The notes under the pieces: generated by a model
Database searches by the model: none
Told to the model about the DNA's origin: nothing
What the model saw: only the letters and a program-made list of their open reading frames with translations
Translations under genes and position numbers: made by a program
NCBI GenBank assembly: GCA_964387845.1
Contig: CAYLXA010000005.1
Location: 140,955-204,954, forward strand
Length of the DNA stretch: 64,000 bases
Direction: 5' to 3'
From: an uncultured bacterium
GTDB taxonomy: Bacteria; Omnitrophota; Omnitrophia; Omnitrophales; Abzuiibacteriaceae
Shown here: positions 1-64,000 of the stretch, piece after piece
Position numbering within the stretch: position 1 is the stretch's first letter
How the letters are laid out: every line of letters starts with the position of its first letter

Positions 1-504
1 GCTTGCACGACCCGCGGCGTGTTGGGCCTCGGTGTTCCGCAGGTGACCGCGATTTGTGATTCCGCAGCCGCGCGCGAATTTTATTACAAAAAGTCAGGAC
101 GCTACGTTCCGATCATCGCAGACGGCGGTATGTCCACGGGCGGCGATATTTGCAAAGCATTCGCTTGCGGATCTGATGCCGTGATGGTGGGTTCCGCTTT
201 TGCCCGCGCCAAGGAAGCGCCGGGGAAGGGATTCCATTGGGGCATGGCCACACCGCACGCCAATTTGCCGCGCGGCACACGCATTCGCGTCGGCACGACG
301 GGAACTTTGCAGGAAATTATGTTCGGCCCCGCGAAATTGGATGACGGCACGCAAAATTTAGTCGGCGCACTTAAAACCTGCATGGGCAACATCGGCGCCC
401 GCACGGTCAAGGAAATGCAAATGGCCGAAATCGTGATTGCGCCTGCGATTAAAACGGAAGGAAAGCTCTTTCAAGCGGCTCAAAAAGTTGGAATGATGAA
501 ATAA
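1..504 (+). CDS. IMP dehydrogenase family protein, C-terminal part (5' end lies outside window)
   Basis: Frame is open from base 1; translation ...ACTTRGVLGLGVPQVTAI... carries the IMPDH catalytic Cys loop (CTTR), then IADGG and GSDAVMVGS motifs; C-terminal 90 aa diverge from canonical GuaB; directly upstream of guaA. Confidence 0.75.
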   Translation, partial: ACTTRGVLGLGVPQVTAICDSAAAREFYYKKSGRYVPIIADGGMSTGGDICKAFACGSDAVMVGSAFARAKEAPGKGFHWGMATPHANLPRGTRIRVGTTGTLQEIMFGPAKLDDGTQNLVGALKTCMGNIGARTVKEMQMAEIVIAPAIKTEGKLFQAAQKVGMMK

Positions 505-513
505 CTTAATATT

Positions 514-590
514 CGGGCTTCATGCTGCATGCTACAAGTTACAAGCTGCAGGTTTGAAGCTTGGAGCCTGAAGCCTGTAGCTTTGAAACT
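514..590. repeat. hairpin element, AAGCYT/GAAGC heptamer-armed class
   Basis: gggcttcatgctgcatgctacaag...ttgaagcttggagcctgaagcctgtagc: arms built of about 7-nt tandem units, inverted; between guaB-like and guaA. Confidence 0.7.
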
Positions 591-2147
591 ATGAACCAAG
601 ACGTCTGTTTAATTCTCGATTTTGGCTCGCAATACACCCAATTGATTGCACGCCGCGTCCGCGAGAAAAAAGTTTTTTCGGCCATTCATCCTTACCACAT
701 TCCGTTCAGTAAAATCCTGGAAATCAATCCCAAAGCCATTATCCTCTCCGGTTCGCCGTCCAATGTCTACGCCAAACACGCACCGATTTCGGATAAACGG
801 ATTTTCTCACTCGGTGTTCCGATCCTGGGGATTTGTTACGGCCTGCAGCTCACCGCGCACGTCCTTAAAGGGCGCGTCAAGAAAGTTAAGCACCGCGAAT
901 ATGGTTACGCCGATCTCGTGATCAACAAGCCGGGTGAATTGTTTGCGGGGCTTCCCAAAAAGTTTCACTGCTGGATGAGCCACGGCGATCAAGTCACCAA
1001 ACTTCCGCAAGGATTTGAACGGCTCGCGCACACACGAACTTCAAGTGTCGCGAGTTTTGGAAACACAAAAGCCAAAATTTACGGCGTTCAGTTTCACCCG
1101 GAAGTCGTTCACACGCCGCTCGGCCACAAAATCATCGCGAACTTCCTATTCAAAGTCGCAAAATTCCGCGGCAATTGGTCGCCCAAGTCATTTATTAATG
1201 AAACCATCAAAGATATCCGCCGCAAAGTCGGAAAGGACAAAGTCGTTCTCGGGCTTTCGGGCGGCGTGGATTCATCCGTGGCCGGTGTGTTGATTCACAA
1301 AGCGATCAAGCATCAGCTGACCTGTATTTTCGTGGACAACGGTTTGCTCAGAAGAGGCGAGCGACGGCAAGTCGAAGAAGAATTCCGGAAACATTTTCAT
1401 ATGAACCTGCGTGTGATCGATGCGACGAATGAATTTCTGAATGCGCTGCGCGGCGTGACGGACCCCGAGAAAAAACGCAAAATCATCGGCGGACTCTTCA
1501 TCAAGGTTTTCGAAAGGGAAGCCAAAAAACTCGGTAAAGTGAAGTTTCTGGCGCAAGGCACGCTTTATCCCGATGTGGTGGAATCGGTTTCGGCTCATGG
1601 CGGCCCGACGGCCGTGATCAAATCACATCACAACGTGGGTGGTCTTCCGAAGCGGATGAAATTTCAATTGCTCGAGCCCTTGCGTGATTTATTCAAAGAC
1701 GAAGTCCGCGCGGTCGGCAGAACGCTTGGCATTAAATCGCAGTTTGTGGATCGCCACCCGTTTCCGGGCCCGGGTCTTGCGGTCAGGATTCTAGGCGAAA
1801 TCACGCGCGAGCGGCTTTATTTGGTGCGCGAAGCCAATTGGATCATGCTCGAAGAATTGATGAAGAATAAAGACAAAAACGGCAGATATTACGACCAGGT
1901 TTGGCAGGCCTTTGCAGTTTTGCTGCCGGTTAAAAGTGTCGGCGTTATGGGCGATGAGAGAACGTATCAATACGTGACTTCTTTACGCGCGGTGGTCTCG
2001 GAAGACGGCATGACGGCCGACTGGGCGCGGCTTCCGGATTGGCTCCTCGCCAAGATTTCAAGCCGCATCATAAATGAGGTGAACGGCATCAACCGCGTGT
2101 GCTACGATATCAGCTCGAAGCCGCCCGCTACCATCGAATGGGAATAA
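591..2147 (+). CDS. guaA: GMP synthase (glutamine-hydrolysing)
   Basis: MNQDVCLILDFGSQYTQLIARRVRE class-I glutamine amidotransferase N-term, SGGVDSSV ATP-PPase P-loop, C-terminal dimerisation domain ending ...PATIEWE; ORF track starts at 561 but MNQD at 591 is the conserved start. Confidence 0.92.
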   Translation: MNQDVCLILDFGSQYTQLIARRVREKKVFSAIHPYHIPFSKILEINPKAIILSGSPSNVYAKHAPISDKRIFSLGVPILGICYGLQLTAHVLKGRVKKVKHREYGYADLVINKPGELFAGLPKKFHCWMSHGDQVTKLPQGFERLAHTRTSSVASFGNTKAKIYGVQFHPEVVHTPLGHKIIANFLFKVAKFRGNWSPKSFINETIKDIRRKVGKDKVVLGLSGGVDSSVAGVLIHKAIKHQLTCIFVDNGLLRRGERRQVEEEFRKHFHMNLRVIDATNEFLNALRGVTDPEKKRKIIGGLFIKVFEREAKKLGKVKFLAQGTLYPDVVESVSAHGGPTAVIKSHHNVGGLPKRMKFQLLEPLRDLFKDEVRAVGRTLGIKSQFVDRHPFPGPGLAVRILGEITRERLYLVREANWIMLEELMKNKDKNGRYYDQVWQAFAVLLPVKSVGVMGDERTYQYVTSLRAVVSEDGMTADWARLPDWLLAKISSRIINEVNGINRVCYDISSKPPATIEWE

Positions 2148-2148
2148 A

Positions 2149-2279
2149 GTTTAGCGGTTAGCGAATAGCGTTTAGCGCATAGAAAAACAAACGAGACCAT
2201 TTTTGTGAGAACTCATTTTTATTCTTTTCATTTTGTTTTTTCAGTTATACGCTATCCGCTAGACGCTATACGCTAATAG
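2149..2279. repeat. hairpin element, TAGCG-unit class, with 62-nt AT-rich centre
   Basis: gtttagcggttagcgaatagcgtttagcgcatag ... ttatacgctatccgctagacgctatacgctaatag; begins 2 nt after the guaA stop and ends 2 nt before the dnaE start. Confidence 0.7.
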
Positions 2280-2281
2280 TT

Positions 2282-5200
2282 ATGGATCATCATTCTGATT
2301 TTGTCCATCTGCATTGCCACACGCAGTATTCGCTTTTAGACGCTGCTTCCAAAGTCGAAGAGCTCGTGAAGCGCGCGGCCGACCTCAAATTTCCCGCGCT
2401 TGCGATGACCGATCACGGCAATTTGTTTGGCGCGATCGAATTTTACGAAAAAGCCATGAAGGCGGGCGTCAAACCCATCATCGGCATGGAAGCCTACATC
2501 GCGCCGCGCTCACGCTTCGATAAATCCGCGCACGGCGTCAAAGAAGCATCGTTTCACATCACTCTGCTCGTTAAAAACGAAGTCGGCTACCGCAATCTTC
2601 TCAAATTATCTTCCGCGGCGTACCTCGAAGGTTTTTACTATCGCCCCCGGATCGATAAAGAAATTCTCAAGAAACACTCAGAAGGCCTGATCGCGCTTTC
2701 CGGATGCCTCAAAGGCGAAGTGCCGTACTATTTATGGAATGACCAGCCGCAGGAATCCAAACGCGCCATCAAGGAATTTATCGATATTTTCGGCCGTGAC
2801 GATTTTTACTTGGAATGCATGAATCAGGGCATTGAGCAGCAGCGCCGCGTGGTGAATGAATACCTGAAACTCTCCAAAGAATTCAAGCTCAAGATGGTGG
2901 CGACGAATGATTGCCATTACATTTATCAGAAAGATGCGCAATCGCACGACGCCTTGATTTGTATCGGTACGGGGTCGCTTATTTCCGATGAGGACCGTAT
3001 GCGTTATCACGGCGATAACTTTTATTTGAAATCCGCGGATGAAATGAAGGAGCTCTTCAAAGAGTTGCCGGAAGCTGTTTTGGAAACGCGCGCCATTGCG
3101 GATAAATGTAACTTGGAACTCGATTTCTCAAAAACGCACTTGCCGGCTTTTAAACCACCGGCAGGGCAATCGCAAAAGGAATATTTGCGTTCACTTTGCT
3201 TTAAATTGCTCGCTAACCGGTTTTCCGGCGAAATTCCGAAGCAATACGACGAGCGGCTCCGTTTTGAGCTGGCGCTTATCGAAAAAATGGGGTTCGTCAG
3301 TTACTTTCTCGTCGTGTGGGATTTTATCCGCTTCGCGAAGGAAAAAAAGATTCCGGTCGGGCCGGGACGCGGTTCGGCGGCCGGCAGTTTGGTGGCTTAC
3401 GCACTCGGCATCACGAATTTGGATCCCATCGAACACGGCCTCATTTTTGAACGTTTCCTCAATCCAGAACGTATTTCGATGCCGGATATCGATATCGACT
3501 TTTGTTATGAACGCCGCGACGAAGTGATTGCCTACGTGCGCGAAAAATACGGCGAAGAGAGCGTTGCGCAAATCATCACGTTCGGAACGATGGCGGCACG
3601 CGCCGCACTGCGCGATGTGGGACGTGTGATGGGCCTCAGTTATCAAGATGTCGATAAAATCGCGAAAATGGTGCCGATACAGCTTGATATGACACTCGAA
3701 ACCGCGCTTGAAGTCGAGCCGCGCATGAAGCAGCTTGCCAAATCCGACCCGCAAGTCGGTCAACTTATCGAAACCTCGAAAGCCTTGGAAGGCCTTGCAC
3801 GCCATGCTTCTACGCACGCGGCCGGTGTTGTGATCTCGGAAGGGCCTCTGTCGGATCATTGCCCGCTTTTTAAAGCGGATGATGTGATCACAACGCAATA
3901 CGACATGAAAGCCGTCGAGAAAATCGGCCTTCTCAAAATGGACTTTTTGGGATTGCGCACGCTGACCGTGATTGACGAAGCAGTGCGGCTGATTGAAAAA
4001 ACACGCGGCGTGAAAATCGAAATCGATTCACTCAAGCTCGAAGATAAAGCGACTTATGAATTGCTCGGCCACGGCGAATCCATCGGCGTGTTCCAGCTTG
4101 AAAGTTCGGGCATGCGCGACCTGCTGAAAAAAATGAAACCGAAAGTATTTGGCGACATTGTGGCTTTGCTTGCGCTTTATCGTCCGGGGCCTTTGGGCAG
4201 CGGCATGGTCGATGATTTTATTCAGCGCATGCACAACCCCAAGCTCATCAAGTATGACCACCCGGCCTTGGAGCCCATTTTGCGTGAAACGTACGGCATT
4301 ATTTTGTATCAAGAGCAGGTCATGCAGATTGTGAGCACGCTCGCGGGATTCTCGATGGCAAAAGCCGATTCCTTAAGGCGCGCGATGGGTAAGAAAATCC
4401 CGGAAATCATGGAAAAGGAAAAAGAATCATTCCTGAAAGGCGCCGGCGACAACGGTATTCAGCCGCGCATTGCGGAAAAAATTTGGAACCTGATCGAATA
4501 TTTCTCAGGGTACGGCTTCAATAAATCACATTCGACCGCCTACGCCTACATTTCCTATCAGACAGCTTATTTGAAAGCAAACTATACTGTCGAATTCATG
4601 ACCGCGCTGCTCACGTCGGAAAAAGACAACACGGACAAAATCGTCCGCTACATTGACGAATCCAAGCGGCTCGGCCTTCAGGTGACGCCGCCTTCTATTA
4701 ATGAAAGCTTCTCTGTCTTTACCTGTGTCGGAAATGTGATTTGCTTCGGGCTTTCGGCGGTGAAAAATGTGGGCACGACGGCGGTGGAGTCTATCATCGA
4801 AACCCGCAGCGAGAAGGGGAAGTTCAAGTCGCTTGTCGATTTTGTGGAACGCGTGGATCTGCGCGTCTGCAACCGGAAAGTGCTTGAAAGCTTGATTAAA
4901 TGCGGCGCTTTTGACGGTTTCAAATTAAAACGCTCACAAATGATGGCGATGGTGGACCGTCTTTTGGAAATCGGTGCTAAAACGCAGAAGGACCGGTCAA
5001 AAGGTCAACTCTCACTTCTTGATCAGTTGGATTCAAGCGACGGTTTCAAAGAACATATGCATGACGCGCCCGACATTGAAGAATGGCCGGAAAATGAATT
5101 GCTCGCGCACGAACGTGAAATGCTCGGGTTTTTCGTGAGCACACATCCTTTGGCACGTTTCGAGAATGTGTTGAAAACTTATGCGTCAACGACCACGGCG

Positions 5201-5725
5201 AACTTAAATGACTTGAGCGACCAAGCCGGTGTTTCAATGGGCGGCATTGTGAATTCTGCGAAAGAAATCATTACCAAGCGCGGCGATAAAATGGCGTTTG
5301 TGAATTTTGAAGACCTGAACGGAAGCTGTGAAATCGTCGTGTTTCCCGATCTTTATAAGACCGCATATCAACTGCTCGGCAAGGATTCTATTATTTTTGT
5401 GCGGGGCCGGGCAAACGCCAGGGAAGATACCGTCAAAATTATTGCGGAAGAAATTATTCCGCTGGAAGATGTTAAAAAGAAAATGACCAAAGTTGTGTCG
5501 ATCGATTTGATGACCGCGGGCCTTGATCCGGCGCTTTTGTCGCAGCTGAAATCGGTTTTTGCCGAGCACAAAGGCATGACGCCCGTTCATCTCAATTTTC
5601 GCGACTCAACCGGAAAGGCCACCACGCTGGATTCCGGTGACAATTGCCGTGTTGAGGTGACCGACGAATTTTTCGAGAAAATCGAGAAGATTGTCGGTTC
5701 CAACATGATTAAAATCCGCTGCTAA
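2282..5725 (+). CDS. dnaE: DNA polymerase III alpha subunit
   Basis: 1147 aa; FVHLHCHTQYSLLDAA PHP domain start, polymerase core, C-terminal OB-fold region. Confidence 0.95.
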   Translation: MDHHSDFVHLHCHTQYSLLDAASKVEELVKRAADLKFPALAMTDHGNLFGAIEFYEKAMKAGVKPIIGMEAYIAPRSRFDKSAHGVKEASFHITLLVKNEVGYRNLLKLSSAAYLEGFYYRPRIDKEILKKHSEGLIALSGCLKGEVPYYLWNDQPQESKRAIKEFIDIFGRDDFYLECMNQGIEQQRRVVNEYLKLSKEFKLKMVATNDCHYIYQKDAQSHDALICIGTGSLISDEDRMRYHGDNFYLKSADEMKELFKELPEAVLETRAIADKCNLELDFSKTHLPAFKPPAGQSQKEYLRSLCFKLLANRFSGEIPKQYDERLRFELALIEKMGFVSYFLVVWDFIRFAKEKKIPVGPGRGSAAGSLVAYALGITNLDPIEHGLIFERFLNPERISMPDIDIDFCYERRDEVIAYVREKYGEESVAQIITFGTMAARAALRDVGRVMGLSYQDVDKIAKMVPIQLDMTLETALEVEPRMKQLAKSDPQVGQLIETSKALEGLARHASTHAAGVVISEGPLSDHCPLFKADDVITTQYDMKAVEKIGLLKMDFLGLRTLTVIDEAVRLIEKTRGVKIEIDSLKLEDKATYELLGHGESIGVFQLESSGMRDLLKKMKPKVFGDIVALLALYRPGPLGSGMVDDFIQRMHNPKLIKYDHPALEPILRETYGIILYQEQVMQIVSTLAGFSMAKADSLRRAMGKKIPEIMEKEKESFLKGAGDNGIQPRIAEKIWNLIEYFSGYGFNKSHSTAYAYISYQTAYLKANYTVEFMTALLTSEKDNTDKIVRYIDESKRLGLQVTPPSINESFSVFTCVGNVICFGLSAVKNVGTTAVESIIETRSEKGKFKSLVDFVERVDLRVCNRKVLESLIKCGAFDGFKLKRSQMMAMVDRLLEIGAKTQKDRSKGQLSLLDQLDSSDGFKEHMHDAPDIEEWPENELLAHEREMLGFFVSTHPLARFENVLKTYASTTTANLNDLSDQAGVSMGGIVNSAKEIITKRGDKMAFVNFEDLNGSCEIVVFPDLYKTAYQLLGKDSIIFVRGRANAREDTVKIIAEEIIPLEDVKKKMTKVVSIDLMTAGLDPALLSQLKSVFAEHKGMTPVHLNFRDSTGKATTLDSGDNCRVEVTDEFFEKIEKIVGSNMIKIRC

Positions 5726-5732
5726 AATCTCT

Positions 5733-5765
5733 CTGGTTTTACCTGTAAAAACCGGCTTTTCTCTC
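5733..5765. terminator. intrinsic terminator after dnaE
   Basis: ctggtttt-acctgta-aaaaccgg hairpin followed by a T-rich run (cttttctctc), 8 nt after the dnaE stop. Confidence 0.6.
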
Positions 5766-5806
5766 GTTAAGTGTAGCTCATTCAATGAGTTAGAATAAAA
5801 AGATGC

Positions 5807-5835
5807 TTGACAATAGAAGCCAAAGTTTGTATTTT
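5807..5835 (+). promoter_or_regulatory. sigma70-like promoter for hup (TTGACA-17-TATTTT)
   Basis: TTGACA at 5807-5812, 17-nt spacer, TATTTT at 5830-5835; GGAGG RBS at 5876-5880. Confidence 0.4.
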
Positions 5836-5890
5836 CTTATCCTGTAATCACTTACAGAGTTTTAGTCCCCTGACAGAGGAGGCAGCCCGA

Positions 5891-6163
5891 ATGACAAAAA
5901 AAGACATTGTCATGAAAATTTCAAACGAGACAAATCTGACGCAGATCGACGTCAAAAAAATCGTTCAACGTACGCTGGATGCCGTTGCGGAAAGCCTGGA
6001 GCGCGGCGAAACCGTCGAGCTTCGCAATTTCGGCGTTTTCAAAGTGAAAAGCCGCCGCGGCAGGCTGGGACGCAATCCCAGAACCGGCCAAGAAGTCCAA
6101 GTTCCGGAAAAGAAAGTAGTCGTTTTCAAGCCGGGACTTATTTTGAAACATAAAGTTAAGTAG
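5891..6163 (+). CDS. hup: HU/IHF family DNA-binding protein
   Basis: MTKKDIVMKISNETNLTQIDVKKIVQRTLDAV...RNPRTGQEVQVPEKKVVVFKPG beta-arm motif; GGAGG RBS 8 nt upstream; the track start at 5807 is an upstream in-frame extension. Confidence 0.85.
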   Translation: MTKKDIVMKISNETNLTQIDVKKIVQRTLDAVAESLERGETVELRNFGVFKVKSRRGRLGRNPRTGQEVQVPEKKVVVFKPGLILKHKVK

Positions 6164-6190
6164 TCGTTTTCGTTTGAAGGAGAAATAGAA

Positions 6191-6415
6191 ATGGCAGAGA
6201 AGGGCAAAGTGAAGTGGTTTTCGAATGTAAAGGGTTATGGCTTTCTTGAAAAAGACGGCGGTGACAAAGATATCTTCGTTCATTATTCCGCGATCCAAAA
6301 GCAAGGCTACAAGCGTTTAAAAGGCGGCGATGCAGTTTCGTTCGATGTTGTGGATGGCGCCAAGGGCCCTCAGGCATCTAACGTTGTAATCGAAAAGAAA
6401 GAAGAAAAGAAGTAA
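6191..6415 (+). CDS. cspA: cold-shock domain protein
   Basis: [32 protein letters not shown]: RNP1/RNP2 motifs of the CspA family. Confidence 0.9.
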
Positions 6416-6463
6416 CCGTTTTTTTGATTCAAATCCCGTATTTCTTCCGAAACGGATTATTCC

Positions 6464-7234
6464 GTGCCAGCTGAGCGATCCAAAAAACGCTTTTTTTCAT
6501 CCGAAATTTTAAGCTCCCGCCCGAAAACTATCCTTCTAGATCCGGATGAGTCGCATCATCTGCGGCACGTCCTCAGGCTCGAAACGCGCGACCATTGCCT
6601 GGTCTTCGACCGGGAAGGAAATGAATGGTCCGGCAAAGTTTCGGGTTTTTCAAAAAGCGGCCAAGCCGAAATCGAATTGCTCAATCCAATGAAACGCGCA
6701 TCGGCGAGCCCGATTGAGCTTGTGATCGCGCAGGCAATCCCGCAGCGTTCAAAAATGGATGAGATTGTTGAAAAGGCGGCCGAGCTTGGGGTTCATCAGG
6801 TGGTTCCGCTTGTAACGGAACGGACGATTGTCCGCATTAAAAAGGAAGACGAAGCGAAAGTAATGGCGCGATGGTCTAAAATTGTGCAGATTGCGCAAAA
6901 ACAATGCCATTCGCACGTGCCGACCGAAGTCGTGAAACCCGTTTCTTTCGAAAAATTTTTAGATTCAATCGAAGACCGCTCGCTTGCGTTTATTTTTGAC
7001 CCCATCGCCGAAAATGGCCTCCGCGAAACGCTTGAAAATTTACGGCAAAAAATAAAAAACAAAACTTCCGTCACAATCACGGCTTTAATCGGGCCTGAAG
7101 GCGGATTTTCGGAGAAAGAATTTAAATCAGCTGTCTCGAAAGGCATTCAGCCTGTGTTATTGGGAGAAACCTTGCTTAAAACCGATACGGCGTTTGTAAC
7201 GATTGCAAGCGCTTTTCAGTATGGTGTTTTATGA
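6464..7234 (+). CDS. rsmE: 16S rRNA (uracil1498-N3)-methyltransferase
   Basis: RsmE-like PUA N-term and SPOUT C-term (LIGPEGGFSEKE, LGETLLKTDTAFVTIASAFQY); GTG start. Confidence 0.8.
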   Translation: MPAERSKKRFFSSEILSSRPKTILLDPDESHHLRHVLRLETRDHCLVFDREGNEWSGKVSGFSKSGQAEIELLNPMKRASASPIELVIAQAIPQRSKMDEIVEKAAELGVHQVVPLVTERTIVRIKKEDEAKVMARWSKIVQIAQKQCHSHVPTEVVKPVSFEKFLDSIEDRSLAFIFDPIAENGLRETLENLRQKIKNKTSVTITALIGPEGGFSEKEFKSAVSKGIQPVLLGETLLKTDTAFVTIASAFQYGVL

Positions 7235-8565
7235 GTGAAAATTTAAAAAAAGAAACCGTCAAATACGTGACGCTCGGCTGCCGGCTCAATCAATATGAAA
7301 CGCAGGCGATGCGCGAAAGCCTCGAGTCGCGCGGATTTTGCGAAGCAGCCGGCGATCAAAGGGCGGATGTTTATGTTTTAAATACCTGCACGGTGACGAA
7401 TGACAGTGACCGCACGAGCCGCTACTTGATCCGCAAATTTCACCGGGAAAATCCGAACGCCAAAATCATCGTGACGGGCTGTTACGTGGAGCGCAACCGG
7501 AATGAAGTGGCGAGTCTGCCCGGCGTGACGCATGTGCTTCTCAACCGTCAGAAATCCGACATCGCCGATCTGCTTGATAGCTGCACGGGCCTTGCGCTTC
7601 GGGCTTCGGAATTGCCGCTCCGGTCAAAATCAGAATTTACACCGCTTTCTATTTCGGAATTTGCCGGCAAAACGCGCGCCCACATCAAAGTTCAGGACGG
7701 CTGCAATCACGCCTGCTCATTTTGCAAAGTCGTGCTTGTGCGCGGAAAATCCCGGAGCAGGCCGCTTCAAGACATTATCGAAGAAGCGAAGCGTCTTTCT
7801 GAAAACGGATATTCGGAAGTTGTGCTGACCGGCATTCAGCTCGGCGCTTACGGCCTTGACCTTGCTTCAAAAATTTCTTTGGTTGAAGTGATTCGCGAAT
7901 TGGAATCAATTGAGAAAATCAAACGGATTCGTTTGAGTTCGATTGAACCGATTGACGTTACGGACGAGTTGATTCAGGCGATGAAAGAGTCAAAGAAAGC
8001 GTGCCCGCATCTCCATATTCCGCTTCAAAGCGGTTCCGATGAAGTTCTAAAGGCAATGAACCGTCGGTATGGGCGCGAATTTTATATCGACCTCATTCAA
8101 AAATTAAAATCCAAAATCCCGGACTTTGTTTTAACGGCGGATGTGATGGTGGGTTTTCCGGCAGAGACCGACTTTGAATTCGAAGAAACCGTGCAGCTGC
8201 TTGAGCAAGTGAAGCCTTTTAAGTTGCACGTGTTTCCGTATAGTGCCCGCGAAGGGACGCGCGCGTTTGCATTGGGCGTTTTGGATCCGAAGGTGATCCG
8301 GAGGCGTCAAACTGTTTTGAATCAGCTGGATGCCAAATTGCGCGCGGAAGTGTTAAAATCCTACGTTAGCCGCACCCTTGAAATTTTGATTGAAAACGAA
8401 ACCGAAGGCGCAGATTATATAGAAGGCAGGGCGGTTAACTATTTGCCGGCCCGTTTCGATTTATCAGAAGGTTTAAAAGCCGGCGATATAGTCAGCGCTG
8501 TCATGCAATCGTCAAGCATTGATGCTCTATCCGGAAAATTAGAAAAGGAACTCATTCGTGACTGA
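7231..8565 (+). CDS. mtaB: tRNA (t6A37) methylthiotransferase, MiaB-like radical SAM
   Basis: N-terminal MTTase domain (VTLGCRLNQYETQAM), radical-SAM CNHACSFC motif, C-terminal TRAM domain. Confidence 0.8.
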   Translation: MSENLKKETVKYVTLGCRLNQYETQAMRESLESRGFCEAAGDQRADVYVLNTCTVTNDSDRTSRYLIRKFHRENPNAKIIVTGCYVERNRNEVASLPGVTHVLLNRQKSDIADLLDSCTGLALRASELPLRSKSEFTPLSISEFAGKTRAHIKVQDGCNHACSFCKVVLVRGKSRSRPLQDIIEEAKRLSENGYSEVVLTGIQLGAYGLDLASKISLVEVIRELESIEKIKRIRLSSIEPIDVTDELIQAMKESKKACPHLHIPLQSGSDEVLKAMNRRYGREFYIDLIQKLKSKIPDFVLTADVMVGFPAETDFEFEETVQLLEQVKPFKLHVFPYSAREGTRAFALGVLDPKVIRRRQTVLNQLDAKLRAEVLKSYVSRTLEILIENETEGADYIEGRAVNYLPARFDLSEGLKAGDIVSAVMQSSSIDALSGKLEKELIRD

Positions 8566-9139
8566 TCCGACCCATACACCGTGGTTTCATGCGCTTGCCC
8601 GGCTGCCGTCCCAATTCAGCTCGCTGACGTGGCTGGACTATACATTTTTGATTGTTATCCTGGTCGGGCTTTTGATCGGTAACCGGAAGGGCTTTGCGGC
8701 ATTCCTGGGGCATTTGATTGTGCTTGTGTTTTCAGTCACCATCACGCATCAATTTGCGGCACCCATCGCGCAGTCATTTCCGTTTGAGTCGCCGATCGCT
8801 AGAATGCTGATGAGCGCGCTGACGTTTGCTTCGATGGCGATTGTGAGCATGTTTTGCGTCGGAATCGTGTTTAAAGTGATCGGGAAGGTGCTCCAATTTA
8901 AATTCTCGGAATTTGTCGACCGTTTAACCGGCGCCATTTTGGGAAGCCTGTATTTTGTGCTGCTGCTTTCTTTTATTTCGAATTTTGCACTTATTTTTCC
9001 GGGCGAGTGGCTTCAGAAAACTTACCGAGAGCAGGCATTGGTCGGCAAGTTTTTAATTACGCTTTCGCCGAAAATTCATAATGGCATTATTCAGTTCGTT
9101 CCGCCGGAATGGCGCGGGCTTAAAGCCGAGTTAAAATGA
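8558..9139 (+). CDS. CvpA-family membrane protein (putative)
   Basis: 193 aa with 4 predicted TM helices, no catalytic motif; size and topology fit the colicin V production protein family. Confidence 0.45.
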   Translation: MTDPTHTPWFHALARLPSQFSSLTWLDYTFLIVILVGLLIGNRKGFAAFLGHLIVLVFSVTITHQFAAPIAQSFPFESPIARMLMSALTFASMAIVSMFCVGIVFKVIGKVLQFKFSEFVDRLTGAILGSLYFVLLLSFISNFALIFPGEWLQKTYREQALVGKFLITLSPKIHNGIIQFVPPEWRGLKAELK

Positions 9140-9795
9140 AGTTGGTTGAAGCAGCTCAAAATTCCGGAGCCGGTTTAATATCGCGGAAGCTGGCGCGCGA
9201 ATTTTACGCCCGCCCGGCTCGTGTTGTTGCGATTGAATTAATCGGAAAAGTTTTGGTGTATCGCAGCTCTCAAGATGAATTTCGCGGCCGCATTGTAGAA
9301 ACTGAGGCTTATCAAGGCGCCGATGATCCCGCAAGCCACGCTTACCGCGGCCCGACGCCGCGCAATCAGGTGATGTTTGGAAAACCGGGCGTCAGTTATG
9401 TGTATTTCACTTACGGGAATCACCATTGCATGAATGTTGTCACGGATTCTGACGGTGTTGCGGGCGCTGTTTTGATCCGGGCGCTCGAACCTCTGACCGG
9501 CACCCAATCCATGAAGGAAAACCGCGGTGTTTCAAGTCTCGAACAGCTTGCAAGCGGCCCGGGGAAACTGACCCAAGCATTTGGCATTACGCGCGCGCAG
9601 AACGGCATCGATTTGACGGAAGATGTCTTATATATAGAAGGCGAAACCCATGATTTTTGCAGGATCGGCGCCTCGGCCAGGATCGGCATTTCGGCTGCCG
9701 CGGACCGACTGCTCCGGTTTTACGAAGAAAATAATCCGCATGTGTCTACCTATCGAAAGAAAGCGTTAAATGGCTTACGATCAGCGAATCATTGA
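9136..9795 (+). CDS. mpg: DNA-3-methyladenine (methylpurine) glycosylase
   Basis: ARVVAIELIGKVL...GRIVETEAYQGADDPASHAYRG...YVYFTYGNHHCMNVV: AAG/Mpg family signature. Confidence 0.8.
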   Translation: MKLVEAAQNSGAGLISRKLAREFYARPARVVAIELIGKVLVYRSSQDEFRGRIVETEAYQGADDPASHAYRGPTPRNQVMFGKPGVSYVYFTYGNHHCMNVVTDSDGVAGAVLIRALEPLTGTQSMKENRGVSSLEQLASGPGKLTQAFGITRAQNGIDLTEDVLYIEGETHDFCRIGASARIGISAAADRLLRFYEENNPHVSTYRKKALNGLRSANH

Positions 9796-11605
9796 ACAGG
9801 TCCAGTCTCTGAACGATATTGTGGAGGTGCTTTCCAATTATATCGTTCTGAAACGCGCAGGACGCGGCTTCAAGGCGGTTTGCCCGTTTCACGGCGAAAA
9901 GACGCCCTCTTTTCACGTGAATCCCGAAAGGCAGATCTTTCATTGTTTCGGCTGCGGCGAAGGCGGCGATGTGTTTGCGTTTTTGATGAAGCACGAGCAG
10001 ATGAGCTTTCCGGAAGCGCTCAAGATGCTTGCCGAGCGCGTTCATGTGACGCTGCCCGAAACTAGTTTTCAGAAGCAGGAAAAAAGCCAAAGCGATGTTC
10101 TGTATCAGATTTATGAACAGGCGCAAAATTTCTACCGCGCTCAATTTTTGGAGACACAGGCGGCCGCAAAAGCACGCGACTACTGGAAAGCGCGCGGATT
10201 TGGTTCTGAAGAAGCAAAAACTTACGGCATCGGCTACGCGCCGGACGATTGGCGGCAGCTTTTTGAATTCTTGAGCAAAAAGGGTTTTAAACAGGACCTG
10301 CTTTTAAAAAGCGGCCTCTTCGGCCGTTCCGGACAGGGAAATCCGTATGACCTTTTCCGCTCGCGGCTCATGTTTCCGATTCATAATCTGCAGAACAAAG
10401 TGATGGCCTTTGGCGGCCGTATTCTCGAATCCGGAGCAAAAACAGACTCAAAATCCACGGAAAAGCAAGGCCCCAAATATTTGAATTCGCCCGAAACAGA
10501 CATATTTAAGAAGCGGCGCGAATTTTACGGGCTTCCGGCCGCGCGCAAATCGCTTCTTTCGCAGGGCGATATCCGCCGGTTTTTGATTGTCGAAGGTTAT
10601 ATGGATTGCATCCAGCTGCAGGTCCACGGATTTCAAAATACGGTCGCGACACTCGGAACGGCGCTCACGCCCGAGCATGTCCGGATCCTGAAACGCTACA
10701 TCGATGAAGCGATTATGGTTTATGACGGCGACAAAGCAGGCGAAGAGGCCGCGCTGCGCGGTTTGGATGTATTTTTGGAAGAAGGTTTGAGTGTCCGCGC
10801 ACTCAGTCTGCCGAAAGGAATGGACCCAGATGACTTTATCCGCTCAAAAGGCGAAGCGGCTTTGCGCGAAATGGTTGAGAACGCGCAGGATTTCTTCGAT
10901 TTTAAATTGCGGGCACTGCTTTCAAAATACAACAAGACGGATTCGATCGGGCTTCTTAAAATTACAAACGAATTTTTTGATACTTTTCTCAAAATTCAAA
11001 GCTCCGTGCTGCTGGACCGCTACCTGAAACGGCTTGCGTCTTCGCTCGGCGTCGACGAACGGTCTATCCGCCAGGAATTTTCGAAACTCCAGTCAAAAGG
11101 CAAAATGATGCGCCAAGGAGAGCCCGCTCAACCCGCTCAGCCCGCGCAACCAAAAGTCACGACCAGCGAGCTTGCATATGAAAAAGTGATGCTGGCGATT
11201 TTATTGCAGTATCCGCAGCTTTTGGAGTCATTCCGGTATGAGCTTCCGGATTATGAATTTCAGGGAAGGCAGTCGCGCGAACTTTTTCAGCTGCTTGGCC
11301 ATCAAATTTCGAAAAATCCGGAGCAGTTTTCGTCCGTCAAATTTTTGGGGCAGGTGACCGATGCCGTACTCAGGCGTTTTGTGAGCGAACTAGCCGTATC
11401 GGAATGGAGCGAGAGCGAAGCCGAGCGCGCTTTTCGCGATTGCCTGCAGAAAATGAAGCATGTCACCAAAGAAACCCAGCTCAAAGAACTCCGCAACAAA
11501 ATCAGCCGAGCCGAAGAAATCCGGGATCACAAGGCGGTCGATCAACTGATGCAGGAATATAAGCAGCTTCTCGGTTCGTCCGGTTCTAAGGCTTCTTTCG
11601 ATTAA
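9770..11605 (+). CDS. dnaG: DNA primase
   Basis: Zinc ribbon CPFHGEKTPSFHVNPERQIFHCFGCGEGGDVFAF, TOPRIM (LIVEGYMDCI...VYDGDKAGEEA), C-terminal helicase-binding domain. Confidence 0.95.
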   Translation: MAYDQRIIEQVQSLNDIVEVLSNYIVLKRAGRGFKAVCPFHGEKTPSFHVNPERQIFHCFGCGEGGDVFAFLMKHEQMSFPEALKMLAERVHVTLPETSFQKQEKSQSDVLYQIYEQAQNFYRAQFLETQAAAKARDYWKARGFGSEEAKTYGIGYAPDDWRQLFEFLSKKGFKQDLLLKSGLFGRSGQGNPYDLFRSRLMFPIHNLQNKVMAFGGRILESGAKTDSKSTEKQGPKYLNSPETDIFKKRREFYGLPAARKSLLSQGDIRRFLIVEGYMDCIQLQVHGFQNTVATLGTALTPEHVRILKRYIDEAIMVYDGDKAGEEAALRGLDVFLEEGLSVRALSLPKGMDPDDFIRSKGEAALREMVENAQDFFDFKLRALLSKYNKTDSIGLLKITNEFFDTFLKIQSSVLLDRYLKRLASSLGVDERSIRQEFSKLQSKGKMMRQGEPAQPAQPAQPKVTTSELAYEKVMLAILLQYPQLLESFRYELPDYEFQGRQSRELFQLLGHQISKNPEQFSSVKFLGQVTDAVLRRFVSELAVSEWSESEAERAFRDCLQKMKHVTKETQLKELRNKISRAEEIRDHKAVDQLMQEYKQLLGSSGSKASFD

Positions 11606-11636
11606 AAATCACTTCCTTGGAATCACCTTAAATTTT

Positions 11637-11666
11637 CTGTAAGTTATTTTAAATAAACAACTTACG
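11637..11666. repeat. short GTAAGT-type hairpin
   Basis: ctGTAAGTTattttaaataaacAACTTACg upstream of rpoD. Confidence 0.4.
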
Positions 11667-11708
11667 TCAATTTAACGCCTCACTTCTATTTCCAGTCGGT
11701 TTAATAAT

Positions 11709-11737
11709 TTGCAAAACAGGTGTGCAAAAGATACAAT
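11709..11737 (+). promoter_or_regulatory. candidate promoter TTGCAA-17-TACAAT upstream of rpoD
   Basis: TTGCAA 11709-11714, 17-nt spacer, TACAAT 11732-11737; it abuts the ATG at 11738, so either the mRNA is leaderless or the true start is downstream (MNKRKKK at 11789). Confidence 0.3.
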
Positions 11738-13621
11738 ATGCGCTTTTCACGAGAATCGCTGGCAAACCCGCTAACCCCATTGGCAGAAATGAATAAGCGC
11801 AAAAAGAAAACTTTGGCTCAAAAGAAAAAGAACAACAAGAAGTCAAAGCACGCTTTTAGCCATACACCTAAACGTCCAGCCAAGGCGAAATCGCGCCCTG
11901 CGGAAAAATCTAAAACAAAAGTTAAGGCACAGAAAACCCAAATTGCCGCCAAATCCCTTACCCGTGAAGCCGTTCACAAATTAGCCAAACTGGCACAGCA
12001 GGCAACCGCTGCCATCGGCAAGCTCAAGAACAATAAAGATGAGAAGGGTAAAACGTCTGCCGGAAAACCGAAGAGTTATCAGGACGCGCTCAATAAACTA
12101 ATTGCGCTTGGCAAAAAGCAGGGCTATTTAACCTACGAACAGATCAACAACGCCATTCCGTCCGAAATCATGGAATCGGATAAGATCGAAGAAGTTATTA
12201 CGGCGCTTTCCGAGAAAAATATCGAAATTACCACCAGCGCGGTCCAGCGCGAAAAAGGCGCGCCCGCTGCGGATGATAAAGATTCCGACAAAGATTCCAG
12301 CGATGAAAAGGAAGGCGAGGAGTTTGAGCGCGTCCGCATGGACGATCCTGTCCGGATGTATTTGCGGCAGATGGGCCAAATTCCGCTTTTAAAACGCGAA
12401 GAGGAAATCGCGCTCGCCAAACGCATCGAAGCAGCAGAAGCCGATTTGAAACGCGCCGTCTATGAAATCCGTGCGGCCCGCGGCGAAGTTCTTAACCTGG
12501 TCAATCAAATCCTTCGCGGTGAAGTCAGCCTCGAAGCGATTATAGAAGAAGACGAGCAGGACAAAATTATGGTTACGAAGCGTGCGCTGCAGAAGCTCAC
12601 GCGCAAGCTCCGGTCTTCGCGGAAGGGTTCGGACAATGTGCAGCTTTTGATGCAATTTAATCTGCATCCTGCCATCGTCGAGAAAATTTTGGCGAATTTG
12701 CGTTCCAAATTGCGGGAACTCGACCGTAACCGCCGCGATATCAAGCGTTACAAAAAATCACATGTTCGCGGAAAAGTAACAAACCTGATTTTACGAAACC
12801 GTGAAATCAATCGTGAATTCGGCGAAACGGAAGCTAAAATTTATGACCATATGAAAGTGGTGGTCGAAAAAGAGCGGGAATTGGCGCGCGCCAAAAAAGC
12901 GCTGACTGCCGCCAATTTGAGGCTTGTGGTCAGTATTGCAAAAAAATATACAAACCGCGGGCTTTCATTTCTGGATTTAATTCAGGAAGGCAATATCGGC
13001 CTCATGAAAGCGGTCGACAAATTCGAATACAAACGCGGTTATAAATTTTCGACCTACGCAACTTGGTGGATCCGGCAGGCCATCACGCGTTCGATTGCCG
13101 ATCAAGCGCGCACGATCAGGATTCCCGTCCACATGATCGAAACCATTAATAAGTTTTTCCGCGCTTCGCGGCATTTGGTCCAGGAAACCGGCCGCGAGCC
13201 GACGCCGGAAGAAGTTGCGCGCGTGATGAAAATGCCGCTCGATAAAGTAAAAGGCATTTTGAAAATCGCACAGGAACCGATTTCACTTCAAACACCGATC
13301 GGAGATGAAGGGGATACGCAATTCGGCGATTTTATCGAAGACAAATCTGCCGTGTCGCCCGCAAACGCAACGGCGTATTCAATGCTCAAAGAGCAGATGA
13401 ATGATGTTCTAGATACTTTGACGGAGCGCGAAGAAAAAGTGTTGCGCCTGCGCTTCGGGATCGGCGACGGCTATCCGCGCACGCTCGAAGAAGTCGGCCA
13501 GATTTTTAACGTGACGCGCGAACGTGTCCGTCAGATTGAAGCCAAAGCGCTGCGGAAACTCCGCCATCCAACCCGTTCGCGCAAACTCAAGAATTTCCTC
13601 GATATCAAGTTAAGCGATTAA
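11738..13621 (+). CDS. rpoD: RNA polymerase sigma-70 factor with Lys-rich N-terminal extension
   Basis: Regions 1.2 to 4.2 present ([73 protein letters not shown]); alternative starts are GTG 11720 and ATG 11789; about 110-aa K/A/P-rich tract precedes region 1.1. Confidence 0.9.
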
Positions 13622-13739
13622 ATCAGTTTTTCGCGAATTTCCTCTTTGCAGGGCTTTTATTTGTCCGCATAAAGGCTCTGTACATCCGAAGTTTTAAGCG
13701 TATAATTGCCCACATCGCCTTTCAACACAGGAGTTTGTC

Positions 13740-14333
13740 ATGAAAAGTGCTGCTTTTAAGTCATTTCTCCTTTTATCCCTATCTTTCTTTGCCGTTCAAC
13801 CCGCTTTTGCCGCTCAATATAAAATTGATCCCGATCACACGACGGTACAATTCGAAATCAAACATCTGCTCACCAACGTGCGCGGCCGGTTCAATCATTT
13901 CAGCGGAAGTTTCACTTATGAAGCCGGTAAGCCTGAAACCTGGAATGCCAATGTTAACATTCAGGCCGAAAGCATCGATACGAACGTTTCGGCGCGCGAC
14001 AAGCATTTGCGGTCCGAAGACTTCGTCGATGTTGAAAAATTTCCGATATTGAAATTTGAAAGCACAGGTGTTTCGGATGCGGGTGAATCGAGTTTTAAGC
14101 TGCAGGGCAATTTAACGATTCATGGCGTGACGAAACCCGTGACATTTGATGCCGAAATTTTAGGGACCGCAAAAGATCCTTGGGGTAATACATTTGCAAG
14201 TTTTACGGCTACGGCCAAGATTAACCGCAAAGATTTCGGGTTGACTTGGAATCAGGCCGTGGAAACAGGCGGATTCCTGGTTGGGGACGAAGTGACCATC
14301 ATGCTGGAAGTGGCGGGATTACTTCAAGCGTAA
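13740..14333 (+). CDS. YceI-family periplasmic protein
   Basis: Signal peptide then YKIDPDHTTVQFEIKHLLTNVRGRFNHFSGSF: the YceI polyisoprenoid-binding fold signature. Confidence 0.8.
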   Translation: MKSAAFKSFLLLSLSFFAVQPAFAAQYKIDPDHTTVQFEIKHLLTNVRGRFNHFSGSFTYEAGKPETWNANVNIQAESIDTNVSARDKHLRSEDFVDVEKFPILKFESTGVSDAGESSFKLQGNLTIHGVTKPVTFDAEILGTAKDPWGNTFASFTATAKINRKDFGLTWNQAVETGGFLVGDEVTIMLEVAGLLQA

Positions 14334-14394
14334 TGGGAACTATTTCCGGCCGGAATGTGTTAAGTCAATAACATCAACAACAGGAGGAGTACAA

Positions 14395-14652
14395 GTGGAA
14401 AAGAAGAATAGCAAAAAGAAAGCATTGTTGGCGGCGTCCATCGCAGGCTTAATTGCGGTTGCAGGCGCGGTGTTGCCGGCATCAGTTGCTTATGCGGAAG
14501 ATGTAAAATGTTCAGGCGTCAATGCTTGCAAGGGCAATGGCGATTGCGGCGGCGCGGGAAGTTCTTGTGCTGGTTCTAATGCCTGCAAAGGCCAGGGCTG
14601 GATTTCGGTTTCTGAGAAGGCCTGCAAGCAGCTCGGCGGAACAGTGGCTTAA
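14395..14652 (+). CDS. DUF2282-type secreted Cys-rich peptide (bufferin-like RiPP precursor)
   Basis: GTG start 7 nt after AGGAGG; Sec signal MEKKNSKKKALLAASIAGLIAVAGAVLPASVAYA; core KCSGVNACKGNGDCGGAGSSCAGSNACKGQGWISVSEKACKQLGG has 6 Cys in the KC.GV/DC/SCAG/W..V/C..LGG pattern of DUF2282. Confidence 0.7.
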   Translation: MEKKNSKKKALLAASIAGLIAVAGAVLPASVAYAEDVKCSGVNACKGNGDCGGAGSSCAGSNACKGQGWISVSEKACKQLGGTVA

Positions 14653-14708
14653 TAGCTGTGCCTTGAGTTGGTTTGTTGAAATACCGTGAAGCGTGACTGG
14701 AAAATGCA

Positions 14709-16427
14709 ATGAGCAAGATCACAAGCCGCGGCGTCGGAGTCGGTTTAAGAAAAGAGCACTACCCATCGATTCTTGAAAAATGGCCGCCCATGGATTGGTT
14801 TGAGGCCATTTCCGAGAATTACATGGATACGGGCGGCCGGCCGCTTGCTGCTTTGGAAAAAGTTCGTGCGCATTATCCCGTCGCGCTTCACGGTACTTCG
14901 ATGTCGCTTGGCTCTACCGATCCTTTCCATCCCGATTATTTGCCCCGTCTGAAAAAATTAATCGATCGCATCGATCCTTTTATTGTTTCGGACCACCTTT
15001 GCTGGTCCGGCGTCGACAAAAACCACCTTTACGACTTACTGCCGCTTCCGTTTACCGAAGAGGCCATCCGGCACTTGGTTTCGCGCATTCAGCAGGTCCA
15101 GGAATATTTGGGGCGCTCCATCCTGATTGAAAATGTTTCGACTTACATCACTTTCAAGAACTCCGAAATCAGCGAATGGGAATTTATTTCCGAAATTTCA
15201 AAGCGTTCAGGATGCGGCATTCTGCTTGATCTCAACAACATTTATGTCAATTCCGTTAATCACCATTTTGACCCTTTCGACTATATTCAAAACATTCCAA
15301 CCGAAGCCGTCGGTCAGTTTCATTTGGCGGGGCACACGGATATGGGAAAATATTTATTTGATACACACAGCGGTGCCGTGATTGACCGGGTTTGGGATCT
15401 GTACCGGAAAGCACTTGAGCGATTCGGACAAGTTTCAACCTTAATCGAGTGGGACGCCGAAATCCCGAGTTTCGAGAAGTTATCCGAAGAAGCCGCGAAA
15501 GCGCGGAATGTTTACAAAGAGTTTCCAGCCGTTGTTGCGAGGCATGAACCAAGCGGCGCCGAAGCAATCTCTGAATCGCAGATTGCTTCGACATCAACTT
15601 TGGAAACATCTCGCAATGACCGCAAAATTTTACTTTCCGAAATTCAAAAAAAATTCAGGCCCCGAATCCAGCCAAAGCGCCAGGCATTTGATCCTGCCGG
15701 CGAAGTTTTGAATCCCCAGGGCGGCGATCCGGGCGAAGTGCGCCTTGATGTTTACTCAAACGGTTATGTTGCGAGGTTCCAGGAGTCGCTCTCAGAAGTG
15801 TTCGAAGCTGTACACGCAGTCTTGGGCGATAGCGCATTCTATGATTTGGCGAGCGAATACACATTTCATTATCCGTCGATGCATTACAATTTAAATTTAG
15901 TCGGCTGTCATTTTCCGGATTTTTTAAAAACGCACCCGCTTTCAAAAAAAGTTCCTTTTTTGGCTGATTTGGCGCAGCTCGAGTGGCAAATTTCAGCGGC
16001 TTTTCATGCCTACGATATCGAGCCGATCAATCCGGCGCAGCTTGCGTCGATTCCGGCGGAGGAGTGGGAAGATCTGAGGGTGACTTTTCAGCCGTCGGTT
16101 TCGCTGCTTTCGTCGACATGGCCCGTGCTCGATATTTGGCTGAAACGGCATGAGCGCGCAGAGCGAGTCAATATCGACTTAGAAAACAGGCCTCAACATG
16201 TATTAATCGGGCGCCGCGAACTTCAAGTCCGGTGCGAATTTTTGGATTCACTCCAGTTTCACTTAATCAAAGGACTTTTAAACGGCCAAACGCTGGGCGA
16301 GGTATGCGGTGAGTTGGCGGATTTGGTTGAGGATGAAACCGAAATTCCCATAACCGATTGGTTTCAGCGCTGGGTCCGGGATCAAATGATTGTTCGCTGC
16401 GAATCTGCACGTCAAGCATCTTTGTAA
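14709..16427 (+). CDS. fused DUF692 (multinuclear non-heme-iron oxidase, MbnB/BufB-like) and DUF2063 (MbnC/BufC-like partner) protein
   Basis: aa 1-280: GVGLRKEHY...DWFEAISENYM...ALHGTSMSLGSTDP...FIVSDHLCWSG...ILIENVSTYI...GCGILLDLNNIYVNSVNH...FHLAGH (DUF692 TIM barrel); aa 330-572: VYSNGYVARFQESL...SAFYDLASEYTFHYPSMHYNLN...FLADLAQLEWQISAAFHA (DUF2063); single continuous frame. Confidence 0.85.
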   Translation: MSKITSRGVGVGLRKEHYPSILEKWPPMDWFEAISENYMDTGGRPLAALEKVRAHYPVALHGTSMSLGSTDPFHPDYLPRLKKLIDRIDPFIVSDHLCWSGVDKNHLYDLLPLPFTEEAIRHLVSRIQQVQEYLGRSILIENVSTYITFKNSEISEWEFISEISKRSGCGILLDLNNIYVNSVNHHFDPFDYIQNIPTEAVGQFHLAGHTDMGKYLFDTHSGAVIDRVWDLYRKALERFGQVSTLIEWDAEIPSFEKLSEEAAKARNVYKEFPAVVARHEPSGAEAISESQIASTSTLETSRNDRKILLSEIQKKFRPRIQPKRQAFDPAGEVLNPQGGDPGEVRLDVYSNGYVARFQESLSEVFEAVHAVLGDSAFYDLASEYTFHYPSMHYNLNLVGCHFPDFLKTHPLSKKVPFLADLAQLEWQISAAFHAYDIEPINPAQLASIPAEEWEDLRVTFQPSVSLLSSTWPVLDIWLKRHERAERVNIDLENRPQHVLIGRRELQVRCEFLDSLQFHLIKGLLNGQTLGEVCGELADLVEDETEIPITDWFQRWVRDQMIVRCESARQASL

Positions 16428-16563
16428 GTTATTTTACCATAATAGTTTATATAAATTCCATTGGTCGCCCATTGACGGCACTGTTTTTACTGGTTATTAT
16501 TATCAGGTCAGTTTCGGAATCAATCTTTGATTCAATTCGAGCGAGTTTATCAGGAGGAAAAAG

Positions 16564-16863
16564 ATGAAAAAGTTTTTTGCAGTGTTTGCAGTTTTGTTTT
16601 TGGCGGTTTTTGTGTTTTCAAGCCCGGCACTTCTTATTGCCGAGGAAGCAGCTCAACCGGCAGCTCCGGAAGAGCCTGTTGTTGAGCCTGCTGTAGCCGA
16701 ACCCGCGGATGCATTGGTGGATGAAATGGATTCGGAAGAGTATTTTGATGAAGCCAAGGTTCTTCGTGATGCAGCGGCAAAGCTGAAAGGAATGGCGGGC
16801 GATGCGGAAGCTCAAAAGTTAGCCGGCCAGCTCGAAGAATTAGCGTCTGATTACGAATATTAA
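16564..16863 (+). CDS. small secreted acidic protein (hypothetical)
   Basis: Signal peptide MKKFFAVFAVLFLAVFVFSSPALLIA, then a Glu/Ala/Pro-rich 70 aa; followed by a strong terminator. Confidence 0.5.
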   Translation: MKKFFAVFAVLFLAVFVFSSPALLIAEEAAQPAAPEEPVVEPAVAEPADALVDEMDSEEYFDEAKVLRDAAAKLKGMAGDAEAQKLAGQLEELASDYEY

Positions 16864-16888
16864 TCGATTGTAGTTTGTTCACCAAAAA

Positions 16889-16920
16889 GGCCAGCAGCTG
16901 AACACTGCTGGCCTTTTTTT
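16889..16920. terminator. intrinsic terminator
   Basis: ggccagcag-ctgaaca-ctgctggcc then TTTTTTT. Confidence 0.75.
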
Positions 16921-16933
16921 CTCAGGGAAGTTC

Positions 16934-19072
16934 ATGCCGTCTCACTCACAAAAGTCTCCCAATCATCTGATCCGGGAAAAAAGTCCCTATCTTTTGCAGC
17001 ACGCCTATAATCCGGTCCATTGGTATCCGTGGGGCGGGGAAGCTTTTCAAAAATCCAAACTCGAAGACAAGCCCATCTTTCTTTCGATCGGATACTCAAC
17101 CTGCCACTGGTGCCACGTAATGGAAGAAGAATCTTTCGAGAATCAAGCGGTCGCGGATATCCTGAACGAATATTTTGTATCGATCAAAGTGGACCGGGAA
17201 GAGCGGCCGGACGTGGACGGTATTTATATGAAAGCTGTCATGGCCATGACCGGCTCAGGCGGTTGGCCGATGAGTGTTTTTCTGACACCGGATTTAGAAC
17301 CTTTTTACGGCGGCACATATTTTCCGCCGGAAAGCCGCTACGGGCGTCCGGGATTCCTTACCATCTTGAATGCGATTGCGGATAAATGGAAAACCGAGAA
17401 AGGTTCTATGACAAGCGCCGGCAAAGAATTAGCCGGAGCGCTTCGGGCCGATTCGGAAAACGAGCCCGGTCAAAAAGCCGCATTGGATCAAAAGCTGCTT
17501 TCGGTTGCTTTTCATCAATTGGAATCCCAATATGACGGAGCCTTGGGCGGATTCGGCGGAGCACCGAAATTTCCGCGAAGCCACGTTATGTCTTACTTGT
17601 TCCGGTTTTGGAAACGCTCAGGGGAATCCGTGGCACTTGATATGTCGCTTCAAACGCTGCGTGAAATGGCGAAGGGCGGCATGTATGACCATGTGGGCGG
17701 CGGATTTCACCGATACTCCACCGATGCCAAATGGCACATCCCGCATTTCGAAAAAATGCTTTACGACCAGGCGCTGATCGCCAAAACCTATCTCGAAGCA
17801 TATCAGGCCACGCATGAGGAAAACTTTGCAAATGTAGCAGGGGAAATATTTAATTATGTGCTCCATGATATGAAAGCCCCCGAGGGGGCATTCTATTCTG
17901 CCGAAGATGCCGATAGCTTGCCGGAGAAAGACTCAGCCAAAAAAACAGAAGGCGCATTTTATATTTGGAGCGAGAAAGAAATTTTGGCGCTCTTGGGTGA
18001 AAAAAACGGAAAGTTTTTTAATTTCATCTTTGGTGTTGAACCGGACGGCAATGCCGAAACCGATCCTCATGGTGAGTTTACCGGAAAGAATATTTTGTAC
18101 TTAGCGCATTCGATTGATGAAGCGGCAAAAAATTTTAATAAAACCGAAGAAGAAATCAAAAAAATCGTCCGAGAATCAAAAACCATCTTACTAAAAGCGC
18201 GCGCAGAACGCCCAAAACCGCATCTGGATGACAAAATTTTGGCCGACTGGAACGGCTTGATGATTTCAGCGCTCGCATCGGGTTCGCTCATTCTTCGAAA
18301 TCCGTGCTATGCGGAGGTTGCTTGCAAAGCCGCCGATTTCATTATGGAGAAAATGACGATTCACGGGAAACTCATGCACCGTTACCGCGACGGAGAAGTG
18401 GCAATCGAAGGATTTCTGGATGATTATGCGTTTTTCTCGAACGCGCTTTTGGATCTTTATGAGGCGACTTTTCAGGTGCGGTATTTGAGTGAAGCGGCTC
18501 GGTTGGTTGAAAGAATGAATGCGCTTTTTTGGGATGGAAAAAGCGGAGGCTACTTTTTCTCAAGCTCTGGCGGCGAAAAATTGATTGCTCGAAGTAAGGA
18601 AATTTATGATGGCGCGATTCCTTCGGGGAATTCCGTAGCGGCAATGGTATTGGTTCGGCTTAACCGGATGACGGCAAAATCCGAATACGAAAAGCGTGCC
18701 GGTGAATTATTCGACGCGTTTTCTGTTCAGCTTGCGCAGTTTCCGGCCGGATATCCGCAGATGATGATGGCGTTTGATTTTTCGCAAGGCCCCTCGCGCG
18801 AAATCGTGATCGCGGGCAATCAAAAAGCCGAAGAGGTCCGGAAAATAGCCGATATAATATTCAGCACATTTTCGCCGAACCAAGTAGTTCTGTTTCATCC
18901 TCAGGACGGAAGTGAGGCAGAAGCGGTTGAGCAGTTGGCACCGTTCGTGAAGAGCCAAGGACTTGTGAGCGGCAAACCGGCGGTTTATATTTGTGAGAAT
19001 TACACATGTTCGCTTCCTGTGACGGATGTGTCAGATTTAAAAAAGAAATTGGGAGTTAGTGGAAATGCCTGA
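16934..19072 (+). CDS. thioredoxin-domain protein of the YyaL/DUF255 family (N-terminal Trx fold plus six-hairpin glycosidase-like domain)
   Basis: [45 protein letters not shown] motif typical of DUF255/SSP411. Confidence 0.8.
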
Positions 19073-20264
19073 AAGTTTTCTTGAAATCCTAAGTATTTAT
19101 CTGCTTGGGCTTGGACTCAATCTGACGCCCTGCGTGTATCCCATGCTATCGATTACTGTTTCTCTATTTGGACGGCAAACGGGCGGGCACCATCATCACT
19201 CAGCTTTGAAGGCAATTGTCTATGTGCTTGGGATGGCAGCCATGTACAGTGCGCTTGGCGTGACAGCAGCACTGACGGGCGGATTTTTCGGTTCATTTCT
19301 GCAAAATACTTATATCTTGCTAGCGATCGGTGCCGTTTTGGTGGCGCTTGCGCTCAGCATGTTCGGCTTTTATCAAATTAATGCACCCTCCTGGATTCTG
19401 CAGAGAATCGGCGCTCCCAAACACGTGGGGCTCATCGGCATTTTTTTCTCTGGGCTGATGGTGGGTATTATCGCCGCGCCTTGCGTGGGGCCGCCCGTCA
19501 TCGCACTCTTGGCGATTGTGGGTTCGCGTGGCGAACCGCTTTATGGATTCCTCGTATTCTTTGTTCTATCCATCGGGCTCGGAACACCCTATTTAATATT
19601 GGGAACATTCTCCGAGCTGCTCCGAAAAATCCCAAAATCAGGGGTTTGGCTTATTTGGATGGAACGTTTTTTTGGTGTCGTACTTCTTGCGATGGCGGCG
19701 TATTATTTCTTAATTGCACTAAATCCTACGCTTCTCAAATGGCTTCCGACCGCGGCACTTGTGCTGGGCGGTATTTATCTCGGATTTCTAGAAACATCGG
19801 GAAATCAAAAAATAAAATTCAATCGCTTTAAGAAAACAGTAGGTGTTATTGCAGTCGTTGTTGGTTTGGCACTTCCTTTTACAGGGCCGAAGCAAAATGT
19901 GGTTTGGGAAGCGTATTCAGCTGAAAAGATAGAAACCGCGAAAGCCGCGGGGCAGCCTGTTATCTTTGATTTCTATGCCGATTGGTGCATTCCTTGTCAT
20001 GAGCTGGACCGGTTTACTTATTCAGACCCCGAAGTTATCAAAGCGCTCGATCATTTTCTCCGCATCAAAGTTGATTTGACTGACACGGATACACCTGAAG
20101 CCGAAGAGCTGACGGATAAGTACGAGATTGTCGGCGTCCCCACCATCGTTTTCCTGGATAAGCAGGGAAATGAAGTCGAGGAGGCCCGCACAAACGGCTT
20201 CATTGATGCCCAGGAAATGCTCGAAATCCTGAATTCGCCTTCTTTTGTAGAACCAACTTCCTAA
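19059..20264 (+). CDS. DsbD-like thiol:disulfide interchange protein (CcdA-type membrane domain fused to C-terminal thioredoxin)
   Basis: [14 protein letters not shown] and [15 protein letters not shown] Cys pairs in TM helices; C-terminal [15 protein letters not shown] Trx motif. Confidence 0.75.
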
Positions 20265-20367
20265 TCCAAATTTTTATTGACTTTCATAATCATCATATAC
20301 AATATACATTTCTTAATAACTCACCACGCTCATCTCCGCGCAAGACGGTTTGACTTCCGCTTCTTCT

Positions 20368-20390
20368 AGTATATACTTTAGGTATATACC
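20368..20390. promoter_or_regulatory. putative antitoxin operator (tandem palindromic GTATATAC x2) over the RBS
   Basis: agtatatac-ttta-ggtatatacc immediately upstream of AGGAGG and the antitoxin start. Confidence 0.4.
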
Positions 20391-20401
20391 AGGAGGCCTC
20401 C

Positions 20402-20638
20402 ATGAAAGTATTGTCGCTTAAATTAAGAGATGATGTGTTTGACGAAGTCGAGCAAGTAATCAAAAAAAACAATATGCCGCGTAACGCGTATATTAATGAG
20501 GCGCTCATTTTTTTCAATCAGTTAAACAAGCGGAAATGGATGAGAAAAAAACTGCAGAAGGAGTCTCTCTTGACGCGGGGGGTTTCCATGGAAGTACTGC
20601 GTGAAATGGAAAAGTTAGAAGACAGCTTGGATTCATGA
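20402..20638 (+). CDS. type II antitoxin (putative, MazE/RHH-like)
   Basis: 78 aa, precedes the MazF-like toxin by 4 nt; N-terminal DNA-binding-like segment. Confidence 0.5.
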   Translation: MKVLSLKLRDDVFDEVEQVIKKNNMPRNAYINEALIFFNQLNKRKWMRKKLQKESLLTRGVSMEVLREMEKLEDSLDS

Positions 20639-20642
20639 AATC

Positions 20643-20984
20643 ATGAAAATCGAAAAGTTTCATATCTACTTAACCGATCTTAATCCGCAAATCGGGACCG
20701 AGCCCGGAAAAATCAGGCCGGTCACCGTGATTCAAACCAACCTGTTAAACAATACCCATCCCAGCACGATTATTTGCCCGATGACGACCAAAGTGGTCAG
20801 GCAGGCAAGGATTTTAAGGGTTCATGTTTCTTCTGCTGAATCGGGACTGAACACAGCTTCTGATATCCTGGTAGATCAAATTCGGGCTATTGATAATCGG
20901 CGGCTTAGGAAACATATTGGAAAGCTGACCTCCCCGCAGGCGAAAGAGCTTCTGGCCAATCTTAAACTTTTAATCTTAGAATAA
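20643..20984 (+). CDS. MazF/PemK-family endoribonuclease toxin
   Basis: IYLTDLNPQIGTEPGKIRPVTVIQTNLLNN...IICPMTTK matches the PemK/MazF core. Confidence 0.75.
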   Translation: MKIEKFHIYLTDLNPQIGTEPGKIRPVTVIQTNLLNNTHPSTIICPMTTKVVRQARILRVHVSSAESGLNTASDILVDQIRAIDNRRLRKHIGKLTSPQAKELLANLKLLILE

Positions 20985-21034
20985 TCATTCCGTTTTGGTA
21001 TAATATGGTTGTTTTTAACTGTTAAAGACCGCTT

Positions 21035-22978
21035 ATGTCCATTACGCAATCAACCACGGCCAAACTCCGAATTATTAGTTTCGAAAGCCGTCTGTCCTCA
21101 ACCATGACAGAGCTGATCCACAAAGCCGGCCATGCGCCTATCGCGGCGCCGGCACTGCAGGAAATCCCGCTCGAGAAAAATCCCGAAGCGTTTCAATTAG
21201 GGGAGCGGCTCCTCAATCACGAAATTGATTTCATGATCTTTCTAACGGGTGTCGGCACAAAAGCGCTCTTTGAAACCTTGAGAACCCGTTACAACATGAA
21301 ACAAATCATTGCGGCCTTGAATCAAACCATCATTGTTGCGCGAGGCCCGAAGCCGGTTCAGGTTTTGCAAGATTACGGAATCATGGTTTCGGTCCTGGTG
21401 CCGGAGCCCAATACCTGGCGCGACATTTTGGAAGTTTTAGACTCAGACGAGCATAGCATTTCTCTGATGAAAAGGACTGTCGCGGTCCAAGAATACGGAG
21501 AGGAAAATCCGCAGCTCATCGCCGGATTGGTGGAGCGCGGCGCGCGCGTAATCCGGGTTCCCGTCTACCGGTGGGCGCTGCCGGATGATACCAAGCCGCT
21601 AAAAAATGCGATTCGGACCATCATCGAACACAACGCGGACGCGGTGCTCTTCACAAACTCGGTGCAGGTCAATCATTTATTTCGGCTGGCCTCGGAAATA
21701 GGCCTTGAAAGGCATTTAAAACAGGCCTTTGCCAAAATGGTGATCGCTTCCGTCGGCCCTCATTGTTCTCAAGCGATTGTTGAGCATGGGCTTTCCGTTG
21801 ATATCCAGCCCGAGACGCCGAACATGGAGTCGCTCGTCTTGGAAGTGTCAAAACGCGCGAAGGCCATTTGGGATGAGAAGCAATTACATGAAAGCAAACT
21901 CATGGATTCCGGCATCCGAATGGAATCAGAAAGAGTCCAAAAAAAGGAATTGGTGGAAAGCGTATTTTTAAAAGCGTGCCGGCTTGAAAAAACATCTCAC
22001 ACACCGGTTTGGCTGATGCGCCAAGCAGGGCGCTACATGAAAGAATACCGGCAGCTGCGTGAAAAAATGCCCTTTCTGGAACTTTGCAAAAACCCATCAC
22101 TGTGTGCAGAGGTTACAATTCATGCCCAGGAAACCATCGGAGCGGACGCTGCTATTATTTTTTCGGATATCCTGCTTTTGGTACAGCCGTTTGGCCTGGG
22201 CCTTGAGTATTCGCGGGAAGACGGGCCCGTGATTGACAATGTTATTCACCGCGGATCGCGCATCGATGAACTTCCCGAGATCGAACCGGCCGATTCGCTC
22301 GGATTTGTATATGAAGCGATCCGAAAAACGCGCGAGAATCTGCAGTCCAACATTCCGCTGATCGGGTTTGCCGGAGCACCGTTTACGCTGGCGTCTTACA
22401 TGATTGAAGGCGGCTCATCAAAAGATTTTAGGCGCACAAAGCTATTCATGTATTCCGATGAAGGCCAGTGGCGCGCACTGATGGAAAAATTGGCACGCGC
22501 CGTATCGAAACATCTCAAGGCGCAAATTGAGGCCGGTGCTCAGGCGGTTCAGCTTTTTGACAGCTGGGTCGGTTGTTTAGGCCCCGGCGATTATAAAAAA
22601 TATGTACAGCCGTACTCCAAACAGGTATTTGATTCGCTAGAAGGGCTCGCGCCGACCATTCACTTTGGAACCAACACCGGAAATTTGTTGGAGCTCATGA
22701 AAGAGGCGGGCGGTGATGTAATCGGCGTCGATTTTCGGATCACGTTGGACCAGGCTTGGCGAAGAGTGGGATATTCAAAAGCAGTGCAAGGAAATTTGGA
22801 TCCGCTGGTGCTGCAGTCATCGATTCCTTATATTAATCAGCGTGCACAGGAAATTATCAAGCAGGCCTCCGGACGCCCAGGGCACATTTTCAATTTGGGC
22901 CACGGTGTTTTGCCGGATACGCCTGTTGAAAATGTGATCGCGTTGGTGGATATGGTCCACGAACTCAGTGGTAAGTGA
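21035..22978 (+). CDS. hemE: bifunctional uroporphyrinogen-III synthase (N-term) / uroporphyrinogen decarboxylase (C-term)
   Basis: C-terminal 350 aa: TPVWLMRQAGRYMKEYRQLREK... is the HemE signature; N-terminal 270 aa HemD-like (two-lobed flavodoxin-like; weaker); single ORF of 647 aa. Confidence 0.7.
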   Translation: MSITQSTTAKLRIISFESRLSSTMTELIHKAGHAPIAAPALQEIPLEKNPEAFQLGERLLNHEIDFMIFLTGVGTKALFETLRTRYNMKQIIAALNQTIIVARGPKPVQVLQDYGIMVSVLVPEPNTWRDILEVLDSDEHSISLMKRTVAVQEYGEENPQLIAGLVERGARVIRVPVYRWALPDDTKPLKNAIRTIIEHNADAVLFTNSVQVNHLFRLASEIGLERHLKQAFAKMVIASVGPHCSQAIVEHGLSVDIQPETPNMESLVLEVSKRAKAIWDEKQLHESKLMDSGIRMESERVQKKELVESVFLKACRLEKTSHTPVWLMRQAGRYMKEYRQLREKMPFLELCKNPSLCAEVTIHAQETIGADAAIIFSDILLLVQPFGLGLEYSREDGPVIDNVIHRGSRIDELPEIEPADSLGFVYEAIRKTRENLQSNIPLIGFAGAPFTLASYMIEGGSSKDFRRTKLFMYSDEGQWRALMEKLARAVSKHLKAQIEAGAQAVQLFDSWVGCLGPGDYKKYVQPYSKQVFDSLEGLAPTIHFGTNTGNLLELMKEAGGDVIGVDFRITLDQAWRRVGYSKAVQGNLDPLVLQSSIPYINQRAQEIIKQASGRPGHIFNLGHGVLPDTPVENVIALVDMVHELSGK

Positions 22979-23075
22979 TAAGTGGTAAGTGGTAAGTTTG
23001 GATGAACCAGTCAAACTTGATTAAAATTTTATTTTTACTTATCACTTACAACTTACAACTTACAACTTAAAACTG
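22967..23075. repeat. hairpin element, GTAAGT(G/A) class
   Basis: agtggtaagtgataagtggtaagtggtaag ... cttatcacttacaacttacaacttacaacttaaaactgg; covers the last 4 codons of hemDE and ends 7 nt before hemY. Confidence 0.75.
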
Positions 23076-23081
23076 GAAAAT

Positions 23082-24524
23082 ATGCCTAAAATCGCGATTA
23101 TCGGCGGCGGAATATCAGGGCTTTCCTGCGCGTACCGTTTGCTCGAACTTGCAAAAGAATTCGGAAAAGAGCTTGAAGTCCGGATTTTTGAACGTGGTGA
23201 CCGGTTGGGCGGTACGATCGAGACTGAAATCCGCGATGGTTTTGTTCTGGAGAAAGGCCCTGATTCTTTTATCTCCGAAAAACCAGCCGCGGTCGAGCTT
23301 GCAAAAAAACTTCGCATTGAAAACTTCCTGATCAATACCCGGAGCGAAAACCGGAAAAGTTTTATCCTGAAAAACGGAAAACTTTTTCCCGTTCCGCCCG
23401 GTTTTTATTTAATCGCACCCACGCAGGCATTGGAGTTTATGAAGTCTCCGCTCTTGTCATTTCCCGCCCGGTGCCGCGCCATGGCGGAGATTTTTATTCC
23501 AAAGCGCGTCAGCGAAAATGACGAAAGCATCGGTTCGTTTGTCCGCAGGCGGTTCGGCGATGAAATGCTTGAACGGATCGGACAGCCGATGATCGGCGGA
23601 ATTTACACCGGCGATCCGGACCGCTTAAGTCTTCTGTCCACCATGCCGAGATTTCGTGATTTGGAAAAAAAATCCGGAAGCGTGATTAAAGGAATGTTGG
23701 CCGCAATGTCGCGAACAGAAACCGGTGTTTCAGAAGCGAGCGGCCCGCGTTACAGTTTGTTTTTGTCGTTTAAAAACGGAATGGAAACTCTGGTCAGCTC
23801 GCTCATGAGCCAGATTCCGTACAATTTTGTGCAGTTTGAATCCAAGCTGACCGAGATTGATTACAGTTTTGAAAAACAGGCGTGGTTTGTTGAAATGCAA
23901 AACGGGGAGGTGTATGAAGCAGATGCAGTTTGTGTGGCGGCATCGGCTCGGACGGCTGCGCAGCTTTTTGCGAATTCTTTTCCCGATTTGTCGCGCAAGC
24001 TCAACCGGATCCGGTTTGAATCCGTGGCGACCATCAATTTTGCATTCAAACGGGACCAAATCCGTCATCTGCTCGATGGATTCGGTTTTGTCGTACCCAA
24101 AATCGAGAAAAGGCCTCTTGTGGCCTGTTCCTTCAGTTCTCAGAAGTTTGAAGGCCGCGCACCCAATGACTGCGTTTTGCTTCGGGCGTTTACGGGCGGC
24201 GCGTTCGGGCGCGAATATTATCAAATGGAAGATAAAGATCTGATTAGCGCGGTTGCCCGTGATTTGGCAGAACTGCTCGGTATTCAAGGGGATGCGCTCT
24301 TTTATGATTTGGCCCGGTATCCAAATGCGATGGTTCAGTATGAAGTAGGGCATCTTGAGTTGGTCGGATCGATTCAATCAGATATCAACGAGATGAAGGG
24401 ACTTTTTCTAACCGGTTCTTCATTCAAAGGGGTCGGAATTCCGGACTGTATTGCGGATGCTTTTAAGCAGGCGGAAGCCATGTTTGCGCTTTTGAGCCAG
24501 AAATGCGAAAGCATCAAGTCTTGA
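23082..24524 (+). CDS. hemY: protoporphyrinogen/coproporphyrinogen oxidase (HemY family)
   Basis: IAIIGGGISGLSCAYRL FAD-binding Rossmann fold, amine oxidase fold throughout, 480 aa. Confidence 0.8.
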   Translation: MPKIAIIGGGISGLSCAYRLLELAKEFGKELEVRIFERGDRLGGTIETEIRDGFVLEKGPDSFISEKPAAVELAKKLRIENFLINTRSENRKSFILKNGKLFPVPPGFYLIAPTQALEFMKSPLLSFPARCRAMAEIFIPKRVSENDESIGSFVRRRFGDEMLERIGQPMIGGIYTGDPDRLSLLSTMPRFRDLEKKSGSVIKGMLAAMSRTETGVSEASGPRYSLFLSFKNGMETLVSSLMSQIPYNFVQFESKLTEIDYSFEKQAWFVEMQNGEVYEADAVCVAASARTAAQLFANSFPDLSRKLNRIRFESVATINFAFKRDQIRHLLDGFGFVVPKIEKRPLVACSFSSQKFEGRAPNDCVLLRAFTGGAFGREYYQMEDKDLISAVARDLAELLGIQGDALFYDLARYPNAMVQYEVGHLELVGSIQSDINEMKGLFLTGSSFKGVGIPDCIADAFKQAEAMFALLSQKCESIKS

Positions 24525-24564
24525 TTCGGGTGATATAATAATTGCCTCAAAATTTGGAGTTACC

Positions 24565-25662
24565 ATGAACCACAAACATCTGATTTTGACAGGCCTCGTA
24601 GCGAGCTTGCTGTTTTCTCCCGCCGTTTTTGCGGCAGAATCGGCTTCAGCGCCGTCAATCCAAGCGAATCCAAGTTCGGAAGCTAAAATTCCCCAAGCGC
24701 TCGGAATCGGTTTCGAAGCATACCGGAAAGCGTTGGACGATCTTTTCTTTTTGTCGCTAAAAACCAATCAAAATGCCGATTTCGGTATCAACGAAATCAT
24801 CGTCGGGCTCAACGAAAAAATCAAAACTAATCCCAAGGACCAGGAATCGCTGGCTTATCTGGGCCACATTTACCGGATTTTAAACCAACCGCGCGAAGCC
24901 AACCGGTTTTACCAAAAAGCGCTTGCGCTTGGGGCAGACAAATTCCAGCTCAACTCATTTTCGGGCGTCATGCTGCTCCAGCTTCAGGATTTTGAAAAAT
25001 CCATGGAAGCGCTCAGTCATTCGTTGGAGCTAAACCCGAACGACAGCGACATCTGGGTTCTCTACGGCCGTGCGCTTTTGTATTTGCAGGATTTTGACAA
25101 TGCAATCTTGAGTTATGAAAAAGCGTTTAGCCTGGCTCCGCAGAGCGAAGAAGCCGCGCTTGCGCTTGTCACCATTTATGAACGCCAGAAAAAATACGAT
25201 GAAGCAGTACGCGTGCTTGAGAATTTCCTGAAAGCGGTTCCGGACCATAAGATGGCGCAATTTCATCTCGGCGTTGTTCATTTGTCTCAGAAGCAGCCCG
25301 AGCGCGCCGTTCAGGATTGGGAAACGCTTTATTATGCCGGCGTCCGCGAGCCGCAATTTTTGCTTAATTTGTCGGTTGCCTATCTGGAAGCGGGTGAGTC
25401 GGCAAAATCTCAGAAAATTTTGGAACATCTCCAGTTTTTCTTTCCGAGAAACACCGATCTTTTATTTCTAACGGCGGAAGCAAACCGTCAAATGAACCGC
25501 CTGGACGACTCGGCACGAAATTATCGAAAAGCAATTGCAGAAGACCCGTCTTTCATGAGCGCCCATATCGGTTTGGCGCAGGTTTTGAAGGAAATGGGGA
25601 AGGACAAGGAAAGCCAGAAAATCCTACAGAAAACAGCGGAGCGTTTTCGCGACGAGTCATAA
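24565..25662 (+). CDS. TPR-repeat protein with signal peptide
   Basis: N-terminal signal, multiple 34-aa TPR-like repeats (YQKALALGAD, YEKAFSLAPQ, YRKAIAEDPS). Confidence 0.7.
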   Translation: MNHKHLILTGLVASLLFSPAVFAAESASAPSIQANPSSEAKIPQALGIGFEAYRKALDDLFFLSLKTNQNADFGINEIIVGLNEKIKTNPKDQESLAYLGHIYRILNQPREANRFYQKALALGADKFQLNSFSGVMLLQLQDFEKSMEALSHSLELNPNDSDIWVLYGRALLYLQDFDNAILSYEKAFSLAPQSEEAALALVTIYERQKKYDEAVRVLENFLKAVPDHKMAQFHLGVVHLSQKQPERAVQDWETLYYAGVREPQFLLNLSVAYLEAGESAKSQKILEHLQFFFPRNTDLLFLTAEANRQMNRLDDSARNYRKAIAEDPSFMSAHIGLAQVLKEMGKDKESQKILQKTAERFRDES

Positions 25663-25680
25663 AGTCAGGAGAGTTTTCTC

Positions 25681-26076
25681 ATGGCCATGATCGGTTACAA
25701 AGAAGAACCCGAGAAGCGTAAATTTCCCAGAACCAAAAAACAGTTCATCATCCGCTATCGCGCGTTTAAAGGTGCCGAATATGAAGGCGGATGGAGCCCG
25801 GCAACCACCCAGGATATTAGCGAGGAGGGCTGTTATTTCACTGCAACCGCGCCTTTTGAAAAAGAAGCCCACATCGAAATATTGATGAAAATTCCGGCAT
25901 CACGCGACGATCTTAGGTTTGTTGCCGAAGTTCGGCATTGCACCCAGCTATCGGCTAGAGCGATGGAGGTTTACGGGATCGGCGTCCAGTTTCAGCGCGT
26001 GGGTTCTTCGAATTTATCGATGGCGGTTTTGAAGTCTTACCTGGACAAAGTTATTCCTGCCAAAAACTCAGCGTGA
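25681..26076 (+). CDS. PilZ-domain protein
   Basis: [12 protein letters not shown]...DISEEG: RxxxR and DxSxxG c-di-GMP-binding motifs. Confidence 0.6.
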
Positions 26077-26997
26077 CGATTCGTTCGGCACGATTTTTTG
26101 CAATTCCTGCGGCAATTTTGCTTCAAATACTTTTTTTTCCTTCGTGACCGGGTGTTCCATGGTCAGCCGAAAAGCATGAAGCGCCAGGCGTCCGGCCGGA
26201 TTGGTTTTAGCGCCGTATTTTTCATCACCGACAATCGGGTGCCCCAAGTCAGCCAAGTGAACGCGGATCTGGTTTTTCCGGCCTGTTTCGAGCGTGACTT
26301 CCAAAAGCGCCCGTTCGCGGTTTGACTTCACCGTTTGATATTTTGTGACTGAAAATTTGGAAGCCGGATTCGGCCGTCCGGAAAAAACACGTTGAAATTT
26401 GTCTTCGCTTAGAAAGCTTTTGATCGTTCCGAATTTCCTTTTCGGACATCCTTCCACAATCGCGTAATATTTTTTATCAATCGATTTCCAATTTTCCTGA
26501 AGCCATTCTCGGATTTTTTCGGATTTTGCGAACAATAAAATTCCGGATGCGTTCCGGTCCAGCCGGTGCGCAATCACGGCGCGCGTTTTTCCGGAAGAAT
26601 CGCGGCGTTTCAGAAATTCGTTCAACTGATGATCGGCCGTCTGTGTTTTGATTTTGTCTGTCGCGACGCTCAGGAGCCCGGAAGGCTTGTTGATGACGAG
26701 GATCGAATCGTCTTCGTAAATAATTTCTAATTTTGAGGCGATTTTTTTGGCATGATGAAATTCCGGTTTCGACGACGATTCGGTGACGCTGATTTTATCG
26801 CCGGGTGAAACTTCCCAGTTGTAGCGTGTATTGACCTGACCGTTGACGGAAATCTGCCCGCGTTCCAAGAGTTTCTTTAGCTTGCTCCGGGAATAACCTG
26901 CTGCATGGGTAGTTAAATATTCTAAAAGCTTTCCGGATGAGCGGACGGCAACGGTAAACATGACGTGCATCATAGTGGATTTAAAGGGAACGGTCAA
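26068..26997 (-). CDS. RluA-family 23S rRNA pseudouridine synthase (S4 domain plus catalytic domain)
   Basis: [16 protein letters not shown] catalytic Asp motif; N-terminal S4 RNA-binding domain. Confidence 0.8.
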
Positions 26998-27061
26998 TTT
27001 GCCTTATGGCTTGGTTTTGATTCATGTGTTAAAATACTTCTGTTCGCATCTTGAGGGATTT

Positions 27062-27874
27062 ATGAAGAAAAGTTTTGTTTTAGTCATCCTATTATCTGCA
27101 TGTTTGATTTCACCTGTCCTCTTTGCCGATGATGAAAACCCCGTCCGAGCCGAGTTGATCTCCGAAGTTAAATCAGTTCAGCCCGGGCATCCGTTTTGGG
27201 TTGCGATCCATTTTAAAATGGATGAAGGCTGGCATACTTATTGGAAAAACCCGGGCGAAGTCGGGCTTCCCAACAAAGTGAAGTGGGATTTACCCGAAGG
27301 ATTCGAAGCCGGGAAACTCAAATGGCCTTATCCGGAAAAGATCATGGAAGGCGACATTGCCGCATTTGCTTACGAGGGCGAGGTGCTTTTGCTTAGCGAA
27401 ATCAAAACACCGGCTTCGATTGAGGGCCCGGAAGTGACGCTTAAAGCAGAAGTCGGTTGGTTGGCTTGCAAAGAAATTTGCTTGCCGGGAGAGGCAAGCG
27501 TGACGCTTTCACTTCCGGTTACCGCTGAAACACCCGAAGCAGACGAGCGCAATAAAGACCTATTCTCTGTAACCCGCTCGCATTTGCCTGTAACGGAGCC
27601 TGCTTGGGGTGTGAAAGTCGAAAGCAGTTGGGGTAAATTCAAGCTGCAATTTGCCGCGCTTGCGCAGCTGGAGAGTGCCGAATTTTTCCCGATCGAGAAA
27701 CGAGTCGTTGAGCTTAGCGCTAATCAGGATTTCAAAAAAACAAAAGAAGGTTATGAGTTAATGTTGGTGCGCGCAAAAGATTTTGATAAATCAATCAAAC
27801 AATTTCAGGGCGTTTTGGTGGTCCGGGGCATTGGAGCGGATGCGAAGGCGATCTGGGTTGACGTTAACCTTTAA
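27062..27874 (+). CDS. DsbD N-terminal-domain-like periplasmic thiol-disulfide protein
   Basis: Signal peptide MKKSFVLVILLSACLISPVLFA; HPFWVAIHFKMDEGWHTYWKNPGE...LACKEICLPGE resembles the DsbD-alpha/DsbC-like disulfide reductase domain; track ORF start 26960 is an in-frame upstream extension. Confidence 0.55.
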   Translation: MKKSFVLVILLSACLISPVLFADDENPVRAELISEVKSVQPGHPFWVAIHFKMDEGWHTYWKNPGEVGLPNKVKWDLPEGFEAGKLKWPYPEKIMEGDIAAFAYEGEVLLLSEIKTPASIEGPEVTLKAEVGWLACKEICLPGEASVTLSLPVTAETPEADERNKDLFSVTRSHLPVTEPAWGVKVESSWGKFKLQFAALAQLESAEFFPIEKRVVELSANQDFKKTKEGYELMLVRAKDFDKSIKQFQGVLVVRGIGADAKAIWVDVNL

Positions 27875-27941
27875 CTCCGGGGCCCATGTCTCGGAGCAAT
27901 AACCGGATTGAAACTCGAGGTTTCGATTCATTGGAGGAATT

Positions 27942-28547
27942 ATGAAAAAGTTATTTTGGGTTCTTTTGCTGGCATTGTGCGCGGGATTTTCAGCCCATTT
28001 GTTTGCGGCTGCGGAAGTCGGCCAGCCGGCTCCGGATTTTTCACTGACGGATTCATCGGGCACAACGCATACGCTGTCGGAACATAAAGGAAAGTTTGTC
28101 GTGCTGGAATGGGTCAATTACGACTGCCCGTTTGTCAAAAAACATTACAGTGTCGGCAATATGCAAAATTTACAGAAAGAATTCACCGGAAAAGGCGCTG
28201 TGTGGTTCTCGATCAATTCTTCTGCGCCCGGCAAGCAGGGCAATTTCTCAGCCGAAGAAATTAATCAAAAAATCGCAGAGAGCGGCGCTGCCCCTTCGGC
28301 TTATTTAATGGATCAAACAGGCGATACGGGAAGAGCTTATGGCGCTAAAACAACGCCGCATATGTTTGTTGTGGATCCGCAAGGTGTTTTGATTTACAAA
28401 GGCGGCATTGATGATAAGCCGTCAACCGATTCGGCGGATATCGCGGGCTCCAAAAATTATGTTTCCGCGGCGCTGAATGAAGCCATGGCAGGGAATGCCG
28501 TGACCAATGCGAGCACCGATTCGTACGGCTGTTCCGTGAAGTATTAA
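27942..28547 (+). CDS. secreted redoxin (AhpC/TSA or TlpA-like thioredoxin fold)
   Basis: Signal peptide; APDFSLTDSSGTTHTLSEHKGKFVVLEWVNYDCPFVKKHY has a single active-site Cys. Confidence 0.6.
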   Translation: MKKLFWVLLLALCAGFSAHLFAAAEVGQPAPDFSLTDSSGTTHTLSEHKGKFVVLEWVNYDCPFVKKHYSVGNMQNLQKEFTGKGAVWFSINSSAPGKQGNFSAEEINQKIAESGAAPSAYLMDQTGDTGRAYGAKTTPHMFVVDPQGVLIYKGGIDDKPSTDSADIAGSKNYVSAALNEAMAGNAVTNASTDSYGCSVKY

Positions 28548-28812
28548 AGCAAAACCATCATTGCGAGCCGCATTGTTTGTTGGCGAAGCAATCTCAGCTC
28601 GATTTATTTCTCTCCGCTTTCTTGCGCGCGATGATTTTTAGCCGATCGGGCTAAACAAAAATCATCGTGCTCAGCCCATTCAGAAAGATTGAGCCATTCA
28701 ATCTTTCCTCATGATGGCGCTCCGAGAAACAATTTGAGCTTCGATGTTTATAAAAGCTTCCTGAAGGGCGAAATGTTTTGTTAATACAAATTTAACATGG
28801 TACTTTTAAAGG

Positions 28813-29667
28813 GTGCTTGAGCAAAAATACAAAAACGTGATTACAGCTTATTTGGATACTAGTGTTTACAATAAAATCTTAAATTCGGACGCAAATGAAA
28901 TCGAACGGTTAATCGAGAGTTGTGTTCGAGAAAAGAAAGTAATTATCAGGGCCTCGCTTTTGAATGCTCAAGAAATATTGTTGGCAGATGCAGAAAGTAA
29001 AAGAAAACTTTTCTCGCTTGCAAGAAAAATAACCCATAATCTTGTTTATGAAGAAACCCGTAATATTTTGAAGTTGGATTTTGATAGTTTTTTAAGAATT
29101 AAGACACAACATCAAAATATATATTCCACAGCTAATTGGTACTCATTTTTAGAGAAAGGAACCGCTGGTAATTTTGATCAAATGTATGGCGATATTAAGA
29201 AAGATAGCTCATATCATCAATACAAACCTGTATTCTTAAGCGAAATCAAAGAAGCTTGTGAGAAGGCAGATAAATTTTCTGATCGAAATTTAAGATTCTC
29301 GAAAGTAAAATTGCTATCACAAAAATCAGATATACAATTTTTGTCTGGTCTTTTACGGTTATTTTACCCAGCAGAATATATTTCGGATTTGGTCAAATTG
29401 ATTGATCTAAGAAAAATGCCACGATTGCGCTACGTGGTAAAATTTTTGTTACATACCATGGAACTGCATCTAACTGGCGGATTAAAACCAAAGTGGGGAG
29501 ATAATACCGATATGCAGCATGTTATATACGCTTCTGATAATAAATATTTTGTTACCGCCGACAAAAATTTTTTATCTCTCTTGCAGGGAATTAGTAACGA
29601 AGATACTAAATTTTTAATGTATGATGATTTCGCCAAAGAAATCAGTAGTCAATCTAAGTGGTTCTAA
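28813..29667 (+). CDS. hypothetical protein in AT-rich island, possible divergent PIN-like fold
   Basis: N-term ITAYLDTSVYNKIL and C-term HVIYASDNKYFVTADKNF resemble first and last PIN strands; GC content is far below the flanks; GTG start. Confidence 0.4.
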   Translation: MLEQKYKNVITAYLDTSVYNKILNSDANEIERLIESCVREKKVIIRASLLNAQEILLADAESKRKLFSLARKITHNLVYEETRNILKLDFDSFLRIKTQHQNIYSTANWYSFLEKGTAGNFDQMYGDIKKDSSYHQYKPVFLSEIKEACEKADKFSDRNLRFSKVKLLSQKSDIQFLSGLLRLFYPAEYISDLVKLIDLRKMPRLRYVVKFLLHTMELHLTGGLKPKWGDNTDMQHVIYASDNKYFVTADKNFLSLLQGISNEDTKFLMYDDFAKEISSQSKWF

Positions 29668-29721
29668 GAATATAAAAATAGGGTAGAAAGCTACAGTCGC
29701 TTTTTTTTGTAGACCGCTATA

Positions 29722-30093
29722 ATGTTAAATAATCTACAGCTCAAACTCATTTTCTCTAAAACCAAAGGCCATTGTCATTTTTGTGGCGACAAACTACGGT
29801 TTGATCGATACGGAAACCGAAGCGCAAAATCCTTAGATGGTATGTGGGAATTGGATCATATAATTCAGAGGGGCAAAGGCGGAAAGGATGAAATTAATAA
29901 TTTTCTTCCGGCTTGCGCACGTTGTAATCAGCTCAGATGGCATCGCAAGGGAAAGCAGCTTCGAGAATTGATTTTCTTAGGTTTAATAGCAAAAGTAGAA
30001 ATTAAAAAACATTCGCCTACAGGTAAACAAATTCTCTTGCTTAGGAAGAAGCGAATAGCTTCCAACCAAAAGCGCAGACGACTTTTTTTATAG
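29722..30093 (+). CDS. HNH endonuclease
   Basis: HCHFCGDKL...WELDHIIQRGKGGKDEINNFLPACARCN: HNH with two CxxC zinc knuckles. Confidence 0.8.
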   Translation: MLNNLQLKLIFSKTKGHCHFCGDKLRFDRYGNRSAKSLDGMWELDHIIQRGKGGKDEINNFLPACARCNQLRWHRKGKQLRELIFLGLIAKVEIKKHSPTGKQILLLRKKRIASNQKRRRLFL

Positions 30094-30314
30094 AGAAGGA
30101 AGAATCTCCTGTTGCGGGAGCGGCGTCGAGAGAACGAGCGTCAGACCGACGCGAGTGAACGAGCCGCAGTGAGTAAGGATGATTCTGCTTTGGCAGGCCG
30201 CCAAGAATCATCCGACGGAGCGTAGCGAAGCAATAGGAGATTCTGACCTTGAGCGTAGATTGCTTCAGCACCAAATAATGCGCTTTCCTCCATAAAGCAT
30301 GGCGGACAAGCGCA

Positions 30315-31154
30315 ATGACGAAATTTTTTATGTTTACTATTAAAGCACCGGATTTTAATTTAGAGGCGACTCTGGAATCCGGACAGGTGTTCGGGTTCCA
30401 GAAATCACCGGATGGATTTTACGAGGGCACGATTGACGGCAGAGAGGTCCGGTTGCGTCAAGATTTAAACTTTCTTCAGGTTCAAAATCATTCGCAAAAA
30501 AGCACGGAGCCAAAAGTCCGGCACTTTTTTGATTTAGATCGCGATTTAAATCCTGTTTACGAAATTTTGAACAAAGAAGAACCCCTCGCCAAAATCCTCC
30601 AAAAATTTCGAGGGCTTCGCCTGATCCGGCAAAATTCATGGGAAGCGCTTGCATGCTTTATCATTTCTTCCAACAACAATGTGAAGCGCATTCAGGGAAT
30701 TTGGAAAAACCTGACATCACGTTTGAGTGCAGACGGTTTTTCGTTTCCGAAGCCGTTTGAAATTGCTAAGAGCCATGAGCGGATGCTGAGAGAACTTGGG
30801 CTTGGCTACCGTGCACCGTTTTTATTTCGTTCCGCACAATTTTTGGCGCACAATCCCGTAAGTCTTGATCTCATTCGTGAAGCGGAATATTCGGAAGCAC
30901 GCCACAGGCTGCTTCAATTTCCCGGCATCGGCCCCAAAGTCGCGGATTGCGCGCTCCTGTACGGATTTCAAAAATATGAAGCGTTTCCTGTTGATGTTTG
31001 GATTTTGCGTGTGATGCGGAAATTATACTTCCGAAATCGGAAGGTTTCGGAAGAAAAAATTCACGGTTTTGGCCAAAAGCGCTGGGGAAATCTTGCGGGC
31101 TATGTGCAGCAATATTTATTTCACGGTGCCCGCAGCGGTCTTTTTGATCTTTAA
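30315..31154 (+). CDS. ogg: 8-oxoguanine DNA glycosylase / HhH-GPD family N-glycosylase-lyase
   Basis: Hh[23 protein letters not shown] with catalytic Lys/Asp arrangement of Ogg-type enzymes. Confidence 0.7.
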
Positions 31155-32824
31155 CCGGTAATGGCGCCCTTCGATGAAGAGGAAACAAGCTTCGCGTATT
31201 TTGCCATGACGCCCATTTTGTAACGGGGTTTCGGTTCTTTCCATTTGCGAAGCCGCGCGTCGATTTCTTTCTTAGACAGTTTCACATCCAACCGGCGTTT
31301 TTTGGTATCGATCACGATCGTATCGCCGTTTTTCAAAGCGGCGATGGGCCCGCAAACCGCCGCTTCCGGCGCGACGTGGCCGATCATGAGGCCGTGCGTG
31401 GCACCCGAAAACCTTCCGTCTGTGAGAAGCGCGACAGATTCACCGAGTCCTTCACCGACAATGGCAGCAGTGACGCTGAGCATTTCACGCATGCCGGGGC
31501 CGCCTTTGGGGCCTTCGTAACGGATCACAATCACGTCGCCGGATTTGATTTTTCGGTCTTTTACCGCTTGAAAGGCATCTTCTTCACATTCAAACACTTT
31601 CGCCGGGCCTTCATGAAAAGCCCGAGTCTTTTCGGACATTTTCACAACGCAGCCTTCGGGCGCGAGATTGCCTTTTAAAATCACAAGGCCGCCCGTGGGT
31701 TTCAGGGGATTTGAAAGCGGACGGACGACTTCTTGATTTTTGATTTCAACGGCTTTGGATGCTTCATCACCGATAGTTTTTCCGGTCACCGTTAAACAAT
31801 CTTTGTGGAGTATCTTTGCTTCAAGCAGGCGCTTGGCAATCAACGGAATGCCGCCGACATTGTAAAGATCATTGGCCACGAACTTTCCGCTCGGTTTCAA
31901 ATCGGCGAGCAGGGGAGTTTTGGCGCTGATTTTATCGAAATCTTCAATTTTTAACGGAATTCCGGCTTCATAGGCCACGGCTAACAAATGTAAAACACCG
32001 TTTGTAGAGCCGCCGGTTGTTGCAACTGCCGCAATAGCGTTCTCGATCGATTGGCGAGTGATAATTTTGTTTGGCCGAATATCTTTTTTCAAAAGTTCCA
32101 TGACCATATGGCCGCACTGGCGCGCGATTTCAAACTTCTTAGGATCCAAAGCCGGAATGCTGTTGGCGCCCATCGGCGAAATGCCCATGACTTCGAACGC
32201 GGTCGACATCGTGTTGGCCGTGAATTGTCCGCCGCAAGCGCCGGCGCCGGGGCAGGCCTCGTCTTCTAAGTCATGCACTTCCTCCGGTGTCATTTTTCCG
32301 GCCGCGCATTTTCCGACGGCTTCGAAAACGTCTTGAATGGTGACGTCCTTACCTTTGAATTTTCCGGGTGCGATCGAGCCGCCATAGAGCATTAATGAAG
32401 GCACATTTAAACGGATGAGTGCCATCACAGTTCCCGGAATGGTTTTGTCGCATCCCGAAAGCGCAATCACGGCGTCTAATAAATGCGAGCGCGCGGCAAG
32501 TTCAATGGAGTCGGCGACCACTTCGCGGCTCACGAGAGAGCCTTTCATGCCCTCGGTGCCCATAGTGATGCCGTCTGAAACGGAGATGGTATTGAATTCG
32601 ATCGGTGTTCCGCCGGCTTCGCGAATCCCTTGGCGTACTTTCTCGGCTAGATCGCGCAGATGGAAATTGCACGGCATGACTTCGATCCAGGTATTGGCGA
32701 TACCGATTAACGGCTTATCGAGATCCTCGTCTTTGAGGCCGATGGCCTTGAGCATGGCGCGCGCCGGAGCACGGTCAGTGCCGTCGGTTAAGAATTTGCT
32801 GCGGTGTTTCAAGGGTGATGACAT
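31151..32824 (-). CDS. ilvD: dihydroxy-acid dehydratase
   Basis: 557 aa; [29 protein letters not shown]..., CDKTIPG and CPGAGACGG Fe-S ligand motifs. Confidence 0.95.
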
Positions 32825-32935
32825 GAATTCCTCCGGTCGATAATCTTTAAAAGCGTCAATATAATCCCAGTTTCAGAAAAAGAAAACAGTTTTTTTATGC
32901 GTCCCAATTATGATAAATTGAGCGGGTTTTGACTC

Positions 32936-33010
32936 GGGCCCTTAGCTCAACCTGGTTAGAGCAGGGCGCTCATAACGCCTTGGTTGGAGGTTCAAATCCT
33001 CCAGGGCCCA
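32936..33010 (+). tRNA. tRNA-Met (CAT anticodon; could be the Ile2 lysidine type)
   Basis: GGGCCCT acceptor paired with AGGGCCC, D arm GCTC/GAGC, anticodon loop CTCATAA, T arm GGAGGTTCAAATCCTCC; G1-C72 pair so not an initiator. Confidence 0.85.
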
Positions 33011-33149
33011 TTCTGCGTCGCTGCGTCCTTTGCGGCGCAGCTATGCAGAATTGAAAAGTCGGAGGATTTGAAGGGAGCCCCGCATGACGCGAGGAAAGCC
33101 GAGCGTCAAGCTTGCGGGGCTTCGAAGAACAAGTTCTACTACAAAAAAT

Positions 33150-33527
33150 ATGAAACTAAATTTTTGGACTTTGCTCATGCTTTTGACAATCACCGGCTGC
33201 TCGCATCCGCCGGTTCAGACTGCTGTGTGGCACCGAAGCATCTCGGGTGTTATCAGCGAAGTGAACCGGGATGATTATCGTTTTGTCTTGTTAAGTGAAG
33301 ATGCTGTGAGCGGAGTCACAAGCGTTTTTCAATTGAAGCCGGATACCGGTACGCGATTTCAAAACGCCGTGGGTTTCCGTGATTTAGGAAAAGGCGATTC
33401 AGTTTCGGTCGATTTTACGCAAAATGCAAAGGGCGAGTTTGTTCCTAGCCGGGTTATTTTAACCAAGAAAGCAGTGGAAGACGAATCAAGCCAGGCGGAA
33501 AGCAAAGGATACGCGCTTCTCGAATGA
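33150..33527 (+). CDS. lipoprotein (hypothetical)
   Basis: MKLNFWTLLMLLTITGCSHP lipobox; the track ORF starts further upstream at 33084. Confidence 0.5.
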   Translation: MKLNFWTLLMLLTITGCSHPPVQTAVWHRSISGVISEVNRDDYRFVLLSEDAVSGVTSVFQLKPDTGTRFQNAVGFRDLGKGDSVSVDFTQNAKGEFVPSRVILTKKAVEDESSQAESKGYALLE

Positions 33528-33546
33528 TGAAACAAATGGGTGCAGC

Positions 33547-34701
33547 TTGAAAATTTTACGGACTTATTGCCTCAAAGAATTGGTGACACCTTTTTTGCTC
33601 TCACTTTCTCTTTTCGGCTTTGTGTTTATTGTCGGTAATTTGGTGAAGCTTGCGGATTTGCTCGTCAACCGCGGCGTCAGCATTGTTGATATTATCAAAA
33701 TCCTGCTTCTCTTGATTCCGGAACTCATCGGATTTATTTTGCCGACCGCAGCGCTGGCGTCGGTGCTTTTGGTTTTCGGCGGATTTGCGCAGAATAATGA
33801 AATTACGGCAATGAAGGCAAGCGGGGTCAATATTTTCCGCGTGATGATCCCAATCATGACCATCGCACTGATCATGAGCATCGGCGCTTTGTTTTTGATC
33901 GATCAGCTCCAGCCCCGCGCTAAATTTACTTCGCGCATGATCATCAATGAGATGTTGACCAAAAAACCGACGGCTTATATCGAATCTGGGCGCTTCATCA
34001 AGGATTTCAAAGGTTACATTCTGCGTGTCCGTAATGTGAAAGGAAATCAGTTGGAGGGCGTTACGATTTTCCAGATGCGTGAAGGCGGGCCGACGCGGAC
34101 CATCATGGCCGAGCGGGGCGAGCTGGTGACGTCGGATGACGGCGAGCACAACACAGTCGGGCTTCAGCTTTATAACGGAACCAGCGATGAACCAAATCCG
34201 GATGATCCGACGGTGGTTTATAAATTAAATTTTGATACTTTCTTTCTGCCCGCGATTAACGTGACGGACAATGCGTCTCAGAAGTCAAAGCGCAAAATCA
34301 AAGAAATGACGCTCGATGAACTCATTTTGATTTTACGCAATATGCGGGATTATAAAGAAGAGATGCGGGAGCAGGGAAAAGCAGAAGATGAAATTGCAAC
34401 CGAAACCCAGGAGTTGACATTAAGAGCAAAGGCCGAAATTCACAAGAAAATCGCATTTTCCCTTGCCACTTTTTGTTTTGTCATGGTCGGACTTCCGCTT
34501 GCAATCGTCACGCGGCGCGGCGAAGCCGTCGTCAGCTTTGGTTTGTCGATGGCTGTCGTGGCGATCTACTATATTTTGTTTATTTGGGGAGGCACGCTCG
34601 CGGTAAACGGTTATCTGCCTGCTTATATCGCGCTTTGGATTCCCAACGTGGTTGCGATTCTGGCATCAACCTTCTTCATGGCGAAGATTGTGCGGTTATA
34701 G
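33547..34701 (+). CDS. LptF/LptG-family LPS export permease
   Basis: YjgP/YjgQ topology: 3 N-terminal TM helices, periplasmic beta-jellyroll domain, 3 C-terminal TM helices; ILRTYCLKELVTPFLLSL start. Confidence 0.8.
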   Translation: MKILRTYCLKELVTPFLLSLSLFGFVFIVGNLVKLADLLVNRGVSIVDIIKILLLLIPELIGFILPTAALASVLLVFGGFAQNNEITAMKASGVNIFRVMIPIMTIALIMSIGALFLIDQLQPRAKFTSRMIINEMLTKKPTAYIESGRFIKDFKGYILRVRNVKGNQLEGVTIFQMREGGPTRTIMAERGELVTSDDGEHNTVGLQLYNGTSDEPNPDDPTVVYKLNFDTFFLPAINVTDNASQKSKRKIKEMTLDELILILRNMRDYKEEMREQGKAEDEIATETQELTLRAKAEIHKKIAFSLATFCFVMVGLPLAIVTRRGEAVVSFGLSMAVVAIYYILFIWGGTLAVNGYLPAYIALWIPNVVAILASTFFMAKIVRL

Positions 34702-34744
34702 CTCTTTTGTGTTATACTCTTTCGGTTCTTTGAGAAAGGCTTTT

Positions 34745-35172
34745 CTCGGTAGATGATCGCCTGCTGCATTTTGCAGTGGGAGGAAAGTCCGAACTTCACA
34801 GGGCAAGGCGCCCCGTAATACGGGGTGGGGCGGGAGCAAATCCCGCTTTAAGGAAAGTGCCACAGAGATTATACATCCGAAGTGGTAAGTGATAAGTGGT
34901 AGGTGGTAAATAGTAAATAAAGGAGTTATTGGCTTCTCATCAACTTAGCACTTACAACTTATCACTTACTACTGGATAAAGGTGAAACGGTGGCGTAAGA
35001 GACCACCGTGTATCGGCGTAAGCTGGTATGCAAGGTAAACCCCGCCTGAAGAAAGATGAAGATCGCGCAAGTTGACTTGTTCAGCTCAGGGCGGCCCGTT
35101 CTGCGCGCGTCTAACAAGATCGAATGACCCGAGGTTGCAAAATCCGGGCTAGACAGATGATCATCGCTTCTT
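34745..35172 (+). ncRNA. rnpB: RNase P RNA (bacterial type A)
   Basis: GGAGGAAAGTCCGAAC...ACAGGGCA (P4 region), AGGAAAGTGCCACAGAG (P10/P11), GGTGAAACGGTGGCGTAAGAGACCACC (P13/P14), CAAGGTAAACCCCGCCTGAAG, ...GGGCTAGACAGATGATCATCGC 3' end; ends approximate. Confidence 0.8.
34881..34973. repeat. GTAAGT-class hairpin embedded in RNase P RNA (forms the P12 helix)
   Basis: agtggtaagtgataagtggtaggtggtaaatagtaaataaagg ... caacttagcacttacaacttatcacttactact, lying between the AGGAAAGTGCCACAGAG and GGTGAAACGGTGGCG conserved blocks. Confidence 0.7.
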
Positions 35173-35173
35173 C

Positions 35174-35258
35174 AGTTGTAAGTGATAAGTGATAAGTGGT
35201 AAGTTGTAAGTTTTAAGAATTCATAAACTTATCACTTAAAACTTACCACTTACAACTG
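35174..35258. repeat. GTAAGT-class hairpin element with CCAGTTGTAAGT...ACTTACAACTGG termini
   Basis: cagttgtaagtgataagtgataagtggtaagttgtaag-ttttaagaattcataa-acttatcacttaaaacttaccacttacaactgg, directly 3' of rnpB. Confidence 0.75.
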
Positions 35259-35305
35259 GGGAAGAAACAGAATTCGGCTTATGCCGAGAAAAGCCTCTCT
35301 TTTTT

Positions 35306-35390
35306 AGTTTTAAGTGATAAGCGTTAAGGGATAAGTTAAAAACTGCATATTTTTGTTTTTCTTACCTCTTACAACTTATCACTTACCACC
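35306..35390. repeat. GTAAGT-class hairpin element (degenerate)
   Basis: agttttaagtgataagcgttaagggataagtt ... cttacctcttacaacttatcacttaccacc. Confidence 0.6.
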
Positions 35391-35435
35391 GAATCCACTT
35401 AATTTCCTCTGCATAGTTATCAGATTATCCTCCTT

Positions 35436-35484
35436 GACAAATCGTATATGTAATGTATTATTTAATATATAGAATGTATTACAT
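35436..35484. promoter_or_regulatory. promoter/operator region of the RHH-PIN pair (TTGACA plus AATGTATTA direct repeats)
   Basis: ttgacaaatcgtatatgtAATGTATTAtttaatatatagAATGTATTAcat upstream of the GGAG RBS. Confidence 0.3.
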
Positions 35485-35496
35485 TAAGGAGACCCT

Positions 35497-35730
35497 ATGA
35501 AACGAAAAGAAAAGCGAGAGGGCTTGACCTCCGTTCAAATCCGACCTCAAATTGCCCGCATGATGGAGAAGTTTGCGCGCCGGGGCCTCAGTAAGAGCGA
35601 GTTAATCAATGAAGCCCTCAGGCAATATTTGATCGAGAAAGAATTTCAGGAACTGCGCAATGAACTGCTTCCTTACGCCCAGGCGAAGGGTATTTATACC
35701 GATGAAGATGTCGAGCGGCTTTTGAAATGA
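35497..35730 (+). CDS. ribbon-helix-helix antitoxin (CopG/VapB-like)
   Basis: VQIRPQIARMMEKFARRGLSKSELINEALRQYL: RHH DNA-binding fold; overlaps the PIN gene by 4 nt. Confidence 0.65.
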   Translation: MKRKEKREGLTSVQIRPQIARMMEKFARRGLSKSELINEALRQYLIEKEFQELRNELLPYAQAKGIYTDEDVERLLK

Positions 35731-36122
35731 AAGTTGTTTTTGACACCAATGTCTTAATCTCAGGTTTTCTGACAACCACCGGCCTTTGCGAGCGCGCACT
35801 GAACATCGGGCTCAAACGCCATGCGGTCATTTTATCTGAGTTTATTCTGAAGGAATTTGGTGAGAAATTGCACCATAAATTAGAAGTGCCGTTAGAGAAG
35901 GTTTTGCGTACAGTTACTTTTTTAAAGAAAAGAACGCTGGTTTTGGACATTCCGAACAACCCAAAAATTGAGTTTTCAGATAAGAAAGATATCCCCATCT
36001 TGAGTCTGATAGAAGCCGCGAAGCCAAATTATTTGGTCACAGGAGATAAGCGTTTGCTTGGCTTAAAGAAGTTTGGCCCAACCCTCATCATCTCCGCCAG
36101 GGAAGGAGTAGAGGTTCTTTAA
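35727..36122 (+). CDS. PIN-domain toxin (VapC-like)
   Basis: MKVVFDTNVLISGFL, ...LVTGDKRLL: acidic PIN residues. Confidence 0.8.
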   Translation: MKVVFDTNVLISGFLTTTGLCERALNIGLKRHAVILSEFILKEFGEKLHHKLEVPLEKVLRTVTFLKKRTLVLDIPNNPKIEFSDKKDIPILSLIEAAKPNYLVTGDKRLLGLKKFGPTLIISAREGVEVL

Positions 36123-36224
36123 AGCAAGCGTCAAGCCACCGGCTACAGGCCTCAAGCTTAAAAGGCTGAAGCTTAGGGCTTATAGCTTGAAGCCTGCAGC
36201 CTGCGGCTAGTAGCTTGACTACAG
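36123..36224. repeat. AAGCYT-class hairpin element
   Basis: agcaagcgtcaagccaccggctacaggcctcaagctta-aaaggc-tgaagcttagggcttatagcttgaagcctgcagcctgcggctagtagcttgact; begins at the PIN toxin stop. Confidence 0.65.
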
Positions 36225-36405
36225 ATAATCCCCAAAAAACCTGATTTTCACGAAAAACCACGGTTTTAAGAAGATTTTCCCTATAGAAATTCACTTTTCA
36301 AAAGCCCGCAAGTAAGTCATCCTGGACTTTTGCTAGCCCTTGAATTCCCCCCCCATGTGTTAATTTTCCTTTGAAGTAAGTCAAATCAAAAGGAGAAATA
36401 AAAAA

Positions 36406-36987
36406 ATGAAACAATTTGCCATTGCTCTAGTTTTAATCGCTTTAATCCTGATGCCAAACATGGTTTTCGCTGCACAAAAAGCAGTATCACCGGCCAATAT
36501 CAGTGAAACAGCCACCTTGACACCTTCTACGCCAGTGGAATTTCCTACCAAAGTGTATAAATTTGATAACGGGGAAACAGCGAAGATTGGCGCAAAATAT
36601 GAGGTGGGATTAAATGACAGTGCGGAACCTCAAGTTGTTTTGAAAGCAAAAATGGAATTTCCGGGCGGCAATACGATTGAAAAAACACTACCCATGGGAG
36701 AATATGCAGGTCCCACAGAAATCAACATAACACCCGCAGAATTTCCGGAAGATGGTGGAGATAGCGGAATTACTCCTCCCAACGAACCAAATTCAGCCAA
36801 TTCTCTTTCGTGTGGTTACGTTCCTCATCCGAATGGTGCAAATTTTTCGTGTGTAAACTGCAGCAGTGGGCTTCAGAGCTGTTCATTGTGCTGGGGTACA
36901 ACTGACGGTTTTTGGGGGCCTCTTCCGTATGTCAGGAGCAATTGTCACACAAGGCCCGCTGTTGTCCCACAGTCATTTACAAATTAA
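36406..36987 (+). CDS. secreted protein with Cys-rich C-terminus (hypothetical)
   Basis: Signal peptide MKQFAIALVLIALILMPNMVFA; C-terminal SLSCGYVPHPNGANFSCVNCSSGLQSCSLCWGTTDGFWGP has 8 Cys. Confidence 0.5.
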   Translation: MKQFAIALVLIALILMPNMVFAAQKAVSPANISETATLTPSTPVEFPTKVYKFDNGETAKIGAKYEVGLNDSAEPQVVLKAKMEFPGGNTIEKTLPMGEYAGPTEINITPAEFPEDGGDSGITPPNEPNSANSLSCGYVPHPNGANFSCVNCSSGLQSCSLCWGTTDGFWGPLPYVRSNCHTRPAVVPQSFTN

Positions 36988-36994
36988 ATAATCC

Positions 36995-37022
36995 GGGGAC
37001 AGTCCCAATTGGGACTGTCCCC
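36995..37022. terminator. perfect 12-bp hairpin (terminator-like)
   Basis: GGGGACAGTCCC-aatt-GGGACTGTCCCC directly after the stop. Confidence 0.5.
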
Positions 37023-37038
37023 AATCAACTAGTTTTTC

Positions 37039-37067
37039 TTGACATTCGGATCCGTCTCGTGTAATAT
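37039..37067 (+). promoter_or_regulatory. pyr operon promoter TTGACA-17-TAATAT
   Basis: TTGACA 37039-37044, 17-nt spacer, TAATAT 37062-37067. Confidence 0.5.
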
Positions 37068-37084
37068 TCCATAACTTTAGCGCA
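37055..37084 (+). terminator. attenuator terminator in the pyr leader (PyrR-type attenuation)
   Basis: CCCGTC-tagaatccaca-GGCGGG then TTTTTTT, 210 nt upstream of pyrR; preceded by the stem-loop cugg-UUCUGCGAAA-ccag GAAAGG. Confidence 0.5.
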
Positions 37085-37204
37085 ATTGAAACCCTTTTAA
37101 TCTGGTTCTGCGAAACCAGGAAAGGCACGAAAATGAAAACCGACTCTTACTGTACCCGTCTAGAATCCACAGGCGGGTTTTTTTATGCCTCTTCCCGAAT
37201 AACG

Positions 37205-37280
37205 AGCCACAAGCTTCAGGCTGCAAGCTCCAAGCTTAAGGCTTTAAGCATGAAGCCTGGGGCCTGCAGCTTGAAGCCGC
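37205..37280. repeat. AAGCYT-class hairpin element inside the pyr leader
   Basis: gccacaagcttcaggctgcaagctccaagcttaaggctttaagcatgaagcctggggcctgcagcttgaagccgc, between the attenuator terminator and the pyrR start. Confidence 0.65.
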
Positions 37281-37293
37281 TATCGAGGTTCAC

Positions 37294-37830
37294 ATGAGCA
37301 AAATCATCATGAATAACGATGAAATGAATCGTGCGATTACGCGTATTGCACATGAAATCCTCGAAAAAAATCGAAACGACAAAAGTCTCGCGATTGTGGG
37401 GATCCGCACCGGAGGCGCATTTTTGGCCGAGCGGCTCCTTAAGAAAATAAAAGAAATCTCCAAAGAAGACATCCCCTCAGGCGTTCTCGATATCACACTT
37501 TACCGCGATGATTTGTCTGAGGTCGGCCCGCAGCCCGATGTGAAAGAAACCAAAATCGATTTTGATGTCACGGAGAAGATAATCGTAGTTGTGGATGACG
37601 TTCTCTTCACGGGCCGGACGGTGAAATGTGCTTTGGACGGCATCATTGATTACGGCAGGCCGAAAGCGATTCAGCTCGCGGTTTTGATCGACCGCGGCCA
37701 CCGGGAGCTTCCTATTAAGCCGGATTTTGTCGGCAAAAACATTCCAACTTCCAATAACGAAGAAGTCAGAGTCTATTTCACCGAAGAGCACGGCAAAGAC
37801 GAAGTGCTGGTCGAGGAGGTCAAACCATGA
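37294..37830 (+). CDS. pyrR: pyrimidine operon regulator / uracil phosphoribosyltransferase
   Basis: [18 protein letters not shown]...[16 protein letters not shown]...[11 protein letters not shown]: PRTase motif. Confidence 0.9.
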
Positions 37831-38789
37831 CGGCGTCCGTAGCAACCATGAAGTGGACCAAAAAGGATCTTGTAGGGCTTCAGGATTTAACGCGCGAAGA
37901 AATCGAAATGATTCTTGATACCGCAAAGTCGTTACAGGAAATTTCCTCACGGCCGGTCAAAAAAGTTCCGACTCTACGCGGCAAAACAGTGGCCAACATT
38001 TTCTTCGAGCCAAGCACGAGGACCCGTATTTCGTTTGAGCTTGCCGAAAAAAGGTTAAGCGCAGATACCATTAATATTCAGGCGCAAACCTCAAGCACCG
38101 TAAAAGGCGAAACACTCAAAGACACAATCCGCAACATTGAAGCGCTAAAAGTGGAAATGATCGTAATGCGCCATCCGGCTTCCGGCGCGCCGCACCGGCT
38201 TGCAAAAGCGTTGGATGTCAGCGTGGTCAACGCAGGCGACGGCACGAACGAACATCCGACACAAGCGCTCTTAGATATGTTCACAATCCGTGAGAAGAAG
38301 GGAAAGCTTTCCGGGCTGCGCATAGCGTTTATCGGTGATATTTTACACAGCCGGGTTGCGCGTTCCAATATTTGGGGCCTGACCAAATTAGGCGCTCAGG
38401 TCGTTGTTTGCGGGCCAAAGACACTGCTGCCGCCGCAGGTGGAAAAGTTGGGCGTTGAAGTGACGACCGACCTCAGAAAAGCGATTAAAGGCGCGGATGT
38501 GATCAATTTGCTGCGCATCCAAACCGAACGGCAGAAAGAATGTTTTTTCCCGAGCATCCGCGAATATGCAAATCTTTACCAAATCAACCGCTCGGTTTTG
38601 GAAAATGCAAAGTCAGACGTTCTCATCATGCATCCCGGACCCGTGAACCGCGGCGTCGAAATTTCAAGCGAAGTCATGGACGGGCCTTATTCGGTCATCT
38701 TAGACCAGGTCACAAACGGACTTGCCGTGAGAATGGCGGTTTTGTACTTGCTGAGCGGTGTCAGAGGCTCGGCGGAGGGCGAAAAATAA
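37827..38789 (+). CDS. pyrB: aspartate carbamoyltransferase catalytic subunit
   Basis: [13 protein letters not shown] carbamoyl-phosphate-binding motif, HPTQ, 320 aa. Confidence 0.92.
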
Positions 38790-38790
38790 C

Positions 38791-40068
38791 ATGCACCTAC
38801 TTATTCGAAACGCACGCATCCTGGATCCAAAAAATAAAATTGACGATACGCTCGACATTTTGACGCACAACCGAAAAATTCTCGAAATCAAAAAGAAAAT
38901 CGACGCGCAGGAAGGCGCCATTGAAGTCGATGCCAAAGGCCTCGTGGCTGTGCCGGGATTTATTGATATGCACGTTCACTTCCGCGAACCGGGTTTTGAG
39001 CAAAAGGAAACCATTTCAACCGGCGGCATGGCTGCTTTAAAAGGCGGAATTGTCGCAACGGTGACGATGCCAAATACTAATCCGCCGTGTGACCACCAAA
39101 GCGTTATTGATAACATTATCCGGAAAGCGAAAGAACTTCCGTTGAATGTGTTTCCCTCAGGAACTTTGAGTAAGAATCGCGAAGGCAAGGAACTTTCCGA
39201 AATGACCGACTTGAAACGCGCAGGCGCCATTGCCGTCACGGATGACGGAAGCTGGCTGTATGATTCGCTCCTCATGCGCCGCGCGATGGAATATGCGGGC
39301 ATGCTGGGACTTCTCGTGATCACACACGCCGAAGATCACCGGCTGAGCACGGGCGGCGTCATGAATGAAAGTTTATCATCGACCAAACTCGGCCTTCAGG
39401 GAACACCGAACGCGGCAGAAGACATCGCGGTTTTGCGGGATGTGGAACTTTGCCGGCTGACGCGCTCACCGCTTCACATTGCACATTTATCGACGAAAGG
39501 TGCCGTCGAAATCGTCCGCCGTGCAAAAGCAGAGGGGCTTCCGGTGACGGCTGAAGTGACGCCGCACCATTTGGCACTCACCGATGAATCAATCAAGGAT
39601 TACAACACGGATTTCAAAATGAATCCGCCGCTTCGGACCGAAGAAGACCGGCAGGCAATTTTAAAGGGACTCAAAGATGGAACCATCGATACGATCGCAA
39701 CGGATCACGCGCCGCATACGGAAGAAGAAAAAATGGCAGAGTTTCAGGATGCGCCGGTTGGTGTGATCGGCCTCGAGACTTCCGCATCGGTTGTGCTGAC
39801 CGAGCTTTATCACAAGAAAGTGCTAACGCTTGAGGAAATCATCCGGAAAATGTCCGTTCGCCCTGCGGAAATCTTAAAATTACCTTCGGGATTCGGCGAA
39901 ATCAAAGTCGGAACATCGCCCAACATCGCGTTCCTTAATCTGGACCAAGAATGGGATGTTAAAAAAGAAGGTTTTGTTTCAAAATCAAAGAATTCATGTT
40001 TTATCGGCCGCAAACTGAAAGGCCGTGTGGTGATGACAATTTGTGAAGGAAGGCTGTGGAAATGGTAA
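38791..40068 (+). CDS. pyrC: dihydroorotase
   Basis: MHLLIRNARILDP...VPGFIDMHVHFREPG metal-binding HxH; start taken at the conserved MHLL 1 nt after the pyrB stop (track start 38758 overlaps pyrB). Confidence 0.9.
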   Translation: MHLLIRNARILDPKNKIDDTLDILTHNRKILEIKKKIDAQEGAIEVDAKGLVAVPGFIDMHVHFREPGFEQKETISTGGMAALKGGIVATVTMPNTNPPCDHQSVIDNIIRKAKELPLNVFPSGTLSKNREGKELSEMTDLKRAGAIAVTDDGSWLYDSLLMRRAMEYAGMLGLLVITHAEDHRLSTGGVMNESLSSTKLGLQGTPNAAEDIAVLRDVELCRLTRSPLHIAHLSTKGAVEIVRRAKAEGLPVTAEVTPHHLALTDESIKDYNTDFKMNPPLRTEEDRQAILKGLKDGTIDTIATDHAPHTEEEKMAEFQDAPVGVIGLETSASVVLTELYHKKVLTLEEIIRKMSVRPAEILKLPSGFGEIKVGTSPNIAFLNLDQEWDVKKEGFVSKSKNSCFIGRKLKGRVVMTICEGRLWKW

Positions 40069-40070
40069 TT

Positions 40071-40152
40071 TTAGCGTATAGCGTTCAGCGGATAGCGTAT
40101 AGGAAAGACTATTCAATTTGTTCCTACCCGCTATACGCTAAACGCTATCCGC
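40071..40152. repeat. TAGCG-unit-class hairpin element between pyrC and carA
   Basis: ttttagcgtatagcgttcagcggatagcgtatag-gaaagactattcaatttgttcc-tacccgctatacgctaaacgctatccgcc. Confidence 0.7.
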
Positions 40153-40168
40153 CGACCGGAGATTGTTC

Positions 40169-41296
40169 ATGAAAGCAATTCTTGCATTAGAAGACGGTCT
40201 GACGTTCGAAGGTGAAAGTTTTGGCGCGCGCGGCGAAACATTCGGCGAAGTGGTGTTTAATACCTCGCTTTCAGGATATCAAGAAATCCTGACGGATCCT
40301 TCCTATGCAGGGCAGCTCGTGACCATGACTTATCCGCACATCGGTAATTACGGTATCAATAAAGCCGACGTCGAGTCTGCAAAACCTCACGCTGATGGCT
40401 TCATCGTCAAGGAAGTCAGCCCGCTTGTCAGCAATTGGCGATCTGAAATGACGCTGGATGAATATTTAAAAGATTCAAAGATTGTCGGGATCCAGGGAAT
40501 TGACACGCGAAAACTCGTCAAACATTTACGCGATAATGGCGCGAAAAAAGGGATTATTTCAACGGAAGATTTGGACGTGAAGCGGCTTGTGAAGCGCGCC
40601 AAAGATTCCGAAAGTATTGTCGGTGTGGATTTGGTGAAGAAAGTGACTTGCGCGAAGAAATATCAATTTACAGAGAGAATCCCCGAGGAATTTGAATGGC
40701 CGCAATTTGAAAAGCGAAAAATCAAAAAGCAATACTCGCTTGTTTGCGTGGATAGCGGTATTAAACACAACATTTTACGCAAACTCAATCAGCATGGTTT
40801 TAAATTAACGGTGGTGCCGGCGTCGACACCTTCGTCAGAAATTCTGGCGCTCAAGCCGGACGGCATCTTTCTCTCAAACGGGCCCGGCGATCCGGAGCCG
40901 GTGACGTATTTGGTGGAAACCGTTCGGAATCTCATCGGCAAAAAACCAATTTTCGGGATTTGTCTCGGGCATCAAATCTTGGGGCTCGCACTCGGCGGAA
41001 AAACATACAAACTCAAATTCGGCCACCGGGGCGGAAATCATCCGGTGATGGATTTGAAAACCAACAAAGTTGAAATTACCTCACAGAATCACGGATTTTG
41101 CGTGGATTTGGAATCGCTTCCCAGAGACACAGTAGCAACCCATACCAATCTGAATGACAAAACCAACGAAGGCTTCCGGCACAAAAAATATCCGGTGTTT
41201 TCGGTGCAATATCACCCGGAAAATTCACCCGGGCCGCACGACAGCGATTATTTGTTCCGAAGGTTTTACGAACTTGTTGAAAAAGGAAAGTGGTAA
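40169..41296 (+). CDS. carA: carbamoyl-phosphate synthase small (glutaminase) subunit
   Basis: [11 protein letters not shown]-term; GICLGHQ catalytic Cys, HRG, NHG motifs; GGAG RBS 8 nt upstream of ATG 40169. Confidence 0.9.
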
Positions 41297-41300
41297 ATTT

Positions 41301-41380
41301 GGTATCTAGTATCTGGTATCTAGTATCTCGCTAAAGAATTTTCGCTTGCCAGATATTAGATACGAGATACCAGATACGCG
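41301..41380. repeat. GGTATCT-unit-class hairpin element between carA and carB
   Basis: ggtatctagtatctggtatctagtatctcg-ctaaagaattttcgcttgcc-agatattagatacgagataccagatacgcg. Confidence 0.7.
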
Positions 41381-41393
41381 AAAGATTAGAAGT

Positions 41394-44703
<3,310 letters not shown>

Positions 44704-44711
<8 letters not shown>

Positions 44712-45459
44712 CGAAATTGTAGAAATTGCCTCTAACCAGAAGATCAATTCCGAATACTGGAAATTGACTTTTGCGTCAAAAAATCTTTCCAAGCAAGTTT
44801 TGCCGGGCCAATTCATGAACGTCCAGATCGAAGATCAGTCGGATCCATTTCTACGCCGTCCGTTCAGTTATTACCGGGTCTCGGGACAAAAAATCGAGAT
44901 TTTGTACGAAATTTTGGGGCGCTGTACGGAAATCCTCACAAAAAAGAAAAAAGGCGAAACATTGAAAATCCTTGGACCGCTCGGGAAGCCGTTTTCACAG
45001 AAAATCAAAGGGAAGAAGCGCGTGCTCGTGGCAGGCGGAATCGGTGTGCCGCCGCTTGTGTATCTCGCAGAAGAAGAAAAAACAGATTTTCTGCTCGTCG
45101 GCTGCCACACAAAAGCCGAAGCGCTCCCGAAGTCGGAACTCCGAAAAGTGAAAGCAAAAGTCATGTACGCAACCGAAGACGGCTCACTCGGCGTGAAAGG
45201 TTTTGTAACGGTGGCGCTCGAGAAATTAGTCAAAGAAGAGGATCCAAAAAATTTATTCATTCAAACCTGCGGCCCGTTTCCGATGATGAGCGCCGTGATG
45301 AAGATCGCGCGCGCTTACGGAGTTGAGGGCGAGGCCTCAATGGAAGAAATGATGGCGTGCGGCGTCGGCGCGTGTTTGGGCTGTATGACGCTTACGACGG
45401 ATGGTTACAAAACTTCGTGTGTGGATGGGCCGGTTTTTAGTTTTAACCAGTTAAAGTAA
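44704..45459 (+). CDS. pyrK: dihydroorotate dehydrogenase electron-transfer subunit
   Basis: FAD/NAD-binding domain and C-terminal CGVGACLGC [2Fe-2S] motif. Confidence 0.85.
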
Positions 45460-45461
45460 TC

Positions 45462-45520
45462 TGCTACAAGCTGCAAGCCGCAGGCTTCATGCCTGGAGCT
45501 TGAAGCCTGTAGCCTGAAGC
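45462..45520. repeat. AAGCYT-class hairpin element between pyrK and pyrD
   Basis: ctgctacaagctgcaagccgcaggcttcatgcctggagcttgaagcctgtagcctgaagc. Confidence 0.65.
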
Positions 45521-45527
45521 AAAGAAT

Positions 45528-46448
45528 ATGAAAAACAAAATTGACCTAACAACTACAATCGCCGGGCTGACGTTCAAGAATCCCGTCACCGTTGCGTCCG
45601 GCACTTTCGGAACGAAAGACGAGTTTGCGAAATTTTTTTCCTACGCTGAACTCGGTGCTGTAATCACCAAAACAGTGACGCGCAAACCGCGTGCCGGAAA
45701 TCCGATGCCCAGGATTTGCGAAACACCAAGCGGGATGCTGAATTCCATTGGGCTTCAGAACAAAGGGATCGACGAATTTATTGACGACACGATCCCGCAT
45801 TTCCGGAGAATCAAAACACATTTGATCGTTAATATCGCGGGCGAGAATATCGATGACTTTGCGCATCTTGCCAAGCGGCTCGATGCCGAAAAAGGAGTTT
45901 CGGCTTTGGAGCTTAATTTATCATGCCCAAATGTGGCGCATGGCACCGAATTCTGTGATGAGCCTGAGATGGCATACGACCTCATTAAAGCCGTCAAAGA
46001 GTCAACCAAACTGCCGATTTTTGCCAAAATATCGCCTGAGGCGCGTGATTTTGTGAAATTGGCCGAGCAACTCGTGAAAGCCGGCACGGACGGGATCAGC
46101 GCGATCAATACGATCCGCGGCATGGCGGTTGATATCAGGACAGCGAAGCCGAAGCTAGCGCGTGTTATGGGCGGCTTGAGCGGCCCTGCCATCAAACCTA
46201 TTGCGCTCCGGTACTGTCATGAAATAAAATCACGCTTTAAAATTCCCGTGATTGCGATGGGCGGAATTTGTAACGCCAAAGATGCGCTCGAATTTATCAT
46301 CACCGGTGCTGACTTGGTTGCGATCGGCTCTGCGAACTTCGTCAATCCAACGGCGAGTGTGAATGTTGTAAAAGGGCTTGAAGCTTATTTAAAAGAAAAC
46401 AAATTGAAATCAATCGATGAAATACGCGGAACGCTGAAACTATCATGA
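45528..46448 (+). CDS. pyrD: dihydroorotate dehydrogenase (class 1B catalytic subunit)
   Basis: LTFKNPVTVASGTFG...NSIGLQNKG...IAMGGI TIM barrel. Confidence 0.9.
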   Translation: MKNKIDLTTTIAGLTFKNPVTVASGTFGTKDEFAKFFSYAELGAVITKTVTRKPRAGNPMPRICETPSGMLNSIGLQNKGIDEFIDDTIPHFRRIKTHLIVNIAGENIDDFAHLAKRLDAEKGVSALELNLSCPNVAHGTEFCDEPEMAYDLIKAVKESTKLPIFAKISPEARDFVKLAEQLVKAGTDGISAINTIRGMAVDIRTAKPKLARVMGGLSGPAIKPIALRYCHEIKSRFKIPVIAMGGICNAKDALEFIITGADLVAIGSANFVNPTASVNVVKGLEAYLKENKLKSIDEIRGTLKLS

Positions 46449-47185
46449 AAAAAGAAAATCCGGCTGAAAAAATTATTGTCGCGCTTGATACGCAAGATTT
46501 AAACAAAGCAAAAAAGATCGTCAAGAAGCTCCACAAGATCATTCCGCATTTCAAAATCGGAAGCGAGCTTTTCACGGCGCATGGACCCGAAGCCGTCAAA
46601 GCTTTGCGGTGGGTGGGTGGCCATATTTTTCTCGATCTCAAATTTCACGATATCCCCAACACGGTGGCGGGCGCCGTTCGTTCGGCAACCGCGCTGAATG
46701 TCTTCATGATGACGATTCATACGATCGGTGGATCTGAAATGATGCAAGCCGCGCGCAAAGCTGCTGAAGAAGTCGCGCGCAGCAAGAAGCTGAAGCGCAG
46801 GCCGAAACTTTTGGGCGTTACTGTTTTAACCAGCATTAATCAGGAAGTTTTGAAAAAGGAAATCGGGATTGATGATTCGGTTGATAAAACGGTTTTACGC
46901 TACGCGGAAATGGCCGAACATGCCGGCATGGATGGCGTGGTTTGTTCCGGCAGGGAACTTGCTAAAATTCGTTCAAAATTAGATCAAGATATGCTTGTGG
47001 TGGTTCCCGGAATCCGTCCCGCATGGTCGGTACCGGGCGATCAAGAACGCATCATGACTCCGCAAAAAGCGCTCGCCCTGGGCGCTGATTATTTGGTGAT
47101 CGGGCGGCCCATTACGGCAGCTCGCGATCAAAAGGAGGCGGCTGAGCGGGTGATTGACGAAATCAAGGCGGCTATCTCTTCCTAA
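46445..47185 (+). CDS. pyrF: orotidine-5'-phosphate decarboxylase
   Basis: KIIVALDTQDL...IFLDLKFHDIPNTV catalytic DxK..D motif. Confidence 0.9.
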   Translation: MKKENPAEKIIVALDTQDLNKAKKIVKKLHKIIPHFKIGSELFTAHGPEAVKALRWVGGHIFLDLKFHDIPNTVAGAVRSATALNVFMMTIHTIGGSEMMQAARKAAEEVARSKKLKRRPKLLGVTVLTSINQEVLKKEIGIDDSVDKTVLRYAEMAEHAGMDGVVCSGRELAKIRSKLDQDMLVVVPGIRPAWSVPGDQERIMTPQKALALGADYLVIGRPITAARDQKEAAERVIDEIKAAISS

Positions 47186-47348
47186 GTGGTTGTTACTTCT
47201 CGCCTTAGTAACTAGAACTTTTTAGTTCTATTTACTACTTATTATACTAGTTTTAAATCCGTTTATCTTGTAATCTGATTATTTTTAGGATATACTTTTA
47301 GCTCGGGAATACCCGAAAAATTTCCGGCGAAAGGATTTCCTTTAAATA

Positions 47349-50300
47349 GTGAGGCCCTACTCTTTTTTTCTGCGCGCCATCTCCGCGCTCCTGATTTTTA
47401 CTTTCTCTTTCACTGAAACCATCGCACGCGCTGACGCAGCTCAGACATCGTCGCAGTTAGCGGCGATGCTAGAGCAGTCATCAAACCGGATGGGTTTGAT
47501 GGCCGAAACTATTTCTAGTTTTACGCGCAATAGTTATCTCGCCATCGAAAAATTCGCCAACTCCGTCGATGTCCGTTCCGAACTGCGTTCTCGAGGACTT
47601 GAATTATCTGGCGGTCATAAACCCATACCCCAAAGTGATACTAAAGAGGTAAATAATAATGACAAATCAGAGGCAGGGCATGAGCAGTCAGAAAAAGAAA
47701 TTCAGAGTTACGCTAAAAAATTAAAGGAATCAAAAGGTGATTTAAAGATTATTCGAGAGGCGATTGTTAATTTTCACCGCTTGGGCTATAGCGAAGTGAA
47801 AGTCGCAGAAATGATTAACCAAGTCAATCAAAATCAACCTTATGCACAAATTCAATATTGGTCGGATGAAGTCACCCAATCTACGTTAATCAAACGCTTT
47901 TCACAGCATCGAAAATTAATTAAATCTCTCCTTTGGCTTTTACTCCCGGTTGTTTGTTATTTTTTACCTTATCCAGGCGCGACTGCTTTACTTCTCTTGA
48001 TTTATCACGACGCAATGCACCGGTATCAAGCCGGCTTTTACTTTCTGACTTATTTTCTGGGTGATTTTTGGAATAATCGAATGGAAGATATTCAAAATTT
48101 TCTGGTCAAGAAGTATCACGAGCCCGATTTTAATTTTGAGGGTGATTTGTGGCTAAATCCGGTAGACCGGGCGCATGACCAATTATTCGAAGCCAAAAGG
48201 CAATTTTGGAAAAGCGTCCTTGAAAGCATGAGCGGAGTTTATATGGTCAGCTCGATCCTGGTTTTCCCATGGCTATTTTCAGCCCTGAGAATGCTGATAT
48301 CAGCCCCCATGGTTCTTGTTCAAACAGGCGTTTTTTCGTTCTTGGGCGCAATATCGATTGGTTTCTTCGGGCTAGTTCCTTTACGCGGGCCCCACTTTCA
48401 AGTTACGGCGGCAGATTTGGGCTTGGAGCATGCCGTCGATGTTGAAAGAACGTCCGTGACAGGTCTCCGGTGGCCTCAATTTTCAAACAAGCAGAATGCA
48501 ATGATTGAAGCTGCCCGTTTTTACTGGAATAGAAATCCGATGGTCCTGTATGTTGAGAAGAACCGCGAATCGAAGTTTGAATGGAATAGGCAAATCCGCC
48601 GCGACACTGCAAGCCGTCTTTTAGCCCGCCATTTTTTAACGGTCGTTTTGTTTGTTACGACTGCCTTAAGCACCATTTTATTGATTGCTATCAGCATTAT
48701 TCTTGGCTCAGGCGTTATAGGCGCGGTTGAGTTTGTTATTCAAAAATTCGGCCAGAGTTTTATAACGAATGTGTTGCTGATCGTGGGTTCTTGCTGCTTT
48801 TTTCCGCTTGTGGCCGTTATCATCATCAGCGCGATAGTTGTCGGAAGCGAACAAAGCATTGCTGGAGCATGGCAAAAAGCCCGGGCAGATATTAAAAGCT
48901 TGAAGAAAAACGTTTTCCTTAATCCGAATCAGTCTGATGAAAAATTTTGGAAAAATTTAATTAAGCAACTAAAGCGGATCAGTAAAGAAGAGGCGCCCTT
49001 TAGCGATATTAGTTTCCCTGAGTCGATTGAGCGGTTGATCCGTGATTTGTCATCTCTCAAAGAGGATCATTCGGAATTAATTCCGCTGCATGAGGCTCTC
49101 GCTACAGGCAAGGAGGGCACCGAATATCAAATCAAAGGGCAGGCGGCTCTGACTTCTGATCGACATTCGGATGATCCTTCAACGAAAGTCAGGGCAGAAC
49201 TCAGGACGACGAATGAACGGCTGATTTGGAAGGCAATTGCTCAATTTGGAATTCCGGAGTTTTATCAAGAGCAAGCCTATTTGTTTCTAAGCGGCTTGCT
49301 GGAAATTAATCAGAGTCAGTGGGGAACACCTTTCGAAGACGCAATCAGTAGACTTTCTCAAGTACAAGTTGAACAAATTAAATCTTCCATTTCTTTCGAA
49401 CCCATTGTCATGTCCACTACTTCTTTGGTTAGACGCACGGTTCGTTTTTCGGTTTATATGGCCGGTGTTATCGTTTTGGCGTATGCCGCCGGGGCTGCTT
49501 TGGCACGAGACATCAATTTGTTTAAACTTTTCAGCCAGATCGGAAAACAAAAACTTCCGGGGCCGGAGCAGATCGACATAGGGTTCGCGGCCATATTTTT
49601 ATTCACAATGTTTATCGGATTACCGTTTGTGATTACGCGTTTTCAAAGGTGGCTTGACGCCAAAATAAAACCTTATCCCATTTCTTACGATCTCAGGCGC
49701 ACAATCTTAAATGAATTGTTCGTCAAGCAAGGCCTCATGTCAACGGATGATGCGGAAGAATTGACCCGAAGAAAATATCGATCGGAATTGCGGACGGAGT
49801 GGGCAGATCAAATTAAGAGTTTGCTTTTAAAAGATTTTCCGTTCTTGGAACTCGATTTTTCTGAAAATGGTTACCTGTTTCGCGCTATCAGAAGTGGTTT
49901 GCGTGATGGATTGTCAAGAGGATCGTTCTCTTACCTAAATGACGGAGGCGTTGCGGCCGGTTGGCAAGAAAAGCATCTTGTCTATTTTGTTTCCGAAGAT
50001 CCAAATGATGCCCTTGATGTTGCTGAATTTCAAAACGGATTTCCGGATAACGCAGTCGTTATTTTCCCGAGCAAATTATTTCACGATGAAATGAATGCAG
50101 GCCGTGCTGCCATCATGACCACCCATGGGCTTTCCGGGACGTTGACGGGTATCAAATGGCCTCTCATGACGAACCCGGTTACGATTCAAGATTCTGCTTT
50201 TATTATTGTTACTCCTGAAACCAAACAATATTTGGACAATCTGCTGGTCAATGGTCAGGCAAGCGGCGAAGAAGAAAAATTAAGACTCCGGCTTTTGGAA

Positions 50301-53300
50301 TATCAGAAGCAGGGGATTTATCAAAAAATTGTTGCCTTGAATTTTGAACCAAAAGGCATGGCAGCGGATGCGATTCAAGAGAAGTTTAAGGCATTTTTAT
50401 TGAGCAAAAGCATTCAGCCGGCGCAAGCGATTGATTCTGAAATATATCCAAACTTGGCCGAAATTCAAAGTGATGGCGTAAACAAAAGGCGCTCCGAGCT
50501 GCGGTCCAGGGAATTTGTTAAATTTAGCGAGCTTGGATCTGCAATCGCTGACTATATTGATCTTTTTCGCAAGAGAAACGGAAGGTTTAGTCCATCGGTT
50601 TTAAGAGCGGTTGCTGATCTTGATTTCGGAACCGAGCGGCAATTTGTTAATGTAGCGTCTGTGCCGTTGAGAAACGGTTTCGTACCCGATCCTCAAGCTT
50701 TTGGCAGGGCCGTTGTTGAGGGGATCGTAAGAGAACTTCCGTTTGAAGTACGGCCCATCGAAAAGTTCAGTTTTGCGTATAAAAAGCATGCGTTCAGAAT
50801 TCGCATGGAAACGGGGAATCAGCAGACGCAGAATAAAGAAGCACATTCGGAGTTGAGGGCAAGGAAAGTTAGAAATGATACGAGCGAGACCAAGTTACAC
50901 CCTAGAGCCGATCGTTTCCATTCATTACGTTCTCTCAAGCGATTTTTCTTAGGCCTACTGATAATTGGCTTAGCTGCGAGCATGTTTATTTGGACACACG
51001 ATCATGACCGATTATCTCTGGATCCCTCATTCATAAAGGTGGCCGTTCATTCTGGCATTCTGGCAATTGTTTCAACTTATATTTTTTGGTGGATGAAGCG
51101 GTATTTGACGACCGGTTTTTTGTTAAGAGAAAAAATCTACAAATTATCAAGGTCATCACCCACATACGAATTCGAATTTGGGAATGTCCGCAATAAGCTT
51201 CTCATTTTAGAAACGCCCGACGGAGGCAAGCATCAACTCTATCTTGATGCGAACCGAAATATTCGCATCATGTCTTTTCGTGAGTCCGGTCAGGGGCTCG
51301 TTAAATTTCTTCTGCCGTACGCGCTAAGCATCAGGCCTGACAAACAACTTTTGATCTATAAAAATAATATCGCATTGCAGGTAATCGGCCCGCAGAAAAT
51401 AAGAATTAAACTGCTCAGCAGATCATCAACGGTTCCGATTATTCGCGAAAGCCGCTTAAACAAAATACAGAGAATTATGATCATGCATCCGATTATCATC
51501 GGAGTGGCTCTCGGTTATGTGATGATGTTGCATAGATTCATGTATTTATTTGCTCATGCGTTTGCTTCGCAAATAATCGGCGGTCACGTCAATTGCATCC
51601 AGTGTATCGAGGAGTTTGAATTTGTTGTAAACACATGGACCGACTATCTCCTGTATGGGATTCCGATTGGCTATCCAGTTGCCAGCGTAATACTAAAGCT
51701 TATTTTTTTCGGTTATAAGAAATATATGCGAGCAAGCAGGGCATTCATTGCCCCCACGCAAGAATTGCCGGACAAACCGGTGCTGTTTGACGAAACATTC
51801 GCAAAAAATTCGGGGCAGCAGTTTGTGTTGAGCGTTCGTCCATTTAAAGAAAGGCAGGTTGGACGTGTGATCCGAAAATTAAAAACCATACGCGAATCCG
51901 GTTTGCAAGTAAGCGATCAGACGATTCAAAATTTATACCGGCTTGTCCGGACAGTCCAGTCCGACCCGTTTGAGGGGCCGGACATTGAATTTGAATTAAT
52001 GCATTGGCTAGAAACCAGCGCAGACTTAAAAGCAATTGCAGCCATCGTCACCGGCTGGTTTCAAATTCGCGGTGACCATACGACCAAGATCAATAGAATT
52101 TTAGAACAGCGATTTAAGTTGAACAAAAAACAAATTGAAAAGCTGAAATATTTGTCTGAATCCTACAGTATCCCGCTAGAGGAAACCGCTATTGATCCGC
52201 CAAGTTCCATGGAACCTATTCCGTACACAGATCAATTAAAAGACCGAACCATTTACCAAATATTCGGGCAAGAGTTTATGGATGAGGCCCTTGAGCGGAT
52301 TGACTCTATCGATGCCAATAAGTTAAAAGATTGGGTGCAAACAGTTTTTAATAAAAACTTCTCGTCAGATTCCAAAGTGCCCATACGCTCTATTTTTCTG
52401 TATGGAAGTTATATTTACGGATCCATCGACGAACCGCGGGATCTTGATTTGATTGCCGTTGTGGAAGGCGATTCGCTTGAGAAGCCCATTCCGGATGAGC
52501 GGACAATACCTAAGAATGTTTTTCGGTCGATGCGCGGGCGTTCGGTCAATTCTGCAAATATTTATTTTTTGACACGTAAACAATTGCAAACAAGCAAGCG
52601 CGCGATTCACGCAGCCAGCGTGGGTATTTTGCTTAAGGCAAAAAATTTATATGACGAACCCCTGAATAGTATTAGAAATTCTGATCAGAAGCAGCTGTTT
52701 TATGCCGCCAGCGAATTAAGTGATGCGTTTGATTTCATCAAGAAAGCTGGCAAAGTAAACAAAATGATCGATTCTGCGAGAATTTTCAACTGGAAAGGAT
52801 TCAGGCGATTGATGGAAGTCGTTCTTTATATTAATGCAATTGACCTGTCTTTATCAATTCCCATTTCTGAAATCGTGACGATGAACAACCGCATGGAAGA
52901 TTACATCGTAAATAAGACAAAAGGCCGCAAAATAACCGAAGGGTTAAAGCGCCTTTACAGGATGGTCCGCACAGCGGTTTTATTAACCCGCGTTTCGCTC
53001 GTTTGGCGGCAAATGGAGGAATGGGGCGGCGGTGAGCATGCGAAGCAAGCGCAGCGTTCGGAATTGCGCAGAAAAATTGAGACAGGAACAGACAAACTTC
53101 TGGCAGAAGTGGACCGCGGCGTGGCGACCGTGATTTTCAATGATCTGCCGAATCGCAATGCCATGAACGGGGAAATGTTCGAAGCGGTCCCGCGTGTTTT
53201 GTTTAAATTAGACAACGATCCCGATGTGAAGCTTTTGGTTTTACGCGGCGCAGAAGACCCCAAAACCCATGAACATCATTTGGCCGGCGGCAACATTGAA

Positions 53301-56300
53301 GAACGTTACCAAATTATGGACCGGGGCGATCACAAGGAATTAGAAAAGCAAATTCTTGAGAAATACGAAATGCTTGCCGCGATTCACTATTTTTCGAAAC
53401 CAAAAATTGCATTGATCGACGGATTTGCAGTAGGCGGCGGGCTTGCAGCTGCGTTCGGCAGTCATTATGTTTTGGCGACGGAGAAGGCAAAATTCGGAAC
53501 ACCCGAAACCAAAACCGTGGGTTCCTATATGGATGGCGCCAACGCGGCATTCATGGCAGACCGGTTTGGATTAGATTATGTAGCGAATGAATTATTTATC
53601 ACAGGTCGGCATGAGGAAGCCAGTGCCCTCATTGATCAATTCGATCATCAGGTTCCGCAGTTAGGCGACATGTATGCGGCTTATTATGGTTATACCGGTT
53701 CGCCCATTCCTTTGGACGAAGCAATATATTACGGGCTCGTCCATTCAACCATACAAGATGCTAAAGCTACAGAAGAAACGCTCAAAGAGTTGGTGAGCTC
53801 TCAACCAAATCTTTCTCCCGGCGAACTCTTAAACAAAGTTAATGACACATTTCCGCGTTCTCAATTGACGGAAACAGAACGCCAAGCCGTCAAAAAGCGC
53901 CGTGATTTGATGGCGAAATACTTTCAAGTGGAAGAAGCGCGTTTCAGTGGCGTGATTAATTTTATGATCGACCGGCTTTCGAACGAAACCTTGAGGAGCA
54001 AAATGGATCCGGACGAGCTTCAGTTCGTGATCGATACACTTACCAAAATCTCAAAAAATTCGCCATTTGGTGTTCTTGCGACCTCGCATATGATTCGCGA
54101 TCACGCGTTTCTCCATGGCCATTTCATACCGGTCAGTCTCAGCCAAATTTACGAACAAGCGTTTGCCCGTACTTTAGAAAGAATGAAAACGTCCGAATTG
54201 GTGAATGGAAAGTTTCCGTTCGTGCGAATGGGTATGTTGTTGCGATCCACGCACGACTCGGTCTTGCTGCGAGGCGTTTTTATTCGCGAAATCGACACCA
54301 CGCTCAAAGTATTCGGAATTGATGAGGAATTTAGAAATTCGCTTGCCCGGGCTGATGTGTTAGAAGGGCTCCGTTCGTTTTTGGAACGCCGAAAACCTGA
54401 CTGGCCTTCAAAGCAGCATGATGGTGATTTATCAAAATTATGGGGCCGGATCGAAGAAACTTTGAAAAAAGTCGAGGGCCATCGTTCCGAACTTAGGCGT
54501 GAAGCAATTATTGATGACGCTCTTGGCGGCGCTTTTGGCGGTAGAGAAGGTATTGGTAAACTAATCCAGCGATGGCAAATAGAGAAAGCGTTATTAGTAT
54601 TTCCATTTTATTTGGCCTCCTTGGCCCGCTCTTGGTTAGGAAATAAAGCAATTGCAGTTACAATGAGCAGCCCCATCGTCGCAACCAAGCCTATTTTCCA
54701 GGTGAACGAAAAATCACTAAATAACCGAGTTGCCAATCCTGCTGTTCCGATATATTGGGCAAACGTCATGCTGGATCTTGCCATGAATTCTGTTTTTTCC
54801 AGGCTTGCTTTCTTCATTACAGTAACATACTCCTCTCCTCATGTAAATCTTGGCTTTTTGAGCCGGCAGCACCCTATCATAAATATTATATTAAGTCAAT
54901 ATTTATTTTATTTATATAAAATATTTGAAAGGAGCCAGCAGGACCAAAAAAAGGCCGAATACGAAGCCGCCGGACAAGTCAACCGTTCCGGACTGCGTGT
55001 GCCCGATTGGCTGCTTTATTTTGGTTTTGGGATTTTGGCCGTACTGGTTGTGGGAATCGCTTCTTTATTTTATTACACCATCCGGCATCCGGATGGTGAC
55101 TCAAACGAATCCAGCTCCCCGGAAACATCGGGCTCTGCCCAGGATCAAAATGATCATTTGGGCCCACCGAGGTCTGAGTTAAGAAAGTTTGATGAATCAA
55201 ACAATGCGCCAAGGTCGCGCATCCGGTGGATTTTGAATTCGATTTGGAATGCGCAAGGCGGAAATTTAGACCGTGAAGTATGGCAGCCCAGCCTGGCGCA
55301 TGCCCGCCGTTTGATCAAACGTTTCCGCCGCGTTCCCGGCATGGGCGAGATCATTTTAGAACTGGGCAAAAATTTCAGGAACCACAAAGCTTTTGATGCA
55401 GTCCTCGCCGAATTATTTGCGGCCGAGTATTTGGAGAAACACGTGCCGGGTTCTAAAGTGATTGGCTTAAGGATGAAAGCCCGGCATGGTGAAATCGATA
55501 TTGTGCTGCGCATCGGCCCAGTTACTTCCCAAGGAAAGCCAAAGGCCGGCGCCGTCAAGCTTGCGCCGGGCATTTACCTGGCCGAAGTCAAATACGGCTA
55601 TGGCAATGATCCTCAATTGGTCCAGTGGAAACAGGCGAAACTGAAAACTCAGTTGAAAAGTTATTCGAGCGTCGCTTCGATCCTTACGCAGGCAGGCCTT
55701 GACGTTCAGGGCCTAATCCTGGTGAGCGCGGAAAGCCCGGCTTATGTTGCGAGCAATCTCCGCCGCCGTGCGTATTGGCGCGCTTCCAATGTTTCAAAGG
55801 GTTTCAGTCTTAAAAATCTTTTGATCGCCTTTGACCCTTTGAGTTATCCGGACAAGCGGCAAATTGTTCCTCCTCAAAATATTGACGTCAGGCGCTGGGC
55901 ATCGGTCACTTCAACACCTGCTGCTGTTTTTAAAAAGCCGATTCCCGAATCCGCAAATCTTGCTTTGAGCCGGCCGTTGAGGCCAAGAAAAAAGACAGCG
56001 CCTGATGCCGGCGATCCAAACCGCTCGGCGCGATTACCCAGAAATTTTCTGGAAACCGTTGCGCAATTAAAAGAAGCTTTGAACGATCATGGATTGAAAA
56101 AAGAGGCAATCGAAGCCGTGTTGTCTTCACTTGCCAGCCAGGCACATGGTTTTAAAATCGAAGGCTTAGCGCTGAAAGAAAATGACGGCCTTCATTATGT
56201 ACGCGGCCTCAGAGAGGAAATTCGAAGCGGTAATCCGTTCTGGATGGTCCGGCTTCACCGTGCAAACAGAGAAAAATTTGAATCCACACTTATCGCGCGC

Positions 56301-57515
56301 TGGAAAATTCCGGACGAAGCGGTGCAGGATTGGAAAGCCGCCAACCGTTCGGAGCTTAGAACCGATTTGAGAATTGTGCGCTTGCTTGATGAGAGAAACG
56401 ACAAGCTGGTGCCGGCGGCGATCTTATACATGGATTTATTTTTAACTTTCAGGGAACATGGCGCCGAACTTCAGAATTTAACGAGCCATGATTTGTTTGG
56501 AATTACGCCCCATCGGCATCCCGAAGAGGGAATGGCTTATAAAATTATGTTTACGTTACCCAATCAACTTCCGAAGGCCGTCCTTGAAATCGTATCGGAT
56601 GACAAAGGAGAAAAATATAACGCGCAAGACTCCGATTATCCCGTCTTCTTTAAATTTGATTCCAACATGAACTTGATTGCGGTCTATATTACGCTAGATT
56701 CGGAAAAGCCCGAGTATCTTGAGCTCGAAATCCTGCAGCGCGCCGAAAAGGGGACCTTGAAGCCGTACTTTATTAATGAAGAAATCGGTATCCAATACCG
56801 TTCCGGCAATTTGATTCTTCTTCCTCAACCCAAAAGCTTCCGGCTTTCCGCACCGAACCTGGTTTTGCGCGCAAGTCGAACAACCGAGATAAGGTCAGAA
56901 CTGCGATTGGTGCGGCAAGCCGCAAGCTCCAAGCCGCAGGCTCAAGAGTTCGAAATGCTTGATATGCAGGATTCAAAAGCACCGGAAGTCAAGAGTGAAC
57001 TGCGGAAAATTGCGGAGCAAATGAATTTGATCGTGCCGAAGCCGACGGCCGAAATGGACGCCGCGTTTCAAAAATTTGCCGGAATTGAATCTTCGGATCA
57101 AGCCGCACAAACGCAGATTCTTGGAATCTTGCCGAATTTGGGACGTTCGGAGCTTCGCAGCGCCATTATCCAAAGCCAAAGCCGGCAGCGCAAAATCATT
57201 GTCTTTGTGGGTACAAAAAGCGAAAAGCAAATGGTCGAAGACTTTGTTTCCAGTCAAAAGATTCCGGCCGGACGGGTTGTGGTTACGCAAGTTGTTGATC
57301 CGAACATCATCTTCGGAGATCAAAAGCGGGCGGAGCTGCGTTTAGTCGGGTTCGCCGGTGATGAGCCGTATGCATTTCAGGTAACGCGGCTCTTGCGTGG
57401 TTATGATGTTAAAACGCGGATCGGCACCGAGCAAATGTTCGCGAGTATTTTCCAGATTACAGATACTCTGCGTTCCGAACTTCGTCAGCGCATGGCGGCT
57501 TTGATTGCAGCGTAA
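47349..57515 (+). CDS. giant (3388 aa) secreted/membrane modular protein with 14 recurrent RSELR-like pentapeptides; includes nucleotidyltransferase-like, crotonase-like and PD-(D/E)xK nuclease-like modules
   Basis: Uninterrupted 10167-nt frame; GTG start with N-terminal signal-peptide-like MRPYSFFLRAISALLIFTFSFTETIARA; at least 5 TM-rich blocks; LYGSYIYGSIDEPRDLDLIAVV (NTase GS...DxD); VATVIFNDLPNRNAMNGEMFEAV...IDGFAVGGGLAAAFGSHYVLATEKAKFGTPETK (crotonase fold); GEIDIVLRIG...IYLAEVKYG (D...ExK); codon usage like neighbours. Confidence 0.85.
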   Translation: MRPYSFFLRAISALLIFTFSFTETIARADAAQTSSQLAAMLEQSSNRMGLMAETISSFTRNSYLAIEKFANSVDVRSELRSRGLELSGGHKPIPQSDTKEVNNNDKSEAGHEQSEKEIQSYAKKLKESKGDLKIIREAIVNFHRLGYSEVKVAEMINQVNQNQPYAQIQYWSDEVTQSTLIKRFSQHRKLIKSLLWLLLPVVCYFLPYPGATALLLLIYHDAMHRYQAGFYFLTYFLGDFWNNRMEDIQNFLVKKYHEPDFNFEGDLWLNPVDRAHDQLFEAKRQFWKSVLESMSGVYMVSSILVFPWLFSALRMLISAPMVLVQTGVFSFLGAISIGFFGLVPLRGPHFQVTAADLGLEHAVDVERTSVTGLRWPQFSNKQNAMIEAARFYWNRNPMVLYVEKNRESKFEWNRQIRRDTASRLLARHFLTVVLFVTTALSTILLIAISIILGSGVIGAVEFVIQKFGQSFITNVLLIVGSCCFFPLVAVIIISAIVVGSEQSIAGAWQKARADIKSLKKNVFLNPNQSDEKFWKNLIKQLKRISKEEAPFSDISFPESIERLIRDLSSLKEDHSELIPLHEALATGKEGTEYQIKGQAALTSDRHSDDPSTKVRAELRTTNERLIWKAIAQFGIPEFYQEQAYLFLSGLLEINQSQWGTPFEDAISRLSQVQVEQIKSSISFEPIVMSTTSLVRRTVRFSVYMAGVIVLAYAAGAALARDINLFKLFSQIGKQKLPGPEQIDIGFAAIFLFTMFIGLPFVITRFQRWLDAKIKPYPISYDLRRTILNELFVKQGLMSTDDAEELTRRKYRSELRTEWADQIKSLLLKDFPFLELDFSENGYLFRAIRSGLRDGLSRGSFSYLNDGGVAAGWQEKHLVYFVSEDPNDALDVAEFQNGFPDNAVVIFPSKLFHDEMNAGRAAIMTTHGLSGTLTGIKWPLMTNPVTIQDSAFIIVTPETKQYLDNLLVNGQASGEEEKLRLRLLEYQKQGIYQKIVALNFEPKGMAADAIQEKFKAFLLSKSIQPAQAIDSEIYPNLAEIQSDGVNKRRSELRSREFVKFSELGSAIADYIDLFRKRNGRFSPSVLRAVADLDFGTERQFVNVASVPLRNGFVPDPQAFGRAVVEGIVRELPFEVRPIEKFSFAYKKHAFRIRMETGNQQTQNKEAHSELRARKVRNDTSETKLHPRADRFHSLRSLKRFFLGLLIIGLAASMFIWTHDHDRLSLDPSFIKVAVHSGILAIVSTYIFWWMKRYLTTGFLLREKIYKLSRSSPTYEFEFGNVRNKLLILETPDGGKHQLYLDANRNIRIMSFRESGQGLVKFLLPYALSIRPDKQLLIYKNNIALQVIGPQKIRIKLLSRSSTVPIIRESRLNKIQRIMIMHPIIIGVALGYVMMLHRFMYLFAHAFASQIIGGHVNCIQCIEEFEFVVNTWTDYLLYGIPIGYPVASVILKLIFFGYKKYMRASRAFIAPTQELPDKPVLFDETFAKNSGQQFVLSVRPFKERQVGRVIRKLKTIRESGLQVSDQTIQNLYRLVRTVQSDPFEGPDIEFELMHWLETSADLKAIAAIVTGWFQIRGDHTTKINRILEQRFKLNKKQIEKLKYLSESYSIPLEETAIDPPSSMEPIPYTDQLKDRTIYQIFGQEFMDEALERIDSIDANKLKDWVQTVFNKNFSSDSKVPIRSIFLYGSYIYGSIDEPRDLDLIAVVEGDSLEKPIPDERTIPKNVFRSMRGRSVNSANIYFLTRKQLQTSKRAIHAASVGILLKAKNLYDEPLNSIRNSDQKQLFYAASELSDAFDFIKKAGKVNKMIDSARIFNWKGFRRLMEVVLYINAIDLSLSIPISEIVTMNNRMEDYIVNKTKGRKITEGLKRLYRMVRTAVLLTRVSLVWRQMEEWGGGEHAKQAQRSELRRKIETGTDKLLAEVDRGVATVIFNDLPNRNAMNGEMFEAVPRVLFKLDNDPDVKLLVLRGAEDPKTHEHHLAGGNIEERYQIMDRGDHKELEKQILEKYEMLAAIHYFSKPKIALIDGFAVGGGLAAAFGSHYVLATEKAKFGTPETKTVGSYMDGANAAFMADRFGLDYVANELFITGRHEEASALIDQFDHQVPQLGDMYAAYYGYTGSPIPLDEAIYYGLVHSTIQDAKATEETLKELVSSQPNLSPGELLNKVNDTFPRSQLTETERQAVKKRRDLMAKYFQVEEARFSGVINFMIDRLSNETLRSKMDPDELQFVIDTLTKISKNSPFGVLATSHMIRDHAFLHGHFIPVSLSQIYEQAFARTLERMKTSELVNGKFPFVRMGMLLRSTHDSVLLRGVFIREIDTTLKVFGIDEEFRNSLARADVLEGLRSFLERRKPDWPSKQHDGDLSKLWGRIEETLKKVEGHRSELRREAIIDDALGGAFGGREGIGKLIQRWQIEKALLVFPFYLASLARSWLGNKAIAVTMSSPIVATKPIFQVNEKSLNNRVANPAVPIYWANVMLDLAMNSVFSRLAFFITVTYSSPHVNLGFLSRQHPIINIILSQYLFYLYKIFERSQQDQKKAEYEAAGQVNRSGLRVPDWLLYFGFGILAVLVVGIASLFYYTIRHPDGDSNESSSPETSGSAQDQNDHLGPPRSELRKFDESNNAPRSRIRWILNSIWNAQGGNLDREVWQPSLAHARRLIKRFRRVPGMGEIILELGKNFRNHKAFDAVLAELFAAEYLEKHVPGSKVIGLRMKARHGEIDIVLRIGPVTSQGKPKAGAVKLAPGIYLAEVKYGYGNDPQLVQWKQAKLKTQLKSYSSVASILTQAGLDVQGLILVSAESPAYVASNLRRRAYWRASNVSKGFSLKNLLIAFDPLSYPDKRQIVPPQNIDVRRWASVTSTPAAVFKKPIPESANLALSRPLRPRKKTAPDAGDPNRSARLPRNFLETVAQLKEALNDHGLKKEAIEAVLSSLASQAHGFKIEGLALKENDGLHYVRGLREEIRSGNPFWMVRLHRANREKFESTLIARWKIPDEAVQDWKAANRSELRTDLRIVRLLDERNDKLVPAAILYMDLFLTFREHGAELQNLTSHDLFGITPHRHPEEGMAYKIMFTLPNQLPKAVLEIVSDDKGEKYNAQDSDYPVFFKFDSNMNLIAVYITLDSEKPEYLELEILQRAEKGTLKPYFINEEIGIQYRSGNLILLPQPKSFRLSAPNLVLRASRTTEIRSELRLVRQAASSKPQAQEFEMLDMQDSKAPEVKSELRKIAEQMNLIVPKPTAEMDAAFQKFAGIESSDQAAQTQILGILPNLGRSELRSAIIQSQSRQRKIIVFVGTKSEKQMVEDFVSSQKIPAGRVVVTQVVDPNIIFGDQKRAELRLVGFAGDEPYAFQVTRLLRGYDVKTRIGTEQMFASIFQITDTLRSELRQRMAALIAA
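54608..54817 (-). CDS. possible small membrane protein encoded antisense inside the giant gene (speculative)
   Basis: 69 aa MKKASLEK...IGLVATMGLLIVTAIALF (one TM helix); GGAGAGGAG SD about 10 nt upstream; AT-rich promoter-like stretch 54840-54930 upstream on that strand. Confidence 0.2.
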   Translation of the reverse strand: MKKASLEKTEFMARSSMTFAQYIGTAGLATRLFSDFSFTWKIGLVATMGLLIVTAIALFPNQERAKEAK

Positions 57516-57598
57516 CCAGTTGTAAGTTGTAAGTGATAAGTGTTAAGTGATTGAAAAAATTAATGCATACCACTTACAACTTACCACTTATCACTTAA
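57516..57598. repeat. GTAAGT-class hairpin element directly after the giant gene stop
   Basis: ccagttgtaagttgtaagtgataagtgttaagtgattg-aaaaaattaatgcat-accacttacaacttaccacttatcacttaat. Confidence 0.75.
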
Positions 57599-57643
57599 TA
57601 CTTTTCCTGCTATAATTCCCACTTCTTATTTCAAGGAGAAAGC

Positions 57644-58519
57644 ATGATTAAAAGCATGACGGGTTTCGGCAGGGCGCTAGTAAACAAAGGTTCATTTCGG
57701 GTTTCGGCTGAGATCCGCTCGGTCAATCATCGTTTCTTCGATTATTCCGCTTATATTCCGTCCGCTTTCTCTCATCTTGATTCCGATATCCGCAATTTCG
57801 CGCAGGAAAACCTGAAGCGGGGAAAAGTGACGCTCAATTTGTCGATTTCAAACGGCACAGCACCCAGCGAAAAGCTGGTGCTCAATGAAGAAAAGCTGAA
57901 ATTCTATGTTCAAACACTCCGCAAGGTGAGTAAACGCTACAAATTAGCCGAAAGCCTGTCGGCAGATTCTTTACTGTCGCTTCCCGGTATTTTAACCGTC
58001 GAGAAAAAAGAAATCGGAAACCAATTTGACACGCAAGTGAAATCGGTTGTCACAAAAGCCGTGCAAGCGCTCCTCAAAATGCGCCAAAAGGAAGGCATGG
58101 CGCTCGCCAAAGATTTAATCAAACGCGCGAAGTCACTTGAAGCGGCCGTTCTTAAAATTGAAAACACGGTGAAAAAAACACCCGTGGAATACCGCGCGCA
58201 GCTCCAAAAACGTCTTGAAGCGATGAGTGATGATATCAAGATTGATCCGGACCGGCTCGCCCGGGAAGTGGCGTTTTATGTGGATCGTTTGGACATTACG
58301 GAAGAAATTGTCCGCGAACGCCACCACATCGATTTTTTCATCAAGACGGTGCAGGGCAATAAAGAAGCCGGCAAAGAGCTGGATTTTATTATGCAGGAAA
58401 TGCAGCGCGAAATTAATACGATCGGTTCCAAGTCGCAGAACACCTTGATTTCCGAGCAGGTGGTTTACATGAAAAGCGAACTCGAGAAAATGCGCGAGCA
58501 GGTTCAGAATATCGCATGA
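57644..58519 (+). CDS. yicC: YicC/YloC-family protein
   Basis: MIKSMTGFGRA...SVNHRFFD N-terminal YicC domain and C-terminal DUF1732. Confidence 0.85.
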   Translation: MIKSMTGFGRALVNKGSFRVSAEIRSVNHRFFDYSAYIPSAFSHLDSDIRNFAQENLKRGKVTLNLSISNGTAPSEKLVLNEEKLKFYVQTLRKVSKRYKLAESLSADSLLSLPGILTVEKKEIGNQFDTQVKSVVTKAVQALLKMRQKEGMALAKDLIKRAKSLEAAVLKIENTVKKTPVEYRAQLQKRLEAMSDDIKIDPDRLAREVAFYVDRLDITEEIVRERHHIDFFIKTVQGNKEAGKELDFIMQEMQREINTIGSKSQNTLISEQVVYMKSELEKMREQVQNIA

Positions 58520-59082
58520 AGAAGAAACTCGGCCGGCTGATTATCCTCTCATCGCCTTCGGGCGGCGGCAAAACCACCGCAGTCGGCAAGCTGCTAAAGC
58601 AGCATGCCAGACTCAGGCGTTCGATTTCGTGGACGACGCGCGATCCGCGCGCGGGCGAGCGAAACGGTGTCGATTATGTATTCATCAAGCGTGCGGATTT
58701 TTTAAAAAAGCGTGCAGCCGGGTTTTTCCTCGAATGGGCAAATGTGCATGGACAATTGTACGGAACGCCCTTATCATCGTGCATGGGTTTGATGGCCGCC
58801 GGGCGCGACGTGATCTTGGCGATCGACGTTCAGGGCATGCGCAAGATCAAACGCAAGGTCGGTAAGAAGCTGCCGCTTGTGACGATTTTCATGATGCCGC
58901 CTTCAATGAATGTTTTAAGAAGCCGCCTCAAAAAGCGTGAAACCGATACAATCAAGCAAATCGAAGAGCGCTTGAGAGCCGCCAAAAAAGAAATGCAGCA
59001 AAGTAAATTATACGATCATGTGGTCGTTAATCGTCAGATCGATAAAACAGTCCGCCAAATTAACAAAATTTTATACGCATAA
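58516..59082 (+). CDS. gmk: guanylate kinase
   Basis: LIILSSPSGGGKTT P-loop, RDPRAGERNGVDYVF. Confidence 0.9.
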   Translation: MKKKLGRLIILSSPSGGGKTTAVGKLLKQHARLRRSISWTTRDPRAGERNGVDYVFIKRADFLKKRAAGFFLEWANVHGQLYGTPLSSCMGLMAAGRDVILAIDVQGMRKIKRKVGKKLPLVTIFMMPPSMNVLRSRLKKRETDTIKQIEERLRAAKKEMQQSKLYDHVVVNRQIDKTVRQINKILYA

Positions 59083-59099
59083 TTTTACGGAGGAAAATC

Positions 59100-59297
59100 A
59101 TGGAGCATGTTTCACTCGAAGGCATTATGAAGAAAACCAACTGCCGTTACGGGCTTGTTTTGGCTGCTGCGGCGCGTGCCAACGAACTGCTGACGGGCGA
59201 CCAGCCGCTGATCGATGCCGGCATTAAAAAGGCGACCAGTGTTGCGATTGAAGAAATCGCGCAAGGCAAGGTCGAGTTCAAGCTAGGCCCGGCGTAA
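59100..59297 (+). CDS. rpoZ: RNA polymerase omega subunit
   Basis: NCRYGLVLAAAARANELL: conserved omega helix; 65 aa. Confidence 0.8.
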   Translation: MEHVSLEGIMKKTNCRYGLVLAAAARANELLTGDQPLIDAGIKKATSVAIEEIAQGKVEFKLGPA

Positions 59298-59303
59298 TAT
59301 TCT

Positions 59304-59873
59304 ATGAAAAAGAGCGGCCAATCCCTGAAAGGGAAAACCATTTTGCTGGGCTTGAGCGGAAGCATCGCGCTTTACCGTTCCTGTGATCTGGTTCGCGAGC
59401 TCAAGTCACAGGGCGCCGATGTGATCTGTATCATGACAAAATCGGCTCAGCAATTTGTGACGCCTCTTACTTTCCAGGCTTTAAGCGGCCGCAAAGTTTA
59501 CACCGACCCTTTTTCCGGTGAAGAAGATTACGCGGTTCTGCACACAACACTCGCCGACAAAGCCGATTTGATTTTGATTTGTCCGGCCTCTGCGAACATT
59601 ATCGCGCGCCTCGCGGCCGGCATGGCGGATGACATGGTGACTTCGGTCGTGCTGGCGAGCAAGGCAAAAATTCTTGTGGCGCCTGCCATGAACGACAACA
59701 TGTTCGCCAACAAAATCACGCAGGATAATATCCAAAAATTGAAGAAAATCGGTTATCAATTTGTCGAACCCACCGAAGGCGACCTGGTCTGCGGCCGCGT
59801 TGGTATGGGCCATATCGCGGAACAGGGTACGATCCTCGAATACGTTCAAAAAGTAGTAAGTGGTAAGTTTTAA
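59304..59873 (+). CDS. coaC: phosphopantothenoylcysteine decarboxylase (flavoprotein; CoaC half of CoaBC)
   Basis: KGKTILLGLSGSIALYRSCDLVRELKSQGADV...PAMNDNM; the last 6 codons (VVSGKF) and the stop lie inside the GTAAGT-type hairpin element. Confidence 0.85.
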   Translation: MKKSGQSLKGKTILLGLSGSIALYRSCDLVRELKSQGADVICIMTKSAQQFVTPLTFQALSGRKVYTDPFSGEEDYAVLHTTLADKADLILICPASANIIARLAAGMADDMVTSVVLASKAKILVAPAMNDNMFANKITQDNIQKLKKIGYQFVEPTEGDLVCGRVGMGHIAEQGTILEYVQKVVSGKF

Positions 59874-59973
59874 GTGGTAAGTCAAAAATAATGAATAATG
59901 CAAATTCCTTCCTTTTCTTAATTCTTTTGCTTATCACTTACCACTTACCACTTACCACTTATCACTTACAACT
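59853..59973. repeat. GTAAGT-class hairpin element separating coaC and coaB
   Basis: gtagtaagtggtaagttttaagtggtaagtc-(58-nt AT-rich loop)-cttatcacttaccacttaccacttaccacttatcacttacaactg; contains the coaC stop. Confidence 0.75.
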
Positions 59974-59979
59974 GTACTC

Positions 59980-60621
59980 ATGAAACCCCACCTTCTCGTC
60001 ACGGCCGGCCCGACGCGCGAAATGCTGGATCCCGTTCGCTTTTTGTCGAACGTATCAACCGGCGTGATGGGCTATGAAATTGCAAAAGCCGCAAAAAGAA
60101 AAGGTTTCCGCGTGACATTGATCAGCGGGCCCGTCAGTTTAAAAGCACCACATGGTGTCCGGCTCGTTTCCGTGATTTCTGCTCAGGATATGGAAAGGGA
60201 AGTGAAAAAATATTTCCGATCTGCGCAAGCGCTCATCATGACTGCCGCCGTTTGCGATTATACGCCGGCAAAACACCAGAAGCACAAAATCAAGCGGATT
60301 CATACACATCGGATGGTGTTCAAGCAGACGAAAGACATTCTGCAAGCCGTTTCTAAAATGAAAAGGAGGCAGTATGTTGTCGGCTTCTGCCTCGAAACCG
60401 AGGATTTGCGTAAGAACGCAATCCGCAAACTCCGGTCTAAAAAACTGGATTTGATTGTTGCGAATTCCTATACACGGTCGCAGAACCCGTTTGGCAGAAA
60501 TAAAACCTCTGTTCTTTTAATTGATAAAGATTTAAGCGAGAAGAGAGTTTCCAATATCAGCAAACCGCGCTTTGCGGCGAGGCTCGTTGCTTGTGTCCGG
60601 AATCAGCTTAAAAAGAGTTGA
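59980..60621 (+). CDS. coaB: phosphopantothenate-cysteine ligase (CoaB half of CoaBC)
   Basis: LLVTAGPTREMLDPVRFLSNVSTGVMGYEIAKAAKRKG...: ATP-grasp-like CoaB; start is 7 nt after the end of the hairpin element. Confidence 0.85.
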   Translation: MKPHLLVTAGPTREMLDPVRFLSNVSTGVMGYEIAKAAKRKGFRVTLISGPVSLKAPHGVRLVSVISAQDMEREVKKYFRSAQALIMTAAVCDYTPAKHQKHKIKRIHTHRMVFKQTKDILQAVSKMKRRQYVVGFCLETEDLRKNAIRKLRSKKLDLIVANSYTRSQNPFGRNKTSVLLIDKDLSEKRVSNISKPRFAARLVACVRNQLKKS

Positions 60622-60708
60622 ATTTTTGCCGAAAAAAGCTATCATAGTCCGTCTGTTTTAATCCTTTAACGAAGATTTTCGTCATAAGCACTTAAGGAGG
60701 ATTCCCTC

Positions 60709-61170
60709 ATGAAAAATTTATCAGCAGTAGCATTGGTTGTGATGATTGCGTTGACAGGATGCGCATCCGCCAGTAATCCGGGCGGGTTGTCCGAGCGCGA
60801 AGCCGGCCTCTTGGCAGGCGGCGGATTGGGCGCCGGGCTTGGTGCGATTATCGGTCATCAAACAGGCCATGCAGGTGCCGGAACCGCAATCGGTGCAGGC
60901 GCGGGCGCTTTGGCCGGTGCATTGATCGGCGAAGGCCAGCGCAGGCAGAAAGAAAATATTAAACAAGAAATGCGCCAGGAAATGATGGCACAGCAGTATC
61001 AGCAGGGCTACGCGCCGCAGTACGGCACGGTTCCTCAGCCGCAGGTGCAGCGTCAACCGCAGCAGCAGCAAGAAATGCATACGAAGTATAATCCGCGGAC
61101 GGGCGAAACCTTTCCGGAGAGTTATACGTATGATCCCGCAACCGGTGAACAATTGAAGTATCTCCGGTAA
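60709..61170 (+). CDS. glycine-zipper lipoprotein (17-kDa surface antigen/YMGG-like) with Q/P-rich tail
   Basis: Lipobox LTGCAS; GLLAGGGLGAGLGAIIGHQTGHAGAGTAIGAGAGALAGALIG glycine zipper. Confidence 0.6.
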   Translation: MKNLSAVALVVMIALTGCASASNPGGLSEREAGLLAGGGLGAGLGAIIGHQTGHAGAGTAIGAGAGALAGALIGEGQRRQKENIKQEMRQEMMAQQYQQGYAPQYGTVPQPQVQRQPQQQQEMHTKYNPRTGETFPESYTYDPATGEQLKYLR

Positions 61171-61216
61171 TGCGTTTTCTTTTGTTTTGTTGTTGACTCT
61201 AAAAAGTTGTGAAAAA

Positions 61217-61243
61217 AGGATGGGCTTTCGCCCGTCCTTTTTT
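61217..61243. terminator. intrinsic terminator
   Basis: aggatgggc-tttc-gcccgtcct then TTTTTT. Confidence 0.7.
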
Positions 61244-61326
61244 CTTTTTGTACGTTGTGCACGGCCCTCTAACGAGGGCTGTGCCAAGCTTCAATTAATA
61301 AATGTTTGGAGCCTTTGAGGTTGCTT

Positions 61327-61398
61327 GGCACGGTAGCAAAGTGGTAATGCACGGGTCTGCAAAACCTGTATACGGCGGTTCGATTCCGCCCCGTGCCT
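61327..61398 (+). tRNA. tRNA-Cys (GCA)
   Basis: Acceptor GGCACGG paired with CCGTGCC, anticodon loop CTGCAAA, T arm GGCGGTTCGATTCCGCC, U73 discriminator, CCA encoded (to 61401). Confidence 0.85.
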
Positions 61399-61404
61399 CC
61401 ATGA

Positions 61405-61457
61405 ACTTTCAATAAACACTAGGTCGATTATGGTTCTAGTGTTTATTGAAAGCTAAC
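61405..61457. repeat. 17-bp perfect inverted repeat immediately 3' of tRNA-Cys
   Basis: CTTTCAATAAACACTAG-gtcgattatggtt-CTAGTGTTTATTGAAAG; followed by two further short hairpins (ccttctccctc-aaaa-gagggagaagg; ccctctccc-aa-ggggagaggg). Confidence 0.5.
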
Positions 61458-61570
61458 CCAAGAGTTTATCCCTTCTCCCTCAAAAGAGGGAGAAGGTAAG
61501 GATGAGGGTGATCGATCTGAAAATCCCTCACCCCAGCCCTCTCCCAAGGGGAGAGGGGCGTAATAAAAAT

Positions 61571-62032
61571 ATGCCCAAACTTCTTTCCGCCGTCTTAATC
61601 ACATTCTTCGCCCTCTCATCCGTTTCTGCCGTTCCTTTTCCTGTATCCAAAAATCCCAAAACCTGCTGCGGCCGTTCGATTTGTATGTGCACGCATGTCA
61701 AAGGTGAGCAGTGCCCTTTTAAACACGGCGAAGAAAAAGCGGCGAAGCAAGATAAGCCCTCTTGTCATTTAAATTCCAAAATGAAAACCGATCATCATGC
61801 AAATCAGACGGTAAAAATACCGGAATCAACCAGCCGTTTCCGCGCAGCGCCGTGCCACTCGAGCAACCCTGAATCCACCGCGCCGAATGCGGCAAAGGAT
61901 TTTTTTGCGGATGCCCGCACGCCTCTTTTTGAAATTTTAACTAGCGAACCTTTCAAACCATCTTCGAATTTATTTCCTTCCTCCATCTTTTCAGAAAAGA
62001 TCAAGCATCCCCCGCGCACGCTTCTCTTCTAA
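61571..62032 (+). CDS. small secreted Cys/His-rich protein (hypothetical, possible metal-binding)
   Basis: Signal MPKLLSAVLITFFALSSVSA; KTCCGRSICMCTHVKGEQCPFKHGEEK...CHLNSKMKTDHH...CHSS; immediately upstream of a TonB-dependent receptor; the track start 61502 lies within upstream hairpins. Confidence 0.45.
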   Translation: MPKLLSAVLITFFALSSVSAVPFPVSKNPKTCCGRSICMCTHVKGEQCPFKHGEEKAAKQDKPSCHLNSKMKTDHHANQTVKIPESTSRFRAAPCHSSNPESTAPNAAKDFFADARTPLFEILTSEPFKPSSNLFPSSIFSEKIKHPPRTLLF

Positions 62033-62086
62033 TTAATTTTGTCACTTTCCGAAAGGGAAGGTCATTTTCATTAAAGGAGAAGAGAA

Positions 62087-64000
62087 ATGCGTTCATTCAT
62101 TTCTGGTTTACTTATTTTTTGTTTAAGTCTTGCGCTTCCGCTTCAGGCGGCTCAGGAAAAAACCAAGACGCTTCCGGAAGTGCTTGTGAAATCAAAGAAA
62201 ATGGAGAAGTCGCTCATGGTTCCGGACGCCGAATCCGCGAAAGCTGCCGCCAAACGCGTGCCGGGCGGCACCGATGTGGTTGAAGCGGAGGATTATAAGA
62301 AAGGCCGCGCGTCCACCTTGCAGGATATGCTCGGGTATTCGCCGGGTGTATTCGTCCAGCCGAGGTTTGGCTCGGATGAAGCGCGTGTCTCCATCCGCGG
62401 CTCGGGGATTCAGCGGACATTCCATTTGCGCGGCATCAAGCTTCTGCAGGACGGTGTTCCGATTAATGAAGCCGATGGAGGCGGAGATTTTCAGGCGATT
62501 GATCCGCTCGCGCTTCAGTATGTCGAAGTTTACCGCGGTGCCAACGCGCTTCAATACGGCGCGACGACTTTGGGCGGTGCGGTGAATTTTGTATCGCCAA
62601 CGGGTTACGATGCGCCGCTCATTCAGGGCCGCATTGAAGGCGGCAGCTACGGTTATCTGCGCAGCCAGGTGAGTTCCGGCGAAGTGCTGGGGCCGTTTGA
62701 TTATTACGTATCGCTCTCACAAGCGCGCCAGCACGGATTTCGCGGCCACGCCAATCAGGATGCGGAGCGCTTTTTCGGAAATTTCGGCCTCCGGATCGGC
62801 GACAGCGTTGAGAATCGTTTTTACGTGACGCTCATCGATACGGATTCCAAGCTACCGGGCAATTTAACTAAATCTCAGATGTGGAATAATCCTCACCAAG
62901 GCGCAACGTCGAATGTGACCGGAAATCAAAAGCGCGATTTTGATTACATCCGCCTCGCGAACAAAACCGCTTTCCGCTGGGACGATCAAGTTTTGGAAAT
63001 CGGCGCGTTCTGGTTTCAGAAGGACCTTTTTCACCCGATTTTCCAGCTGTTTGAAATTTTCTACAACAACGTAGGCGGCAGCCTGCGGTACCAGAATTTC
63101 AAGGAGCTCTTCGGGCATAAAAATATCCTGACGCTCGGTTTTAATCCCGTCTTCGGCAGTGCGAAGGATTTGCGCTACCTGAATGTCGGCGGCGCGCGAG
63201 GGCGCGAGACGGCCGGGAGCCGGCAGGATTCCTACAATCTGGACCTTTACGGCGAAAATTTGTTTTATATTTCGCCGCAACTTGCTATCGTCACAGGCGG
63301 CCAGCTGAGTTTTGCTTCACGCAAGACGAAAGACCAGTTTCTCTCGGACGGCAATCATGACGGCCATCCGACTTATCAGGCATTCAGCCCGAAAATCGGC
63401 GTTCTTTATGACCTGACGGAGCAAAGCCAGGTTTTCGCCAATTACAGCCGCAGTTTCGAACCGCCGAGTTTTGGTGAGCTTGCCAACCGCACGGGTGGCG
63501 GCATCACGGATTTGACGGAACAAAGGGGCGATACGTTTGAAATTGGGACGCGCGGCCGAGAAGGGCGCGCGAGTTGGGATTTCGCGTATTATTTCTCAAC
63601 GGTTCAAAACGAACTGCTGAGCTTGAATGACGCGCTGGGAAATGCGCTCGGCACCATCAACGCGTATGAAACGCGCCATCAAGGTGTTGAACTTGGCGCG
63701 GGGGTTGATGTTGCGCGCGGGCTTGTCGCGAAAAACGAAGACGCAGCCAAACAGGATAAAGTCGCGCTGCGCGGCGTTTATAATTGGAGCCGCTTCGCGT
63801 TTCACCGCGACCCGCTTTACGCTCATATGGCGCTTCCCGGGATTCCGGAGCACTTTACGCGCGCAGAACTCGTTTATGAACATCCGAGCGGGATTTATTT
63901 TGGCCCCAATCTCGAATGGTCCATGAAAGAGTATCCGGTCGATATGGCGAATTCACTTTTTGCGGGTCCCTACGTCATTTTCGGCGCGAAAGCAGGCTAC
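62087..64000 (+). CDS. TonB-dependent outer-membrane receptor (3' end outside window)
   Basis: Signal MRSFISGLLIFCLSLALPLQA; plug domain (VEVYRGANALQYGATTLGGAVNFV), beta-barrel repeats; open to window end (638 codons). Confidence 0.8.
   Translation, partial: MRSFISGLLIFCLSLALPLQAAQEKTKTLPEVLVKSKKMEKSLMVPDAESAKAAAKRVPGGTDVVEAEDYKKGRASTLQDMLGYSPGVFVQPRFGSDEARVSIRGSGIQRTFHLRGIKLLQDGVPINEADGGGDFQAIDPLALQYVEVYRGANALQYGATTLGGAVNFVSPTGYDAPLIQGRIEGGSYGYLRSQVSSGEVLGPFDYYVSLSQARQHGFRGHANQDAERFFGNFGLRIGDSVENRFYVTLIDTDSKLPGNLTKSQMWNNPHQGATSNVTGNQKRDFDYIRLANKTAFRWDDQVLEIGAFWFQKDLFHPIFQLFEIFYNNVGGSLRYQNFKELFGHKNILTLGFNPVFGSAKDLRYLNVGGARGRETAGSRQDSYNLDLYGENLFYISPQLAIVTGGQLSFASRKTKDQFLSDGNHDGHPTYQAFSPKIGVLYDLTEQSQVFANYSRSFEPPSFGELANRTGGGITDLTEQRGDTFEIGTRGREGRASWDFAYYFSTVQNELLSLNDALGNALGTINAYETRHQGVELGAGVDVARGLVAKNEDAAKQDKVALRGVYNWSRFAFHRDPLYAHMALPGIPEHFTRAELVYEHPSGIYFGPNLEWSMKEYPVDMANSLFAGPYVIFGAKAGY

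Follow-up and report, generated by a model that had tools for sequence, protein, structure and literature searches.

What are the foldback structures that lie between so many genes in this DNA, and how did they come to be there? The window analyzed here is a 64-kb stretch of a Candidatus Omnitrophota genome, which we compared with short sequences from its relatives. An earlier note had described 14 hairpins in it, with arms made of tandem 6- to 8-nt repeats. By inspection of the sequence, TRF, and inverted-repeat analysis, 13 of the 14 are true inverted tandem-array elements that lie where the note put them, and the claim of one shared architecture with several unit classes is borne out. The exception, at 11637-11666, is a plain hairpin and possibly the seed or remnant of an array. 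The features are listed below; a dot marks those with no assigned strand.

514..590, strand., GCYNCAR foldback that fills the guaB/guaA spacer (stop at 504, ATG at 591)
2149..2279, strand., TAGCGNN foldback in the guaA/dnaE spacer, four units per arm and a ~60-nt loop
11637..11666, strand., plain hairpin with one GTAAGTT/AACTTAC unit per arm, negative with the array detector
22965..23078, strand., TAAGTNN foldback between hemDE and PPO, its left arm forming the last codons and TGA stop of hemDE
34741..35296, strand +, RNase P RNA gene (bacterial class A; Rfam RF00010), which holds two elements
34879..34975, strand +, TAAGTNN foldback inserted at the tip of RNase P helix P12
35172..35260, strand +, TAAGTNN foldback between the 3' strands of P2 and P4, at the position of the optional helix P19
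35304..35392, strand., degenerate TAAGTNN foldback ~8 nt past the 3' end of rnpB, upstream of a toxin-antitoxin promoter
36123..36224, strand., GCYNCAR foldback that begins right after the PIN toxin stop codon
37205..37280, strand., GCYNCAR foldback in the pyr leader, after the U-tract attenuator terminator and before the pyrR Shine-Dalgarno sequence and ATG
40071..40154, strand., TAGCGNN foldback after the pyrC stop, followed by a new GGAG Shine-Dalgarno sequence and the carA ATG
41299..41382, strand., GTATCTN foldback between the carA stop and the carB start
45462..45520, strand., GCYNCAR foldback that fills the pyrK/pyrD spacer
57516..57600, strand., TAAGTNN foldback that begins at the stop codon of a 3388-aa open reading frame (ORF), upstream of the yicC promoter
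59851..59975, strand., TAAGTNN foldback between coaC and coaB, its left arm encoding the coaC C terminus and TAA stop

The unit is always 7 nt, not 6 to 8. TRF returns period 7 for all arms, and the window contains 22 period-7 tandem arrays, whereas 50 dinucleotide shuffles averaged 0.6 and never exceeded 3; with our own detector, each of the other periods from 4 to 12 gives 0 to 9 arrays in the window. The inverted-pair, or hairpin, configuration accounts for 20 of the 22 arrays. The detector returns 10 inverted pairs with separated arms, and in addition hairpins whose short loops merge the two arms, whereas the shuffles yielded none. Each element consists of two inverted arrays of three to six heptamers. 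There are four unit classes (TAAGTNN, TAGCGNN, GCYNCAR, and GTATCTN), every one with five conserved and two variable positions and none with a GGG tract; for the TAGCG class, we count two copies (2149 and 40071) where three had been reported. The arms are not mirror copies of each other, so that pairing rests on the 5-nt cores alone. The 13 hairpins have RNA folding energies of -24 to -49 kcal/mol, far from the near-zero value that the earlier note had named as refuting. The loop length of 10 to 60 nt given previously does not apply to the GCYNCAR class, in which the arms abut with loops of ~3 to 7 nt. Among copies of the same class the loops are unrelated, the order of the variable positions differs, and no conserved internal sequence was found. 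A Logan assembly from a separate sequencing run (L335) is 100% identical to the window across an 8261-nt stretch containing elements 57516 and 59853, so at least these two are not assembly artifacts; another, from a different run (L081), is 100% identical over 1639 nt that hold no element. A lone array at 56911-56942 lies within the 3388-aa ORF and has no partner arm.

Arrays are found in 11 of the ~30 gaps of at least 50 nt, which falls well short of the "nearly every" gap once claimed. Ten elements adjoin protein-coding genes. In 8 of these, the left arm begins somewhere from 22 nt ahead of the final base of the upstream stop codon to 9 nt past it, and the right arm reaches to within 15 nt of the next start; six of the eight downstream genes lack a Shine-Dalgarno sequence. 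As previously noted, stop codons do fall within arms, with the terminal SGK of hemDE and SGKF of coaC and the stops that follow them encoded by left arms, and elements do lie inside the pyr operon, at pyrC/carA, carA/carB, and pyrK/pyrD. None of the 13 elements has a flanking direct repeat above chance that could represent a target-site duplication, and the carA/carB insertion duplicates at most 1 nt. Together with the unrelated loops and the missing internal conservation, this speaks against the MITE family with variable cores that had been suggested.

Two elements, described before as 34881-34973 and 35174-35258, are not intergenic like the others. They reside in the gene for RNase P RNA, which matches RF00010 with 183.6 bits (threshold, 100; E = 1e-57) over model positions 1 to 367. 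The Rfam alignment puts 34879-34975 in the loop of P12, a helix that is short in relatives lacking arrays. STRR copies reportedly extend helix P12 in cyanobacteria as well; here there is a second insertion, at the P19 position. We found rnpB orthologues in relatives L082, L083, L086, and L087. Both insertions are absent from L083 and L086 and present in L082, as is the element just downstream of rnpB (35304..35392). The P12 element of L082 is built of TAAGGGN units and shows seven compensatory pair changes, with the folding energy preserved.

Comparison of orthologous regions, a check the earlier note had called for, showed that most elements are missing from relatives with 82 to 98% identical proteins. 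In L090, where GuaA is 98% identical, there is no guaB/guaA element, only a 10-nt spacer. In L082 (91% PyrB identity), the pyr-leader, pyrC/carA, and carA/carB sites are all empty: pyrC and carA overlap (ATGGTAA), as they also do in L083 and L088, and the carA/carB junction is TAATG with no spacer. At both of these junctions, the window has ~100 nt placed exactly between stop and start. Moreover, ~20 kb of syntenic DNA from L083, L086, and L088 is free of arrays except for one hairpin of an unrelated class. With the sites empty in close relatives, the elements are, judged from these alignments, recent and lineage-specific gains. At guaB/guaA and coaC/coaB, relatives keep a hairpin with its sequence class replaced; the coaC/coaB junction of L333 and L334 carries a heptamer hairpin of an ACAGANN class. 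The site of element 57516 is occupied in L333 by GC-rich REP-like hairpins. Elements that are shared evolve slowly. The guaA/dnaE element of L090 has the same length and unit number as that of the window and differs at 9 of 134 positions, loop included, a divergence of 0.067 against 0.215 to 0.396 at 4-fold sites. Arm divergence is 0.24 to 0.34 versus 0.52 to 0.62 for neutral positions, so that arms evolve two to three times more slowly than synonymous sites.

The closest known relatives of these elements, overlooked by the earlier note, are the heptanucleotide STRR/LSSR repeats. Long simple sequence repeats (LSSRs), as summarized in PMC4679880, are tandem arrays of 1- to 11-nt units that are longer than chance (Mrazek 2007), and by the shuffle control so are the arrays here. 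Cyanobacterial STRRs resemble them in their 7-nt unit, in having several classes per genome, and in the dispersal of copies through noncoding DNA; as cited in PMC2858038 (B108), STRR copies also occur inside the cyanobacterial RNase P RNA gene (Vioque 1997). However, the STRR units of heterocyst-forming cyanobacteria are CCCCAGT, TTGGTCA, and CAACAGT, whereas the window has other units, an Omnitrophota host, and arrays that are nearly always inverted and paired. Rehm et al. (2015; PMC4692102) described (GGGANTN)n repeats in Xanthomonas and GGGGAYT repeats in Nostoc, most of them transcribed; related species largely share the positions and types of these repeats but differ in their sequence and length. 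In Xanthomonas, 70 to 75 convergent inverted pairs are able to form stem-loops. Those heptamers are likewise heterogeneous, intergenic, and composed of five conserved and two variable positions, and convergent inverted pairs are found here too, but they are G-rich, form G-quadruplexes, and have one dominant class, in contrast to our four non-G-rich classes, nearly all paired. Classes 1 to 4 of Geobacter metallireducens (Aklujkar et al. 2009; PMC2700814) comprise three to five tandem short units on opposite strands at variable distance, again with several multicopy classes per genome and degenerate positions in units of 7 to 9 nt. Unit lengths there are 5, 7, 8, and 9 nt rather than uniformly 7, the authors read the sites as regulator binding sites, and insertion into an RNA gene was not reported. 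The Beggiatoaceae TAACTGA repeats (MacGregor 2015; PMC4679880) also abut start codons in compact-operon spacers and are patchy across phyla. They occur as 169 direct sets and one inverted set of a single unit sequence, unlike the inverted pairs in four classes seen here. The family in the window is a new case of a known kind, the heptamer repeats of cyanobacteria, Xanthomonas, and Geobacter.

Functionally, the best analogy is with gammaproteobacterial REP/REPIN sequences, as the earlier note had proposed in part; the modular structure of BOX elements, which it named alongside, was not seen. REPs and REPINs are also extragenic imperfect palindromes of ~60 to 130 nt, located within operons and often just after stops, with several classes per genome, presence or absence among relatives, and no target-site duplication. 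Related Omnitrophota even carry REP-like hairpins at the same junctions. A REP, however, is a 20- to 40-nt sequence with a conserved head motif, arranged in inverted doublets, whereas the arms here are heptamer arrays, and the cognate RAYT (Y1/HUH) transposase has no counterpart within the 64 kb. Eukaryotic foldback (FB) transposons have long inverted arms of short tandem subrepeats around a variable loop. This is a resemblance only, since FB elements are eukaryotic, of kilobase scale, transposase associated, and flanked by target-site duplications.

In our best reading, to which we assign a probability of about one-half, the elements are STRR-type heptanucleotide foldback repeats. They would constitute a lineage-specific, REP-like family of extragenic palindromes, retained only at sites where a closed RNA hairpin does no damage. 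New copies would arise or insert without target-site duplication. The start would probably be a small palindromic seed, extended 7 nt at a time through slipped-strand mispairing, and sequence would probably pass between dispersed members of one class by copying or gene conversion. Such copies would persist only at harmless sites: right after stops, between cistrons, and at the peripheral RNase P helix tips P12 and P19. There, purifying selection plus compensatory or concerted change may preserve the closed hairpin, since an insert that had decayed halfway would do more harm than one still closed. In mRNA, the elements would form imperfect hairpins of 20 to 45 bp with no U-tract and would thus act like REPs, as barriers between cistrons that hold up exonucleases or terminating ribosomes, rather than as intrinsic terminators. 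Precedents for the parts of this scheme are the heptamer excess with its slippage hypothesis, the inverted heptamer pairs of Xanthomonas, the four-class paired arrays of Geobacter (PMC4692102, PMC4679880, PMC2700814), and the STRR copies of cyanobacterial RNase P RNA (B108 in PMC2858038). Slippage alone, however, fails to account for 13 elements in just four classes, so some copy-and-spread step is required. Moreover, unit number is unchanged between the window and L090, L082, and L335, and the arrays are therefore not visibly hypervariable, unlike the usual slippage-prone repeats. Slow evolution, including that of the guaA/dnaE loop, is explained by a selected function no less well than by mere tolerance.

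A first alternative is transposition. The foldbacks might be nonautonomous elements in the REPIN/MITE sense, copied whole by a trans-encoded enzyme such as an HUH/RAYT-like single-strand, hairpin-recognizing transposase, with one cognate enzyme per class and the arrays as recognition repeats. The sharing of a few classes by many sites, the filled and empty sites among 91 to 98% identical relatives, and the REP-like hairpins at the same sites in relatives are all in keeping with mobility. So are the CAGT...ACTG termini, the sole recurring ends, in 8 of 12 TAAGT-class arms, and the IS elements at a fixed distance from analogous Geobacter arrays (PMC2700814). Insertion exactly between TAA and ATG, duplicating no more than 1 nt, and the missing target-site duplication generally, match HUH/RAYT-type insertion. 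Nevertheless, we regard mobility as unlikely, as no transposase or RAYT gene is present in the window or the fetched flanks, and the within-class differences in loops and variable-position order mean that copies are not simple duplicates of a master. A period of 7 with unrelated cores across many phyla also argues for a generic process over sequence-specific enzymes. A bolder proposal, which we consider distinctly improbable, is a dedicated, undescribed machinery (such as a nuclease, polymerase, or HUH enzyme that is directed to hairpins and works in steps of 7 nt) that builds and maintains inverted heptamer arrays in scattered lineages of many phyla, the hairpins being general operon punctuation. 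Omnitrophota, Chloroflexota, Nitrospirota, Verrucomicrobiota, Acidobacteriota, cyanobacteria, Xanthomonas, and Geobacter might be among those lineages. If it existed, it would explain both the long-noted bacterial excess of heptamer repeats and why the arrays stay closed and change less rapidly than neutral sequence.

The remaining alternatives to REP-like foldbacks at harmless sites assign the hairpins a role of their own. In E. coli, REPs close to stop codons influence both the stability of mRNA and its translation, and the hairpins here could primarily be selected RNA structures that punctuate operons. They might shield the upstream cistron at its 3' end, act as processing sites, or, by hiding the downstream start until the upstream ribosome opens the stem, couple or insulate translation. 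The fit of left arms to stops and right arms to starts, the scarcity of downstream Shine-Dalgarno sequences, the slow arm evolution, and the hairpins retained at coaC/coaB and guaB/guaA despite class replacement all favor such a role. Yet an operon function is impossible for the same elements inside RNase P RNA, and the orthologous junctions of close relatives work without them, even with overlapping genes. Furthermore, the intergenic copies (those outside rnpB) fold equally stably on both strands and thus lack the sense-strand bias that would signal RNA-level selection, and G-U pairs outnumber A-C mismatches slightly, a difference confounded by GC skew. We consider this explanation unlikely too. 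The same strand equality suits DNA-level sites for a multimeric regulator or nucleoid protein, as do short, phased, repeated motifs with conserved cores and variable spacers, in a paired inverted layout that matches the Geobacter "global regulator binding sites" (PMC2700814). This is very unlikely, however, because four unrelated cores in 64 kb, and other cores at the same junction in relatives, would each need their own protein; the elements are located not at promoters but within the gene of a structural RNA and at junctions of translationally coupled genes; and a 7-bp period is out of phase with the DNA helix. Least credible is a function as intrinsic terminators or attenuators, although the hairpins are stable, follow stop codons, and, at 35304-35392, 36123-36224, and 57516-57600, stand at likely transcription-unit ends. 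No stem is followed by a U-tract, the tails have no T-runs, and a terminator scan flagged none of the elements, whereas canonical GC-stem and U-tract terminators are used elsewhere in the window, including the pyr attenuator. This upholds the earlier view that the elements are not simple terminators; several are found between genes that belong to a single pathway operon, and rnpB contains two.

TRF assigned period 7 to all arms of the elements, and an inverted-repeat finder also recovered the arms. A detector that called an array where 15 or more of 21 positions matched at lag 7, with low-complexity sequence filtered out, gave 22 period-7 arrays for the window, whereas 50 dinucleotide-preserving shuffles gave 0.6 on average and 3 at most; for the other periods from 4 to 12, the same detector returned 0 to 9 arrays each. 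Inverted pairs account for 20 of the 22 arrays, and the elements fold as RNA with energies of -24 to -49 kcal/mol. Thirteen of the 14 elements listed in the earlier note were confirmed; the one at 11637-11666 has a single unit in each arm and is a plain hairpin. Several details had to be revised: the unit is always 7 nt, not 6 to 8; the TAGCG class has two copies rather than three; the arms of one class abut, with loops of 3 to 7 nt instead of the 10 to 60 nt claimed throughout; and of the roughly 30 gaps that measure 50 nt or more, 11 hold arrays, not nearly every one. Independent Logan assemblies of other runs contain an 8261-nt stretch identical to the window, two elements included, so an assembly artefact is excluded for these two. 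An additional 1639 nt of the window was matched exactly, in a part that holds no element.

Phasing all arms gave four unit classes.

Unit classes of the elements
TAAGT[G/T][G/A/T]: 56 units counted, 6 elements
TAGCG-N-W: 16 units counted, 2 elements
GC[T/C]-N-CA-[A/G]: 38 units counted, 4 elements
GTATCT-N: 6 units counted, 1 element

In every class, about five positions of the unit are conserved and two vary, the same pattern as in the Xanthomonas repeat (GGGANTN)n (PMC4692102). CAGT terminates 8 of the 12 TAAGT-class arms. When reverse-complemented, the right arm matches the left arm no better in register than when shifted by 7 or 14 nt, which rules out the arms as inverted duplicates; pairing thus rests on the 5-nt cores, in stems with periodic mismatches. 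Since 7 is not divisible by 3, all three frames are closed within three units if the unit holds TAA, TAG or TGA. A lone period-7 stretch at 56911-56942 lacks a partner arm and is probably unrelated to the family. It lies in a poorly conserved segment of a giant ORF (47349-57515, 3388 aa) that has a conserved C-terminal region and a homologue in L333, one of several contigs of related Omnitrophota (L082, L083, L086 to L088, L090, L091, L333 and L334) used for comparison.

By its CarA, PyrB and GuaA, the window belongs to Candidatus Omnitrophota. By Pfam, the elements are flanked by guaB-guaA-dnaE, a hemD-hemE fusion, pyrR-B-C-carA-carB-pyrK-D-F and yicC-gmk-rpoZ-coaC-coaB, and comparison of these loci with those of relatives shows that the elements are young and site-polymorphic. 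L082 (PyrB 91% identical) has a pyr leader without an element and overlapping pyrC/carA and carA/carB genes (ATGGTAA and TAATG). In the window, about 100 nt sit precisely between TAA and ATG at each of these junctions, and the pyrC|carA insert precedes a GGAG Shine-Dalgarno sequence and an ATG that are both new. The spacer after this insert was also compared with the upstream ribosome-binding region, and the likeness was not significant. The outgroups L083 and L088 have these genes overlapping or adjacent and free of arrays, so the insertions are derived; gain at these formerly spacer-free sites was recent. L090 (GuaA 98% identical) lacks the guaB|guaA element, its spacer being 10 nt, and keeps the guaA|dnaE element with length and unit number identical to the window's.

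Other relatives fill the same kind of junction differently. At coaC|coaB, the heptamer hairpin of L333 and L334 (85-86% identical) belongs to another class, ACAGANN, and the organism of L091 and L333 has ordinary GC-rich REP-like hairpins at guaB|guaA and after the giant ORF. Perfect GC-rich palindromes of this REP-like kind (REP being extragenic palindromes; examples are CGTAGAGGCGTAT..ATACGCCTCTACA and GTCATTCCCGC..GCGGGAATGAC) lie at L091 9956-9990, L091 11545-11660 and L333 7465-7540, at junctions occupied by heptamer foldbacks in the window. L088 has a GAGTTTC-class hairpin at yicC-gmk, genes that overlap in the window, and in L091 a TTCTAAA-class hairpin separates groES from groEL. At cistron boundaries, then, hairpins come and go, and the family that fills a boundary varies by lineage. 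The coaC|coaB element was considered as the splitter of a fused coaBC and rejected, since all Omnitrophota homologues are DFP-only proteins of about 215 aa and the coaC/coaB split is therefore ancestral.

The class A RNase P RNA (rnpB) lies at 34741-35296 (Rfam, 183.6 bits), and by Rfam two elements are inserted in it:

34879-34975: insertion in the loop of helix P12
35172-35260: insertion between the 3' strands of P2 and P4, the site of the optional helix P19

A third element starts about 8 nt past the rnpB 3' end. The RNase P RNAs of L083, L086 and L087 have a short, normal P12 and no P19; L082 has all three rnpB-associated hairpins in common with the window. Because of the two insertions, about 90 nt each, the Rfam score is below the 203 to 233 bits of relatives. 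Between the window and L082, the P12 element has seven compensatory double changes (TAAGTG to TAAGGG, with the complement on the other arm), and folding energy is kept in both insertions: -42.3 versus -45.4 kcal/mol for P12 and -48.7 versus -48.0 kcal/mol for P19. Vioque is said to have described, in 1997, STRR repeats (heptanucleotide repeats) that lengthen P12 in cyanobacterial RNase P RNA. The neighbors of rnpB are lptF/G on one side and a toxin-antitoxin module on the other. This RHH antitoxin and PIN toxin pair (35497-36122) and orf193 (36406-36987) lie between rnpB and the pyr operon and are missing at this position in L082, so the block was recently gained or lost. A promoter-like TTGACA-16-TATTAT is found at 35434-35461. 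In the pyr leader (about 37039-37190), a TTGACA-17-TAATAT promoter is present together with a conserved stem (AATCTGGTTCTGCGAAACCAGGAAAGG) and a U-tract terminator of canonical form. This leader resembles a PyrR-type attenuator and is conserved in L082, and Rfam gave no family at threshold for it.

Against L090, four-fold sites diverge by 0.215 in guaA, 0.216 in guaB and 0.396 in dnaE, and the guaA|dnaE element differs at 9 of 134 positions (0.067). Against L082, divergence is 0.52-0.62 at four-fold sites, 0.24-0.34 in arms, 0.44-0.70 in loops and 0.11-0.18 in the rnpB core. Evolution of the arms is thus slower than neutral and accompanied by compensatory change; the arms are therefore maintained, whether by selection for closure, concerted evolution or both. 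Synonymous divergence across window 591-5725 and L090 4801-9935 is about 0.22 in guaB and guaA and 0.40 in dnaE; the segment may have a mosaic recombination history, as this comparison suggests.

The elements sit only where a closed hairpin is tolerable, two peripheral ribozyme helices included. Ten elements adjoin protein-coding genes; in eight of them, the left arm begins -22 to +9 nt from the final base of the upstream stop codon, and the right arm reaches to within 15 nt of the next start. Six of the eight downstream genes have no Shine-Dalgarno sequence, as is typical of coupled internal genes. As the earlier note had observed, stop codons fall within elements: the left arm holds those of hemDE and coaC. 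Indeed, the array encodes the C-termini of both proteins (..SGK and ..SGKF before the stop), and homology to relatives ends at the Ser codon just before the array-encoded part. A role in operon punctuation, as the function for which the elements were primarily selected, is one of the two main rival readings, and we regard it as rather unlikely. No element has a U-tract after its stem, and a terminator scan, which overall carried little information (32 sites, versus 30 expected), flagged none of them. Canonical terminators with a GC stem and U-tract are present elsewhere in the window, at 16864-16933, about 61210-61250, about 5733-5760 and in the pyr attenuator. The elements are thus not simple terminators, as had been argued, and it is very unlikely that they are terminators at all.

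No flanking direct repeat or target-site duplication exceeds chance at any element, and at the carA|carB insertion at most 1 nt is duplicated, which argues against classical MITEs (small non-autonomous transposons). Of the earlier suggestion of REP/BOX-like elements or a MITE family, the REP likeness survives, as the functionally closest, and the classical MITE does not. With only four cores among 13 elements, some copying or spreading step is needed. The 64-kb window encodes no transposase, RAYT (REP-associated transposase) or reverse transcriptase gene; a dedicated trans-acting transposase behind the elements, the other main rival reading, is rather unlikely. RNA-level selection was not borne out by strand asymmetry: in intergenic copies, the mean sense-antisense energy difference is -0.2 kcal/mol (p=0.95); a clear preference for the sense strand in folding is confined to the two rnpB copies. 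G-U pairs number 33 versus 19 A-C mismatches, a comparison confounded by GC skew and by the fold-counting method. Arrays that bind protein at the DNA level are very unlikely.

The first bacterial heptanucleotide repeats became known in 1990, and the statistical excess of such repeats in 2007; to our knowledge, neither their origin nor their function is understood. Cyanobacterial STRR are a precedent for the architecture; others are heptamer pairs in inverted order in Xanthomonas (PMC4692102), paired tandem-repeat sites of four classes in Geobacter metallireducens (PMC2700814) and heptamers adjoining start codons in Beggiatoaceae (PMC4679880). A literature search found no earlier report of such elements in Omnitrophota. 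New here are the near-exclusive foldback form, the double RNase P RNA insertion (P12 and P19) and the filled and empty sites in very close relatives.

CarA-fetched loci of Omnitrophota, Nitrospirota, Chloroflexota, Verrucomicrobiota and Acidobacteriota incidentally contained heptamer arrays built on other cores, and some of these arrays were clear hairpins. A string of four phased TAAGTNN units, searched for exactly, matched at least 120 metagenome contigs and at least 120 IMG/VR contigs; among the matches listed, many contigs bear additional heptamer classes and hairpins, and 25-27% of arrays have hairpin form, versus 20 of 22 in the window. A heptamer-specific propensity of genomes did not emerge: the TAAGT contigs listed are 4-5 fold richer in other heptamer arrays, and similarly so for periods 8 and 9. 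One core, GAGTTTC/GAAACTC, occurs in both an Omnitrophota MAG (L088 10405-10493) and a Chloroflexota MAG (L025 5310-5352 and 10483-10569), which could reflect coincidence, a common sequence preference or horizontal spread. In L126, an unrelated metagenome contig, inverted ACTTAAT/TAAGTAT arrays about 450 nt apart (124-624) surround a whole small gene, apparently for a response-regulator receiver domain; inverted heptamer arrays can thus bracket coding DNA.

Most likely, the elements are the Omnitrophota counterpart, in foldback form, of heptanucleotide STRR/LSSR (long simple) repeats, with a function closest to that of REP sequences. Slipped-strand mispairing, a hypothesis credited to Mrazek 2007 in PMC4692102 and PMC4679880, would lengthen arrays by 7-nt steps, and copying or gene conversion would spread and homogenize each class. 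Harmlessness may filter the survival of inserts, because a self-folding insert keeps unstructured untranslated RNA from exposure; selection would then maintain closure of established hairpins, which may work as REP-like barriers in RNA. For this composite explanation as a whole, we put the probability at about one half.

This Omnitrophota lineage offers an unusually clean natural experiment, with four classes side by side, nearly all arrays in foldback form, filled and empty orthologous sites among 91-98% identical relatives, insertions that in some cases separated overlapping genes, and two in a ribozyme of known structure. The filled and empty sites make the old heptamer puzzle testable: slippage versus transposition, and tolerated versus selected, can be addressed with already existing genomes and metatranscriptomes. 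In practice, such hairpins can lead gene callers astray at C-termini and at start codons, can reduce the rnpB covariance-model score and may break short-read assemblies.

Other features of the window were seen in passing. The stretch at 30094-30314 is strongly structured (about 220 nt, -92.9 kcal/mol) and 91% identical over 75 nt to L082 10695-10769, at the end of that contig and in another genomic location; it represents another dispersed family, of repeats or ncRNA, that has no relation to the heptamer elements. A low-GC island at 28000-30100 (0.39 versus about 0.48), with an unannotated 284-aa ORF and an HNH endonuclease, may be foreign DNA. At 62000-64000, GC reaches 0.54 without convincing long ORFs, and Rfam gave no family at threshold there. 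At 14395-16427, a small ORF (85 aa, weak DUF7640 match) precedes a gene that joins an MbnB/TglH/ChrH-family enzyme to DUF2063; the two could be a RiPP precursor and the enzyme that modifies it.

What the first reader, a model, noticed from the sequence alone, without database searches (positions are those of the whole stretch)
13740..16863. Bufferin-like RiPP locus: Sec-signal DUF2282 6-Cys precursor followed by a fused MNIO(DUF692)-DUF2063 enzyme
Seen in sequence: an 85-aa GTG-initiated ORF with a strong AGGAGG RBS, a Sec signal peptide and the core KCSGVNACKGNGDCGGAGSSCAGSNACKGQGWISVSEKACKQLGG. It is followed 56 nt downstream by a 572-aa protein whose N-terminal half has the full DUF692 signature and whose C-terminal half has the DUF2063 signature (VYSNGYVARFQESL...LADLAQLEWQ). 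Established knowledge: DUF692 proteins are multinuclear non-heme-iron oxidases (MbnB, TglH, ChrH, BufB) that act with a DUF2063-type partner to oxidise Cys in ribosomal peptides. Signal-peptide-bearing DUF2282 precursors plus MNIO plus DUF2063 define the recently described bufferin copper-binding RiPPs (Cys to thiooxazole). Unusual here: MNIO and partner are one polypeptide; the precursor has 6 Cys including two extra ACKG repeats; and no DoxX-type gene is adjacent. Instead a YceI-family gene is immediately upstream and a small acidic secreted protein downstream, with a block of periplasmic thiol-disulfide genes at 16934-28547.
Basis: partly seen in the sequence, partly recalled or inferred. 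Interest (0 to 1): 0.72.

Follow-up and report, generated by a model that had tools for sequence, protein, structure and literature searches.

The report
Bufferin-2 copper-peptide operon, fused maturase
This is a real but largely ordinary member of the known "bufferin 2" family of secreted, cysteine-derived copper-binding peptides, from an uncultured Omnitrophota bacterium; it differs from described examples in that the oxidase and its helper protein are one polypeptide and a periplasmic YceI lipid-binding protein is a conserved part of the operon.

Summary
All the ORFs exist as described. The 85-aa precursor is not DUF2282: it passes NCBIfam BufA2 (72 bits, cutoff 60) and does not hit Pfam PF10048. 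The 572-aa protein passes BufB (375 bits, cutoff 310) and Pfam DUF2063. Its modelled C-terminal half matches only the MNIO partners TglI and NGO1945.

Six Cys and the absence of DoxX are normal for Buf2, so they are not unusual features.

The fusion is genuine. The identical protein occurs in two assemblies. More than 120 close homologues and at least 92 clusters at 50% identity carry both halves. Sister lineages keep bufB and bufC separate, in several cases divided only by one in-frame stop codon.

The conserved unit is yceI–bufA2–bufB(C). YceI accompanies 12 of 13 fused loci and nearly all of the sister clade, in changing flanks and gene orders. It accompanies few other Buf2 loci.

The acidic ORF and the thiol-disulfide block are syntenic only in the closest relatives, and the thiol-disulfide block also lies beyond a strong terminator.

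The papers I could read describe neither a natural MNIO–PME1 fusion nor a YceI link, apart from one Legionella figure legend. A 2026 preprint engineered the same B→C fusion and found it more active. Verdict: a new variant of a known kind, of moderate interest.

The parts
13679..13706 (+). Candidate sigma-70-type promoter (TGTACA-16-TATAAT) upstream of yceI
   Evidence: Consensus scan only, 10 of 12 matches. Weak evidence; the promoter type used by Omnitrophota is unknown.
13740..14333 (+). yceI: periplasmic YceI-family (lipocalin-like, polyisoprenoid/lipid-binding) protein, 197 aa with an N-terminal signal sequence. It is a conserved member of the cassette.
   Evidence: Pfam PF04264 at 169.5 bits. 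Best solved relatives are TT1927b 1wub (3.8e-42), PA0423 and E. coli YceI 1y0g. It lies next to bufA2 in 12 of 13 fused loci, 2 of 3 loci split by an in-frame stop and 8 of 36 other split loci that have enough flank. It is also present, in a different order, in L093.
14382..14387 (+). Shine-Dalgarno AGGAGG, 7 nt upstream of the GTG start of bufA2
   Evidence: Read directly from the sequence. The same RBS and start position occur in homologues L001, L006 and L011.
14395..14496 (+). bufA2 signal-peptide region (precursor residues 1-34; predicted cleavage AYA|ED)
   Evidence: Sequence inspection and alignment with other BufA2 precursors. Cleavage at the signal-peptidase site was shown for the Caulobacter bufferins (PMC11626156). 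The cleavage site here is inferred.
14497..14652 (+). bufA2 core peptide (51 aa, EDVKC...GGTVA, with stop codon). Six Cys at precursor residues 39, 45, 51, 58, 64 and 77.
   Evidence: NCBIfam NF050166 BufA2 at 72.2 bits, cutoff 60. The six-Cys register is shared by Buf2 precursors from about 70 loci.
14709..15515 (+). bufBC, N-terminal MNIO (BufB) TIM-barrel domain, residues 1-269
15516..15620 (+). bufBC inter-domain linker, about residues 270-304
   Evidence: pLDDT is below 50 at residues 280-288 and 294-303. This is the least conserved segment of the alignment. The wider segment between residues 269 and 334 varies from 49 to 106 aa among homologues. It corresponds to the BufB tail and bufB-bufC junction of split relatives.
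15621..16427 (+). bufBC, C-terminal PME1 (BufC) half, residues 305-572: DUF2063 helical domain followed by an RRE-like beta/helix domain
   Evidence: PF09836 at 52.5 bits, GA 27.2. Colinear with HvfC over positions 23-234 of 237, E 2e-10. The profile's best PDB hit is 3dee. The AF2 model of this half (pLDDT 85, pTM 0.84) has only three significant PDB matches: TglI 8hci_A at 8e-6, NGO1945 3dee at 5e-5 and TglI 8hi7_A.
16564..16863 (+). Lineage-specific 99-aa secreted acidic ORF. It may be co-transcribed but is not a conserved component.
   Evidence: No Pfam or NCBIfam family. Homologues occur only in the 73%-identity relatives L006-L008. A promoter-like site lies upstream at 16472-16500.
16884..16925 (+). 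Intrinsic terminator (GGCCAGCAG...CUGCUGGCC followed by a U run) that ends the unit
   Evidence: RNA fold of -24.1 kcal/mol, z = -3.57, with 0 of 200 shuffles folding as well. The three intergenic gaps from yceI to the acidic ORF show no comparable structure.

Best explanation
The locus is a Buf2-type bufferin (captophorin) biosynthetic operon, yceI-bufA2-bufBC, in an Omnitrophota chromosome.

Proposed mechanism:
1. The 85-aa BufA2 precursor is made in the cytoplasm.
2. The single-chain BufBC enzyme acts on it there. The C-terminal DUF2063+RRE half holds the precursor. The N-terminal multinuclear-iron TIM barrel uses O2 to carry out four-electron oxidations that convert the four central cysteines (Cys45, 51, 58, 64) into 5-thiooxazoles.
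3. The Sec signal peptide then exports the peptide and is cleaved after Ala34.
4. Cys39 and Cys77 form a disulfide.
5. The 51-aa product, expected at -18 Da relative to the unmodified core, sequesters copper in the periplasm.

Fusing B to C fixes a 1:1 complex that is otherwise weak. The fusion arose from adjacent bufB-bufC genes, probably by loss of the bufB stop codon.

The co-transcribed periplasmic YceI lipocalin is an accessory of unknown role. It is conserved in this clade and takes the place that DoxX has in Buf1 operons.

Shown here: family memberships, domain architecture, fold, conservation of the metal-ligand positions, reality and spread of the fusion, conservation of the cassette, and the operon boundary.

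Inferred from characterised relatives: the chemistry, which Cys are modified, export, copper binding, and any role for YceI.
For: - Family thresholds are passed for BufA2 and BufB, and for Pfam MNIO and DUF2063.
- The AF2 model of the whole protein has pLDDT 91 and pTM 0.89, with a disordered linker.
- The N-terminal half matches DUF692, TglH and MbnB. The C-terminal half matches only TglI and NGO1945.
- Nine candidate Fe-ligand positions are invariant in 61 homologues.
- Buf2 chemistry is described in PMC11626156: Cys I and Cys VI are unmodified and likely form the disulfide, Cys II-V each carry -4.03 Da, the product is -18 Da, and it absorbs at 305 nm. BufB and BufC are both required, and the operons are induced by copper.
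- An engineered HvfB-HvfC fusion in the same N-to-C order was fully functional and more active than the co-expressed proteins (bioRxiv 10.64898/2026.07.17.739211).
- The fusion recurs in all 120 listed close homologues and in at least 92 of 149 representatives at 50% identity.
- In split sister loci the BufC start motif sits just after the BufB stop, and is in frame with it in L013, L018, L021/24 and L022.
- The yceI-bufA2-bufB(C) cassette keeps together while its flanks change. Gene order also changes: L012 has bufA-yceI-bufA-bufBC, L058 has bufB-bufC-bufA-yceI, and L093 has bufBC-bufA-yceI.
- No terminator lies inside the unit, and a strong one follows it.
Against: - No experiment exists on this clade. 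The modification, the metal specificity and export are extrapolated from Caulobacter, Haemophilus and Fontimonas systems that share only about 50% (MNIO half) and about 30% (partner half) identity with their nearest proteobacterial relatives.
- Precursors of this clade score only just above the BufA2 cutoff (63-75 bits against 60).
- Omnitrophota are mostly described from low-oxygen habitats (my own knowledge), whereas MNIO chemistry needs O2.
- No copper-handling gene lies next to the operon in the window.
- YceI has no known link to copper or RiPPs beyond one Legionella figure legend.
- One fused locus (L017) has neither YceI nor a precursor nearby. Distant fused loci L094 and L095 also lack YceI.
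Confidence: 0.8

Rival explanations
1. YceI is merely a syntenic neighbour inherited within one lineage. It is an unrelated envelope-stress lipocalin that shares a promoter by chance and is not a functional component of the bufferin system.
For: - The YceI sequences are ordinary family members, 46-50% identical to polyisoprenoid-binding TT1927b, with no Cys and no obvious metal site.
- Most Buf2 loci outside this clade lack it (28 of 36 split loci).
- The fused loci L017, L094 and L095 lack it.
- The literature treats the precursor, MNIO, DUF2063 and DoxX as the core and reports other conserved genes only at extremely low proportions (PMC12452194).
Against: - Adjacency persists across loci whose enzymes are only 44-60% identical, whose outer flanks are completely different, and whose gene orders are rearranged. 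In L012 yceI sits between two precursor genes.
- It reappears sporadically in unrelated Buf2 branches (L049, L058, L084) and in a Legionella Buf BGC.
- YceI and bufA2 are on the same strand with gaps of about 18-200 nt and no terminator between them.
Confidence: 0.35
2. The peptide is a Buf2-like thiooxazole RiPP, but its physiological role in this organism is not copper buffering. It could handle another thiophilic metal or serve periplasmic redox or oxidative-stress protection.
For: - MerC-bufferin fusions and 'gold-induced' gig operons suggest roles with other metals (PMC12452194).
- Thiol-redox genes recur loosely nearby: DUF255 and DsbD in the window, a DsbD-like gene overlapping the end of bufBC in L016, DUF255 upstream of yceI in L049, AhpC in L010, DUF1223 in L093, and VKOR and MauE once each.
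- No copper exporter or oxidase lies adjacent in the window.
Against: - Every characterised MNIO-PME1 product binds copper: Buf1, Buf2, oxazolin, fontiphorin and bulbicupramide (PMC11626156, PMC13097082, PMC12538549).
- The six-Cys register of copper-induced Caulobacter Buf2 is fully conserved here.
- One relative has a Cu/Zn superoxide dismutase as neighbour.
Confidence: 0.2
3. The downstream periplasmic thiol-disulfide block (DUF255, DsbD-TM-Trx, DsbD_N, peroxiredoxin; 16934-28547) belongs to the same functional system.
For: - It is immediately adjacent on the same strand in the window and in L006-L008.
- An independent DsbD-like gene overlaps the end of the fused gene in L016, and a DUF255 gene lies upstream of yceI in L049.
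- Buf2 needs one periplasmic disulfide.
Against: - A strong terminator separates the block from the operon.
- The block is interrupted by a toxin-antitoxin pair, haem-biosynthesis genes, a TPR protein, a PilZ protein and a pseudouridine synthase.
- It is absent next to the cassette in L001, L009, L010, L011, L012, L020 and the sister clade.
Confidence: 0.08
4. The 572-aa ORF is an assembly or sequencing artefact that joins two genes.
For: Most described bufferin clusters have separate bufB and bufC genes whose ends overlap by a few bases, so a single indel could fuse them.
Against: - The identical ORF is found in two independent assemblies.
- Fused orthologues occur in more than 120 clusters at 90% identity and at least 92 clusters at 50% identity, from many samples.
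- The two-domain AF2 model is confident, with pTM 0.89.
Confidence: 0.01

Closest known systems
Caulobacter vibrioides buf2 operon (bufA2-bufB2-bufC2; bufferin 2), Leprevost et al. 2024, PMC11626156
   Same: - A Sec-signal precursor with the same six-Cys register (BufA2 model passed).
- A BufB-type MNIO and a DUF2063+RRE partner.
- No DoxX.
- The predicted product has 4 thiooxazoles and 1 disulfide.
   Different: - B and C are one polypeptide here.
- A yceI gene is part of the operon.
- The host is an uncultured Omnitrophota bacterium rather than a proteobacterium.
- Regulation by SigF/NrsF is not evident here, although relatives L012 and L093 do have ECF sigma/anti-sigma pairs.
Engineered HvfB-HvfC fusion (oxazolin maturase of Haemophilus influenzae), bioRxiv 10.64898/2026.07.17.739211
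   Same: - An MNIO joined through its C-terminus to the N-terminus of its PME1 partner.
- It forms thiooxazoles on a Sec-exported Cys-rich substrate.
- The fusion enforces 1:1 stoichiometry.
   Different: - That fusion is artificial and has no linker. Here the fusion is natural, ancient and widespread, and it keeps a 49-106-aa variable segment between the two domains (residues 269-334 of the window protein).
- The substrate family differs: EGKCG repeats there, the Buf2 six-Cys domain here.
buf1 / gig operons (DUF2282 BufA1 - BufB1 - BufC1 - DoxX)
   Same: The same enzyme pair, the same chemistry and the same periplasmic copper-buffering logic.
   Different: - The precursor family differs: four Cys and Pfam PF10048, which is not matched here.
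- The fourth gene is the membrane protein DoxX there, whereas here the extra gene is periplasmic YceI.
MovX (MNIO with a fused C-terminal RRE/wHTH domain)
   Same: A natural single-chain MNIO that carries its own peptide-recognition module.
   Different: MovX carries only an RRE/wHTH domain and needs no PME partner (as summarised). BufBC carries a complete PME1 (DUF2063 + RRE) and belongs to the BufB clade.
YceI family (E. coli YceI 1y0g, Thermus TT1927b 1wub, Helicobacter HP1286 3hpe)
   Same: The cassette's first gene is a typical secreted member of this family (E 4e-42 to 1wub).
   Different: Known members are linked to isoprenoid or lipid binding and to envelope and pH stress. None has been functionally tied to a RiPP operon. 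The only mention I found is a figure legend on one Legionella Buf BGC.

Membership tests
BufA2 / Buf2 (BUF_6/12Cys) bufferin precursors | Match to the curated family model (NCBIfam NF050166) above its cutoff | tested here: met
   72.2 bits against a cutoff of 60, covering model positions 3-78 of 79. Eight related precursors score 63-102 bits.
BufA2 / Buf2 (BUF_6/12Cys) bufferin precursors | Six (or twelve) conserved Cys in the family register | tested here: met
   Cys39, 45, 51, 58, 64 and 77 fit the shared pattern C-x-G-x-N-x-CKG...C...C-x-G-x-N-x-CKG-x-G-[WFY]...C seen in about 70 Buf2 precursors.
BufA2 / Buf2 (BUF_6/12Cys) bufferin precursors | N-terminal Sec signal peptide | tested here: inconclusive
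   A positively charged n-region, a hydrophobic core and an AYA|E site are seen by inspection and are conserved in homologues. No signal-peptide predictor or export assay was available.
BufA2 / Buf2 (BUF_6/12Cys) bufferin precursors | Genetic association with an MNIO and a DUF2063-type partner | tested here: met
   The enzyme gene starts 56 nt downstream on the same strand. The same arrangement holds in all related loci.
BufA1 / DUF2282 (Pfam PF10048) | Match to PF10048 | tested here: not met
   No PF10048 hit even at E<=10 for the window precursor or eight relatives. Precomputed annotations list PF10048:BufA1 for the two L012 precursors, and as weak for the L006/L007 precursor. That suggests a distant relationship only.
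BufB-type MNIO (DUF692, PF05114) | Curated model thresholds | tested here: met
   NF050167 at 375.4 bits, cutoff 310; PF05114 at 363.9 bits, cutoff 25. The HvfB, ApyH, MbnB and ChrH models all score below their cutoffs.
BufB-type MNIO (DUF692, PF05114) | TIM-barrel fold with conserved His/Asp/Glu/Asn iron ligands | tested here: met
PME1 (DUF2063 + RRE partner of MNIOs; BufC/HvfC/NGO1945) | DUF2063 domain (PF09836) followed by an RRE-type domain, total about 250-260 aa | tested here: met
   PF09836 scores 52.5 bits against GA 27.2. The 268-aa C-terminal half is colinear with HvfC over positions 23-234 of 237. Its AF2 model shows a helical domain plus a beta-hairpin/helix domain, and it matches only TglI and 3dee.
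PME1 (DUF2063 + RRE partner of MNIOs; BufC/HvfC/NGO1945) | Stand-alone protein forming a heterodimer with the MNIO | tested here: not met
   Here it is covalently fused to the MNIO. This is the point of difference, not an argument against homology.
Bufferins / captophorins (functional class) | Cys converted to 5-thiooxazole (-4 Da each; absorbance near 305 nm) | not testable with these tools
   Requires co-expression followed by LC-MS, UV and NMR.
Bufferins / captophorins (functional class) | Copper binding, and copper-stress induction or protection | not testable with these tools
   Requires native MS or ITC and physiology. No copper gene is adjacent in the window.
Canonical four-gene bufferin BGC with DoxX | DoxX gene in the cluster | tested here: not met
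   tblastn with a DoxX protein from L095 found no DoxX homologue in the 64-kb window. DoxX was found in 0 of 40 neighbour ORFs in the YceI clade. It is not a requirement for Buf2.

The most novel reading that the evidence does not exclude
YceI is a previously unrecognised periplasmic component of a large, mostly uncultured clade of Buf2 systems. One possibility is that it carries an isoprenoid quinone or lipid that couples the exported thiooxazole peptide (its disulfide or its Cu(I)/Cu(II) chemistry) to the membrane redox pool, and so stands in functionally for DoxX. Together with this, natural single-chain MNIO-PME1 maturases form a broad, undescribed architectural class (at least 92 clusters at 50% identity) that serves several precursor types: the Buf2 six-Cys domain and GCKGK repeats.
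Probability: 0.3. Interest if true: 0.6.

Novelty: new variant of a known kind. Interest (0 to 1): 0.42.

Why it matters
Bufferins and related captophorins are the largest group of MNIO-made RiPPs, and they are a recently recognised bacterial defence against copper.

Mechanistic work on their maturases has been hampered by weak, sub-stoichiometric MNIO-partner complexes. A 2026 preprint solved this by fusing HvfB to HvfC artificially.

Nature has made the same B-to-C fusion many times over, with native linkers and confident two-domain models. This offers ready-made, probably well-behaved enzymes for structural and spectroscopic study. It also confirms that the 1:1 complex is the functional unit.

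The conserved yceI gene points to a testable accessory function for a protein family whose physiological role is still vague.

The locus also extends bufferin systems, which are O2-dependent, into Omnitrophota.

None of this overturns current understanding. It refines the catalogue.

Tried and rejected
- **DUF2282 assignment.** Rejected. There is no PF10048 hit at E<=10.
- **Frameshift artefact.** Rejected on the recurrence data.
- **Recoded stop between the halves.** L013, L018, L021/24 and L022 have an in-frame stop at the junction. Both TGA and TAG occur, and a normal BufC start motif follows, so these look like ordinary split genes.
- **Profile search of the C-terminal half against PDB sequences.** It gave only a weak 3dee hit, E 0.013.
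- **Genome-contig scan.** With the single protein as query it gave only 4 loci. The metagenome scan with an alignment was more useful.
- **RNA structure in the intergenic gaps.** None was better than shuffled sequence, so there is no evidence for an attenuator or a precursor-stabilising hairpin.
- **Literature on YceI with copper, MNIO or DUF692.** Only one supplementary figure legend turned up.
- **Chen & van der Donk MNIO review (PMC11806912).** It is not held, so I cannot exclude that natural fusions are mentioned there.
- **Rfam.** It found no riboswitch or sRNA near the locus.

Full report
**Observation**

AGGAGG lies 7 nt before the GTG. The quoted core sequence is exact and contains six Cys.

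The source is an Omnitrophota chromosome segment. The neighbouring RpoD has its best named relatives (70-76% identity) exclusively in Candidatus Omnitrophica/Omnitrophota MAGs. The rest of the window encodes housekeeping genes.

**Family assignment**

The precursor does not match Pfam DUF2282/PF10048, even at E<=10. It passes the NCBIfam equivalog model for BufA2 at 72.2 bits against a cutoff of 60. Eight related precursors also pass, at 63-102 bits.

The enzyme passes NF050167 'MNIO family bufferin maturase' at 375.4 bits against a cutoff of 310. It also passes Pfam PF05114 over residues 8-268 and PF09836 (DUF2063) over residues 313-406.

An AlphaFold2 model built on 61 homologues is confident (pLDDT 91.1, pTM 0.89). 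It shows two domains joined by a disordered linker at about residues 280-303.

- Nine His/Glu/Asp/Asn positions are invariant across the 61 sequences. I take these to be the iron ligands, based on my recollection of the MbnB ligand order.
- The C-terminal half, modelled alone (pLDDT 85, pTM 0.84), has only three significant matches in the PDB: TglI twice and NGO1945/3dee. These are the solved MNIO partner proteins.

The 572-aa protein is therefore a complete BufB joined to a complete PME1-type BufC.

**What is and is not unusual**

The literature defines Buf2 by six (90% of cases) or twelve conserved Cys (PMC12452194). The founding Caulobacter buf2 operon has no DoxX (PMC11626156).

About 70 Buf2 precursors collected here share the window's Cys register. 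DoxX appeared in 0 of 40 neighbour ORFs of the window's clade and in 3 of 63 neighbour ORFs of other Buf2 loci. A tblastn search with a DoxX protein found none in the window. The '6 Cys, extra ACKG repeats, no DoxX' features are therefore the norm.

**The fusion is real and widespread**

- The identical protein is found in two assemblies, and a 73%-identical fused orthologue in three more.
- All 120 listed homologues at 48-73% identity are 537-629 aa and carry both domains.
- An exhaustive HMMER search of 1.84 billion representatives returned, among the best 149, at least 92 clusters at 50% identity with both halves in one chain (515-621 aa, 31-44% identity).
- Named examples include Omnitrophota, Eisenbacteria and 'Deltaproteobacteria' MAGs.

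In a neighbour-joining tree of MNIO domains, the fused proteins of the window's group form one subclade. Its sister subclade has separate bufB and bufC (no bootstrap support was computed).

In that sister group BufB ends just after the barrel, and BufC begins with the motif M-x-EPSLRE-x-Q-x-WMK. The same motif lies about 40 residues after the barrel in the fused proteins. In L013, L018, L021/24 and L022 the two genes are in the same frame, separated by a single stop codon. Loss of one stop codon would be enough to create the fusion.

**The conserved cassette includes yceI**

For loci with at least 1.1 kb upstream of the MNIO ORF start, YceI is present as follows:

| Locus type | Loci with YceI |
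|---|---|
| Fused | 12 of 13 (L017 is an orphan enzyme without a precursor) |
| Split by an in-frame stop | 2 of 3 |
| Other split loci | 8 of 36 |

Some of the fused loci are near-duplicates: L005 is the window's own sequence, L006 and L007 are the same, and L011 and L014 are nearly identical. The count of independent fused loci is therefore smaller. In the MNIO tree, nearly all loci of the window's clade (the fused subclade plus its split sister) carry YceI. The other Buf2 branches mostly lack it, with sporadic exceptions (L049, L058, L084).

The outer flanks differ completely between loci, and gene order varies:

- L012: bufA-yceI-bufA-bufBC
- L058: bufB-bufC-bufA-yceI
- L093, a 44%-identical fused system: bufBC-bufA2-yceI-DUF1223, with a divergent ECF sigma/anti-sigma pair

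The YceI proteins are typical secreted family members, with E 4e-42 to the polyisoprenoid-binding TT1927b, and they contain no Cys.

By contrast, the acidic 99-aa ORF, DUF255 and the DsbD-like gene are found with the cassette only in the 73%-identity relatives. In the window a strong terminator at 16884-16918 (z = -3.6) separates the operon from the thiol-disulfide genes. No comparable structure lies in the gaps between yceI, bufA2, bufBC and the acidic ORF. Thioredoxin-fold neighbours do recur loosely (L016, L049, L010, L093), but not consistently.

**Mechanism**

The mechanism is inferred from characterised relatives. In Caulobacter Buf2, Cys I and VI stay unmodified and likely form a disulfide. 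The four central Cys each lose 4.03 Da, and the product is -18 Da with absorbance near 305 nm. BufB and BufC are both required, export is Sec-dependent, and the operons are copper-induced and protect against copper (PMC11626156). MNIO-PME1 pairs broadly install 5-thiooxazoles that bind copper (PMC13097082).

By homology, BufBC should convert Cys45, 51, 58 and 64 of the window's precursor in the cytoplasm. The peptide should then be exported and cleaved after Ala34, form a disulfide between Cys39 and Cys77, and bind copper in the periplasm.

The functional sense of the fusion is supported by a July 2026 preprint. There, an engineered HvfB-HvfC fusion in the same order was fully active in vivo, markedly more active in vitro, and accumulated more of the catalytically relevant mixed-valent diiron state than the co-expressed proteins. 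That preprint lists only MovX and ChrH as natural exceptions to the two-protein rule.

**Novelty**

I found no description of natural MNIO-PME1 fusions in the bufferin, landscape, fontiphorin, bulbicupramide, RRE or HvfBC papers I could read.

YceI is mentioned once, in a supplementary legend for a Legionella BGC.

Fused maturases also serve at least one other precursor type: L095 has a GCKGK-repeat peptide and a DoxX gene.

NCBI already names such proteins 'MNIO family bufferin maturase', so the family assignment itself is routine.

I rate the locus as a new variant of a known kind. It is useful to MNIO enzymologists and gives a lead on YceI function, but it is not surprising at the level of principle.

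**Limits**

- Gene calls in the loci are my own longest-ORF heuristics.
- The tree is a neighbour-joining tree without support values.
- The 80 metagenome loci are the best-scoring subset of more than 573 confirmed matches, so they are not a random sample.
- No signal-peptide predictor was available.
- No chemistry could be tested.

Noticed in passing
L013 3491-3493, L018 4178-4180, L021 632-634, L022 580-582, L024 4596-4598: In five metagenomic relatives (L021 and L024 look like the same organism) bufB and bufC lie in the same reading frame, separated by a single stop codon (TGA or TAG). This looks like the immediate precursor, or a reversal, of the fusion.
   Followed up: partly
L012 4754-5586 and L093 3492-4801: ECF sigma factor plus anti-sigma (zf-HC2 or RskA) genes sit next to Buf2-type cassettes. 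[quoted passage not shown]
   Followed up: no
L095 4698-7137: A 35%-identical fused MNIO-PME1 from a 'Deltaproteobacteria' MAG is paired with a 72-aa signal-peptide precursor made of (K)DGCKGK repeats and with a DoxX gene. Single-chain maturases are therefore not restricted to Buf2 substrates.
   Followed up: partly
L025 2916-3509, L026 3169-3768, L032 3773-4372, L022 1444-2043: ORFs of 197-199 aa lie directly downstream of bufC in these split, YceI-clade loci. L025's is DUF3332 (PF11810), and 4 of the 40 scanned neighbour ORFs match that family. The scan did not name the other three members; by length and similarity to L025 they are probably L026, L032 and L022. It may be another clade-specific accessory.
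   Followed up: no
window 47349-57515 (+): A giant 3388-aa ORF. Its only recognisable Pfam region is a roughly 170-aa enoyl-CoA hydratase-like segment at residues 1922-2090.
   Followed up: no
window 34741-35296 (+): Bacterial RNase P RNA (class A, 183.6 bits) spans 556 nt against a 367-position model, which implies large insertions.
   Followed up: no
window 20402-20984 (+): A small antitoxin-like ORF plus a PemK-family toxin gene are inserted between the DsbD-like gene and hemD/hemE. The pair is absent at the same position in the syntenic relatives L006 and L007.
   Followed up: partly
window 21035-22978 (+): A single 647-aa ORF combines uroporphyrinogen-III synthase (HEM4) and uroporphyrinogen decarboxylase (URO-D). 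The fusion is conserved in L006/L007.
   Followed up: no
window 19059-20264 and 26960-27874: DsbD appears to be split. A TM + thioredoxin protein (401 aa) and a separate secreted DsbD_N-domain protein (304 aa) are encoded about 6.7 kb apart. A 712-aa DUF255/thioredoxin protein lies upstream.
   Followed up: no
L042 1826-4864 and L044 1619-4864: The BufA2-like segment lies at the end of an open frame of more than 1000 codons directly upstream of bufB. This may be an artefact of long ORFs in GC-rich DNA, or a large bufferin-domain fusion protein.
   Followed up: no

What the first reader, a model, noticed from the sequence alone, without database searches (positions are those of the whole stretch)
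28550..30260. AT-rich two-gene island (PIN-like 284-aa protein plus HNH nuclease) flanked by structured repeats: candidate defence or mobile cassette
Seen in sequence: a sharp drop in GC across about 28800-30100 relative to both flanks. Gene 1 (GTG start) has DTSV and FVTADKNF motifs at its two ends, reminiscent of a PIN fold split by a large insertion. Gene 2 is a clear HNH endonuclease with two CxxC knuckles. Upstream are two hairpins (28620-28670, 28690-28720). Downstream is a 145-nt block with nested inverted repeats (AGAATCTCCTGTTGC ... GCAATAGGAGATTCT enclosing GGATGATTCT...AGAATCATCC). The compositional anomaly plus a nuclease pair is typical of horizontally acquired anti-phage or abortive-infection modules.
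Basis: partly seen in the sequence, partly recalled or inferred. Interest (0 to 1): 0.5.

Follow-up and report, generated by a model that had tools for sequence, protein, structure and literature searches.

The report
Two foreign nuclease genes in a palindrome
A 1.65-kb AT-rich stretch carrying two unrelated, solitary nuclease genes (an unclassified PIN-like enzyme and a widespread mini HNH endonuclease) appears to sit inside a split palindromic repeat between two housekeeping genes; it looks like ordinary horizontally acquired accessory DNA and not a recognisable two-gene defence system.

Summary

The interpretation as a two-gene defence module is not supported. Gene 1 has no PADLOC hit and the HNH gets only weak generic ones. 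In other genomes neither gene has the other as a neighbour. Gene 1 belongs to a sparse, uncharacterised family of solitary genes, remotely related to DUF4935/PIN_12. The HNH belongs to a large, highly conserved family of solitary mini-genes of about 123 aa. These sit between host genes and keep GC3 near 0.36 even in hosts at 0.8.

One new observation: the cassette is bracketed by 32-nt inverted arms. Joined together, the arms rebuild a nested palindromic element that has an intact copy at 15.5 kb. The DNA therefore appears to sit in the apex of a host palindromic repeat. The mechanism of arrival and the function remain inferred.

The parts
28557..28600 (+). Left half of the split palindromic element (PE). 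Outer arm TCATTGCGAG at 28558-28567; inner 32-nt arm at 28569-28600, which contains GAAGCAATCT.
   Evidence: The arm is 26/32 identical to the reverse complement of 30251-30282, and 0 of 1000 shuffles reach that score. GAAGCAATCT occurs 4 times in the window against 0.15 expected. CTCGCAATGA occurs exactly only here and in E1.
28623..28673 (+). Hairpin A, just inside the left arm
   Evidence: Arms are 17 nt and 88% complementary. MFE is -26.6 kcal/mol. GC is host-like at 0.46.
28683..28707 (+). Hairpin B (GAAAGATTGA / TCAATCTTTC)
   Evidence: 10-bp perfect stem, -11 kcal/mol.
28813..29667 (+). Gene 1: PIN-like nuclease of 284 aa, or 276 aa from the GTG at 28837. The core is split by an all-helical insert of about 155 aa (residues about 74-228).
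   Evidence: - D15, T16, S48, E54, D233 and D250 are invariant or at least 90% conserved in 63 family members.
- The AF2 model has pLDDT 89.1.
- 10 of 63 relatives give sub-threshold hits to PF16289 PIN_12.
- GC3 is 0.298, the lowest of 47 ORFs.
29688..29713 (+). Upstream copy of a direct repeat of about 27 nt that brackets the HNH gene (marginal significance)
   Evidence: Local alignment with 30069-30094 scores 21, against a shuffle mean of 13 and maximum of 22. The Logan contig L002 ends exactly at 29713.
29722..30093 (+). Gene 2: solitary mini HNH endonuclease of 123 aa, with a zinc-knuckle ββα-Me core and a conserved basic C-terminal tail
   Evidence: - PF01844 at E = 2e-8.
- Invariant GHCHFCGD, WE.DH, N60, C65..C68-N69, H74 and N115-R118-R119 in 16 relatives.
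- More than 300 homologues at 52-66% identity, all 119-145 aa.
- The closest solved structures are McrA 6ghc and the Geobacter HNH 4h9d.
30101..30244 (+). 145-nt GC-rich structured block: an outer 15-nt stem enclosing two hairpins. It contains a second GCGAAGCAAT at 30225-30234.
   Evidence: - MFE is -70.6 kcal/mol, z = -6.0. The minus strand folds at -61.5.
- GC is 0.569.
- No Rfam match at E <= 1.
- It is unique in the window and in all fetched loci.
30251..30314 (+). Right half of the split palindromic element. Inner arm at 30251-30282; outer arm GCGCAATGA at 30306-30314, which abuts and overlaps the OGG start codon.
   Evidence: The joined flanks fold into one nested hairpin at -50.6 kcal/mol, z = -6.7.
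15525..15625 (+). E1: the intact paralogue of the palindromic element. Outer stem TTGCGAG/CTCGCAA, inner stem CGAAGCAATCT/AGATTGCTTCG, 9-nt loop.
   Evidence: - MFE is -38.7 kcal/mol, z = -4.9.
- It aligns to the joined island flanks with score 34 to 40, against a shuffle maximum of 26.
- The CM built from both finds no further copy in the window.
- It lies in the linker between the MbnB/DUF692 and DUF2063 domains of ORF 14709-16427.

Best explanation
The region is a patch of horizontally acquired accessory DNA, about 1.65 kb long (28601-30250). It is lodged in the apex of a host palindromic repeat element that originally filled the spacer of about 117 nt between the redoxin and OGG genes. It carries two functionally independent, solitary nuclease genes, not a two-component system.

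Gene 1 is a metal-dependent PIN-fold nuclease. By analogy with VapC-group PIN enzymes it is most likely an endoribonuclease. Its D-E-D-D active site is assembled from two sequence segments about 155 residues apart. The intervening helical domain is inferred to act as a built-in regulatory or substrate-selecting module, because no antitoxin gene is present.

Gene 2 is a self-contained ββα-metal HNH DNA endonuclease or nickase with a zinc-knuckle scaffold and a basic DNA-binding tail. It belongs to a family that behaves like a selfish or freely transferred mini-gene: it is slotted with junctions of 4-9 nt between host genes in many phyla and keeps its own low GC.

Shown: the composition, the folds, the catalytic residues, the family distributions, the lack of co-occurrence and the split palindrome.

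Inferred: horizontal origin, independent arrival of the two genes, the biochemical substrates and any role in conflict or defence.
For: Composition:
- The 29001-30000 bin has the lowest GC of 64 bins.
- The two genes have the lowest GC3 of 47 ORFs.

Gene 1 fold and family:
- The conserved residues form a D-E-D-D tetrad.
- Relatives give sub-threshold PIN_12 and PIN hits.
- The published description of DUF4935 mentions a long helical insert after S2 and mono-cistronic genes (PMC5499597).
- The family has 248 representatives of 270-300 aa, nearly all unnamed metagenomic sequences.
- There is no upstream ORF that could encode an antitoxin.

No co-occurrence:
- PIN-like relatives have varied neighbours: PD-(D/E)XK, pP_pnuc_1, TPR, Abi_C/DUF5677 and DUF5131. 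None has an HNH.
- HNH relatives sit next to GmrSD_N, between purQ and purL, in a 4HBT-HNH-YbaK-HhH-GPD operon, or alone. None has a PIN-like gene.

HNH as alien DNA elsewhere:
- In L100 its GC3 is 0.374, against 0.77-0.81 in the adjacent genes.
- Its GC is 10-17 points below the host locus in L098, L100 and L104.

Split palindrome.

No mobility genes lie within about 10 kb upstream or about 5 kb downstream, going by the precomputed Pfam annotation of L001 and L109.
Against: - No empty site or closely related genome was available. Insertion is therefore inferred from the paralogue E1 and from composition only.
- Only two copies of the palindromic element were seen, so calling it a dispersed host repeat rests on a small sample.
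- The same geometry fits an element whose termini are the palindrome arms (see rivals).
- The hairpins and the 145-nt block inside the arms have host-like or higher GC. They could be host sequence and not part of the cassette.
- Only about five PIN-like loci had enough flank to judge neighbours, so a loose functional link with an HNH cannot be strictly excluded.
- No biochemical evidence exists for either family.
Confidence: 0.55

Rival explanations
1. The palindrome arms are the terminal inverted repeats of a non-autonomous mobile cassette, comparable to a MITE with cargo or a dif-module-like unit. The cassette is moved in trans by an enzyme encoded elsewhere. E1 at 15.5 kb is then the cargo-less 'solo' form, not an unoccupied target.
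For: - The geometry is identical to the split-palindrome reading: 32-nt inverted arms bracket the cargo, and E1 equals the two arms back to back.
- No transposase lies in or near the cassette.
- E1 also sits precisely at a gene junction, in the MbnB/DUF2063 linker, as a mobile MITE would.
- A 10-bp direct repeat GCGAAGCAAT at 28583 / 30225 could be a target duplication (47 of 2000 shuffles).
Against: - There is no direct repeat immediately outside the outer arms of either copy (read directly from the sequence).
- Only two copies occur in 64 kb, and none in 1.24 Mb of other loci.
- The arms have host-like GC while the cargo is AT-rich.
- The arms lack the conserved XerD half-site.
- The cargo genes occur elsewhere without such arms. 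For example, the HNH sits with 4-9 nt junctions in L098 and L100.
Confidence: 0.2
2. One reading: gene 1 and the HNH form one co-functional anti-phage or abortive-infection system, for example an RNase effector plus a DNase effector or sensor.
For: - The two genes are on the same strand, 54 nt apart, with no predicted terminator between them.
- Both are nucleases in an AT-rich island.
- Relatives of each sit near defence-type genes: Abi_C, PD-(D/E)XK and pP_pnuc_1 for the PIN-like family, and GmrSD_N and toxin-antitoxin genes for the HNH.
Against: - PADLOC has no model for gene 1 and gives only generic HNH hits of at most 19 bits.
- No co-occurrence was seen in any relative's locus.
- The family sizes are very different: 3 clusters against more than 300 in the indexed database.
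- The two genes differ in GC: 0.325 against 0.387.
- In other lineages the HNH is embedded in housekeeping operons.
Confidence: 0.1
3. An IS200/IS605- or OMEGA-like unit. The HNH would be an IshB-type protein, and the 145-nt structured block downstream would be its guide or scaffold RNA, or a transposon-end hairpin.
For: - The HNH core matches the NCBIfam IscB model over the HNH region (E = 6e-7, 28.9 bits).
- A strongly structured non-coding block starts 8 nt after the stop codon, and the plus strand is slightly favoured (-70.6 against -61.5 kcal/mol).
- Hairpins lie near both ends of the cassette.
Against: - The IscB score is far below the cut-off of 175 bits.
- A P[LIVM]MP motif is found in 0 of 120 family members, and the protein is 123 aa against about 180 for IshB (PMC11610941).
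- No Rfam ωRNA or other hit was found.
- No TnpA is nearby.
- In other loci the HNH has 0-69 nt of downstream spacer, so no RNA partner is conserved.
- The left and right hairpins are not significantly similar.
Confidence: 0.03
4. Native, vertically inherited genes whose low GC reflects weak expression or local mutational bias. On this view the palindromes are ordinary terminators and there was no insertion.
For: The flanking hairpins could serve as terminators for the redoxin and HNH genes. No mobility gene is present. OGG also has lowish GC3 (0.450, fourth lowest).
Against: - The GC3 z-scores are -3.5 and -2.6.
- Gene 1 has only 3 clusters in 5.8 billion proteins, and its relatives are scattered over unrelated contexts.
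- The HNH shows the same anomaly in hosts with GC3 of 0.8.
- The 32-nt arms match an intact hairpin elsewhere.
Confidence: 0.07

Closest known systems
DUF4935 / PIN_12 (PF16289) and related unclassified VapC-group PIN-like clusters (Matelska et al. 2017, PMC5499597)
   Same: Both have a PIN core with four conserved acidic residues and a long helical insert after strand S2. Both are solitary, mono-cistronic genes found in bacteria, with unknown function.
   Different: - Gene 1 itself gives no Pfam hit. Its relatives reach at most 23 bits against a gathering score of 32.
- It is about 280 aa, against about 350 aa.
- It has no separate α/β C-terminal region. Here the insert lies inside the PIN core, and the last two acidic residues follow it.
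VapC toxins of type II toxin-antitoxin systems
   Different: Gene 1 is twice the size, with a helical insertion of about 155 aa. There is no VapB-like antitoxin ORF upstream. Sequence similarity is below every curated threshold.
McrA-type and small stand-alone HNH endonucleases (E. coli McrA HNH domain 6ghc; Geobacter Gmet_0936 4h9d)
   Same: Same ββα-metal HNH core with a CxxC...CxxC zinc site and a DH...N...H motif. JGI annotators name many relatives 'McrA'.
   Different: It lacks the N-terminal modified-cytosine-reading domain of McrA. It has its own conserved 45-aa C-terminal segment ending in N.KRRR. PDB similarity is only E about 1e-3.
Free-standing homing endonuclease genes of phages (for example the T-even mob and seg genes; from my own knowledge)
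   Same: A small endonuclease-only gene inserted precisely between conserved host genes, with its own composition.
   Different: No member was found in 50,697 phage records beyond generic HNH similarity, and none in the IMG/VR contigs. In the purQ-purL lineage it looks like a long-term resident. No homing site is known.
REP/BIME-type extragenic palindromes as insertion targets (Tobes & Pareja 2006, PMC1525189; title and abstract seen)
   Same: Foreign DNA is found inside a palindromic extragenic repeat that has another intact copy in the same genome.
   Different: - The inserted DNA has no transposase.
- The element is a nested palindrome of about 100 nt.
- Only two copies were seen in 64 kb.
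- There is no associated RAYT.

Membership tests
PIN domain-like superfamily (VapC group) | α/β/α PIN fold (Rossmann-like, parallel β-sheet) | tested here: met
PIN domain-like superfamily (VapC group) | Four conserved acidic residues forming the metal site | tested here: met
   E54 and D233 are invariant, and D15 and D250 are at least 90% conserved, in 63 sequences. Their spatial clustering in the model was not inspected.
Pfam PF16289 PIN_12 (DUF4935) | Score at or above Pfam's gathering threshold (32 bits) | tested here: not met
   Gene 1 gives no hit at E <= 1. The best hit among the ten closest relatives tested individually was 23.3 bits. 10 of 63 members hit at E <= 0.01, the best at 3.2e-6.
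Type II toxin-antitoxin VapBC | Adjacent small antitoxin gene (VapB) upstream, in an operon | tested here: not met
   The six-frame translation of 28548-28836 contains no substantial ORF. The ORF listing found no ORF of at least 40 aa there.
HNH endonuclease (PF01844) | ββα-Me motif with catalytic His, Asn and metal-binding His, scoring above the gathering threshold | tested here: met
   34.6 bits against a cut-off of 21.4. D45-H46, N60/N69 and H74 are invariant.
Known anti-phage defence systems (PADLOC-DB v2) | Significant match of the component proteins to a system model, with all required components co-located | tested here: not met
   Gene 1 has 0 hits. The HNH gets only domain-level hits of at most 19.4 bits to REase_II, mREase_IV, Cas9, NsnC and PtuB, and no partner components are present.
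IshB / OMEGA (IS200/IS605 OrfB) | PLMP domain N-terminal to the HNH, and a length of about 180 aa | tested here: not met
   0 of 120 family members have P[LIVM]MP, and the protein is 123 aa. The definition is taken from PMC11610941.
IshB / OMEGA (IS200/IS605 OrfB) | Associated ωRNA and IS200/605 ends or TnpA | tested here: not met
   There is no Rfam hit at E <= 1 in 27500-31500. The precomputed Pfam annotation of the roughly 16 kb around the cassette (window 18813-35154) shows no Y1 transposase. Other HNH loci have no room for an RNA.
Integron gene cassette | attC with R'' (RYYYAAC) and R' (GTTRRRY) core sites 50-150 nt apart, downstream of the ORF | tested here: not met
   No R''/R' pair was found on either strand in 29660-30320 or 28548-28812. 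No integrase is nearby.
Xer-dependent dif module | Flanking 28-bp sites with a conserved XerD half-site (TTATGTTAAAT-like), in inverted orientation | tested here: not met
   There is no match with up to 2 mismatches inside either arm. Hits across the window number 30 against 22 expected. The dif site of this phylum is unknown, so the test is only as good as the consensus used.
REP/BIME-like dispersed palindromic repeat | Many copies dispersed in intergenic regions of one genome | tested here: inconclusive
   Two copies occur in 64 kb: E1 and the split one. The rest of the genome was not available.

The most novel reading that the evidence does not exclude
The nested palindrome is the recognition structure of a mobility system that needs no cassette-encoded recombinase. 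A host or distant enzyme would load and unload cargo at the hairpin apex, much as Xer does for dif modules or integrases do for attC. E1 would be the empty form and the island a loaded form. The 145-nt block, whose 3' arm overlaps a second GCGAAGCAAT, would take part in pairing with the target. This would be a new type of hairpin-targeted gene cassette in an uncultivated phylum.
Probability: 0.1. Interest if true: 0.65.

Novelty: new member of a known kind. Interest (0 to 1): 0.3.

Why it matters
The finding shows that an attractive 'nuclease pair in an AT-rich island' need not be a defence system. Co-occurrence analysis separates it into two unrelated solitary genes.

Three modest leads remain:
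1. A well-defined but unclassified PIN-like family of about 250 representative sequences. The helical insertion of about 155 aa inside the catalytic core may be a built-in regulator that replaces an antitoxin.
2. A very conserved HNH mini-gene of 123 aa that appears as an AT-rich intruder with junctions of 4-9 nt inside housekeeping operons of distant phyla. How it spreads is unknown.
3. A nested palindromic element that here encloses foreign DNA at its apex and elsewhere sits in-frame in the linker between two protein domains.

None of these changes current understanding unless followed up experimentally.

Tried and rejected
- Empty-site search. The single genome-contig scan, run with the redoxin, found no close relative (best 62% identity). 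The DsbD_N-redoxin pair is widely conserved, but OGG is adjacent to the redoxin in only one of the 80 loci (L053, divergent strand), and the other window genes in none. The exact-protein look-up of OGG returned only the same population. The redoxin is not on record.
- Wide alignment A2 for locus scans. It was rejected as too divergent. The tight alignment A1 gave 6 short metagenome loci and no viral loci.
- Profile search in the indexed protein database with A2. It returned only 2 new ids.
- PDB profile search with A2. It gave only coiled-coil noise on the insert. Foldseek against the PDB and BFVD gave weak E-values, although VapC and PIN-like entries led the lists. The afdb50 library was unavailable.
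- The first structure model, from 3 sequences, was poor (pLDDT 53.7) and was not used.
- A conserved small partner of the HNH. The 67-aa upstream genes in L094 and L098 are unrelated.
- The structured block as a multi-copy repeat. It is unique in the window and in all loci. The Logan contig breaks at 30178 and 30204 flank its inner hairpin, probably because coverage drops at a strong hairpin.
- Similarity between hairpin A and the block's inner hairpin, as matched transposon ends. Not significant: score 19 against a shuffle mean of 16.3.
- attC core sites, the PLMP motif and the XerD half-site. All absent.
- HNH and glycosylase as a travelling pair. In L100 the glycosylase has host GC3 of 0.81 while the HNH has 0.37.
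- Promoter and terminator scan. No excess over shuffles.
- Phage and plasmid collections. Only generic HNH similarity, and nothing for gene 1.
Full report
**1. Observation.**

The window has a mean GC of 0.477. Across about 28720-30050 the GC falls to 0.25-0.40. The 1-kb bin 29001-30000 (0.340) is the lowest of 64 bins; the next lowest is 0.415.

Two plus-strand ORFs fill the trough:
- Gene 1 is at 28813-29667 (GTG start, 284 aa).
- Gene 2 is at 29722-30093 (123 aa).

Their GC3 values are 0.298 and 0.355. These are the two lowest of 47 ORFs, with z = -3.46 and -2.61.

The flanking genes are housekeeping genes:
- Upstream are DsbD_N and an AhpC/TSA redoxin.
- Downstream are an OGG_N/HhH-GPD glycosylase and ilvD.

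The non-coding features are also present:
- The two upstream hairpins are at 28623-28673 and 28683-28707.
- The downstream 145-nt block is at 30101-30244. It folds at -70.6 kcal/mol with z = -6.0.

**2. Gene 1 is a PIN-fold nuclease with a large internal insertion.**

Gene 1 matches nothing in Pfam, PADLOC or PHROGs. In NCBIfam it gives only weak sub-threshold hits, including VapC at E = 0.094 over residues 14-66.

It is extremely rare in the indexed database: 3 clusters in 5.8 billion proteins. An exhaustive HMMER profile search found more:
- 248 cluster representatives at E <= 1e-3.
- 50 of these at E <= 1e-10.
- Almost all are 270-300 aa and match end to end.

In a 63-sequence alignment, E54 and D233 are invariant. 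Y13, D15, T16, S48 and D250 are at least 90% conserved. This is the PIN D-E-D-D signature, with about 175 residues between the second and third acidic residues.

Evidence for the fold:
- Ten of the 63 members give sub-threshold hits to PF16289 (PIN_12/DUF4935) and six to PF01850 (PIN). The best hit among the ten closest relatives tested individually was 23.3 bits, against a cut-off of 32.
- With the 63-sequence alignment, AlphaFold gives pLDDT 89.1 and pTM 0.88.

The model places the elements as follows:
- β1-α-α-β2-α-α at residues 10-73.
- Seven helices at residues 82-222.
- α-β3-α-β4-α at residues 229-281.

There is no upstream ORF that could encode an antitoxin. Family N-termini align to residue 10 of the ORF, so the GTG at 28837 is the more likely start.

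**3. Gene 2 is a solitary mini-HNH from a large, conserved family.**

Gene 2 matches PF01844 at E = 2e-8. More than 300 homologues at 52-66% identity were found. All are 119-145 aa, and they include Omnitrophota, Peribacteraceae (CPR) and Anaerolineales.

The following are invariant in 16 relatives:
- GHCHFCGD and WE.DH.
- N60, C65..C68-N69 and H74.
- A basic tail, N.KRR.

The nearest solved structures are McrA (6ghc, E = 1e-3) and the small Geobacter HNH (4h9d).

The family was not found in phage or plasmid records beyond generic HNH similarity. It was not found in IMG/VR contigs either.

**4. The two genes are not a conserved pair.**

Loci encoding PIN-like relatives have varied neighbours and no HNH gene:
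- L084: the gene lies between queA and tgt, with DUF5131 and two unknown genes.
- L086: Abi_C, DUF5677, Bro-N and pRha.
- L003: a PD-(D/E)XK nuclease.
- L088: a pPIWI-associated nuclease.
- L093: a TPR protein.

HNH relatives occur in four kinds of context, never with a PIN-like gene:
- Next to a GmrSD_N restriction gene (L094).
- Between purQ and purL (L098, L104).
- In a 4HBT-HNH-YbaK-HhH-GPD operon with overlapping stop and start codons (L100-L103).
- Alone (L110).

Comparing L098 with L104 is informative. Homology starts exactly at the HNH ATG and runs into purL. Duplicated fragments of purQ (113 nt) and purL (62 nt) mark later insertions of toxin-antitoxin genes on either side. So purQ-HNH-purL is the older arrangement there.

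In every high-GC host the HNH is compositionally alien:
- In L100 its GC3 is 0.374, against 0.77-0.81 for its neighbours.
- Its GC is 10-17 points below the host locus in L098, L100 and L104.

In the AT-rich loci L094 and L110 the HNH is within about 4 GC points of its surroundings.

The glycosylase downstream of the HNH, both in L100 and in this window, is host-like in composition. It does not travel with the HNH.

**5. The cassette is enclosed in a split palindromic element.**

The segment 28569-28600 matches the reverse complement of 30251-30282 at 26 of 32 positions. The local score is 34, against a shuffle mean of 16.9 and a maximum of 28 in 1000 shuffles.

Two words tie the flanks to a second element in the window:
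- GAAGCAATCT occurs four times in the window, against 0.15 expected. One inverted pair forms a compact hairpin at 15561-15589. The other pair is split by the island.
- The outer word CTCGCAATGA occurs exactly only in these two places.

The element at 15525-15625 (E1) folds as a nested hairpin at -38.7 kcal/mol (z = -4.9). The joined island flanks (28548-28600 plus 30251-30322) fold the same way at -50.6 kcal/mol (z = -6.7). The two align with score 34-40, against a shuffle maximum of 26.

A covariance model built from both finds no further copy in the window, and none in 1.24 Mb of loci from other organisms.

The simplest reading is as follows:
- The ancestral redoxin-OGG spacer, about 117 nt long, was one such palindrome.
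- About 1.65 kb now sits at its apex.

Two details remain open:
- A second GCGAAGCAAT inside the block (30225-30234) gives a 10-bp direct repeat with 28583-28592. 47 of 2000 shuffles produce one. It also lets the contiguous right side score 66 bits. An insertion with a 10-bp duplication is therefore an alternative to a clean loop insertion.
- The same geometry would arise if the arms were the termini of a mobile unit and E1 its cargo-less form.

I could not separate these readings without a related genome.

**6. Alternatives tested.**

- Integron cassette: there are no attC core pairs and no integrase nearby.
- IshB/OMEGA:
  - No family member has a PLMP motif (0 of 120), and the protein is 123 aa against about 180.
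  - The IscB model scores 28.9 bits against a cut-off of 175.
  - There is no Rfam hit.
  - Other HNH loci have no space for an RNA partner.
- dif module: there is no XerD half-site in the arms.
- Matched terminal hairpins: not significant.

A 27-nt direct repeat brackets the HNH (29688-29713 / 30069-30094). It is of marginal significance. An analogous repeat occurs in L104. One Logan contig ends exactly at 29713, but that position follows a T8 run. I leave this unexplained.

**7. Mechanism and verdict.**

I consider the region horizontally acquired accessory DNA carrying two independent nuclease genes (confidence 0.55).

Gene 1 is most likely a metal-dependent endoribonuclease of the VapC type. 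Its helical insertion may regulate or direct it in place of an antitoxin. This is inferred from the fold, the catalytic residues and the absence of a partner gene.

Gene 2 is an active-site-intact HNH DNA endonuclease that behaves like a selfish or freely transferred mini-gene.

A role in defence or conflict is plausible for either gene, given the neighbours of their relatives. It has not been shown.

Overall this is a new member of known kinds: the PIN-like superfamily, stand-alone HNH endonucleases, and foreign DNA inside palindromic repeats. Interest is modest (0.3).

Noticed in passing
window 15525-15625, within ORF 14709-16427: The intact palindromic element E1 lies in-frame inside a 572-aa ORF. 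It falls exactly in the linker (residues about 273-306) between an MbnB/TglH/ChrH (DUF692) domain (residues 8-268) and a DUF2063 domain (residues 313-406). From my own knowledge these are usually two adjacent genes, so the repeat may have fused them or is translated as a linker.
   Followed up: partly
window 22967-23053, 34881-34973, 35167-35385, 57518-57603, 59851-59973: A different family of intergenic inverted repeats built from GTAAGT/ATAAGT-type hexamer units, with arms of 17-39 nt, recurs at five places. Other palindromes are at 41309-41377 (GTATCT units), 40082-40158 and 61406-61452. The genome is rich in structured intergenic repeats.
   Followed up: no
L100-L103 (Anaerolineales), 4001-4369: The HNH mini-gene has GC3 0.374 inside an operon whose other genes have GC3 0.77-0.81. 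It has a 4-nt gap upstream and a 4-nt overlap downstream. It is a strikingly clean alien insertion in a housekeeping operon, and the same arrangement was seen in contigs from at least four samples or assemblies (L100-L103).
   Followed up: partly
L098 2302-2414 and L104 4383-4445: In two related organisms the purQ-HNH-purL gap has taken up toxin-antitoxin and nuclease genes (HigB, YhcG/DUF1016). Each insertion is accompanied by a duplicated fragment of the neighbouring gene end: 113 nt of the purQ 3' end, or 62 nt of the purL 5' end. This marks an insertion hot spot.
   Followed up: partly
L090, L091, L092 (metagenome contigs, GC 0.30-0.34): Three contigs carry the same PIN-like homologue interrupted by an in-frame stop at the same position (148 aa + 140 aa in one frame). 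This is either a pseudogene or an organism with a reassigned stop codon.
   Followed up: no
window 30315-31154 (OGG) and L100 4866-5744: An OGG/HhH-GPD glycosylase lies zero or one gene downstream of the HNH in two of six independent contexts. The two glycosylases are 28% identical and have host-like GC. This may be coincidence or a target preference of the HNH gene.
   Followed up: partly
window 20402-20984 (from L001 1590-2172): A PemK/MazF-type toxin gene (113 aa) with a 78-aa upstream partner lies about 8 kb upstream of the island, between the DsbD and heme-biosynthesis genes. It is another small accessory module in this otherwise housekeeping region.
   Followed up: no
window 47349-57515: A single ORF of 3388 aa whose only Pfam match is an enoyl-CoA hydratase domain near residue 2000. 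It is otherwise unannotated.
   Followed up: no
window 29722-30093 / L001 10910-11278: The window's own HNH protein is absent from the 5.8-billion-protein database (the best hit is 66% identical). No gene was called for it on the Logan contig, although the ORF is complete there.
   Followed up: no
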